Positions 1 to 64,000 of a stretch of DNA of 64,000 nucleotides are shown here, in pieces (position 1 is the first letter of the stretch; the number at the start of each line of letters is the position of its first letter). Source of the DNA: Chara braunii. Taxonomy: Eukaryota > Plantae > Charophyceae. The translations under genes were made by a program, and so were the position numbers. The DNA is taken from NCBI GenBank assembly GCA_003427395.1, contig BFEA01000041.1, forward strand, positions 2,162,015 through 2,226,014. The letters are read 5' to 3'. A model generated the notes under the pieces. The model worked only from the letters and a program-made list of their open reading frames with translations. It did not search any database and was not told the DNA's origin.

Positions 1-88
<88 letters not shown>
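1..88. repeat. (TC)n microsatellite
   Basis: Pure dinucleotide run; similar (TC/GA)n and (CA/GT)n runs at ~6158, 11790, 20760-20882, 27782, 49907 and 54693. Confidence 0.98.
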
Positions 89-90
<2 letters not shown>

Positions 91-1472
91 CCATTATCGT
101 CGCCTTCCAACCGCCCCACAACCCCCACCTCGTTCCCATTATCGTCGCCTTCCAACCGCTCCACAACCCTACCTGTGTCGATGAAGGTGCTTCATTTTTT
201 CTGTGCCATCAGATTGTTGGTGCTTCATCAAGGAGAGCCTTCCTTATTTTTTGGTGTTGGGGGTTGGGTGGGGGGTAGGGGTGTAGGGGGGGGTGGGGGG
301 AGGGTGTCTTCCCTTTTGCGTCGATGAATGGTGTTCGATAATTTTAGTTATTTTTTGTGAAATGTAGACGTGTCGACTCTCCAATTTTTGGTTGTGAGAG
401 AGATTAGTGGTGACGAGGAGTCCTCGTCAGGAAATTCTAAGGTGTATTTGTATTTAAGCTATCGTAAGGTGAAACGAGCTTTTGGCGTTTCGATGCCCGA
501 CTTTGCAATCAAACTGCGATGATCGTGCTTGTTTATTCAACAGACAAAGGGCCTCGGTTCACTCCACAGCGTTGGGAATGGGTCTGGAGCCCGGTAATGT
601 TCCTGATTCATTTGATATCTGGGACGAGTCAGATTGTATCTGGTCCAAAGCTGGTCCAAAGCACAGTCCAGATACTTGTGCATCTGCTGCGTGGTGGAGT
701 AGGCCCGAAGTTTGTGATTTTGCTCTTATTCCTATTCATTCGCTCCGTCGACGGCAGAACGTTAACCGTTAGTTTGTCTGTGAAGATTGCCCGGTCTCTG
801 CTGTGTGTGGCACGGAGGAACTTTTTGGCATCTGGCATCTGGACTCCGCTTTTGACCAGATGCACTTGGACTGTCTCCGGTTCTAAATTCTAATAAATAC
901 GAGGGGAGGAGGTAAAGGCGAGGTTGTGATTGGTTAATCCGCTCCTCTTGCCGAGAGGATTCACATTTATTTATCGGTGAGGATTTTTGCAAATGCATGC
1001 TTTATGTGTGTTTGCTCCGGACAACAAGTCTCATTACTGATGTGGATCGTTATGGTAATAACTTGTGAGGATGGTGATGTATGCCCTAAGCGTGTCCGAA
1101 TGAAATTATTGTATGGTCGATGAAATAAAAAGCCAGTTAAAAAAGGGTTAGGCTGACGAATGAGCCTAGCTCAGTATAGGTACCCCCACGAACTGTCGAA
1201 TCAGACACCCAGAATAAGATAAATTTTGAATTACCTTGGACAGCTTGGCTTCAGTGATGATATCTCGAGGCCGTCGGCCTTCTTTTTTTCTTAACACAAA
1301 AAAGGGTTAGGCTGTAGTTGCTGTCCATAAAGGAGAGAAAAATTGAAAAGGTAAAGAAGGAAAAAGAAACAAAAACAAAAGAACCCCTAAGGGCTTATTA
1401 GGCTGCAGTTGCTGTTCATTAAGGATATGCACTCTGTAAGGATGGTAAAAATAAATAAATAAATAATAAAAA

Positions 1473-1514
<42 letters not shown>

Positions 1515-2573
1515 TAAAAATCAAATAAACAGAAGAAAGGAAGGGAAAGGTGTTAGGCTATGGTTGCCACTGATTGAGCATCCGGACTGTTTAAGGATGG
1601 ATGGTGAGCACTTTGTGAGGATTAAAACTTGTGCCTGTAGTGTGTGCAAATGGAATTTATGGGTGGTTGATCAAAGGAAAAGCCGTTAGCCAAGAAAACA
1701 ACGAAGTAAAATGGAAATGAATAAAAATAAAATGAAAAAAAAATTAGAACATGAAATAAAGTGAGAAAAGGGTCCCGAAAAAGAAATGGACAAGAAGAAA
1801 AAAGGAAGGGACTAGGCTGGAGTTGCTTTCTACAAATGAGATCCGCTGTGTAAGGGCGTGGCAGTAACTTGTGAGGGTGGTACCTTGTGCCTACGCCCCT
1901 CATGTCACGAGCGCTGAGTGCGCGGCTTCAAAATTACTAGGTCCCGCTGGTCCGTCCGCCGAGATGGGTACCGGTCGAGGGCTGGGGAAAATCAAGCATT
2001 AGAAAAAAAAAGGTGTTAGTGGTGATCAGAGCCATGAATGCTCGTAGCCCTTCATTATGATAACAAAACGTTTTGGCGGGGCGCAGCCAATTGGTTTGAC
2101 TTTGACGGAAACAGAATGTTGTCGTCATTGGAATACCACGTCTATGACGGTATTGGTCTTGTGCAGAGCATTACACAGTTATGCCTACACCCATAAAAAC
2201 ACAGTGGTCGTGTGCAGAGCGGTACACAGTTATGCCTACAGCCATAAACACAGTCTTCCCTTGGTGGATGTGGTATTCCGTGCCGCCTAGGGCAGAAGCA
2301 CATTGACTTGTGTATGGGGAAAGGCTTGACTTGGGCAGAAGCAGGTTGGCTTGGCTGTGTGCACTTGGACGAAGCGGCGGCAGCAGCAGTGCACTGCATT
2401 GTCCTTGGTGCACTGCTGTATGCAGCTATGCCTATGCCCGAAGCACAGCATCCTTTTGCCCCTTGGTAGTAGTGCCCTGTGTAGAGATAAAGCACACTGA
2501 CTCGCCTGTATGTGCATTGCAACATGAAGTCTTGACCAGGTTCGCTGCACTATATCGTCTTGCGGCCGTGGGC

Positions 2574-2779
2574 AAGAGCAGTGTACCAACTTGCCCAGAG
2601 TCTACCGCGCCGGCGGCAGGAGCACATCAGCTTATGCGTGGAAAGTAGCTCTGCGTCATCTATCCGACACGGATCGAAGAGCAGTGTACCAACTTGCCCA
2701 GAGTCTACCACGCCGGTGGCAGGAGCACATCAGCTCATGCGTGGAAAGTAGCTCTGCGTCATCTATCCAACACGGATCG
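2574..2779. repeat. Tandem duplication of a 103-bp unit
   Basis: AAGAGCAGTGTACCAACTTGCCCAGAG...CACGGATCG at 2574 and 2677, few mismatches. Confidence 0.9.
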
Positions 2780-4266
2780 AAAGATCTGACCCAAAGAGAA
2801 GGAAGGAAGTATATGAACGTAAGTTCATGGCTATGGCTCACTCTCACTCTCCTCCTCACACAGCGTTGCTGTCTTCTCTCTTCGCTTATCTCAGCCCCGA
2901 TTGGTCACGAGATTGATAGGAGAAATGAATCTGGTCTTAGAACCCGCAACAATCATTTCGATGCAGCTCTTCTGCCCTACCGTTTCATTCTGAAGCAAGT
3001 CTGTGAAGACACATGTAAGCGGGCGTTCCCCTCCTTTCTGTTTCAAGTATGTGCTTGCGAAACTGGCCTCAAGTTTGAGGCGGGTGGCCACGAAAGCGAC
3101 AGGGCACTCTCAAGTGCTCTTCACTTCGCCGTGTTCCGTGGTAATTGCACCATCAAGTGATCTTCACATCTCTGGTTCTTGTGTCACGTAGCTTTGTAGA
3201 TCTAGAGTATGGGATACAATGCAGGTCAAAACATTAGCAATTCAGCAATTATCAACGAACCTGCCAGGGTCTCCTGCAGTGAAACTCGAGGTTCAGTTGA
3301 GAGCTCTTGCACATGTACATGCATACTTTCTTAGTTGCATCCTCCTACCATCCGAGCAAAAAGTTGTTGATCAAGGGGGTAGAAGAAAACTTTCAAGTCT
3401 CATCCTTCGGAAAAGTTTATTCCTCCGGATATTATTTGCATGAAATGCGCAAGTATTTGGATTTTCTACGTTGCACAATGATGAGAGAAAATGGATCTGT
3501 CTGAAAATGGAAGGCTGTGAAGGAGAGTCGAGAGGCAGTCGAACCAATTGGCCTTCGCTCGTGGCGTTAACGGTGATTACACTCTTTGAACACTTCAAGC
3601 AAAAGATGGATCACTGGAAGTGTGTTGTGTGAGGAGAAAAAGTAAGGGTGCACCCATGGCTTTCAAAGAAAATTAGTCCGAAGGAACACACAAACCAGCT
3701 CGTTAGCTGAATTCCCAAGCCAAGGATCTATGTATAAAGTCCAGTATAATCTCTTATTTGATTTTTAGAGATTAGGCCTACCACGTCGCACACGAGTAAA
3801 AGAAAAATAAGGGACAACTTGGGGACTATGCAAAATGCTCCAGGAATCGTCAAGCTGGCCGCGGTCGCATCATCACCGTGCCACTCTAGCCGGGTGTGCC
3901 AACCGCATTTTCCCAGTTCCCCTACGATGAGATAGGTTTTGGCGGGGCACAACTTGTCTTCCCTAAGGGGTTGTTAGAGGTGGATCCCTACCGAGCTACT
4001 GACCCATGTGCGAAAGCTTGTAGATGTATACGTAGAGGTAGCTTAGCCAATTGCGTTTGCTCGTTCGCTGCAGTATAGGTACTATTGGTTAAAATGTCGA
4101 CTGGACGCGGTCGTTCGTTCCCCAAGGTGTTGATTTAAGTACGAAGGGGACGCAGGTCAGTAGGACGGTATTGACGAAGCGTGAAACCCATAATCTATCC
4201 TAGTCCCTTCACATCTCGCTGAAGATAATATAAATAAAATCTATACCCCTCAGATTCAACCATAAG

Positions 4267-4556
4267 CTAGGCTACCAGAGTGGCCCGGGGTGACTTGCCC
4301 GGCCGGGCCAAAAACATTAAAAAAAAATAAAAATAAAAATAAATATTTTTAAATTTAATTTTGTATTTCGAATTTGGTGATGAATTTCGATATGACCCTG
4401 AGGCAAAAGTTGCTCAGTTTGTTTTTCTGCATAACATTAATTGTTTGTGGATTTTTTGGAGGTTTTTTTTTTTTTTTTTTTTTTGTTGATGTGACCTTCC
4501 CTGGTCCTTGCACGGGCTGGCCACCCGGGACCCGGGCGGCCCGGCTGGTAGCGTAG
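4267..4556. mobile_element. Non-autonomous DNA transposon (hAT-like MITE)
   Basis: 12-bp TIR CTAGGCTACCAG / CTGGTAGCGTAG (1 mismatch), exact 8-bp TSD ACCATAAG (4259-4266, 4557-4564), CCCGG-rich subtermini, AT-rich core. Confidence 0.85.
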
Positions 4557-6156
4557 ACCATAAGTGATTGACTCAAATCGCGTTGGGGAGAAAGTCGACC
4601 CTGATCAGATTTTGACTTGATGACATGATCTCCCGAAGTTATGCTTTCCAACTTATCTACCGTCGACCTAAGATCAGACACGGTCATATCTGTCTCCATA
4701 CGTTTCTAATCCTCTTGGATGACAGGCTGCTCTGCGGATGATTCTTGATCAGATGCGCTCCCTGCATGCTCGACAAAAATCACATAATAGCTTGCCTCGA
4801 TATTAAAAACTGACTAGTGATCTTGCCTTCATGCAAGGAGGATTGTCATGTGATATGTGCATCTGTGGTCCGCAGTTCTTGTGGCACGAACCCCATTCAG
4901 GCAAGTCGTGTCTGCGTGTGTCCACTTTATTCTAGTGGCCCCACGGACCGGGCTCCTTTTGGCATCGGTCTAACTGAAGTTTTGGCGCGTAAATGCGACC
5001 ACCAGGGTAACCAACGCCAACCCCCTCCTGATTAGGACTTAGGGAAAAGGTGGGTCCACCATTTGCCATCATGTACCCAACCCTCTAGGAAGTGGTATGT
5101 GGATACTTTGTCCACTCGCCCGAGTGCATGACTCAGATCTCAGTGGTTGGACCGTTACCACCGAGTTGGTGAAGTACCAGCCCCGAGGAATCAGGTCCAC
5201 TCCATGTCGATAACAAGGCAGATTCCTAAAGCATACAAACCCCGGCCTTTAATATTTCTAGAGAGAGGGGGCGATCAAACCCAAAAACTCTGAATCGCCG
5301 CGGCGGTATGTCATAGCTATGGCCGCCAAGCAAGGACTATGGCTGCTGGCTATGGCCACTAACAATTGGCTACGACCGCCGAGTACCCCATCCCAATCTG
5401 CCTCTAAAACTTTCACTTCTTTCCTCCGACTTCCACCGTCAACAATTCTCACTCCCCCATTTCTCTATTGCACACGGCTATGGCCGCCAAACTTTTGGCT
5501 ATGGCCTGCAAGTCCACTTTCAACTCGCCCTTCTTACTCCAACTTGCATCGCAGGTTCCACTGCACAACCCTTTGCGACTTCGCTGTGACACCAGTCTAG
5601 CAAGCTCACTTACTCCCTCCTTCACCGATGCCACTCTCTGTGCTCTGTGCAAGCTGTGGCCGACCCACAGCTGTGGCCGCCAGCCTCTTCAACCACCTTC
5701 ACTTGATGATGCAACCTTAGCTGCCGCATTCTCTTCAATGTTCTCTACTAATAGCAATTCCATCTTCGTTGGGCTTGACGTGACACAGCATGCAGCCCCC
5801 AGCCTTCGATTGTTGCTGCCCAACTTCTTCCTCTACATTACACCAACTTCTCCAATCTAGTCTCTCTCCACCTTCCAGACCCCCCTACTGTTAATCTTCC
5901 AAGAATCCCCTCCTCTGTGGGTGAGATTTTCCCTCAACTCTTCATTTTCAAGTAGAACACGTGTTCTCCCTTCAAAATATCTTCCTTCAATTAGAACACA
6001 ACTGTGTTCCACAAGCCATTCGATTAGTACACACCTGTGTACTTTCCAATCACTCCCCCAACTTCACTTCCAACACCTCCTTCCTTCCCCCAAGTAGCCG
6101 TTCTCTAGTAGACTCTCCTTCCTTGTAGAAGATCCTCCTCCTTCCAAGAGTAGAAA

Positions 6157-6232
<76 letters not shown>

Positions 6233-7660
6233 ATTAATCTACGGACTTCCTCAAAGCTTGGCAGCATCACCTTCTCTCACCGCTAAGCAGTCCTACACAA
6301 GGTCCTGAAGCATCGCCCCTTAGTTCCCCGCAGACAAAGTGCCAGCCGCACTGAGGCAGAGCACCCCTAGTCTTGGCTACGGCTGGCCTCCCCCTCCTCT
6401 AGCCCCCTGCAGTCCACCTACTTCTCCCGCAGACCTCCAGTTGCTCCTCCACCAGCTTCTCCTTCCTCCTCCAGCAGAGTCTCCCCTTGGGTAGTGTGAT
6501 GCATCCCAGCCTCCTCCAGCAGAGTCTCCCCTCGGCTAGTGTGATGCATCCCAGCTAGCACTCAACTGAGTGTGAGTGTGGGCAGCATCACTGCCTCCAC
6601 AAATGTGAGCCTGCTGAGGGACTGCCCAACTTTTATAGTTGCTGGAGGGGCTGTGAGCAGCGGTTTGAGCCTCAGCCCAAAATTCGGGCTCCGGCTGGGC
6701 CCTTGATCTGAACCCAAGATCAAGGGCCACAAACCTTGCTTCTCCCCTAGGAGAAGCAAGGGCCCTCGAACTCCAATTCACCCGGCCACTTTCCCAGGTC
6801 GGGTGCATCGAGGAAAGGCTGTATCAGGCCTTCCTTGTGGATATGCAAACACACACAACATCCCCCTTGGCTGTGCACCTTCTCTGGCTTGCAGCCATGT
6901 CAGTGCCCCTCCCCCTGCTGCTTTCTGCCTGCTGCACATTCAGGGAGGGGCAATCGAACCTGGCTGTAAATGGCGCCTGAAGAAAACCAAAAAGAAGAAA
7001 AAGAAACAACAGAAAAAAAAAAGAAGAAAATTAAAACCTCGCCTCGTTTTAAGGGGCTGTTTGATGCCCCACAAGCTGTTGAAACGCAGACCCGAGTTCA
7101 AATCCAGGCGCAACCAGGTGAACAGCAGGGGGAAGCCTCCTTCACAGCTGCTCCCTGCTGTCCCTGTCTCCCAGACCTTCCCAACGGCAAGTCCCCAACC
7201 GTGGTACCCCCACGAACTGTCGAAATACGAACCCAAGTTTGAATCTCGCTGCTCTTCACGAGCGGAGGGGGAAGATGCAGCCCCAGAGCCATCACAGCAG
7301 TGGGGCTACCACGTCAAAACGGAGGCAAAACGGAGGCCAGAGTTTGATTCCAGATGCAATCAGGCGCAACTTCCCCCACATGCCGCTCCTGAAGGCCTGG
7401 TGGCCTAAAAGCCAAAAAAAAAAAAAAACTTGTCGGGGATTACCCATGGCCTGGAAGAGAGACCCGAGTTAGAATCCAGATGCAAACAGGGCGGGAAGAC
7501 CCCACCACTCACCGAATGTCCGAAAGGAGAGTGAATCTTCTTCTAGATCGTGGAAAGATATGTCGCCATACACGAATTCCAACCCCTCCTCGTTTCAACG
7601 AGATGGGGGGGAAATATAATGTGACAAAAAAAAAAGAAAAGAAAAGAAAANATAATGTGA

Positions 7661-7729
<69 letters not shown>

Positions 7730-8138
7730 CCAAAAAAAAAAAAAAAAAAAAACAATGAGCTTGATGCCCGAAAAACGGGCGCCTGCAGACTGTTGGGGGG
7801 GTTCAAACTCCCTGTTCCCTGAAAATGCGCCACATGCCACATGGCGCTTCTTTTTTTGAGAAAACTACGGTGCAGTCAGGGTTTGAGTTTGTAATTGCAC
7901 TTGAGGCAGAAGAGCCGGTAATGCTGAATGTATATGACCTACTTTTCCGGTCCGGTGGGGTCGCGTGGGGGTGTGTTGTATTCGCGGGATTGCCTGAAGT
8001 GCAATTACAAACTTTTTTCGTGACTGCGCCGAAGTTACCCCTTTTTTTTTTTCTTTTTTTTTTTTTGCCGTATGCCAATGGCTCCTCCATCCACTGACTG
8101 TTCAAGTACAGACCTGAGTTCGAGTCCTAAAGGACTCG

Positions 8139-8195
8139 AAAAAACTGAACAAATTTTTAAAATTATGCATTTCATCTTTGCGCAGGGGACATGCT
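8139..8195 (-). pseudogene. U6: U6 snRNA 3'-half relic
   Basis: Minus strand AGCATGTCCCCTGCGCAAAGATGAAATGCATAATTTTAAAAATTTGTTCAGTTTTT aligns to plant U6 AGCATGGCCCCTGCGCAAGGATGACACGCATAAATCGAGAAATGGTCCAAATTTT. Confidence 0.75.
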
Positions 8196-8215
8196 TTACC
8201 CAATCAGCCGCGCGA

Positions 8216-8217
<2 letters not shown>

Positions 8218-8256
<39 letters not shown>

Positions 8257-8520
8257 AACAAAAGCTCCAATCTATTCATGGGGAGCAGCACGTGCTGGGA
8301 ACCGGGCCCAGCATCCCTTTTGAACATGCATTGACGCACCGGAGCCATTATCTGACTTCGGCTGAAGAAAATCTAAGAGCAGTTTTGAACCAAGTATGAA
8401 TGAGCCACTTCAAAGAAGTTAATGAAGAGAGAGGAGCCTACACATACACAGCCCAAGGCCGCATTTCTCCTACTGAATCACACCAACTTCCCCTGTTCCT
8501 GGAATCTCTTCACCCTACTG
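8218..8520 (-). mobile_element. 5'-truncated L1/Tx1-type LINE 3' end
   Basis: Poly(A) (poly-T on +) next to the conserved 3' tail motif at 8264-8317; 5' boundary approximate. Confidence 0.7.
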
Positions 8521-8681
8521 TTGGGATCACGCGGCCGAAATCGGCTGTGCCCAGCCGTGTTAGCCCACAGCCGTCCCAAAAGGAGCTAGCCTGACAGGGC
8601 ATTCTGGCTTCGATCTGTGCAGCAGCAGCATATGAATTTGGCATGTTTCATGTTGGGCTAGCTCCTTCATGTGAAATAAGA

Positions 8682-8702
8682 GTGGTCCTTCGGGACATCC
8701 GT

Positions 8703-8734
<32 letters not shown>

Positions 8735-8749
8735 GGCCCCTGCGCAAGG
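8682..8749 (+). pseudogene. U6: 3'-truncated U6 snRNA copy
   Basis: GTGGTCCTTCGGGACATCCGTTAAAATTGGAACGATACAGAGAAGATTAGCATGGCCCCTGCGCAAGG, near-identical to plant U6 nt 1-68; identity then stops abruptly; no USE/TATA seen upstream. Confidence 0.93.
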
Positions 8750-10414
8750 CCTCAGCTCCCAGCAGGTCACGTGCCTGTGACTTAGCAGGCCTAGCCTGCT
8801 AGCCCTTCCGTCATAGCAGGCTGCCTGTCTGTGGCTCGGACGGGTGCCCAGTCAGATAGGCCACAGCGGGTTGGCTTCCTGGCCCTTGGCGCGGAATCAG
8901 ACCCCGAGGCCTAATAATTTAGGAAAAAACACAAATAGATAGGCGTCCTATTCTTCCCATGCCACGCCCTGACTCCCGACGTAATCGCACGGCTTAGCAG
9001 CCGCGCATCATTATTTTAAACAGAATAGGCTTAAAATCAACCTTCCCACTGCCGTATAACCGCTGCGGCCTTTCCAAACACGGGGAGAGGCCGGCCACGC
9101 TGCTGTTTCTCACCTTTCATTTCCGGATGGAGCAGGCGTCCAGACTTAGGTTCGAAAGGTTTTGGTCTCTCGGTCAGAGGGTTGGTTCGAATTAGCTTTT
9201 GGCAGATGCATGTCTCATCAAGTCGCTCAATTCAAAGGAAGCTCGGACAGTGTCCGCCGTTTAAAATACCCGGCAGATACCCTTGTCGGGGTCTCTTCCC
9301 CGACAACGCTTTTTCCGTAAGTTCGTGTGTCACACAACCTTCAAATTCTCCTACCCACAGCCAAACCATAATCGATTAAAACAACAGCATTTCTATCAAA
9401 CTGTAAATAGCTGCCATCTTTTGTAAGCACATTCCGAGTGTTGCGCCCCAGGTGCTGGGCGGCTCCACATGCAAATCCAGTATCCCAACAGGAAGTCATA
9501 ATTCTGCAGTCTGCAGGTTCAGAAAAATATCAGATGCAAGCCCGATCTTCAGCGCATGCATCCCAGGAGGAGGAAATTAAATACCAGGGGTCTAATGGTT
9601 TTTTTTTTTTTGTTTTTTTTTTTTTTTTTGGGGGGGGGGGCCAAGGTAATTACTGACATGGGCAGGGTGGGAGAAAAAAGGTTATAGTGGGGATACTGAA
9701 CACCCCAGAGGCACGCTTCTTCAAGTCCCACCGGCCATTTGAGACAACCTACGCCTGCTGATTCAGATGCTGCTAGGGAATAAGCCTTTTATGTTAGCTC
9801 AGCAATGATTACTTTGGGGGGAATAGTACGTTGCTGAACCAGCGGCTAGCAAGATTTTTGTTGCTGATTGTAGACCCGATAGGAACCCTGATATTGCTGA
9901 AAATATGATGAATAATTACAGAAGAACCAATCTTTTAGAAGTGAGACAAAATGATGGCGGGGATGAACAGGAATGCATCTATCTTACTCAGGAGGATCTG
10001 CAGTCTGAACCGCTGCAGACAATGGGCGGAGTAAGGGCAAAAGAGACTATGATCTACACTGGGCCAAGGAATTGCACGGTTGAAATATACAGGTGAGAGC
10101 AATATAATTGCTCAGTCCTTATGATGAGAAAGGGGGCTGTGGCAGTAAAAAAGCTGACACAAGAGAAATTACTACCTGCCTCACAACAGATATGTTTAGC
10201 TGATGAAGTTTCCACTTTGTCGCAGGTGGCATATGGTGCAGGGTATGCGGTTTCTGCAGCTGCTGATTCTCATGCTGCACAGGCAGTGCCTCATCCCTTG
10301 CAATCCTTGCCCAACCGTTACACTGTTTTTCTCAAAGAACTAAGTTTGTATTTAGTTGATAACGTAAGACCACATGAAGGCCACAATAAGTGGCTCGGCA
10401 GAGAATGAGTCTCG

Positions 10415-10510
10415 GGTGTATCCTTCTTCAGTTTTATCACTTTTTTTTTCTTATATCCTTCTCCTTTATTTTTGGTTACTCATCAAATGGCACTAAGTCT
10501 GTGCCTGTAA
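10415..10510 (+). pseudogene. nad2: NUMT: mitochondrial nad2 C-terminal fragment
   Basis: Translates GVSFFSFITFFFLYPSPLFLVTHQMALSLCL*, matching the plant mitochondrial Nad2 C-terminus (LYPSPLFxVTHQMALSL). Confidence 0.88.
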
Positions 10511-10625
10511 GTTTCGAGCGGAGACGAAACTTCGTAGTAGTAAAATAAATACNCGCAGCTAACTAAATGCCATAAAGGCTGNGCGTACTCGGGCTTGGTT
10601 GGTGGTGATTTCTATATGTACATTC

Positions 10626-10894
10626 TTACCACCAACGATAATGAGAAAAGCTACGATTTGATTCAGCTAATTTATGAAGATCATCTCTTTTTTTTCTAGC
10701 AAATCCTTGTTTTTTCTAAGCATCCTGTATTTCAGCAGATAAAGATTGATCTAAACTTATGTTTTTTTTGTCAAATGTCGTCTCCACAAGGCGCCTTCAA
10801 GAATCCACCGAAGAGCTAAGGTTTCTTGACGACTCTTTGGTATAACGGATGGGACTAATTGGGTGGTTCCGGAGATTCTGACTTTTCTTACTTC
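10626..10894 (-). pseudogene. rps7: NUMT: mitochondrial rps7 3' fragment
   Basis: Translates EVRKVRISGTTQLVPSVIPKSRQETLALRWILEGA...[42 protein letters not shown], with an internal stop and an apparent frameshift. Confidence 0.9.
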
Positions 10895-11143
10895 TTGCCG
10901 CTTTCTTTCTTTCTTTCCGTCTCATTAATGAAACAAGTGAGATGCGTTGCGTAAAGTCTCTGAGGATCCCAAACAGCTCGGCGGTCGCTGGCTAGGGCGA
11001 GCGGCCGTACTTTTTTGTGGTTTCCTGCTGATTGAACATTGCTTATACAATTTTCACTGGTTTGGAGCAAGCACTTACGGGCGTGGTCCTATATAAACCT
11101 ACTAGTTTATCGAGAACATTATCGAATGATGATTCGTGGCGGA

Positions 11144-11210
11144 GAGCCGTATGATGGGAAACTATCACGTGCGGCTCGGAGGGCGGGAAAACACAACTCC
11201 CGACCCCTAT
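11144..11210 (+). ncRNA. NUMT: group II intron domains V-VI (3' end of a cox1 intron at position ~835)
   Basis: GAGCCGTATGATGGGAAACTATCACGTGCGGCTC (domain V), domain VI hairpin, terminal CCCCTAT abutting a cox1 exon; upstream LVYREHYRMMI may be a decayed maturase/HNH end. Confidence 0.92.
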
Positions 11211-11251
11211 CTATGATAAGTATTGGAGTTCTTGGATTTATTGAGTGGGCT
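11211..11251 (+). pseudogene. cox1: NUMT: 41-nt cox1 exon
   Basis: (G)CT ATG ATA AGT ATT GGA GTT CTT GGA TTT ATT GAG TGG GCT = AMISIGVLGFIEWA, vs Cox1 AMISIGVLGFIVWAHH. Confidence 0.92.
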
Positions 11252-11497
11252 CAAGATGGGTCCCTCTCATGGCAACATGAGAGTTCAATCACTACACTAT
11301 ATGCTGGAAACGCCTTAGAGTTGGAGGAAGTTCCAAATTCATTGGTCAATCAGCAGGCTCGCCATAGTTTGACCGAAGAGGAGCCTCAGAGACTACTAGC
11401 GAAGCAACTTTTGTTTTGCCGCCTCTTAGTGCTGCGCAAATGGCATGGCAAGCGCCGTAGCGTAAGCTGGCAGGAAAGTTAAAGATATAGTCCATAC
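11252..11497 (+). ncRNA. NUMT: group I intron core (cox1 position ~876), 3'-truncated
   Basis: P1 with U.G at the splice site (GGGCU/C pairing with GGGUCC), P2 CTCTCATG-GCAA-CATGAGAG, P ATGCTGGAAA, Q AATCAGCAGG, R TCAGAGACTAC, S AAGATATAGTCC. Confidence 0.92.
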
Positions 11498-11540
11498 CAT
11501 GGATTTTTTTATTTTTTTTTGGCAACAGGCATTAAATTTT

Positions 11541-11786
11541 GGGAAAATTTGTCTGGTGCCCCTGTAATTTCCATTATTTTGTGTTGCGCCCCCACGACGG
11601 CCCACTTACCCTGTCGTGCCCCTCTGACCACGATTCAAATTTCCCATAAAATCCCCGGCGTTGCCTGGACCTGAAATAGTTTTGTTATGCCGCGACCGGT
11701 ACCCATTCCAAATTTGCAGTATGCCCCTATCGTTAGGGTGCAGGTTTTCAGCGCACCTCTATGGCTACGCGCACGGCGGCCACTTC

Positions 11787-11845
<59 letters not shown>

Positions 11846-22829: not shown

Positions 22830-24200
22830 TTTTTTTTTTCCTTTTTAAGCAGCATGTGCTGCGAACCGGGCCCAGCGTCCCAAATGAAAGCTTACATAAA
22901 ATTTTGAAAATTGAGATACCGAGGTCATTACCTGGCTTTGGCTCAGAAAAAATTGGAGTTGCTTGGGAAATGACTATGACAAACGTCAGAAATAAGTTGA
23001 ATTCAGAAAACGACTCAGAACCCCCCCCCCCCGTCCATCCTCTTTACCTCACTCCGGTAAGACTTACTGTACCAGAGCCACCATCTCCGCTGCTGCTATA
23101 CCCTATTCCCATCCTACCAGGCTACCAGCTAGCCCCCTCACTAGTAGGACGCGTGATCTCCCACCATCTCCTTCTCCCACTCACCTCGTTCTCTTTTTGA
23201 GATACCTAAGAACACTAGTAGTAATTCGAGAGGCCTGGGAATAGACCGCGAAGGTCCTACAAATGCTTTGAAAACCTTGAAATCCCTAACAAACCATTCC
23301 AAAGTTCTCCAAAACTGTTTTACTTCCTGTCGAGCTCTTCCAGGCCTCACACCCCCACATCCTGCTGGGTTACAGGGCAACACAACTCACCCCAGCTCCG
23401 ACCAGCGTCGTCCCGGTAGCAACCCTTGATTGTCCCGTGGAATGCCTACCCCAAAGCATCCCCAGATCTCTCTACCAGCCTTCACGCTCCTGCATCAACA
23501 GGTTACAGGGCAACACCCCAACACCAACCAACGTCGTTCTGGCATCGAACAACTGCAAATCACTGAGCATAACAGACTTCGAAGCCACCTAGGACGAGTT
23601 GATACGAATCCCAAAGTCCTAAAGACATTCTAAGGACCACCAAACGACCAACATTTTTTTAACTTTCCTCATAAGATAGAGTAAAATTGAAAAAAAACGA
23701 AAAAACTAGGAAAAATATGAGAGCGAGGGGTCGAATGAAAGCCTACTTTCCTAAACTCCCCCCCTCAACAGAAGGAACGTCAGTCCAGGCTTTCAGTCCT
23801 CGTACTAGAACTCACTTGATTTCATACCCCTTTCTGCTAGGGTAACAGGACACCACAACCGTCCCCAGTACCGACCAACCTAGTTCTGACGAACAGGAAT
23901 TGCCTTCCTCCCTCGACAGTTCCCTTAGCGGCAAGCCCCTAAACAAGTTACAGGGTCAATACCCCGATGCCGGCTACGTCGGACGGTGCCTTCCACCCTC
24001 AGCATAACTCCACAGGCCTCAAGCTCCCCCTAGGTCACAGAGCAAAAGCACCAGCACCGGCCTGTGTCGTCCCAACATCGTCCTTCTAACCCACTTACCT
24101 TAACAAACAACCTTCCTCTGTTGAGAGCCCCCTTACTACGTTCCAGCCTACAGTTTTAGCTTCCCCTCCTTTCACTCATTTTTTGAGATAATAGGGTCAC
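22830..24200 (-). mobile_element. Rearranged LINE 3'-end derivative
   Basis: Poly-T, partial tail motif 22848-22881, homology to 17020-17870, internally repeated GTTACAGGG(C/T)AA..CCCC block also present at 57360-58330. Confidence 0.6.
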
Positions 24201-24609
24201 CCGAGACTTTACAACACATATAGGCTCATTGTGTGGTCATCGAAAATACTCCTTCCCTCAAAAAGCAGGATCCTCACACCCTGCTATAAGCAGCCACCCC
24301 CTTGTTTTTTCTCCCCAACCTCCTGTGTTGATCCAACCGTAAATCAGTCTGGCCCGAAAAAAAACAATCCCTCAATACCGCCTCCCCCCTCCAAGGATAA
24401 CACCTCCCACCTTGTGAAACCCCCACGGGGAAAGGCTCCAACCCTAAAGGAAAACCCCACAGATACACAAAGCAAACTGCAAATATACCGTACAAAGACT
24501 CGGGCAAGCTTTGAAACACCATTCAATAGAAAAAAACAATCCAAATCAGAGTTTATCGCAACAGTAATCAAGACCGGATGCCAAAGGTTAAAAAAAAAAA
24601 AAAAAGAAA

Positions 24610-25416
24610 AAAAAGAAGTAAACTGGGGTGCTAAAATGGAAGGATGGTGGCTGCACCCAGTGGATGTACGGCGCCCTCGAGAACCTCAGCTCGCATGGGC
24701 AGGAAAAGAGATAACAATCAAGATTTGGGGGGTAAAGCTAACAGCACCTGGCCCACCCCCAGACCACGGGGATAACTTAGTTAACCGTGCAGTGGGCAAG
24801 CACACCAGATGGATATACCTCGCTGGTGCGCCGAGAACTCGCAATCAATAACGCCTTCCTGGGAGCAACCGGGTACAAACTTGCAGTGGGCCTTTGAAAC
24901 AAAAGCAATGCACCAAACTAAGAAGAGCTCTGGCGACCTACCTCTGGAAAAAACAGTGCCAAAATGCACGGATGTTAGAATACGGGAAAATGGGACTAAA
25001 GGGGGGCTAGGGATGCTCGACTAGGAAAGAGAGAGTGACACACTCATTTTCAAAGTGCTGGTAAGACTCCTCGCTGGTGATGATATCCCTTGGGCATCAC
25101 TGGCATACCTGCAGATCACAAATCTGACTCCGGAGTCGGCAACTGCCAACAACGTACACCCTCTCGGATGGCTGACCAACACTTACTGGTCCATACCGTC
25201 CTCTTAGCAGCAAGGGCACACGGACCACCCAGCAGAGGCTACTAGACAAGACATAGCTATGGACCCCCTGTGAGCATACATGTTGAAACTCAGGACGCGC
25301 TCTAGCCCCAAACAAAAAGACTCCCCAACAGGGGGCAGGATGTATGGAGACAACCCTTATTTGCTAGCCCCCAAATTCTAGATGAGTCAGATAACCCCTT
25401 CCCACTGACCACGAAC
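24610..25416 (+). pseudogene. L1/Tx1 ORF2 fragment (post-RT region)
   Basis: EVNWGAKMEGWWLHP..IKIWGVKLTAPGPP and LRRALATYLW..KGGLG parallel VNWGDKTQGWCIH / VNWGSKTQGWWIH in the other LINEs; partly duplicated at 27932-28456. Confidence 0.8.
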
Positions 25417-25840
25417 CTAGGTTACTGGCCCGGACGTCCGGGACCCTTTTCTATCCCGGATTCCTGGGTTGTCCGATCAGACAACTCCTTGTTGTTCGAG
25501 CGGGGCCCAATGTGCGGGGTGGTGGAAAAATAGCCTGTGGGTCCGACGGGGTTTTCGGCCCCGCGGTGATGCTTTTTGGGGTTCGTAGTACCCCCCCCCG
25601 TCTAGCGGATTTTAGTGAGGCCCGTAGGGCCTCCAAAAACAAGACCGAAAAAGGCCCGGTCTGGGCCGTCAGATCTAGAGATCTACGACCCAGATTGGGT
25701 CAAAGTCAAATTCGAAATCAGCGCCTAACCTCGGTCTGCAAGCGTGTGACTTCGGCACGTTGTAGCAGTTGGGCGATGCCGAAATCGCTCGCCAACGGCC
25801 ACGAACCACCACGTGCTCCAACCCCATTGCAGGTGCGTAC
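25417..25840 (+). mobile_element. One end of a hAT-like element (second copy from 28457)
   Basis: CTAGGTTAC(TG/CA)GCCCGGACGTCCGGGA resembles the termini of the 4267-4556 MITE and interrupts the LINE fragment; other end not identified. Confidence 0.55.
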
Positions 25841-26869
25841 CCTCCTCCTTCCTCTTCCTCCATGTCTCTCTCGTCTCTCGCCTCCTCCTCCTCCTTTCCC
25901 TCCTCTTCCTACTCCTACTCCTCCTCCTTTCCCTCCATCTCTTCCTCCTACTCCTCCTCTTTTTCGTCCACTTCCTTTTGCTCCGCCTCCTCCTCCTTCT
26001 CCTCATCTTCTTCCTCCTCCTCACCCTCCACCTCCTCCTCCTCGTCATCCATCGTCAGCATCCTTCTCCTCTTCCTCGTCCTCCTCCTTTTTTTCTTCCT
26101 CCTCCTCCTCCTGCTCCTCCTCCTCTTCCTGCTCTTCTTTCTCCTCATCCTCCTCCCCCTCGTCCTCCTCCTCTTCGTCGTCGTCGTCGTCCTCCTCCGC
26201 ATCCTCGTCCATCATCGCGGCGTCCCGATTTGCATCCATCGCTGCGGCCCCCTCCTGCTCCCTTTCCTCCTCCACCGCCTCCTCCTGTTCTTCCTCCTCC
26301 TCCCCCCAGTCTTCTTTTTCTTCCTCCCCCTCCTCTTCCTCCTACTATTCTTCTTCATCCTCCTCCTATTCCTCTTCCTCCTTTTATTCTTCTTTCTCCT
26401 CCTCCTCCTCTTCCTGCTCTTTTTCTTCATCCTCCTTCTCGTGTTCTTCTCCATCAGCCTCCATGTCGTCCTCGTCGCCGTTGCCCTCCTCCCCTTTGAA
26501 TGCCTCCTCCTCCTCCTCCTCCTCGTCCCTCTCAATCCTCCTTCTCCTCATCCCGTCCGCGGCAGTGTCGCCATCCCTACCCACCCATGTCCCCACATCA
26601 CCTTCTCGCCATCGTCCTGTACGCCGTTGTGTATACTCCCCTCCCAATTTTTTTTTTTTTTTTAATCAATTAATCAATCAATCAATCATTGCAATCAATC
26701 AATCAATCAATCAATCATTGCAATCAATCAATCAATCAATCAACATTCGATCCAGTCAATGGATTGGATTGGATCTTGAAAATCCAATAGATTTTCAATG
26801 TCCAATCCAATCCATGATTGGATCGAATAGATTTTCAAGATCCAATCCAATCCATGATTGGATCGAATG

Positions 26870-26913
<44 letters not shown>

Positions 26914-26914
26914 C

Positions 26915-26973
<59 letters not shown>

Positions 26974-27510
26974 CTGGTTGATTGATTGACTGATTGATTG
27001 ATTGATTGAATGGAAAAAAAAGAGGGTGGGCAGACGGGACCAAGTTCGACCCTCATCTTCTCCCTCCTCCCCCTCCTCCTTTACTTCTTCTCCCTCTTCC
27101 TCCTCCTCCGCCTTCTCCTCCTCCTTTACTTCTTCTCCTTCCTCCTGCTCATCGTCCATAGTTTGCATCCATTGTCGCGGCCCGCTCCTGCTCCCTTTCC
27201 TCCTCCTCTGCCGCCTCCTATTCTTCTACTTCGTCGTCACCATCCTCCTCCTCCCAGTATTCTTCTTCTTCTTCCTCCTCTTCCTCCTCCTCTTCTTCCT
27301 CCGCCTCCTTGTCCTCCTCGTCCATCGTCATGCCATGATCGTCATCGCCATCCTCCTCCTCCTCCTCGTCCATCGTCGTGCCATGGTCGTTGTCGTCATC
27401 CTCCTCCTCCTCCTCCTCCCCATAGTCTTGTTGTTCTTCTTCCTCCTCCTCCTCCTCCTCTTCCTCCTATCCTTCTTCCTCCTCCTCTTCCTCCTCCTCG
27501 TTCTCCTCGT
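25840..27510. repeat. (TCC/TCT)n pyrimidine-rich low-complexity blocks (two related units)
   Basis: 25840-26560 and 27050-27510, each followed by a homologous CCATCCCTAC..ATCACCTTCTCG..ATACTCCCCTCCC segment. Confidence 0.9.
26664..27008. repeat. Palindromic element with (AATC)n / (GATT)n arms, copy 1
   Basis: Core CATTCGATCC..GGATCTTGAAAATC / GATTTTCAAGATCC..GGATCGAATG; right arm duplicated. Confidence 0.9.
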
Positions 27511-27620
27511 CCGGTCTGCGGCAATGTCTCCATCCCTACCCCTCTAAGTCCCCGCATCACCTTCTCGGCATCGTCCTGTATGTCGTCGTGAATACTCCCC
27601 TCCCCATTTTTTATTTTTTT

Positions 27621-27776
27621 TCAATCAATCAATCAATCAATCAATCCCATTCGATCCAATCAATGGATTGGATCGGATCTTGAAAATCAGATTTTCAAGA
27701 TCCAATCCAATCCATTGATTGGATCGAATGTGATTGATTGATTGATTGAGTGATTGATTGAGTGATTGATTGATTG
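27621..27776. repeat. Palindromic element with (AATC)n / (GATT)n arms, copy 2
   Basis: 41-bp arms (27648-27688 / 27690-27730), one mismatch, 1-nt centre. Confidence 0.92.
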
Positions 27777-27779
27777 TCC

Positions 27780-27849
<70 letters not shown>

Positions 27850-27931
27850 GTGTGTGTGTGTGTGTTGGTGTGTTGGTGTGTGGATAGAGTTCGTGCGTGT
27901 GTGCATCTGTGTTTAGAAGAGCTCTACTGGA

Positions 27932-28953
27932 AAAAGCAATACACCAGACTTAGAAGAGCTCTGGCAACCTACCTCTGGAAAAACAGTGCCAAAATGCAGG
28001 GACGTTGGAATAGGGGAAAATGGGACTAAAGGGGGGCTAGCCCGGCTAGGGATGCTCGACTGGGAAAGAGAGAGTGACACACTCATTTTCAAAGTGCTGG
28101 TAAGACTCCTCGCTGATGATGATATCCCTTGGGCATCGCTGGCATACCTGCAGATCACAAATCTGACTCCGGAGTCGGCAACTGCCAACAACGTACACCC
28201 TCTCAGATGGCTGACCAACGCTTACTGGTCCATGCCGTCCTCTGAGCAGCAAGGGCACACGGACCACCCAGCATAGGCTACTCGACAAGACATAGCTATG
28301 GACCGCCTGTGGGCATACATGTTGAAACTAAGGACGCGCTCTAGCCCCAAACAAAAAAGACTCTCCAACAGGGGGCAGGATGTATGGAGACAACCCTTAT
28401 TTGCCAGCCCCCACATTCTAGATGAGTCAGATAACCCCTTCCCACTGGCCACGAACCTAGGTTACCAGCCCGGACGTCCGGGATCCTTTTCTATCCAGGG
28501 TTGTCCGATCGGACAACTCCCCCGGTTGTCCGAGCGGGGCCCAATGTCCGGGGTGGTGGAAAAATAGCCTGTGGGTCCGACGCGGTTTTCGGCCCGGCGG
28601 TGATGCTTTTTGGGGTTCGTAGTAACTTCCCCTCCGTCTGGCCTATTTTAGTGAGGCCCGTAGGGCCTCCAAAAACGAGACCGAAAAAGGCCCGGTCTGG
28701 GCCGTCAGATCTAAGAGATCTACGGCCCAGATCGGGCCAAAGTCAAATTCGAAATCAGCGCCCGACCTCCGTCTGCCAGCGCGTGACTTTGGCACGTCGT
28801 AGCAGTTGGGCGATGCCGAAATCGCTCGCCAACGGCCACGACCCACCACGTTCTCCAACCCCATTGCAAGTGCGTACCCTCCTCCTTCCTCTTGCTCCAT
28901 GTCTCTCTCGTCTCTCGCCTCCTCCTCCTCCTTACCCTCCTCTTCCTACTCCT
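27932..28953 (+). repeat. ~1-kb direct duplication of 24901-25917
   Basis: Colinear and highly similar; spans the LINE-fragment / transposon-end junction. Confidence 0.92.
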
Positions 28954-29905
28954 TTTTTTTTTTTTTTTTTTTTGGGTAAACTTCGCTGTGTCGTGGACCG
29001 TGCTAATGGAGGTGATAGGAGCATCCCCCATTAGCAGGCCAAGTTTTGGATGGCTCCATCTATTGGTGGGGAGCAGCACCTGCTGGAAAGTGGGTCCAGC
29101 GTCCCTTTATACACTTTATAAAGGTTTGGAACAATGCCAATGACAGCTGCCCTTCGGGGAGTTCAGCTTGTTATTGCCGGGAGGTAACCCCGGTATCAAT
29201 CAGTTTTCTACTAGTCTCATCTGCAGATCCATGCAGTCAGTGGCACTTTTGGCAGTATTTATGAAGACCTCGTGTCTAACACCCTCCCGTCCGTTTGTGT
29301 GTCCTCACTCATTCAAATCGTCATGCCTGATAACCCCTCGTCCGTTTGGATCTCTTCAGCATTGCTTTCGTTGTCTCAACTGTTCGGTGTCACCTGATTC
29401 CTTACCCACACACCCTTTTCCTGCTATCCCCTTACTTTCTGTTCGGTGACACCTGATTCCTTACCTGCACACCCTTTTCCCGCTATCCCCTTACTTTCTG
29501 TCCACTCTTTTCAGTCTTGTTCAGTCTGGCACTATAGGCCCTACATCTCCGACAGTCTTGTTGTCTAACCCCGTGCTTGTCTGATGTTTGGTCGTTGTTG
29601 CTCCGTGCTCAGATCATCTCATTTGACTGGACGGGGTTTGACTCACCAGGGAAGAGGGGCTGGCAGGGGCCGAGACCGGGAGGGGGACAGAAAGGAGGAG
29701 GGGGGAGGGGGGGGGCGGGGGGTCTAGGATCGGGGGCAAGGGGCGGGGTGGGTGATGGGGGAAACTAGAATAAAGTTTTGTTCTTGGTAGGGGACATGAA
29801 AGTGGGGTCTAGGGAGCCTTTCCCATGTCGATTCCTCCGCCACCCACCGATTCCAGACTAAGTTTTCGTGGTCATCCAATGTGGCCAGCTTCCTGTTTTG
29901 GTCTA
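28954..29905 (-). mobile_element. 5'-truncated LINE insertion
   Basis: Exact 16-bp TSD TCCTCTTCCTACTCCT (28938-28953, 29906-29921), poly(A), tail motif 29053-29105; 5' end encodes DDHENLVWNRWVAEESTWERLPRP, loosely like the ORF2 C-termini of the other LINEs. Confidence 0.85.
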
Positions 29906-30199
29906 TCCTCTTCCTACTCCTACTCCTCCTTTCCCTCCAGATGCACACACACACGGTCCTCACACACACACACACATTGCCCGGATAAACTCTCGATCCA
30001 CCTCCCCGCCCCATCGCCAGGTCCCTCCGCCCCCCCCACACCCCCCAACCCCGCCAGACAGGTCAACATGAAGGTATCAAACACAAGTGCAACCGACCAG
30101 GGACGCGGACAGGAGAAGGACGACCTACAACACCAAGACCCCCCTCAAAGGCAAGCAGGTTTCTCCAACCCCGAGCAATGTTTAGCATGAGATTCAAAG

Positions 30200-30649
30200 C
30201 CACATGACGGCCTACCGGGAAGAGAGCAACTCATGAGCCATTGCTGTACACTCTGCCTGAAGGGCAGACATAAGAGTTATTGATGTACATTCTGGCTGAA
30301 GGGAAGGGTAGGGTTTAGCTGCCAAAGGGTTTAGGGGCTAAGGGAATTAAAGGGATGAAGACGAATGCAACTAGCCTCACCACAACTCAACATGCAGATA
30401 AATAGAATCTGATGGGGAAGTAGCCCGTATTGTCCTGCATAATTGAGGCAGCCCACATTTAGGCTGAAAAGGCACTGACCTATTATACTCCGATCAAACT
30501 CGTAAGTATTTTATGCAACATGTAAAAGGGGACGTTGGGCCTGCTTCCTATAAGGTGTAGCTCCCCACCCATAGATGGAGCTGCCCCGGGAGAGTTTGAT
30601 GTGTCTGCTCCTATCAGGAACTCAAGCTGTTTCAGCGGTTCTTTCTCAA

Positions 30650-30682
<33 letters not shown>
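30200..30682 (+). mobile_element. LINE 3' end
   Basis: Degenerate tail motif 30529-30581, poly(A) 30651-30682; 5' boundary approximate. Confidence 0.65.
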
Positions 30683-30684
<2 letters not shown>

Positions 30685-30977
30685 AGACTGGTTGAATTCA
30701 GCATCATGACAGAAGTTTGACTATTTCAAATAGGAAATTGACCTCAATGGAAATTGGTTTTTTTTTGGGAGATTGGATTCAATTTGATGGAGGTTAATGT
30801 TCTAAGATGCATTTTATGACCTCGATGAAACTGTATCTTGGCCTAAGATGCATTTTATGACCTCAATGAAACTGTATCTTGACCCATAGTGCAATTATAA
30901 CCCATTTTTGTGACTCCCGCGTAGTTTCCCCTAGTATATAATATGATAAAGAATGAAAACCGCAAAAGAGGGGTGCT

Positions 30978-31095
30978 GACTTAGATCTTTGGTCTCTTAA
31001 ATTAAATGTAAATGGTTTAGCATTTGCTAAACAACAAGAGCGTCAGAGTCGGTCAGACCATCTACGTGCAGTTGAGAGGTGTGGAAAGGAAGGGG

Positions 31096-31133
<38 letters not shown>

Positions 31134-31530
31134 GAAAAAGGAAAGGAAGGAGTGGCCGCACGTAGTTTGTATCCAAGAAACTTATTTAATGGATACTGCA
31201 GAACACAACCATAAAGATAAGGAGATTTGACCAAGCATACTTTGCACATGCACCCAGACATGGGAGTGTGGGGACCCATATGGCTTCCCTTGGACTTTAA
31301 GATAAAACCCTTGAACTGGGCAGCGGATCAGGTGGAAGGTAGACGGATGTTTCTCCTCGCTATGTTTGAGTTAGTGGCGGTCAGTATATTGTGTGTGTAC
31401 CTCCCGGTTGGAATTCCTAGTTTTATAGCAGGAGATTTCAATGCAGCTTCTGATACATATCTGGATAGATGGCACATCTCATCCGCATGTCCGATATATG
31501 TGGAATCTGATGTCATCGCATCCGCAAAGC
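30978..31530 (+). pseudogene. LINE APE-endonuclease fragment
   Basis: DLDLWSL..NVNGL, WPHVVCIQETYL, ILCVYLP, FIAGDFNA motifs; interrupted by an A-rich run and frameshifts. Confidence 0.85.
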
Positions 31531-32811
31531 CGGTCGTATGAGCAAGCCCTCTGTGACGACGTCTAAGCACCGCCAGCTTGTTGTCAGACCTCTTAGCAGA
31601 AGAAGACAAAAAGAAAAGAGAAACATAAAAAAAAAAAAGAAGAAAAAGAAAGAAAAGAGAAACGTCGCCTCGTCATCCGAATCTCGAAGAACAGAAAAGA
31701 CAAAAAACAAACAAACACCATTTCGGTCTTGATATCAGTCCACAACATTCTTTCAAGTGGCTGTGTAGGTATGCCCTGGATGAGGCTGTTTGAGCGAATC
31801 AAGGAAAAGGATGTGCCAGACTGACATGGGAATCTACGAAAAAGGAGAAGACAAGGAAAAAAAAAAAAAAAGCAAAGTGAATCTACACTAAGATTATGGA
31901 CAGGTCTGTTAGAGAACTGTGTAGGCAGAGAACTGGTCAGCCTCATCTCCCAAGAGTTAACCGGCTGTCTAGGGATGATGACCATCCTCTCCTTCTGCCC
32001 ATCCCGCTCCTTTGACCACAAAATGACAGCGGTTGGTCTTCCTCTCAAACACCCTTTCTGTAGAGGACCCGGTTTAAATTGAACACCGTCCTCACTTAGG
32101 AGCAACATTCATGGTTTTAGTTTGAAAATGGCAAAATGCATTTTAGTCATTATTTCATGAATGTGGCTCCAAAGCGAGGGAAATCGTGAATGTATATAAC
32201 CTGACTTTAGGGTCGGGTGAGGATGTGTTGTATTCGAGGGATGTGTAAAGTGGATTTGAAACTGAAATAGTGACTGCGCCCTAGTCACCCCTTTTTTTTT
32301 AACTGAAAACTGGGACCAGTGTCCCATATTGCTTTTGAAATTCTGACATTCCGAGACTCGAACGTTAAACCACCAATACCTCTCCCCTCTTGAATATCAA
32401 TTCTGCGATGGGTAATGAACTTGGGCAGGACCCGGTCCGCCTGGATGTATCTGGTCTCAGGCTTAGTCCTGATACATCCAGGGGGTATCCATTTTGACGA
32501 AATGGTAGTTATCATTGAAAGGTCGCTGACGTTCATCTCCACTCTTCGGATTCTGCATCACAGAATCAATCCTGCTAACCATTGTAACTGTAAATGATCA
32601 GTGTTGATTGATATCACAGTACAGAATGTGAATTGACTCTGTTTTTTGTTCGGACTGTTCACGTATAGTCTCTGAGGATCCTACACACGCCAAGCGGGGT
32701 CGGGCCGCCGTTGATAAATTGAATCAGTGGCCTGTTTTGGCTTTTCTTCCCGACCCTGGCCGATATATGGGAAAGATATTGGTGACTTGGAAGCACAATT
32801 CAGCCACCAGC

Positions 32812-33186
32812 ACTTCCTAAAGTAGTGCCCGTTAACAAGCCACAATTTTAGGAAACGTACGGGCTACTACAGGAGCGCCCAAATTCATCCGACTAGAAAC
32901 ATTTCTACTCTATTTTTTTCTGCGGCCGATAGCTGGGCCAAGTACTGGTGGTTTAACACAGGAAACCTTCTGTCTCATTGTCTGGCTCTAAAAGACTAAA
33001 ACCAAGCCTACAGTAGACTCTGCTCAGAATCCCCGGTGAATACTTAAAACTCCGATGCTGTTAAACCACCAGTACTTGGCCGAGCTATTGGCCACGGAAA
33101 AAAATAGAGTAGAAATTTGGGCGCTCCTGTAGCGGCCCGTACGTTTCCTACGATCGTGGCTTGTTAACGGGCACAACTTAGGAAGT
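32812..33186. mobile_element. Fold-back element / MITE with ~130-145-bp inverted arms
   Basis: 32812-32958 is the approximate reverse complement of 33059-33186. Confidence 0.8.
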
Positions 33187-34457
33187 ACGGGTTTGTTTAA
33201 CCATCTGGCAATCACCAGTTCGTGGTCTGACGTGATGGCTGCCGCCGAACTTTTACCCTTCGCCCAAGTCCTGTGAAACCAACCAGCCTTCTTGCAGAGA
33301 CCTGGGGGGTTCTACGCCAGTCTGCTCTGATGGCCCGCCGCCTTATGCCAGGCCCCAAGCGCTGCCACCTTTCTGGTTCTGCATCAGCTGTCCTTCCAAC
33401 CCCCAAGCGCTGCCACCTTTCTCCCTTTTTGTTTTGTGGGGATGTATGGCAAGTAGAGCTCTCCTTTTTTCCCTTTTTTTTTGATGTCTTTTTTCCGCTT
33501 TCTTTCCTCGGCTCTCAGCCGCAGGCTCGGCTTGTGCTAACCTAGGGCCGTGACCCACTAGGGGGGGTTTAGTTTATGTTTCGTGTTTTTTCCAACGTGG
33601 TCACACTACAGTAGGGCCGTGAGATTTTCAGATCGGATGGCAAGGAGTCATCCATGTACACTCAAAACCAGAACAAAACCTCGAGAAGTGGGACATGGCC
33701 CCTGGTTGGATATATGGCCAGTTCTCAGCCCCACGCTCCGCTGGTGCTAACCTGGTTACATATATGGCCAGCCCCCGGGCCAAGTCCCACTTGGCTGAAT
33801 TCTTCATTTCTGGTCGTTGATCTTCAGAATCAACGGTCAGAACCAATCAAGAATTCGGGTACTAAGTGGGACTTGGGAGAAAGCACGAACCTCGCCTAGT
33901 TGAAGGCCAGGATCACGTTTCTTTTTTTTCTTCTTTTTTTTAAAATTTAACTGGATCACCTTTTTTTTCACCATGAACACACCGTGATGATACCGTGGAC
34001 ATACTAGCAGTTGGGTGTTGACTGCGTTGACTTGCCTCTTCTGCTCGGGAGAGGATGTCCAGGCCCGTCCTTTTTTTTTTTTTTTTTTTTTNTTTGCCGA
34101 CCTTTTTTTTTTNTGCGGGAAACCGGGTCCGGCGTCCCTTACATTTATGCCATGGTCTGTTGGGCTGGGCAACACACTCCCGGCCAAACCCATCCCTACC
34201 ACAGCAAAAAGACCTGTCTTGGGTGGTTAGTCAAAACAAAAAGAAAACCAAAACAAGGAAAAGCAGCCTAGCTAAATGAGCAATTGCTCAGACTCAGAGC
34301 ACTAAGTAAACCCCAGCTATGTCAAATCAACCCTCCTAAAATCTTTTATTAATTTTTTGGGAAAGCCAGCCGCTTGATGATAGCTCGGTGCGGAGCGCGG
34401 TCCCTCCCACTATATCTAAGAAGAAAAGGGGACGGAAAAAGAAAATCCAACCACCAG

Positions 34458-34623
34458 GAGCACGGTCCCACTAGCAACGGGGATTGGATTAACATCCTGA
34501 ATCTGGGCATGTTTTACGCAGAAATGCAGAAAAGGAGTTCAATCTCGATTTTCTGCACTTGCCCACAAACACGGCCAAACTAAGCCGTTCAATCCAATCC
34601 TCTTTGCTAGTGGGACCTCGCCC
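34458..34623. mobile_element. PIF/Harbinger-like MITE (relatives at 35202-35368, 50371-50528, ~52597-52852)
   Basis: Family TIR GGGCGAGGTCCCACTAGCAA..GGATTGGATT / AATCCAATCCTCTTTGCTAGTGGGACCTCGCCC; 3-bp CAG TSD here, CCG/CTG-like at other copies. Confidence 0.8.
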
Positions 34624-35114
34624 CAGCAGTTCAGTCTTCCTTTCCAACGTGGCCTCAGTGTGGCCGTGAGGGTTCAGTCTTCCTTTCCAACGTGGCCACA
34701 ACTTGGCCGTGGGATGTTTTCTTTTTTTGTTTTTTTGGCCGTGAGATGTTTGGGTCGGATGGCAAGAACGGCTGTGTGATTGAAGCGCCACGTGTCCCGT
34801 AGGTGATACCTGGGGCAAGGTCCAACTCGCACGGAATAAGAAATTGTGGTCGTTGATCTCCGTTATCGACGGTGAACAACTGGAAGTGTGACCCCAGCCC
34901 CTGGGCCCCGTCATTTTTTTTTTTCTCGTCAGAACAGATACGGCACTTTTACAAGTTGCCGTCCACACCTAGGGCAGTCCTTTACTTAGATATGGACGTG
35001 ATTGCGGCCAGATGCATCCACTTCTAGATGCATTTTGGAAAGTGCTCGTGTAAGTGTGCCCTTAATCTATCTTAGCCAACCACACATTTGTACGTGTGAA
35101 CCGTGTGTCTACAA

Positions 35115-38100
35115 TTTTTTTTTTTTTTTTTTTTTTTTGGGAAGAAATTTGGACTTCGAATATCAATGAAAGGAGGCTGGGAATGCCTCACGAACAACCC
35201 GGGGCGTGGTCCCACTAGCAAAGAGGATCAGATCCGATGGCCGAATCTGGACGTAATTGTGGAGAGGTGCAGGAAATCGAGATTGAACTGCTTTTCTGCA
35301 CCTCTGCGTAAAACACATCCAGATGCAGGAGCTTGATCCTATCCTCTTTGCTAGTGGGACCTCGGCCCCGGAGTTTCTGGGGCGCATACCCAGCTTAGGC
35401 ATATGCTGGAAACCGGGTCCAGCATCCTATTCCTTTCTGCGTGTCCAATTCATCTTCCAAACAGTCAAAATCCAAGACGGTCTAAATACGGGGACACAAC
35501 CATGGGCAGAACGCCAACTTCCCTTCTTGCACAGACACCAAATGACTGTCCCACGCCCATGTAGGAGAAAACCACAGAGGGCCCTTCCTTTGCCAATCTG
35601 CAATATTAATAAGCCTGATTTGAATTAGGATAAGCCTTTTCTTTTTTCTTTTTTTCTTTTTCTGACCGCCTGATGGAAAAAACTGAACCTAGCCTCCCCC
35701 TTATGAGTCTCTTTCATTCTGCCTAATCCTATGTCCTATCCTCCCCCCTCCAAACCACTCAAGATCCACCAGAGCTAATGAAGAGGGAGGAAAGGGATCA
35801 GCAAACAATTCAGGTGCTCTTAAGAAAAACGCTGGTTGAGTGTCAAGCCAATTATGAAAGTTGATCTGGTAATCCCGTTTGATCCTCCCTTGCTCCTCTT
35901 CCTTCCCTGGCCATATTATTTCCCCCAATTTCTCCTTTGCTGCATCCCCTAGCCATTCCAGTAAACTTTAATATTCCTTGTTTTATGTCTGTCTCTTATA
36001 CACATCTAGATGTGTATAAGAGACAGGTGCTCCTCTTCCTTCCCTGGCCATATTATTTCCCCCAATTTCTCCTTTGCTGCATCCCCTAGCCATTCCAGTA
36101 AACTTTAATATTCCTTGTTTTATGTCTTCTCTCTGTTTAAATTCCTTGAGCTTTGTTCTCATCTTCTCCCATTGGCTTCTCAGTTCTGTTTGGACAAAGT
36201 TTTGTATTATTTCTGTCAACTCTTCACTTTCAATCTTCGCCTCTTCTATTTCGTTAATACAACGTTTGTGCCATAGAGCCCACAATATCGCTTTCCTCCC
36301 AAGATGAAAGAGGCTCTTTTGGAACACAGATAATTCTATTAGTTGAGGGTTCCAGTATCCTAATAATATTGCCCTCCATTCCCAGGGCCAATACAAGCCT
36401 GTAAATCTCTGCCACACACAGTCCCTTCGGCGCCATAACAAGACAGTGACCGGACATTGTAAAAATATGTGTTCAATTGTTTCCCTGATTTTTCTTTTAG
36501 GAAAGGTCCGTGCACAAGAGTTGCACCACGACAATGCCACTTCCTTCTGTTCGAATGTGGAGTGATCTATTAACCAGTCATTCGTTGATAGACATCTGTG
36601 CACTATCTGCCATTGTAAGGATGCAAACTTGGCAGGCCTTTCTCTAAGTCCCTGACACCACCCGATTGGTTTAAGCTCGTCTTCGTAGATGTGCAGGTGT
36701 CTTTGCCATCTGTTTTGAACCATTTCTGGGATGTTAACTTTGGGGCGCATTAGTCTATACGTTGCTTTAACTGATATGGACTGCAGCCTCATAGGTTTGC
36801 ATCTCCTATTTCAGCACCATAACCAGTCCGGAGGATCCAAGGGGAGGTCCGGGATAGGGCACTGAGGAAGGTACACTAACCATTCTTTGGTCGTTGTGGC
36901 ATACCATACTCTCGCTCTATATATTTACTCAAAGGAGACAAAAGTCACCCTGTCCTAATCCTTTTTAGCAATACTATTATCCCTGTGAATTTCGAATAGG
37001 TTGACAAAGGCACCATCCTCATGTACATCAAATATTTGCCCTATTGTCTTAAAGTTATCCTGACGATTCACCCCCACCCAATCCGCTACCCGAAAAACAG
37101 AGCCCTTTTTCAAGGAAACTATCGAGGATAGGGGTACGGCTGAAAGGATTTCATCCAACTTGTCTAAAAGTTTATGTGCGCACTTAATCTCTTTCCTAAG
37201 TTTTTTCCACGGTTTTCTAATTTTTCTGCTCAGTATCCCATCGATCATTGATTCTAATTACTCAATTCTTCACCCATGTGGACCATGGAGAATCTGAACT
37301 AATGAATACCCTCCCGTTCTGGTCCGTGATCCACCGATTGCCAAACAAGGGTTGTCTTAGGATTTCCTTGAACCTTGTCGGTATTGGCTTGTTAGGTAAG
37401 GGTCATTCCCGCCAGTATCTTAGCTGGTTCGACCAGAAATCGTCGAGATTTAGGTCTTTCCTCGCTTCCCCTCTTGCCCCTAATTCCATCGACTGTATAT
37501 GGGCTCAAGGGATGGACCAAAAACTATCTTTCACCCAAGTCAGAGGGTGAACGTCCTTAATCGTCTCGGGTGCCAATCTTCGGATCTGTTCTAACGCCCG
37601 ATCTTGGCATGACAGATCCGTGACCAGAATTAAACGTTTCAATACTTGTAATGCTAAGGTCTTACATTGGATTTTTCGGCTAGTAAGTCTCAGACCTCCT
37701 TTGTCTTTGGGTTGAATTAATGTCTGCCATGCCACTCTTGGGATCACGTGTGATGATTCGTGATCCCCTCGCCACAGAAAAGTTGTCACTTGTCTCTGTA
37801 ACTCCTTTGTAGCATTTTTACCGAGTGACCACAGTATAGCTTTGTACCAAATTGAGGCTATAACCACATTGCTGATTATTAATACCCTACCAAATATCGA
37901 TGTGTGTTTATTCCTACACAACTCCACCTTTTCTAATGCAGGGCCTGGAGACGAAATCCATAAATCGTTTGAGTTAGGTTCCCCTAGAGAAGTGAGTATT
38001 ACCCCTAGCATCCAAATAGGAGCCTCCAGGGGCAACCACTTGATCCTAGGGAGTTCACGTGGTCTATCCCCTTGAGAATGTATGCACCATCCTTGCGTTT

Positions 38101-41100
38101 TGTCACCCCAATTTACTAGCATATCCGAGAGGGTCGAAAATTTGTTCTTTAAAGCCTTGACTTCCTCCATATTGGTCATAGAAGTCTCCATCCTGATAGT
38201 TAAATCATCCGTGAACATCGAATAGATAGGAATTGCTTCCTTTGGAATGTTAGTGATCCGAAGGCGTTGAAGATTGCGGTTTGCTCTCAGGTTGACCCCT
38301 AGAGCCTCCATAATGATAACAAATAGGAATGGAGTCACCGGATCACCTTGTCTGACTGACCTTTGAAGAGGAATCTCGGGAGACAGTAGACCATTAACCT
38401 GAAATCTCGTCGTGGCATTAAGGTGAAGTAATTGCACCCACCTTCTTATTGCTGGCCCAAATTGTAGCTTAGCTAGGCAAGCGTCCAGGAGACGCCAATC
38501 GACATGATTGTATGCTTTTTCAAAATCTATGAAGATGAGAGCAATATTTTTTGTTTATTTTGCCTAGATAGCTTGATCATCTCATTGACTAGCAACACAT
38601 TGTCCTGTATGTTTCTCCCATGAATAAAACCAGTTTGGGAGGGATGAATAATGTCTGTCATTATTGGAATAAACCTATTAGCAATGACTTTTGTTAACAT
38701 TTTATAAATCACTGTCAACAAAGTAATTGACCTATAATTCCTTATGTTGTTTTTTTCTCCCTTTTTATATAGTAACGTTAGGACCCATTGACCAACAATT
38801 TCCCCCATAGTACCGGCTATCTGAATTTGATTATAGTATTTCATCAGATCTTCTGACATTGAGTCCCACATGACATCCTAAAATTCCTTCAGGAGACCAT
38901 CCATCCTTGGGGTTTTATCTTCCTCCATCTGCAGGAGAGCCGTCCAGATTTCATCCTTCGTAATTGACTCTTCCATTTTCTCTTTTTGCTCCGGGGATAA
39001 TTTTTATGTTAGTGGTTGAAAACTGCTCCGGGATTCACTGTAGTTGTGTAAAGCTTCTTAAAGAAGTCATAGGCTAGCTTTAGACTGTTTGCCGATGAGA
39101 CATACTCCAGATGAGGTGTCATAGCTGGATCTATTAAAGCTTCAATGTTTGTCTTTCTAACTCTGGTCTGTGCTAATGAAAAGAAAGAGGAGTCCATTTG
39201 CCCTTCTGATTGATATTTTGATAATTTGCTCCTAACAAGGTAGCCTTTCCAACGTTCTTGTGCGATGGTAAGTAATTATCTCCTGGGATCCTGAATATCC
39301 TCCAAATGAGGAAGTGATGTGAGATTTTCTTGTTGTTCATAAGACAATATTTTCTTCTGAATTTTCATTTCTGATCATGCTTTTGTTTAGCGAGTAATTT
39401 CAGGAATATATTAATTTTTTTGACTATGAAATAAAATTCATTATTAAACCATAATGTACATGACTCGCGTTTGTCCTTCGTGGTGTGGCAAAACTCTCAT
39501 ACCTCTTTTATATAATTTCTAAAGTCTGTCCTTTTCAAGAGGGATGAATTAAGCTTATAGAAACTTTTTCCACGGTTCAGCTTTTTCCTAAAGAACAGTA
39601 GAATGACACACATTTTGTGATCAGCTCCCGGCTATGGGCATAGTGGGAAAATGTTAGCTCCTACTATTGCATGATCCACATCTTCTGACATAAGTATCAA
39701 GTCTATTCTAGATCTGGACTGGTGGGGAAAACCCGGATTTCTGATGCATGTAAAAATACGTTATTGGAAAAAACCTTTTTATACGTATCATATAAATTTT
39801 CGGCTTCACATAACTGTTGAATGATCATTCCGTCGTCCTCTATATAAGTAGGACATGGCGAGGGGATCTTCTATCTGTCTAATCATCTATCTAGGGCTGC
39901 ATTAAAATCTCATGCCATTATGATGGGGATCCCATTTGGGGTATGATTGCGAAGTTCTTGAGAAAATTGTTTCCTTTCCTGAAATCATTAGGAGCATACA
40001 CATTTAGAATGCACACTATTTTCACTTCCAACATTAATAATGCAGAGATCCATCTTTCGTTTTCTTGATCCGCCTCCCAATGAATGACATCTGTCATGGA
40101 ATCTGACGGTATCTAGATGACAACCCCTACTGAATGATTGCGCGTCGCATATGCTTGGTACTTTTGATGCGGCCTGACCAGATTATGAGCCCTGTTGTGA
40201 ACGGGGGAATTCATTAGGTGGGTTTCCTGAATACATATCACATCTGGCCACGATCTCCCTTCTACCTCTTTTAGTTGTTTAGTGACTGTTCTTCGTTTAA
40301 TTGCATCTGCAGTAGCCAGCCCATTAATATTCAGTGACCTTAGGTCTAGATCTGCTGATTGGGTGGCCCGTAACCAGGACGAATTTTTCCATCAAAAGCT
40401 TAAAGTGTCTCCATCCTTTCTAGAGTGAGCCATTAATTATGAAGGTTACAATCTCACCCACCCCACTCTATTTAATTCTGTAGGGGTGGTGAGGAACCCA
40501 TATCGTAGAATACAACAAAGGAAGGAGGAGATTTTCGCCACTGACCATACGGCATTTGTTTTTATCTTGAGTTGTTGTGATTCAAGCAAAGCCGCATGAG
40601 AGAATCACTTAAGCCCTGATTCTTTGTTCTCCTCGAATCTCACGAAGATTTCCCTTTTGGCCATCTTGGCTTGTTTCCCACTCATTGTAAGAGTTGCTTG
40701 GGGTCTAGGATCAAAGTGTTTTGACATAAAATCATGCATATCCCTTTTAAAAGTTTTATCCCCTGTGCTTTGGTACTCAACGTGGGTCATCCATCCTCTT
40801 AATGTTACCACCCCGTATTGATCCTTGCCTACCGGGGAGAGACTTATTTCTCATTTGACCCCTTTCTTTTTTACTGGAATCACCAGGTTACCCTTGAGGG
40901 GTTGTATCCCAGTTAAATGACTATTTTCTAATATATGTTTCAATTTCTTTTTCTTACCCATATCGTCTTTCCACGTCGATATTGACGGTCGACTCTTGTC
41001 CTCCTCCAAATCTTCCTTTCGAAGGTTGGAAGACAAACTTGGGGACATTACCCTATCTCCTTCTTTCGTCTTCTTTCCTCTTTTTGCATCCCCATCCTTT

Positions 41101-43800
41101 TGAATTTTTTGCGAAGAAACACACTGGTCATTCTCCGTTGCCTCTTCTACCGTTATACCCTTTTGTCCCTCTTCTGTTTTCTCTATACTGGGGACCATCA
41201 ATTGTTCCGATTCCTCATCATTTTTTTCCTCCTTTATTGACCCCATTTTCTTTCTAGGTTCCTCCCTATCCTCAAGAGGTTGAAACATTTCTGCCACTAT
41301 TCCCAAGATTCTATGACCGACTACTGACCAGCACACTCCTTCAGGTAAGCCTTGCTTTAGCACCAAAGTGAAATTGGGGCTAGAACTTAGTAAGTTCAAA
41401 AGCTGGACGTATGAGTTGTCTCAAACTTCAAGTGTTCCCTCCCCGCATCTGACTTTCAGGGATTTAATTAGCCATTCTTCTAGCTGTTTCAATTTATCAT
41501 TCTCTGAAAGTTTTGGATCCGGCTGAGCAGTTACTTCTTCCATTTCAAAATCCGTTGTTATTGATAAGGAGTCCACCTCCATTGGCGCTGGACCAAAAAC
41601 TTCTTGGAACGGATCGTCTCCTGACTCAGTTATTGTCTCCTTTGTCTCTATGTGTTATTTGGTTGGAGGTTTCTTCCCCTTATCTTGTTTTTTAAGTATG
41701 TCAATATCCTCCTTATTTACCGGTGATTGTGAACTGTCCAAGGGTTCAGTATTCTTATTCGGGCTTGTGATTTATTTTCTCTTTCTTTTTTTCATTGTTT
41801 CCCCTTCCCGACTTTCATTGGCTAACTCCCCTTGAGTACATATGATGAGGGCTCTTTGTTCCTCTTTTTCACCTTTTTCCTTCGGATCTGACTTCTCACT
41901 CGCTTCCTTACCCAGCAAGAAAAAAAAGCCTCCCTCTTGCTGAGTGATGTAATCTAAGGATTGAGGTTCTGGTAGTGTATTCCTTTTTTTAGTGACCCCC
42001 TTCCCTCCCTTAAGGACCTGCCTCCACTGTTATTGGCGTGAATTTCCTTTCCTTTTACCTTGTTCCCCTGACCCTCCCCTATCCTCCTGTTGTGGGGATG
42101 GTTGACTTTCTTCCTTGCTTGCTGACTCTTGAGAACTAGCAGAGGAAGAAGACATTGTAGTTTGATAAAATTTTGGTCTTTTACCTGTATCTATTCCACT
42201 TGGAGAAGCGTCAGGGGGTGTCCATGTGTTTGGAGGTTTAGTTTCCCAGTATGGCTCCTCCTGGCGTTCCCAATACCACCCTTGGGTGACCTCCCCTTTC
42301 TTAATACCCTCAATATAAACCCATCCCTCATGTCCTGCGTCAACTCTGCGCCAAAAATTGGGCTTAAATGGGTTCTGGATTAGCCTACCTGTAGCTTTGT
42401 TTTTCTTTGCCGGGTTTTGTGCACACGTAGGATCCGTACTCAGGTGATCATAGGTCCATAGGCTCTACATCTGAAACACCATGGTCTTTGTTTGTGTGTC
42501 GTATGAATATGATATTCCCTTCCTCCCACTTTGTATGGTATGACATCGTCTATATTAAATGGAACATTGATTGAGTGATTGAGGACCTACATCAAGTAAT
42601 CGTCCCTTTTGGCCGCATAAGCTGAGAGCGGTTCTATGAAATCAATAATATCATAATGACTTCCGAAATCATGAATGAAGGTTGCTTGAATTTCAATTGA
42701 AACGTGTATGAATTCAACCCAGTGGTAATCCTCCATCATTTGTTTCCTCCTTTCATTAGGTCCTTGCTTTGGAAGAGACCATGGATAAATTTTGACCTGT
42801 GATCTTTCACATCTCAATTTTTGTCAGCCTTCGATTGTCTTTTTATCTGAGATGTGTAGACACAGAACTGTGAAAATAACTGTCGAAATTGGAAGAATTG
42901 AAAAATCATGGCACACTGCTTTGTAACTTCCTTTGTATGCTGACAACCTCTCAGAAATCCATTTGATTTTTTCATTAGTAGATTTGTAAGCTGTATCATC
43001 GTGAAAAACCCAATTGTTTGCATGTGCCGAGTACATTAAGTCCCTTTCTTCCAATTTATGTGTCGGATAAGTTTTAATTAACGATTTTTCCCCCCCTAAG
43101 TCAATTACCCGACTCTCTGAAGAGATAATGAATTTGGAGAGAAAAAAAACCTTTGTTGTTGGAAGATTACGCAGGGGTATCTTTAATGGTTGTGTTTGCT
43201 CCCCCTGCCTTTTGATTTCTAACTTCTTGATTAAGAGGTTCCTTTTCGCACAGTGCACCCAAGGGGAAGAACCGCCTTCCTGTTGCACCTTGTCCTAGAT
43301 TGGAGATGATCTCCCCTGGTTTTGTAATTGCTCTTGAGAAGCAGTGTTGGGAACGAGCACAATCTCTTTCTCCTCCCGGTTCGCCTCCTGCATTACGTCT
43401 ATCCCCCTCTTGCCCTCTTCACCCCTGTCCCTTTTCTGCTACTCTGGGCAAAGTGGTTGGTCTGTAAAGAACTTCTCATTGCGGATCTGCCAGAGAATCC
43501 TCATAATGAGCCTTCTGCAGACTTGGGTGATATAGCCCTAACCCAACTTGACGGATCCACGAATCTGACCAGGGGACTACGGAGTCCCCAAGATTTGCCC
43601 AGTGTTTCCTCCACCATTGTCAGATCAATCGGGAATAAGGGCAGTCCACCCCATAGACTCGGATCAGATAAAGTTTATCAGACCTTTGTTCAACAGCTGC
43701 ATTGCAGAGAGACTAGCTTCCCCCTGGAGGACTCTTGCCGCCTTCTAGTCAAGAAGTTTTTCGAGCTGTTTCCAAATTATCCGTAACAGTTATTGAGCTT
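35115..43800 (-). mobile_element. Near-full-length decayed L1/Tx1-clade LINE (ORF1 with zinc knuckle; ORF2 APE-RT-CCHC)
   Basis: ORF1 WCFRCRAY..DHLSTDPTC (~42480-42420); APE LRSLNINGL..VICIQETHL (~40345-40215); RT NYRSITLL, QTGFIHGR, VRQGDP, FTDDL (38871-37505); WCNSC..ETIEHIFLQCP and ILWALWHKRC (36792-36030); tail motif ~35404-35427; poly(A) 35115-35138. Many stops and frameshifts; 5' end approximate. Confidence 0.93.
35989..36026. other. Nextera mate-pair junction adapter (assembly artefact)
   Basis: Exact CTGTCTCTTATACACATCT+AGATGTGTATAAGAGACAG (two Tn5 mosaic ends) flanked by a ~100-bp direct duplication (35891-35990 = 36028-36127). Confidence 0.98.
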
Positions 43801-44217
43801 CTGAGACACTCCCCACGAATAGACTGGAGCAATTGTCCCCCCCCCCCCGAAAAAAAACATGATCTGCAGGGTGTTCTTTCCATCTTCTGGTAGCCAGATC
43901 AACAAACGTTTTTGAATTTTCTTGAGTTGGATGACCCTCTCATGTCTGCGACTTTTTCCTTTGGGCCATTTGTGTTTAAATAGTGACCGCTTAGCGGGAA
44001 CGCCCTTCAGAGGCAGCCTTCCGATGACTGGGCTTGACACCCGTTGGGTGGATTTGAGAGGGCACGAAACTTGGGGCTCTGCGGTTCGGGTGGAGCAGGA
44101 CAGCCCCAGTGACCTATTTTACATGAATGATCGATATACTACCGTCTTGGGCACTTGGGCCCTGCCAAAGTAAAAAGAAAAGAAGAAGCTTAGGCCGAGA
44201 AAGGTTTGCCCTCGTGG

Positions 44218-46171
44218 TTTTTTTCTTTTTTTTTTAATACTAAATGAGCAACATTTATAAAGTTGAGCCGGGAACCGGGCCCGATGTCCCTCACAAAGTT
44301 CACCGCAACTCTAAGGCTGAGCATGGCTCTCCGGCCAAGCAAAGCCCACACCACAACTGTGGCAAGATTGTACTCCTTATTCTCTTTTGAATGCAAACCC
44401 TCCGCTAACAATATCCCTTAAACCAAGTGTAACCTTATCATGAAGAAATTCTATAGACTGTACTATGAACACTGATTTGAGCACTAATTTGGACACTGTA
44501 GAAGGACAGAGCAAAAAGGGGAAGGGAGCAAAATAGGGGACGTGATCTCTGATTACTTTCACAAGTTCTGTACAACCAATTATACTACAAAAGAAAAAAC
44601 CCTGAGAAGCACAGATGGGGTTGTTGCTGTGGCAAACATTCAGTTGTGAACAGTCCTGAAAACTCAGTCCAACATGTGTTAAAAGGCTGCATTGATTTCC
44701 GCGAGTATCTTTCCGTTGAACTGGATACTCCCAGTCAGCCAAGCTGGTTTGCTTGATGAAAAAATTGATTTCAGCTCGAACAATCGGTGGTGTTACCTCT
44801 CCCCTCTCCTAGTCGCTAAGTTCCATAAGTTCCAAAGAGTCCACAATATGTCTCCTCTCAGCGTTTCTTCTGCATATGCATGTCGTCAGGAGGGAGACAT
44901 TTCTCTCGTCGCTGTTTCGAGTAGTAAAAAACAGTCCTCCATCTTGAATTGTTACCAGGAACCGGGACATTCATTTGTCATCACCAATCCCAAAAAGACC
45001 TAGAGATATCACAGTGCAAAACAAAGTGTTGCAGATCCTCCATTCGAGTTTCTGTGCATATCACACATTCCCGTCTCGCTTTGGTTGTTCGTTTAGAGCA
45101 CAACCTGATGCATCATTAGCCTGAGGAAACTGGCATGCTTAACTACAACCAAGTCCATAATTTTTTTCCAAAACATATACAATGCTTCGGTCAGTCTTGT
45201 CAGCGAGTCTTTAAACCAACCTGTTGCCAACCACTTGCGGGCTACAAGCCAATTAACATCGAATTGTGGTGTAGAAACCTATTGCCAGCCACTTACGAGC
45301 TGATTGAAAACCTTATTATACGTTGACACCATTGTTATATGGCCTATGGCACCAATTAACATCGGCTTGCTGTACCAGATGAAGGTGGTATTGTTGGTGC
45401 CATAGGCCAAAAAACAATGGTGCCAACGTATGATAAGGTTTCCAATCAGCCTGTGTGATGTCCCAGATGCCTGTCACTGTGCCAATGCCCCGACTCATCC
45501 GAACGTTCCTGAAGGCACCAGGTCCATAACATTGCAGAGGTTGTCCATCAAGTGAATAGATATACGGGTTATAAAACAATGGATGTGTGAGAATCCTCTC
45601 TGCAATTATAGGTGGTGGTTGGAGTGTCGGTGGGAGTTTCTTCCATGCCTTGAGTATTCCCCCCCATATGTCGAGCGACATTTGTTTCTTAAGATATGGC
45701 ATGAGAAGAGTTGTCAGCCAAACATGTGTAGATTTTTCCCACCTTCAGATTGATAATAAGGCCGATTCTGCCAACTGCTTCTAAGCAGAAATAGAGCCCT
45801 CCAAAATGGCCCAAACGATTCATCTTGCTAACAAAACTGTCTACCTTTCAGGGTCCAGCACAACCAGACCCCCTTTACATTTGGGTTGGGTAACAACTTG
45901 CCAAGCTAGTTTTGACAAGTAATTGTCTTCATTCGTTTCCTCTTTCCATAAGTAGTGTGTGGCAAGATGACGCACTGTCTGCAGTGAAGAGGGATTCATT
46001 TGATAAATGGATCTATGGTACCACAATGTTGAGAAGGGTGTCGTTACACACTCCTCGGGGCGTCCTTGGGCTCCGAGGATAAATCCTCGGAAAAGTCTAG
46101 GGTTTTTGTCGTCCTCGTTAGACTCATCCTTGGAGCGTTGGATTTAGGACTCATCCTCGGAGAAATGCCGG

Positions 46172-46207
<36 letters not shown>

Positions 46208-47388
46208 GTGCTGGTTTTCAGCCAATAGGGTGCCGCCACGATCAAAATTCTAGGTTGTAACGTCTCTCTACGTGCATGCCCTCTTCTCTCCGTGAAACAC
46301 GGATCCTCGGGCTCCAAAGGAGCTCGCGAGGTCCCTTGGAGTCGAGTACAATTTGGCTGGGAAATCCTTGGAGCCCAAGGATTTGTCCTCGGAGTGTTTT
46401 CACATTTTCATTTCTGATTTCATCTCTGAGGACAGGTGAAACGAAGACGAAATCCTTGGAATCACGTCCTCGAGGAGTGTCTAACGATACCCGAACAGGC
46501 ATTGTTAATGACAACAGAACGACCAAACAGACCAACTCTTTTGTGGGTCGTCCATGGCCGAAAGGAGGCTTGAAGAGCCGTCAAAGAGATGTTAGAATCT
46601 AATCTCAATTGGGGATCGAAGGAAACCTTGTATCCCAAGAGTCTTTCTTGTTCAGAGGGAATCACAACACAAAGTCCCTAATGATCAGGAGATTGAGCTC
46701 CTGGTGAGGCTGGTGGTATAAGGACAGAGGATTTTGACCACTTAACCGCCGCTTGTGAGATGTGATAAAAAAGGTCAATCCTGTCTCTCAATGTCTCAAA
46801 AGCTCGATCATCGATTGGGATAAAAGCAACAGAATCATCTGCAAAGGATTCAGATTTCAACCTATCCCCTGATGGCAACATAAAGCCTGGAATCCCAGGG
46901 TTGCTTTTAATCAGAACATGCATTACTTCAACATACTGTATATACAAGTAAGGAGCCACATGGCAACCTTGTCTAGTAACTGACCGTGAGAGGGAGACGG
47001 GTGGAGAAAGAGTGCCATTGATGTAAAGGCGTGAGGTGGCACCTTTAAGCAAGGCTTGAACTGCATGTTTAAACTTGGGCCCAAATCCAAATGCAGTCAT
47101 TGTAGCTTGAAGAAATTCCCATCCAACACGGTTGTACGCTTTCTCTGAGTCCAAAAGAATGATTGCCAGTTGATCACCCGTTGAATTCACCCATTCCATG
47201 AACCGTTCAACAGTCATAACATGGAACAGTAATTGCCTGCCTTGTAGAAACCCCATTTGCGAGGGATGGATTATCGTAGGTAAGACATGTTGCAATCGGG
47301 TTGCCAAGATTTTCGAAAAATCTTGTATACAACAGGCATCAATGTTATCGGTCTATAGTTGCAAACATCAGTACGATCCCCCTTCTTG
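44218..47388 (-). mobile_element. 5'-truncated decayed L1-clade LINE (more divergent family)
   Basis: [67 protein letters not shown]; partial tail motif 44266-44290 and poly(A). Confidence 0.92.
46036..46492. mobile_element. PIF/Harbinger-like MITE inserted in LINE ORF2
   Basis: 25-bp TIR GGGTGTCGTTACACACTCCTCGGGG / CCTCGAGGAGTGTCTAACGATACCC, 3-bp TSD GAA, many CCTCGG/CCTTGG internal repeats; removal rejoins the LINE VINNA..STLWY region. Confidence 0.88.
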
Positions 47389-47443
47389 AAAACACATTGT
47401 TTTTGTTATGCCCCCCTGTCTTTTGTTTTTGTTATGGCCCAGT

Positions 47444-47475
<32 letters not shown>

Positions 47476-48147
47476 CTTTTCTTTTTTTTTTTTTTTTTTT
47501 TTTTTTTTCTGCCTTCCATACTTTTTTTTCGTTTTCCTTTCCTTTAAATTTGGACTTTATCATTGACCTGACTGTCCCCAGGCGATTCGGACTTTTTTCC
47601 CATTCTGCTCATCTGACGACATTCGGATTCGAGCTTGTGTCCGCATTTCAACAGTTCCTGGGTGAACCAATGGCGTTAGCCCCATTGGTTGGACTTTTTT
47701 TTTTTTTTTTTTCCCTTTTCCCCTTTGAATTTGGACGACTTCTGGACGATATCGCGTGGCCCCAGTGGTCGGTTGATTGGCGGGAAGGAGATGCGGCCAA
47801 CAGGCCCAGCGCTCCACAAAGGCTTTTTTTTTTTTTTTTTCATTATTTTTTAAATGCTTCACGGAGTTGAATGCCTACTACCGTAGTCGTGAAGCAGAAA
47901 TCGCGTGGAGTTTCCTCAAGCGCACCTCTCTCCAAACATGTCCAGATTCGAGCGTTGAGGAAACTCAACTCTGCGAGTTGGACTGGGCCGGTATTTGGGA
48001 TGAACCTTTTTTTTTACTATATATGGCCAGTCGTTCTCGTCCGGGGAACAAGAAAGCGGTAATAACTGAACTTGGAGAAGGAGGAGCAGAAGAAGGGGAG
48101 GAGGAGGGGGAGGAGGAGGGAGAGGCGGAGGGGAAGGAGGCACAGTG

Positions 48148-48178
<31 letters not shown>

Positions 48179-48330
48179 ATCACAGTGTTTCTCTCTGCTC
48201 TCACTCAACCCGCTTGTAGTGTAATCTCCGGGCTGGGTGGACTTGGTGAACGAGCCAAGGACGGCCGTAACGGTTTCGTTCTGAGTAGTGTAGAGGTGCT
48301 GGTGCTTGTGCTCGTGAGAAATTAGGGTCG

Positions 48331-48438
48331 GTGTCATTCGGGACACCCGTTAAAATTGGGGCCATAAAGAGAAGATGTGCATGGCCCCTGCGCAAGGATG
48401 ACACACATAAATAGAGAAATTATCCAAAAAAAAAAAAA
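48331..48438 (+). pseudogene. U6: Full-length U6 snRNA retrocopy with poly(A)
   Basis: GTGTCATTCGGGACACCCGTTAAAATTGG..GCATGGCCCCTGCGCAAGGATGACACACATAAATAGAGAAATTATCC followed by an A-run; ACAGAGA box mutated. Confidence 0.92.
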
Positions 48439-48722
48439 GGTCAGGATGTAACTGTTGTTGGTCACCCTGAGGTGGAGGGTGTGTTTGGAAGGAGGGGAGG
48501 AGGGGGAGGAGGAGGAGGAGGAGGAGGAGGGGGAGGAGGAGATTCACTTCTCGAGATAATGAAGGGGGCTCAAGACGAGGAGGAGGAGGAAGAGTGGGGT
48601 GTTGCCGACTTGGCTTACTGGCTCTGTACAGCCTGTGCTCTTTTGTCTCCCACGTCTAATCTTAGTTTTTCTTTTTTTTTCCAATTTTTTTTTTTTCCAA
48701 CTTGGAGAACAAGCCAAGGATT

Positions 48723-49048
48723 TCATGTTTCAAATGGGACGCTGGGCCCAGTTCCCAGCACAATACCTTTCTCGGTCAAGTGTAGTATCTGTTCTGATCA
48801 GTTTAATATCTGATCCGTGGTCCATCGGGCCACATGATATTAAATTAATTTTTCTGGGCCACGGAGGGGTCAGACGGGTAGGCTTGCTTACTCGACCCCT
48901 CCAGCGTCGCCTCTGTATTGCACTGCTGCAGAGCGCGGCGCAGCCCTCCCCCCTCTAAGGGGAAAAAAAAAAAAAAAGGGTTCCCAGCACGTGCGGCTCC
49001 CCACGAATAGATTGGAGCAGTGTCCCAAGAAACAAAAAGAAAAAACAA
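48723..49048 (+). mobile_element. Minimal LINE-tail insertion (~97 bp) split by a U2 retrocopy
   Basis: 12-bp TSD AAGCCAAGGATT (48711-48722, 49049-49060); tail motif halves 48736-48761 and 48980-49018; A-rich tail. Confidence 0.8.
48763..48977 (+). pseudogene. U2: Near-full-length U2 snRNA retrocopy
   Basis: ATACCTTTCTCGG-(~14-nt deletion)-TCAAGTGTAGTATCTGTTCTGATCAGTTTAATATCTGAT, Sm site AATTTTT, stem-loop IV TTGCAC; poly(A); 11-bp TSD GTTCCCAGCAC. Confidence 0.93.
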
Positions 49049-49486
49049 AAGCCAAGGATTGTCGTTTCGTGGGCAGTGTGTGCAGTGAGTGTCAACCAGA
49101 CTGAGTTCGATTGGGACACTGCTCCAATCTTTTTCCTCCTTGGAGCGTGTGTGCAGTGTGTGTCAACCAGACTGAGTTCGGTCCTCGAAAACAGCGAGAC
49201 AGTCGTAGAATTACGCACAGTCGCACACACACACACACACANNNNNNNNNNNNNNNNNNNNNNNNNNNNNNNNNNNNNNNNNNNNNNNNNNNNNNNNNNN
49301 NNNNNNNNNNNNNNNNNNNNNNNNNNNNNNNNNNNNNNNNNNNNNNNNNNNNNNNNNNNNNNNNNNNNNNNNNNNNNNNNNNNNNNNNNNNNNNNNNNNN
49401 NNNNNNNNNNNNNNNNNNNNNNNNNNNNNNNNNNNNNNNNNNNNNNNNNNNNNNNNNNNNNNNNNNNNNNNNNNNNNNNNNNNNNN

Positions 49487-49538
<52 letters not shown>

Positions 49539-49903
49539 GAGTTGGGGAATTGGAGAGGAGTGAGACAGAATGGCGCCTTCGACTCCTTGGGAAGTCAGCC
49601 AAGTGGCGCGAAATGTTGTCGGCATGATAGGTACGTTCTCTACTTGCGTCATTTGCTCGAATGTTGCCATCACGATACTTTCACAATGCTGAACTCGATT
49701 TGCAAAGAAAAAGACGAAAAAACACTAGACAAAGGGCACTCATCTCTCCCCGTTTCCCAGCAGCTGAGGTGACGCTCCGTCGTTCCCCACCAATAGATGG
49801 AGCCCCTCCGTAGGTGTTACCGGTGTCTGCTCCTAGCAGCACCACTTGCACTACAGGAAGGGTTAAAAAACAAAAAACAAAAAATCTTTGTTTGTTCTCC
49901 TTT

Positions 49904-49989
<86 letters not shown>

Positions 49990-50865
49990 CTTCCGGAGGT
50001 CTGTCATGTGCGCAGCGACTGACGGAAGTCTGGAAACGGACTCAGCCTGGTCGTCATTTCTTTTAAAAATTAATTAATTAATAATATTATTATTATTTTT
50101 AACTGGTCGTCATTCAGAGTTGCTTTGCTTTTTGTTTTCTCTCCTTTATTTAATCCATTGTACCCCTTCGCCCCCTTCCCCTTTGTTTTACCATTGTACC
50201 CCTCTTATTTCCCTTTCTCCCATTTCCCCCCCCCTTGTCGTCCGTTTGTTTCCCTTTTTTTCCACCCTCTGTTTTTCACCTTTTTTCCCCCTTTTTTGAA
50301 CTTCTTTTCCTTTGTTTCCCCCTTTGTTTCCCCCTTTTTCGTGTGGAATTATTGCGATGGAGTCACCCCGGGGCGAGGTCACACTAGCAATGGGGATTGG
50401 ATTAAGATCCTGAATCTGGGCGTGCAGAGATGCATAAAGGAGTTCAATCTCGATTTGGTGCACCTTTCCACAAACAAGTCTAGATTCAGGTATTCAATCC
50501 AATCCTCTTTGCTAGTGGGACCTCGCCCCTGGGCGAGGTCAGTGGTCACACTAGCAAAGAGGATTGGATTGATCCGCCTGACTCTGGACGGTTTCTAAGC
50601 AGAGATGCAGAGCAGGAAATCAATCCTGAATCTCATCGACTTTGCTTGTGGGATCTGACCCCTGCTTTGCCTTCTCGGACCGTTTTTTTTTCTTTCTTCC
50701 TCCTTTGCCCAAGGGCCATGCTAATCTTACTTCTCTGTATCGTTCCAATTATAACGGATCTCCCGAAGGCCGTGGTTTGCCTGTTTTTCTCTTTCCCTTT
50801 TTGAGTTTGAATGATTAAATCTACTTTGACTCTTTTCTGTGAGCAGGAGAGATGTGGTGGTCCCG

Positions 50866-51261
50866 CCGTCACCAAATGTCACTCGCACCCACCGTCACCA
50901 AATGTCACTCTCACCCACCGTCACCAAATGTCACTCTCACCCACCGTCACCAATGTCACTCCCACCCACCGTCACCAAATGTCACTCTCACCCACCGACG
51001 TCCACCGTCACCAAATGTTACTCTCACTCACCGTCACCAAATGTCACTCTCACCCACCGTCACTCTCACCGTCACCAAATGTCACTCTCACCCACCGNNN
51101 NNNNNNNNNNNNNNNNNNNNNNNNNNNNNNNNNNNNNNNNNNNNNNNNNNNNGTCACTCTCACCCACCGTCACCAGATGTCACTCTCACTCACCGTCACC
51201 AAATGTCACTCTCACCGTCACCAAATGTCACTCTCACCCACCGTCACCAAATGTCACTCTC
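50866..51261. repeat. ~27-bp minisatellite CACCGTCACCAAATGTCACTCTCACCC
   Basis: About a dozen head-to-tail units around a small N gap. Confidence 0.95.
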
Positions 51262-51409
51262 GCTGTCACGAACATACAAGCGAAGCTGAGTAATGCTCTC
51301 AGTACCGGGTAGAATTGTGCGGTCGCCGGGGCCAAGTCTGACTACCTTCTTATTACCTTCGAGAATCGGACTTTTGGAAATAGCTCTTTTTTTTGGGAAA
51401 TAGAATGTA

Positions 51410-51916
51410 GCGTCAAATACTACGTATTCGAATACAACGTATGTATATTATATTCGAACTTTTGCAAGTTTGATTTTTCAAAAATAGTCAGAAAAATCCC
51501 GAAAAAAAAGAAAGTTGTACAACAATGCAATGCAAACAACTTTTTTTTTTTTTTTTTTTTAATAAATAACTTTTGCCTGAGGGTCTTGTCGAAATTCACG
51601 ACCAAGTCTAAGAAACAAATAAAGTCCAGGATAAAAATATTTTTTACGGCACGGACATTCTATTTACTGATTCTTTTCAGAATTTCGATTTAAAAAACAA
51701 ATCAAATAAAATCCGAAAAAAAACGGATGTTGTGCAAAATTTCAATGCAAACAACTTTTGCCTGAGGGTCTTGGTGAAATTCCCAACCAATTTCGAGATT
51801 AAAGAAAAAAAAGACAAAAACAATGACGGTACTGTTATGCCGTAAAAATTGTTATATAACGTACGTGAGTCGTATTCGAATACAACGTACCCCGTACGTT
51901 GTATTCGAATACACCG
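51410..51916. mobile_element. Probable MITE with GTATTCGAATAC palindromic subterminal repeats
   Basis: GTATTCGAATAC at 51424, 51872 and 51901; AT-rich core with two AACTTTTGCCTGAGGGTC motifs; termini not resolved. Confidence 0.5.
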
Positions 51917-52057
51917 TACCCGTTATTCCTCCGAATTGAACGCCGGGTATATTCGTTCTTTTCTAAGACCGGGCTCATAATACCGGCTAATACTATTCGG
52001 CTTTTTGTAAGACCGGGGTCATTACCGCCGTATCTAGACTGAAATCAGTGAAATGAT

Positions 52058-52141
52058 GTACCTTTCTCGGGCTTATGGCTAAAAATAAATAAAGTGTAGT
52101 ATCTGTTCTGATCCGTTTAATATCTGATCCGTGGCCCATCG
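52058..52141 (+). pseudogene. U2: U2 snRNA 5' fragment
   Basis: TACCTTTCTCGGGCTTATGGCTAA..AAGTGTAGTATCTGTTCTGATCCGTTTAATATCTGATCCGTGGCCCATCG followed by an A-run. Confidence 0.9.
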
Positions 52142-52255
52142 AGGGGAAAAAAAAAATTAAAATAAAATAAAAATTACGGGGCGTTCTATTCGGGGGAAGA
52201 CCGTAGTCTGAACTCTGTGTCATTACCGCAGTATGTAGACTGAAATGTGCATAAC

Positions 52256-52338
52256 ATACTCGGCCTTTTGGATAAGCAAGATCAAGTGTAGCATCTGTTC
52301 TGATCAGTTCAATTATATCTGATCCGTGGTCCATCGGG
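52256..52338 (+). pseudogene. U2: U2 snRNA 5' fragment (duplicate)
   Basis: CTCGGCCTTTTGGATAAG..ATCAAGTGTAGCATCTGTTCTGATCAGTT..ATATCTGATCCGTGGTCCATCGG followed by an A-run. Confidence 0.9.
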
Positions 52339-52729
52339 ATTAAAAAAAAAAACAGAAAAAAAAAAGACCGAAATGACCGGGCGCTCTATTCGGTGGAAAA
52401 CCGTAGTCAGAATTCCATTCCATTTCTATGGATTCAGAAGCGAGCAGGGTTTTTTTTTTTTTTTTTTTTTTTTTTTTGCGAGCAGTAATTTCGTCCTTCC
52501 GTTCTTTTTTTTTTTTTTTTTCTTTTTTTTTTTTTCCTGTTGGCAGTCGACAGTAGAACTGATCAAATTATGTCCTTCGTTAGTCTGTGAGGACCCCGGG
52601 GGCCAGGTCCCACTTGCAGCGTTGAGCTACCTCAACGCCAGAATCTGGACGCTTTTGCCACAGATGTGCAGAAATGGTGTTGAGTTTCCTGAACGCACCT
52701 CCCCGCGTTGACGTTGCTCAACGCTGCTA

Positions 52730-52834
52730 CAGTCTTCCCCCGAATACAACGTACGGTCATTATAGCTGAATTTAGTCCGAAAGACACACCAAATTCAGCT
52801 ATAATGACCTTACGTTGTATTCGGGGGAAGAGTG
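52730..52834. mobile_element. Tc1/pogo-like hairpin MITE nested in a Harbinger-like MITE
   Basis: ~44-bp arms CAGTCTTCCCCCGAATACAACGTA..., TA TSD (52728-29, 52835-36); relatives at ~53875-53976, ~7865-8040, ~32150-32290. Confidence 0.88.
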
Positions 52835-52999
52835 TAGTGGGACTTGGCCCCGGGCCCAAGTCCCACTGGTAGCATTGCTCTTGTTCCAGTAATGGGGACC
52901 TCCCCCTGTTGTGCGATACCCTCCTTGCCACGGCGGCACCGTCGATTTCCATGGATCGTAGGGCAAGGCATCATTGTCTTCATTTTCACGACGTTCACT

Positions 53000-53793
53000 T
53001 ATTGAGGCAGGCGGTGACCTCGGTGCTTCCCCATTGGCTGCACATGTTCACCTGTTTTTGTCTAAAGGGGACCGACCTTAGGTGGCCTGTAACAGGCTTG
53101 TGACAAACAGTGTCTCAAAATAGCACAGTTATTTTGGGTGAGAACCTCTTGGGTGCTCTGGCTGGCTAGGAGAGACCGAATCTTTTCTCAGAATCTGAGA
53201 AGGCCACCACCCTGGGCTCTATCTTCGCAGAATACAAGCATGCTATCAGACTAGACATCATGTCTGAGTGGGTCAAAATCAAGAAGCAAACAGGCTCGAC
53301 AGAATCTCCCAAGATTCGCTCCCAATCCAAGTGGGCTTCTCTACACTCTTGGGCCTACTTCGATGACAGGGGCAGGCTCAGGTACTCGGAGCTCTTGTGG
53401 GACCACCACCCACTCACAGACCTAGGTATTATGGATTCAGAAGGCAGCCCATCAGGCTGAGAAGGTCTGAGGTCCCTTCTGAGCTCGTAAGGGCACTGAG
53501 CAGCAGAACGCATAAGGCTATCAGAAAGCTAAAAAGGGAAGCCGGACCTGATTTTCTTCCTTCCGTCATATGCAGAGATGCTAGAATTACTAGAAGTATT
53601 TTCTTTTTTTCTTTCGGAGGGGACGCTGGACCTGGTTTCCAGCCAGTTTTTCTATGGCTTCTTCTGAGGACAATGGAGCTGCTTTCCAGTCGGATATCCA
53701 AGATAGGATGCTGGACCTGTATTTCAGCAATCGGGATTGAATTGTGAGGTCCCCGGCCTCTGTTCTTGTCCTTTTAATACCAACAAAAGTAGG

Positions 53794-53836
<43 letters not shown>
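53000..53836 (+). mobile_element. 5'-truncated LINE 3' end
   Basis: SWVLWLARRDRIF ORF2 C-terminal motif, first half of the tail motif twice (53620, 53705), poly(A) 53794-53836; 5' boundary approximate. Confidence 0.72.
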
Positions 53837-53838
<2 letters not shown>

Positions 53839-54358
53839 AACACGGGACTGGCGGTCGGCGGTACCCCTCTCAACTACTACCGAACATAACGCACCCTAAA
53901 AATGAATGTCTACAAGGTATATTTCCAGCCGGATAGAGCCAAAATAAGGGTGCGTTGTGTTCGGGGGAAAGACGGTAGTTTTCAGATACGGCGGTGATGA
54001 ACCAAAAACCAAAAAGGGAGAGGGCAAAGAAAAGGAAGAAAAAGTTTTGAGTAAAGTGGGTTGTGTGTGGTGTGTGGGAGAGTGTTGGCCATAACCTCTG
54101 CTGCTACTCGACGAGGGGTGGAGGACGATGAGAAAGGGAGGTGCAGCTGCTACTCGTAGAAGGTAGTGAAAGGTGAGAGAGAATTTGACAAAAAAAAAAA
54201 AAAAAAAAAGAGTAAATACCCCTTCCACGTGTAGAGGCGAGAGTTAGGGTAGCAAAACCCTGCAATGCCTGCATCACCAGATGGCCACGGCCTCAATGCT
54301 TTTAATAAGGATCCGAATTGAAAGGGGACAGTTTTTACTCAAAAAAAAAAAAAAAAAA

Positions 54359-54386
54359 CCGGTTAAAATTGGAACGATACAGAGAA
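54359..54386 (+). pseudogene. U6: Short internal U6 fragment
   Basis: GTTAAAATTGGAACGATACAGAGAA, 25 nt identical to the 8682 copy. Confidence 0.8.
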
Positions 54387-54691
54387 ATTTGATTCGCCGG
54401 GAGGTATATTGTATCTGACCACAATGCCGACAGAAGTGTGAGCCTGTGAGGGTTTTATTTCTTTTCTTTAAGTGCGATTCTGCGGCTGTGCTGCCAGATT
54501 GTCAGTGTTAGTTCCTCCAATGGGCAGCTCGGCGGAGTAGAGTCCGGTCCCTCGTTACGTCTGCTGAGGTCTGCATGAAACCGGAAAAATAGCTTGTGTA
54601 CATTCAGGGTGACTATGCGTTGCATTCGGGTTAGATGGTAGCATCAGTTCCCCCTACTAGTATTCTAGAGGAAGACAAACTGATGTGGCTA

Positions 54692-54754
<63 letters not shown>

Positions 54755-54755
54755 N

Positions 54756-54824
<69 letters not shown>

Positions 54825-55704
54825 ATGGCGACAAAAATACTTCAATTGAAAACGATCCATAGCACATGTCTGAAAAGAGCAAGACAAATAAAGAGAAAAA
54901 AAAAAAATCAAGACAAGCAAATCGAGACCCGGGGCCTCGGCCCACATGCAAGGTTTAGTAGCACAAAATGATACTGAGCGACACCACAGCAGGCGGGAGA
55001 ATCTTGTCTGCGCCGAGACGGCGAGGGTCCACTTATTTTTGCCTTCACACCAATGACTGGGAGTCTTTTGACGCCGTCCGTTCCACACAGCAGGAGGGCC
55101 ATCAACTACCATGACGGGTCTTCAAATTGCTACATCTGTTGAGTTGGGTAAATACCCCTGCCTCTTCACGTGTTACCGGAAGTCAGTGCTTCACACATTG
55201 GAGTAACCGATTCGCGTTAGGGTGTGAAATGTTTGTGGTTTGGCCCTCCGGGACCAGTTATTCGCATTTGCGGCGGTTCACAGCATTTATTGCATTGTTT
55301 CTCTGCAGAGGGGCATTCGCCGAATTAGGAGGGGAACGCAGGGGCCACTTGCACAGTCGCCACCTTTTGTTGGAAGACGGTCGGACTGTAGTGGGGGTAT
55401 GTTCTGACCACGAGTTATCGACATACCCTGCTAACTCATCATAATGCCCGCATTGCCCTCCGGCCGCAAACACAAATGGTAAAAAAAAAAAAGAAAAAAG
55501 AGAAAAAAAAAAGAAAAAAAAAGTGAACCCTCTTACCTTGGGGTTTCGGCACTGTGCTTACGGCTCCTTTGGGACAGCATGTCCGCAGAGCAATGGGGCA
55601 GATGCTGACAATTTGCGATATGCCCTCACGACTTCCGAAACATGGGTAATGACTCCCAAAGAATTCGCTGAGCTTCCAGGTGAGCTGTATTGTTAAACCG
55701 GCTG

Positions 55705-56418
55705 CATACACGCCTTCGGACATAACATTGAACTACACATCGCCTCGCCTACGGGCTACATACACGAAGTTTCCGCACATGATACACACATAGCCTTCGG
55801 ACATAACATAGAACTATACATGACTACGGGCTACGTACACATATGTATATAGCCTTCGGACATAACATAGTACTATATATCACTACGGGCTACATACACA
55901 TGTATATAGCCTTCGGACATAACATAGAACTACACATCGCCTATGGGCTACATACACAAGGCTGGGGGGGTCTAGTCACTGGGTAAGGGTCTAGTATCTG
56001 CAGTAGGTTCAGGTTGGTTGGATAGGGTGCCATTGGGTGCAGTTCCTACTGACATCCGGATAGAACTGACTGGTGGCCATATATTGGGACCTGTGGTAGA
56101 TTGTCTGGGCCTGGCGCCCGAAGTTCCCGTTCGACAAGGTTCGTCCGATTACACTTCCACCAGGGCTGGGCAGCTTATCAGCCCTGGTGCCTATCACTGC
56201 TGTTCGGTCCAAGTTGCCTACCCAATGGTAGGGCAATGCTCCTGAGTGCTGGTCACACTGAGGTAGGATGGTGGGATAGGGGGTGCGCTAGGAGTATTGA
56301 CGTGAGGATGGGATGGGAGGTGGTCTCATATTCCTGGACACCCATGGCTCACAGCTCCAAGTGATCACTGTGCACTCAGTGACTGGCCTCTACAACACCT
56401 TGGACTTAAAAAAAAAAA
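55705..56418 (+). repeat. Dispersed ~0.7-kb repeat, copy 2, with ~57-bp tandem units and an A tail
   Basis: Colinear with 16265-16935; ends in an A-run at 56408. Confidence 0.75.
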
Positions 56419-56519
56419 GATTTTCGGAACTGTGCTACCATTAGTTGGGTGGCTGTAGTTGTGGTACCATTGGTTGGGCAGCTGTAACTGTGCTACCCGT
56501 AGTTGAGTGGCTGAATTTA

Positions 56520-56884
56520 GAACAGCAATTTCGTCAAAACAGGCATTCTTTATTTTTTGAACGAAATCGAAACCAACTGAACTGGCCCGATTCAGCCCGG
56601 TTTAGGTCGAAATTTTGACGAAATTGAGGGTCCGATGTTCTTAAAAAGTCATACCCCCTGGACTAAAGCGAAGTCCAGATACATCTAGGGGGTCCGGCAT
56701 TTTATGGAGGGGGTCTGGCATTCTTAAAACGACGGACCCCCTGGCCTCCATCTAAGTCCAGATACATCCGGGGGGTTTGCCGGACGCTTAAAAGCTACAG
56801 ATTTTGACCTGAATGGGACCAATTTAGTCAGTTTCAATTTCATTCAAAAAATAAAAAATGTCCGTTTTGGCAAAATTGCTGTTC
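56520..56884. mobile_element. MITE with ~75-bp imperfect TIRs
   Basis: TA-GAACAGCAATTT..CAAAAC / GTTTTGGCAAAATTGCTGTTC-TA; superfamily not assigned. Confidence 0.75.
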
Positions 56885-57359
56885 TAGGGGTTTCACCGCA
56901 CGAGTCACCAAATCTGCAAAATGAGGAAGTATCTACTGCTAAAAGGTGGAAAGTTGTTTATTTTTATTTTTTATCTTTTTGGTAGTCAAACGAATAATGG
57001 TCTCTTCCAATTGACAATCATCACAACATACAATGTGAGTGTGAACCCGGGAGCAAGCCTCCACAAAGTAGTCGCCAACTCTCTCTCTCTCTCTCTCTCT
57101 TTTTTTTTTTTTTTTNTTTTTTTTTTNTTTTNTTTTTTTAAAGGGGCCCACTGCCCAGTGCCCAAGGCTGATATTACCAATAAGAGGAATGAGGCCGGGG
57201 TCCTCACAGTCTGCCCGGAGAAACTGAACCGAGCTTGCTGAGAATCAGGCTCAGCGTCCCTCATGTGGTGACTATGATGAAGATGATGATGATGATGATC
57301 CTGATGATGATGATGATACTACTGATAATGATGCTGATGGGGATAATAAATTGTATTGT

Positions 57360-58330
57360 CGTAAGCTATGCTATATCGACAAATCTGGTCTCCTAATCCT
57401 AGAACAACTTCTAGCTTTCCCTGTACCGGGACATTGTAAAACAGAGACAATACTAACCTAACCAATGCCACCCATAGCTGATCTCTCCTCGCCACCTAGC
57501 AGCCCCCTCCGGTTCGCCAGTGGATTGCCTTCCTCCCTCGGCAACCCCCAGATCTCTCTACAAGGTCTCACGCTCCTGCCTTTGCAGGTTACAGGGCAAC
57601 GCCCCAGCTCCGGCCAGCGTCGTTCTGGCGTCGGCAAAACAGGGGCACAGAAAAGAACAACTCTGCAGATATCGGTCCGGGTTCGACCATCCCTGAAATC
57701 CTATATCCCGGATGTGGGAGAAAACTCGATGCTGCCCAAAGATTCCAGAACACCAGAAAGCTTAACCTAACATTGATGAGATAATGATACTACTAATGAT
57801 GATGATATTGATGAAGATGATTATGTTTTTCTTGAGAATTCTAAAGAAATTGACTGCACCACCTTTATTAGATCTAAAAGATTGTGAATACTATGCTTTA
57901 TCAGCTATTCCGGCTTCCTAATCCGAGAGCAACTCCTAGCCCTCCCTGTACTGGGACACTACTACTCAAAGACAGTACCAACCAAAACAACATCAACCAT
58001 AGCTGACCTCTTCTCACCCCCGAGACTATCCCCGGCCCTAGAGGGTGTCAAGGCGCCCCCCCCAATTCGCCACTGGATTGCCTTCCTCCCTCGGCAAACC
58101 CCAGATCTCTCTACAAGGCCCCACGCTCCTGCCGAGGCACGTTACAGGGTAACACCCCAGCTCCGTTCAGCATCGTTCTGGCATCGGCAAGTTGAGAACA
58201 GAGAGAGACCAACCCTATTGATGTCAGTCCAGGTGCAACCATCTCTGAGGTCGAAGATCCTAATAAAAAAGAAGACCCGATGCTGCTCTAGCTCTCAGAA
58301 CCCCGGAAAGCTGAAAATAACATGAGCGGT
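57360..58330. repeat. Two diverged ~0.45-kb units separated by (GAT)n, related to 23340-24000
   Basis: Shared GGATTGCCTTCCTCCCTCGGCAA..CCCAGATCTCTCTACAAGG..GTTACAGGG..CGTTCTGGC. Confidence 0.75.
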
Positions 58331-59341
58331 CCAAGAAGCTTCCAATAGTCACCATGCAGAAAAAAATTCCCCCTACCCACCACCGCTGTCCCACGCTGCC
58401 ACCGCCGAGGAGATTCACCTCGGCCCCAACCTGGAACAGATCCCCTCCCTCCCCCCTCCGCCAAGGCAGCCAATTCCCACATAGAGGGTGCCTTCGCCCT
58501 CCCCTTTGTCCCTATCTGCCCCCGCCGGGGTTGAAGGCAACCAACTCTCCCACCCCGGCCCCAGACAAGGACGAACCACAAATCTGCCCCACCCCCGACA
58601 GAGCAGCCACCTCCCACCTTGCAGCGCCCCTGTAGAGTAAGGCTCCCCAACGCCCCCCCCACCCTTTCCCAAAAAATCGACACCGTGACCGCAGAAACCC
58701 TAACCAGACTAAAGCATTCCGATCAGATGAAGCAGTCAATTATCGTCGATGAGGATCTCATGACCCCCTAATAAAGGATTTGCTTGAAGATGATATTTCT
58801 AACGATGCTATAATTGATGAGAATAGTGATACGATGATAATTCTACAGATGATGGTAATAACGATGAAGGTATTAATGACTTTTGGAAGAGTGGGTGACC
58901 AAAAGCGGTACCCTAAGACTAATTTTTTTTAAAGATGGTATTAGTACTGATGATGATAGTGATGGCGAGGATAATACTTCAAATAATAGTGGTAACGATG
59001 ATGGTATTGATAGCGTTTGAATGGATGGGTAACTAGGAACAATACCCTAAAGATGGTATTCAATTTGGCGAACAAACTCACGTACAGATGGTATCGGGGA
59101 TGACCCACTCTCTCACATCTATTTTTAGACACTGATGAGTGGAAGCTTATGTCTTGAAGTGGGCACTATCCAGGCTTGGCAAGGGAAGAGTCAAAAGTAC
59201 TGGTGGCCCCTCCCATTCCAAGGCCCCTATCACATTCTTGGGGAGCCGCATGTGCTGGGAATGGGCCCCAGCATTCCTTTTACAAAACTCACACCGCCGT
59301 ATAGTGAACCCCACACGTGCTGGGAATCAAACCGAGAATCC

Positions 59342-59346
<5 letters not shown>

Positions 59347-59380
<34 letters not shown>

Positions 59381-62300
59381 GAGCATCCTTGCCTAGTAGT
59401 AGATCCTTATGCGGCCGCTCCATCTATTGGTGGGAAGCATCACCTGCTGGAAAACGGGTCCAGCGTCCCTTATACAGAATAGATCAGAATAGTTCAGGAC
59501 AATGTCTGGGAAAGTCACTGAGAAAGTCTGAGAAGGTCCGCCTCTTCGTCCGAATTGCCGGATGCCAGAAAAAACTGAGAATTCTAGCAGCCGTTTTGCT
59601 GTCTTCTGGTGTGGCACGGTGGGCCGGAAAGAGTCACTGGGGGACACCAGTGGATCCTCCTTCCGTCTACCGGCCTATCTCCTGATTAGTCTTAAACCAA
59701 AAGTTATGTTAAGGAGAGGGCGTGGGGAGGGAAGGGGTCTGGGAAATCCATGGGGCTACGAATTCCCCTCGGCGGCGGCCATCCGCGGACAAGTCCGCGG
59801 CCGCGGCCTAGGCCGCGACCCCGCGGACGTGTTCGCGGTCCGCGGCCTTGAAAAAAAAAAAAAAAAAAAAAAAGAATTCAAAAAATTCTGAAAAACAAAT
59901 ATGTTATGCAGAAAATATACTGAACAACTTTTGCCTTGTGGTCATATCCAAAAACAATACTGAATTTAAAATAAAAAATCACATACGTTTCATTTTTTTT
60001 TTTGGAAAAAAATAAATAAACAGCTTTTGCCTCAGGAAAATTAGTTTTTGAATTTTTAAAATTCAAAGACGAAGTCAAAAAATAAAATAAAAAATTGCGC
60101 ATTTTAGATCTCGAAAAGATCTACAACCCCATATTTTTTGTTTTTTTTTTTGATAAATTTTCAAGGTCACAAAAAATTCCTGAAAGTCGCGGCCGCACCC
60201 AACCGCGGCCGGAGCCGCGGCGGCCGTGATCACGTCCGCCCTCGGAGCTTGACCCCGTGGACACGTCCGCGGGTGTTTCATAGCCGTGGGGGGCCGCAGA
60301 GGGAACGAGGGGTCCATCTGGGTCCAGTCCTTGAAAACTAATCTATAGTCCTTTATCAATTCCAGATGATCCTGTTGTCCGCCTATTCTATCCCCGCTCC
60401 ATGTGACTTTTGTTACCCATCCTTCCCTTTCCCCTCCCAACCAGTCTGTACAGGAGGCCGTAATCACTCTCCTGATGTCTGTGGTCTGTGTAAAGAGGTC
60501 CAGCTGGGACTTTGTTACGCACCACCTCCTCATGAGTGCCAGCTGTATTTGTTGTTTGATTTGTTCAGTAATTTCCTTTGCTTCTATCCTCACTTTTTCC
60601 AGAGCCAAAACGCATCTTTGTCCCCACAGAGCCCACATCACCGCTCTCCTTCCTAAACCTAACATGTTCTCAACAAAGTCTGAGCTTTCCCCTGCCATCG
60701 GCCAGTGTCCAAGCAGAATGGCTTGCCATGACCATGTTCAGGGAACCTCCGCTACTGTCTTCCGCCAAATGCAGTCCCACCATCTCCACGTGAATTGAGC
60801 TATTGGGCATTGCATGAACATGTGCTCAATAGTCTCCGCCCTCTTATGGGGGGGGAACATGCTCAGGCATCGCTGGCATCAGGGCAGTGCCAAACCCCGT
60901 TGCTCCAGGTTGGTACGGTCTATTAACCACTCATATGTGGGTAGACAACGGTGCACTATCTGCCACTGCAGGGAGGAGATTTTCGCAGGTTTTGACTTCT
61001 GGTCCTTGAACCAGCGGATCGGCTTCAGGAGGGAGCGGTCCACATTGAACTGTTTGGCCCAGCGATCTATGCCCACATCTCGTAGATATCGTTTTGGCCT
61101 ATACATTTTATACGTGGATTTGACTGACAACCTATGGAGTGTTATGCGATCTGTTGTGCCCTCCCCCCTTCTCTGGGGGAGCACCCAGGTCCATTCCCCT
61201 GGATCCAAGGCCAGTTCCTGTATAGCCCATTGGGGTTGAACGACCACTCTCTCCCCTCTCTTCCAAGACCCGGATCCGATACACCAAAGCGTTCTCTAGC
61301 CATTCAGAAGGGGCTCTGCTTCCATTGAGGGTTCCCCTGCGTGTGATGGTGTAGTATTCCACCAGGACCATGCGTGGGTCTAGTACTATAGGATTTGACC
61401 AACTCTTAGTGGAACCCCCTTGGTTGCTACCCAGTCTCCCTCCTTTAGGGAGGACCCTCGTTTGAGGATTTGATACCATGCTATCGGGACAGCCTCGATA
61501 AGATCATCCAGGTGTTGTTCTATGTGGTGACAATGGTGCAGGCTTTGTCGTAGTTGATCCGGTGTTTTCCAATTGCGTCTCTCCTGGTCCCAAAGATTCC
61601 CTACTCTGAGTACTCCCCACTTGACCCAATTCTTCCACGGAAGGGCAGAGCTTAACCTGGTACAGCCCGTTCGGTCTGTCAGCCGTCGGTTGCCAAACAA
61701 GGGTTGGCGATAGATTTCCTCCCAGCGGTCGGGGGGGGGTTGTCGGGGAGCGGGAGCCGCCGCCACACTGCCAACAAGGATGGCCAAAAGTTGTCCCTTG
61801 GTTGGTCTTCTCCTTCCTGTTCAGGATGTTCAAGCTGCTCACCATTTTGCGTGGGAATGTCCAAAAACGGTCCTCCAACCACGTTAACGGATGTATCACT
61901 CGAGAGGCTGTCGGGGCCATGCGGGCCAGGTGCTCCAAAGCCAAAACACACCACGGACTTTGGAGAGAGAAGATCATTTTTTTCACCCATTTTAAGCGCA
62001 GTGCTTGGATTTGTGTATGAGGGTCTATGATCCCTAGGCCCCCTCGGCTTTTGGGCTGGATTGAGTCCCATGCTACCCTGCTGATGGCCTTACTGTTTTT
62101 GCTATCACCTCTCCAAAGGAAGGCTGCTGCCTTTCTTTTGAGTCTCTTTAATGCCCCCTTGCTTAGTGGCCAGAGCACCGATTTGTACCACAGTGTTGCG
62201 GAGGCGACGTTGTTAATGACCAGTGCTCGACCATAGAGGGAGATGTGCTTATTTTTCCAGGTAAGGAGTTTTTGCAGGGCGGGGGTACTCACCCACTCAT

Positions 62301-62723
62301 CATTAGTTGGTGGGCCTCCAACTGCCGTCATGGATACCCCTAGAATCCTCAATGGGATCTCTAATGGCATCCATGCTATATGTGGCGAGTCTGGAGGGCG
62401 CCCCCCTTGATAGTGGATCCACCACCCTTGCGTCTTGCTCCCCCAGTTCACTGATATGTCAGAGACCTTTGTGAATTTTTCCATCATTTTTTGAATTTCT
62501 TCCAAGTTGTTGTGTGTGGCCTCTACCATAATTGTGAGGTCGTCTGCGAAGAGGGAGCAGCCGGGAATGGCCTCTTCTGGAATCTGTGAGATTCGAATCC
62601 TGGTGATACTCTTTGTGCCCAGCGGTTGGCTGCCAGTGCCTCCATGATAATCAAAAATAAAAAGGGAGGCTCGGGTCACCTTGGCGAACCGACCGCTCTA
62701 GCCTTAGAGGCGGTGCCAAGCTC
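59347..62723 (-). mobile_element. 5'-truncated decayed L1/Tx1 LINE
   Basis: RSVRQGDP, SLFADDL, GGLGIID, QPLFGN, CQRC..ETIEHMFMQCP, VMWALWGQRC; tail motif 59417-59469; poly(A); 16-bp TSD ACCGAGAATCCGGACT / ACCGAGAGTCCGGGCT (59331-59346, 62724-62739). Confidence 0.93.
59756..60283. mobile_element. hAT-like MITE with CCGCGG subterminal repeats inserted in the LINE 3' region
   Basis: 8-bp TSD CCATGGGG/CCGTGGGG, short TIR CTACGAA/TTCATAG; removal rejoins LRPP..DFPDPFPP (compare ELFADPFPP in the 35-43 kb LINE). Confidence 0.8.
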
Positions 62724-62865
62724 ACCGAGAGTCCGGGCTGCGTGCCTTGAAAAGAATCCTTGTCTTTTGATATCACCATGATGCATTCCACTGCTATGGG
62801 CCTCGCCACCCCACTGTCCAAACGGAGATTTTCGACAGTATCCTATCGCCACATGGCTGCCCATG

Positions 62866-62970
62866 AAGTAGTCCCATTTCTCGGTTTACGCCTGTCATCC
62901 CTGTGCAGGAGCCATTCTAGTCTTCTGTGTATTGTTCCAGTTAACTTTGAACAGATGTCCCAAAGGACAC
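62866..62970 (-). pseudogene. U6: Variant U6 snRNA-like sequence, unit 1
   Basis: GTGTCCTTTGGGACATCTGTTCAAAGTTAACTGGAACAATACACAGAAGACTAGAATGGCTCCTGCACAGGGATGACAGGCGTAAACCGAGAAATGGGACTACTT is colinear with full-length U6. Confidence 0.85.
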
Positions 62971-63260
62971 AAAACAGTTCAAATTTTTTTTTGTGTGCCT
63001 GAACACCATTTCTCTCTCTCTCTTCCTCCCTCCCCCCCCCCCCCCCCCCCCCCCTCCCTACCGTCCTCCTCTCACGACGAGGTTGACTGTTGTTGCCTGG
63101 GCTTTGCAAGTGGAAGACGCTGCGTCCCTTGAAAAGAATCCTTGTCTTTTGATATCATCATGATGCATTCCGCTGCTATGGGCCTCGCCACCCCACTGTC
63201 CAAGTGGAGATTTTCGACAGTATCGTATCGCCACATGGCCTCACAAATCGACTGCCCATG

Positions 63261-63364
63261 AAGTAGTCCCATTTCTCGGTTTACGCCTGTCTTCCCTGCG
63301 CGGGAGCCATTCTTGTCTTCTGTGTATTGTTCCAGTTAACTTTGAACAGATGTCCAAAGGACAC
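63261..63364 (-). pseudogene. U6: Variant U6 snRNA-like sequence, unit 2
   Basis: As unit 1; internal stem-loop reads CCC-GCGCA-GGG. Confidence 0.85.
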
Positions 63365-63653
63365 AAAACATTTCAAATTTTTTTTGTGTGCCTGAACACC
63401 ATTTGTCTCTCCTTCTTCCTCCTCCCCCTCCCCCCCTCTCCTCCCCCTCCCTCCCTTCCTCCTCTCACTACTTGGTTGACTGTTGTTGCCTGAGCTTTGA
63501 GAGTGGAAGACGCTGCGTCCCTTGAAAAGAATCCATGTCTTTTGATATCACCATGATGTATTCCGCTGCTATGGGCCTCGCTACCCCACTGTCCAAGTGG
63601 AGATTTTCGACAGTATCGTATCGCCACATGGCCTCACAAATAGACTGCCCATG

Positions 63654-63757
63654 AAGTAGTCCCATTTCTCGGTTTACGCCTGCCATCCCTGTGCGGGAGC
63701 CATTCTAGTCTTCTGTGTATCGTTCCAGTTATTTTTGAACAGATGCCCAAAGGACAC
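63654..63757 (-). pseudogene. U6: Variant U6 snRNA-like sequence, unit 3
   Basis: As unit 1; retains GGAACGATAC; internal stem-loop CCC-GCACA-GGG. Confidence 0.85.
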
Positions 63758-64000
63758 AAAACAGTTCAAAAATGTTTTGTGTGCCTGAACACCATTTCTC
63801 TCCCTCTCTTTCTTCCCCCCCCCCTCTCCTCTCCCGGCCCCCCTCCCCGTCCCTACCTTCCTCCTCTCACGCCTTGGTTGACTGTTGTTGCCTGGGCTTT
63901 GAGAGTGGAAGACGATGGTTACCATCACCATCTTGAGTTGACGATATTGGATCAGTAGTCTGTTGCTGGAAACACTGTGCTAGCAAGGATGTGTGTGCCT

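What the first reader, a model, noticed from the sequence alone, without database searches (positions are those of the whole stretch)
8264..59469. Conserved tandem double-pseudoknot RNA motif at the 3' end of divergent L1/Tx1 LINEs
Seen: ~15 full or partial copies, mostly in element-sense orientation just upstream of poly(A): 8264-8317, 13135-13188, 17054-17107, 22848-22881, 29053-29105, 34114-34138, 35404-35427, 44266-44290, 59240-59277, 59417-59469 (all minus); 30529-30581, 43809-43830, 48736-49018, 49783-49803, 53620-53643, 53705-53728 (plus). Consensus GGG-AC-GCTGGR-CCC-NNTT-YCCAGC-A-SGTG-CT-GCTCC-C-CACS-AATAGAT(T)-GGAGC, while flanking 3' UTRs are largely unrelated. It can fold as PK1 (GGG/CCC plus GCTGGR/YCCAGC) followed by PK2 (SGTG/CACS plus GCTCC/GGAGC with an A-rich loop 3). 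Compensatory changes: GCTGGG/CCCAGC vs GCTGGA/TCCAGC; CGTG/CACG vs GGTG/CACC; AGG/CCT for GGG/CCC at 53705; CGGG/CCCG at 44266. Established: mammalian L1 recognises poly(A) only, stringent LINEs use simple 3' stem-loops, and stacked H-type pseudoknots are typical of plant RNA virus 3' UTRs (tobamovirus upstream pseudoknot domain). Inference: a structured cis-element shared across LINE families for RT recognition, RNA stability/translation or 3' processing; I know of no description of it.
Basis: partly seen in the sequence, partly recalled or inferred. Interest (0 to 1): 0.88.

Follow-up and report, generated by a model that had tools for sequence, protein, structure and literature searches.

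The report
Pseudoknot tail shared by stonewort LINEs
Distantly related jumping genes (LINE retrotransposons) of the stonewort alga Chara end in the same small folded RNA knots, kept by compensating mutations, which points to an undescribed RNA signal that these elements need and that may bind a host protein.

Summary
Real. The window is most likely Chara braunii. About 18 places carry the motif, in element sense just before poly(A); shuffles give none. With 10 more C. braunii loci I aligned 45 copies of PK1 and 32 of PK2. PK1's 6-bp stem and both PK2 stems covary; PK1's 3-bp stem is weakly supported. The two knots are separable modules: PK1 alone, PK1+PK2, PK1+PK2+long hairpin with a conserved 7-nt loop, PK1+another pseudoknot, or another module+PK2. 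PK1 and/or PK2 follow ORF2s of at least three lineages only 33-37% identical, while the motif stays about 87% identical. No Rfam match, no paper found, absent from four non-Chara LINE loci. Function is untested. Best guess (0.45): a platform for a host RNA factor acting on 3'-end formation, stability or translation, like the tobamovirus upstream pseudoknot domain; rival (0.3): ORF2p template docking, as in vertebrate R2, which already uses a 3' pseudoknot. The scan noted this motif before in many other windows of this genome.

The parts
8264..8317 (-). PK1+PK2, CGTG class, poly(A) 8 nt later (8218-8255)
13135..13188 (-). PK1+PK2, GGTG class, of a 2.08-kb insertion with 14-bp TSD
13052..13134 (-). 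tail hairpin with conserved 7-nt loop
17054..17107 (-). PK1+PK2, CGTG class, short tail
22847..22881 (-). PK1 and half of PK2, then A tract (3'-truncated)
29053..29105 (-). PK1+PK2, GGTG class; insertion of about 950 bp with 16-bp TSD
28974..29052 (-). tail hairpin with 7-nt loop, then poly(A)
30529..30581 (+). PK1 (decayed)+PK2
30582..30650 (+). tail hairpin, poly(A) 30651-30682
32302..32325 (-).
34114..34138 (-). PK1 directly before poly(A); N at 34113
35404..35428 (-). PK1 of a near full-length LINE relic
35173..35202 (-). alternative pseudoknot module (PK-B) of the same element, 34 nt before poly(A)
36166..40337 (-). broken L1/Tx1-type ORF2 (endonuclease to C-terminus), about 29% to nearest Chara ORF2
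43809..43830 (+). 3' half of PK2
44266..44290 (-). PK1-only tail of a lineage-A element
45439..47393 (-). broken ORF2 with RVT_1 domain (lineage A), interrupted by an insertion
48736..48761 (+). PK1 of a copy split by a U2 retrocopy; first target duplication 48751-48761
48763..48948 (+). U2 snRNA retrocopy with poly(A), no motif of its own
48980..49018 (+). second target duplication and PK2 of the split copy
49749..49864 (+). partial PK1, PK2 with an insertion, tail hairpin
53620..53643 (+). PK1, upstream tandem copy
53705..53760 (+). PK1 (AGG/CCT variant) followed by PK-B; poly(A) 53794-53837
57191..57260 (-).
59234..59328 (-). two decayed partial copies
59377..59469 (-). PK1+PK2 and a tail cut at the 7-nt loop; poly(A) 59346-59376
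60699..62794 (-). 5'-truncated ORF2 relic of that element, 25-30% to other Chara ORF2s

Best explanation
A modular, selected RNA structure at the 3' end of Chara L1/Tx1-type LINE transcripts. Shown: two small H-type pseudoknot modules (PK1: 3+6 bp; PK2: 4+5 bp with a fixed A-rich loop 3) and an optional long hairpin, kept across ORF2 lineages and copied with the element into very many genomic places. Inferred: because the motif stays nearly unchanged while ORF2 diverges to about one third identity, and its distance to poly(A) is free, its main partner is a conserved host RNA factor rather than each element's own ORF2p; the knots, the UGUA word just upstream and the AAUAGA loop form a platform that helps the LINE mRNA be 3'-processed, protected or translated, as the tobamovirus upstream pseudoknot domain does for viral RNA. 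Lineages then keep or swap the modules because any LINE that carries them makes more usable RNA.
For: PK1: 39 distinct sequences, 93.7% of cells paired, 6 of 9 pairs with two-sided changes, 0/500 shuffles, slid controls at most 57%; six different perfect stem-2 types; G-U departures outnumber A-C 20 to 7, pointing to the sense RNA. PK2: 28 distinct sequences, C-G/G-C/A-T at stem-1 pair 1, G-C to C-G at pair 2, U-A to C-G in stem 2; loop 1 free, loop 3 nearly fixed. Full PK1+PK2 follows ORF2 of lineage B (L011) and lineage C (L010, L001), PK1 alone lineage A; these ORF2s are 33-37% identical in separate well-supported clades, motif identity about 87%. Spacing from PK1 start to poly(A) runs from 25 to 290 nt. 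U2 and U6 retrocopies with poly(A) but no motif show poly(A)-only mobilisation. UGUA within 14 nt upstream in 16/45 copies vs 17/540 control bins. Motif-bearing reads are abundant in oligo-dT RNA, about 80% motif-sense if the library is dUTP-type, 99% running on into other flanks. UPD function: PMC4683447.
Against: No binding or functional data. Copies are related, so the shuffle tests overstate significance. Invariance could also come from recent tail swapping between lineages. Lineage C elements in L003/L004 have neither PK1 nor PK2. No Rfam UPD match. Sense bias in RNA may come from oligo-dT capture of genomic A tracts. PK1 stem 1 has one two-sided change only, and plain folding gives an alternative nested structure with z near 0.
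Confidence: 0.45

Rival explanations
1. The tail is a template-selection signal bound by ORF2p itself, positioning the poly(A) end for target-primed reverse transcription, like the pseudoknot-hinge-stem-loop of vertebrate R2 or the stem-loops of stringent LINEs.
For: Terminal position in nearly all elements; pseudoknot(s) followed by a stem-loop resembles the R2 layout; every ORF2-linked Chara 3' end I could read ends in some conserved structured module; a general stem-recognition surface is conserved among L2 proteins (PMC4176376); tandem duplications at the motif fit RT stalling at a bound structure.
Against: Stringent recognition is cognate-specific (PMC4176376), yet here one motif serves ORF2s of 33-37% identity and one ORF2 clade uses different modules; spacing to poly(A) is variable; motif-free U2/U6 retrocopies exist.
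Confidence: 0.3
2. The motif is specifically a polyadenylation or termination signal: UGUA upstream, AAUAGA displayed in loop 3 as a near-upstream element.
For: UGUA enrichment; AAUAGA lies about 20-35 nt before poly(A) in short-tail copies; loop 3 is kept even where both stems changed (L002).
Against: In long-tail copies it is 75-95 nt from poly(A); PK1-only elements lack it; an A-rich loop 3 is a generic minor-groove strand of H-type knots (established knowledge).
Confidence: 0.12
3. The motif has no present function; it spread by tail swapping and hitch-hiking, and the covariation reflects a few ancestral events.
For: Modules occur in mixed combinations across clades; copies are related.
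Against: Different compensations recur in different lineages and in the tail hairpin, whose sequences are only 47% identical yet fold with median z of -3.3; conservation ends sharply at the motif edges.
Confidence: 0.06
4. A new small self-cleaving ribozyme or an exonuclease-resistant RNA.
For: Compact knots with conserved loop bases; A/U-rich leader upstream; ribozymes are known in non-LTR elements.
Against: No Rfam ribozyme or xrRNA match; modules are separable; tandem, not nested, topology; no pile-up of read ends, though fragmented libraries show this poorly.
Confidence: 0.07

Closest known systems
Vertebrate A-clade R2 3' UTR pseudoknot-hinge-stem-loop (PMC11601368)
   Same: Pseudoknot followed by a stem-loop at the 3' end of a non-LTR retrotransposon, conserved in structure across divergent UTRs.
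   Different: R2 has a restriction-like endonuclease and zinc fingers that bind the knot; one knot, GGAAAAG hinge, fixed terminal position. Here APE-type L1/Tx1 elements, poly(A) tails, up to two tandem knots, exchangeable modules, no such hinge.
Monocot L1 lineage LINE1-1_ZM / ZmSINE2-3 and Chlamydomonas L1-1_CR conserved 3' ends (PMC3472496)
   Same: Green-lineage L1-clade elements with a short conserved, covarying 3' structure before poly(A).
   Different: A single hairpin in one lineage; here pseudoknots shared by several lineages at about one third ORF2 identity. Sequences not compared directly.
Stringent LINE tails of ZfL2-1/ZfL2-2 (PMC4176376)
   Same: Cis-acting 3' stem-loop; the Chara tail hairpin also has a free stem and a conserved loop.
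   Different: L2 clade, cognate-specific loops, no pseudoknot.
Tobamovirus upstream pseudoknot domain (PMC4683447)
   Same: Tandem small H-type pseudoknots in a 3' UTR; PK2's short stem 1 and A-rich loop 3 recall UPD PK3 (resemblance from memory, untested).
   Different: Viral; followed by an aminoacylated tRNA-like structure rather than poly(A); no Rfam match of the Chara motif.

Membership tests
L1/Tx1-type LINE (host element) | ORF2 with APE endonuclease, RT and C-terminal zinc knuckle | tested here: met
   RVT_1 in window; Exo_endo_phos, RVT_1, zf-RVT on related Chara ORF2s; tblastn map
L1/Tx1-type LINE (host element) | poly(A) tail, target-site duplication, 5' truncation | tested here: met
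   TSDs of 14-16 bp for several copies; poly(A) after nearly all
Stringent-type LINE 3' tail | conserved, covarying structure at the 3' end | tested here: met
Stringent-type LINE 3' tail | tail specific to the cognate ORF2 family; tail-less RNAs not mobilised | tested here: not met
   same motif behind ORF2s 33-37% identical; motif-free U2 retrocopy with TSD, though the mobilising family is unknown
Stringent-type LINE 3' tail | direct binding by ORF2p, needed for retrotransposition | not testable with these tools
   needs biochemistry
Vertebrate R2 3' element | pseudoknot then stem-loop | tested here: met
   long-tail class only
Vertebrate R2 3' element | GGAAAAG hinge and R2 protein (restriction-like endonuclease, N-terminal zinc fingers) | tested here: not met
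   no such hinge in alignments; ORF2 is APE-type
Tobamovirus UPD | tandem H-type pseudoknots in a 3' UTR | tested here: met
   by covariation; not probed
Tobamovirus UPD | match to Rfam viral pseudoknot models; downstream tRNA-like structure | tested here: not met
   poly(A) or a hairpin follows
Tobamovirus UPD | binds eEF1A, enhances translation | not testable with these tools
   needs biochemistry
Small self-cleaving ribozymes (HDV-like, twister, pistol, hammerhead, hatchet) | Rfam match or catalytic core in the right topology | tested here: not met
   tandem separable knots
xrRNA | discrete 5' ends at the structure; Rfam match | tested here: inconclusive
   no Rfam match; no end pile-up in fragmented reads
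ENE / triple-helix stability elements of plant transposons | U-rich internal loop that binds poly(A) | tested here: not met
   no U-rich internal loop in the aligned modules; family definition from my own knowledge
Repbase/Dfam Chara entries | an already annotated tail | not testable with these tools
   no such library available

The most novel reading that the evidence does not exclude
Chara LINEs of unrelated ORF2 lineages share and swap a kit of virus-like RNA modules (tandem pseudoknots plus a hairpin whose 7-nt loop mimics a tRNA anticodon loop) that recruits the host translation or tRNA-handling machinery to the LINE mRNA 3' end: a plant-virus-style 3' enhancer in a cellular retrotransposon, present on the order of 100,000 times in the genome and in many transcripts.
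Probability: 0.15. Interest if true: 0.85.

Novelty: new variant of a known kind. Interest (0 to 1): 0.63.

Why it matters
L1-clade elements are thought to recognise mainly poly(A); whether their ancestor used a structured 3' signal is an open question (PMC3472496). Chara, a close algal relative of land plants, shows a compact, strongly covarying, modular pseudoknot tail across several L1/Tx1 lineages, which gives a small, directly testable RNA (25-55 nt) for that question. Its constancy across divergent ORF2s suggests a host partner, and its abundance in the genome and in poly(A) RNA means it may also affect host transcripts. It is also a new candidate Rfam family in a eukaryote.

Tried and rejected
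Rfam at gathering and E-value thresholds: nothing on the motif. Exact pattern scans: JGI metagenomes gave three BFBZ01 contigs only, a record series that also holds a Chara-type LINE; viral contigs none. LINE loci of Riccia (L005), Sphagnum (L009) and two unnamed ENA assemblies (L013, L014) have no PK1 by covariance model and, for L005, L009, L013, no PK2 by HMM; four loci cannot show absence outside Chara. Paper searches found no description. The charavirus paper says nothing on 3' structure, so a link to Chara viruses is untested. A homologue search with a frog L1 and with the window's 391-aa ORF gave nothing useful; the locus for P0030 was too long. Pistol resemblance (stem plus AAUAG strand) rejected: no P2/P3 or catalytic motif. 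DNA-level element rejected: G-U over A-C bias and covariation. Assembly artefact rejected: copies differ, have TSDs, and are seen in independent reads. A nested fold pairing the 5' GGG with PK2's CCC cannot apply to PK1-only elements, which keep GGG and CCY with no downstream partner. Pairing of the tail loop with loop 3 of PK2 showed no covariation by eye. The tree is the quick one; the careful search did not finish.
Full report
Source. The only Pfam RT hit among 20 long ORFs is 46678-47307(-). Its best relatives are all Chara braunii gene models, the top one 63% identical, and identical motif copies lie in C. braunii contigs. U6 and U2 copies are plant-type. The window is therefore most likely C. 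braunii; I did not match it to the assembly directly.

Observation. All listed copies are present. Shuffled windows give nothing comparable. Six copies are intact, one is split by a U2 retrocopy with an 11-bp target duplication, one has an insertion, and two were missed (32302-32325, 57237-57260). None spans an assembly gap. Upstream flanks are unrelated apart from one pair. Laying public data on 28000-31200 shows the motif as a sharp island: summed contig depth about 1.1 million at 29091 against about 10 in single-copy flanks, which suggests on the order of 100,000 copies although the tool warns that this is no copy number; 99% of RNA reads run on into other sequence.

Structure. PK1 (stem 1 GGG/CCC, loop 1 two bases, stem 2 six pairs, loop 3 four bases): 45 copies align without gaps; 93.7% of cells pair, five of six stem-2 pairs and one of three stem-1 pairs have two-sided changes, no shuffle of 500 reaches the score and slid controls fall to 27-57%. 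G-U departures exceed A-C 20 to 7. Stem 1 is the weakest part. PK2 (4+5 pairs): 28 distinct sequences, compensations at stem-1 pairs 1 and 2 and stem-2 pair 3, free loop 1, nearly fixed loop 3. Loop lengths fit H-type geometry (established knowledge). Relatedness inflates these statistics, but the changes fall in different lineages. Plain folding is unremarkable (z near 0), as expected for pseudoknots.

Modules. Reading 3' ends behind mapped ORF2s gives: lineage A, PK1 only (window 44266, L001 13644); lineage B, PK1+PK2 (L011) or a different upstream hairpin/knot (module D) plus a PK2 with both stems changed and loop 3 intact (L002, five copies); lineage C, PK1+PK2 (L010, L001 47618) or module D plus another pseudoknot, PK-B (L003, L004); two further window elements, only 25-30% like the others, carry PK1+PK2+tail (59417) and PK1+PK-B (35404). 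Lineages A, B and C are separate clades with 99-100% support in a quick tree, their union only 85%; ORF2 identity between them is 33-37%, motif identity about 87%. GGTG-class copies often continue into a 60-85-nt tail: 21 tails, median identity 47%, median folding z -3.3, with a 7-base loop of consensus CUCNUAY closed by variable pairs (one of the 21 was mis-anchored). That loop fits the tRNA anticodon-loop pattern (Y32, U33, U36, A37), a low-information resemblance; it is also similar to PK2's middle strand and may stem from a duplication. UGUA is enriched just upstream of PK1.

Distribution. Only Chara so far: no hit in four non-Chara LINE loci, viral contigs or other metagenomes. Eukaryotic genomes could not be scanned, so age is unknown.

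Mechanism. Shown: selected RNA structure, terminal position, modularity, presence in poly(A) RNA. Inferred: the partner. Cognate ORF2p recognition (PMC4176376; R2, PMC11601368) predicts co-divergence and fixed spacing; here the motif is constant across ORF2 lineages, spacing varies from 25 to 290 nt and motif-free snRNA retrocopies exist. I therefore favour a host factor acting on processing, stability or translation (0.45), by analogy with the tobamovirus UPD (PMC4683447), over ORF2p docking (0.3); the two are not exclusive. Pure poly(A) signal 0.12, ribozyme or xrRNA 0.07, no function 0.06.

Novelty. Structured LINE tails are a known kind, including a pseudoknot in R2 and a hairpin in one monocot L1 lineage (PMC3472496). 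Tandem, exchangeable pseudoknot modules shared across L1/Tx1 lineages were not found in Rfam or in the papers searched; Repbase and subscription papers could not be checked. Other first-stage notes of this scan describe the same motif in other windows of this genome; they are not independent support. Verdict: real, new variant of a known kind, interest 0.63.

Noticed in passing
L002 (C. braunii BFEA01000301), e.g. 5764-5998(-), 2188, 15260, 38335; L011 2168-2708(-): Lineage-B L1/Tx1-type elements insert at one site near the 5' end of 18S rRNA: ten places show the same 14-15-base 18S word, mostly right after poly(A), and a short insertion has it as target duplication on both sides; 18S and 5.8S sequence lies in these loci. 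From memory this is near the R7/R8 site; I found no report of an 18S-specific Tx1-type family.
   Followed up: partly
L003 17256-17305, L004 14761-14813, L002 15182, 28339, 38254; window 35173-35202, 53731-53760, 57191-57218: Two further 3' modules: a hairpin with a GAU..GC loop and compensated stem (module D) and a pseudoknot built on a GAGG/CCUC hairpin (PK-B); few copies, covariation not counted.
   Followed up: partly
window 35989-36026; also L003 36697, L004 15772, L007 7199: Nextera mate-pair junction adapter left in the assembly, with a duplicated stretch of about 100 bp in the window: an assembly artefact.
   Followed up: yes
window 30880-30935: Another short high-copy repeat, also seen in RNA reads with strand bias; not identified.
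   Followed up: no
window 48331-48433, 8685-8749, 62737-63914, 52058-52248: U6 and U2 copies: a U6 retrocopy with poly(A), a 5' U6 fragment, a 393-bp tandem array containing U6 variants, a second U2-like stretch.
   Followed up: no
window 11142-11210: Group II intron domain V-VI fragment, probably organelle-derived.
   Followed up: no
L001 16823-44716: In the long intron of a pectinesterase gene model, motif-bearing elements lie mostly antisense to the gene (about 9 vs 3); LTR-poor intronic DNA is rich in them.
   Followed up: partly
window 44195-44215 (-): A U2 5'-end-like fragment follows the poly(A) of the lineage-A element by 10 bases; not seen after the lineage-A element in L001.
   Followed up: no
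RNA reads laid at window 29053-29109: A few flank types dominate the motif-bearing reads (hundreds of reads, 0.94-0.99 agreement), so some highly expressed transcripts carry the motif.
   Followed up: no
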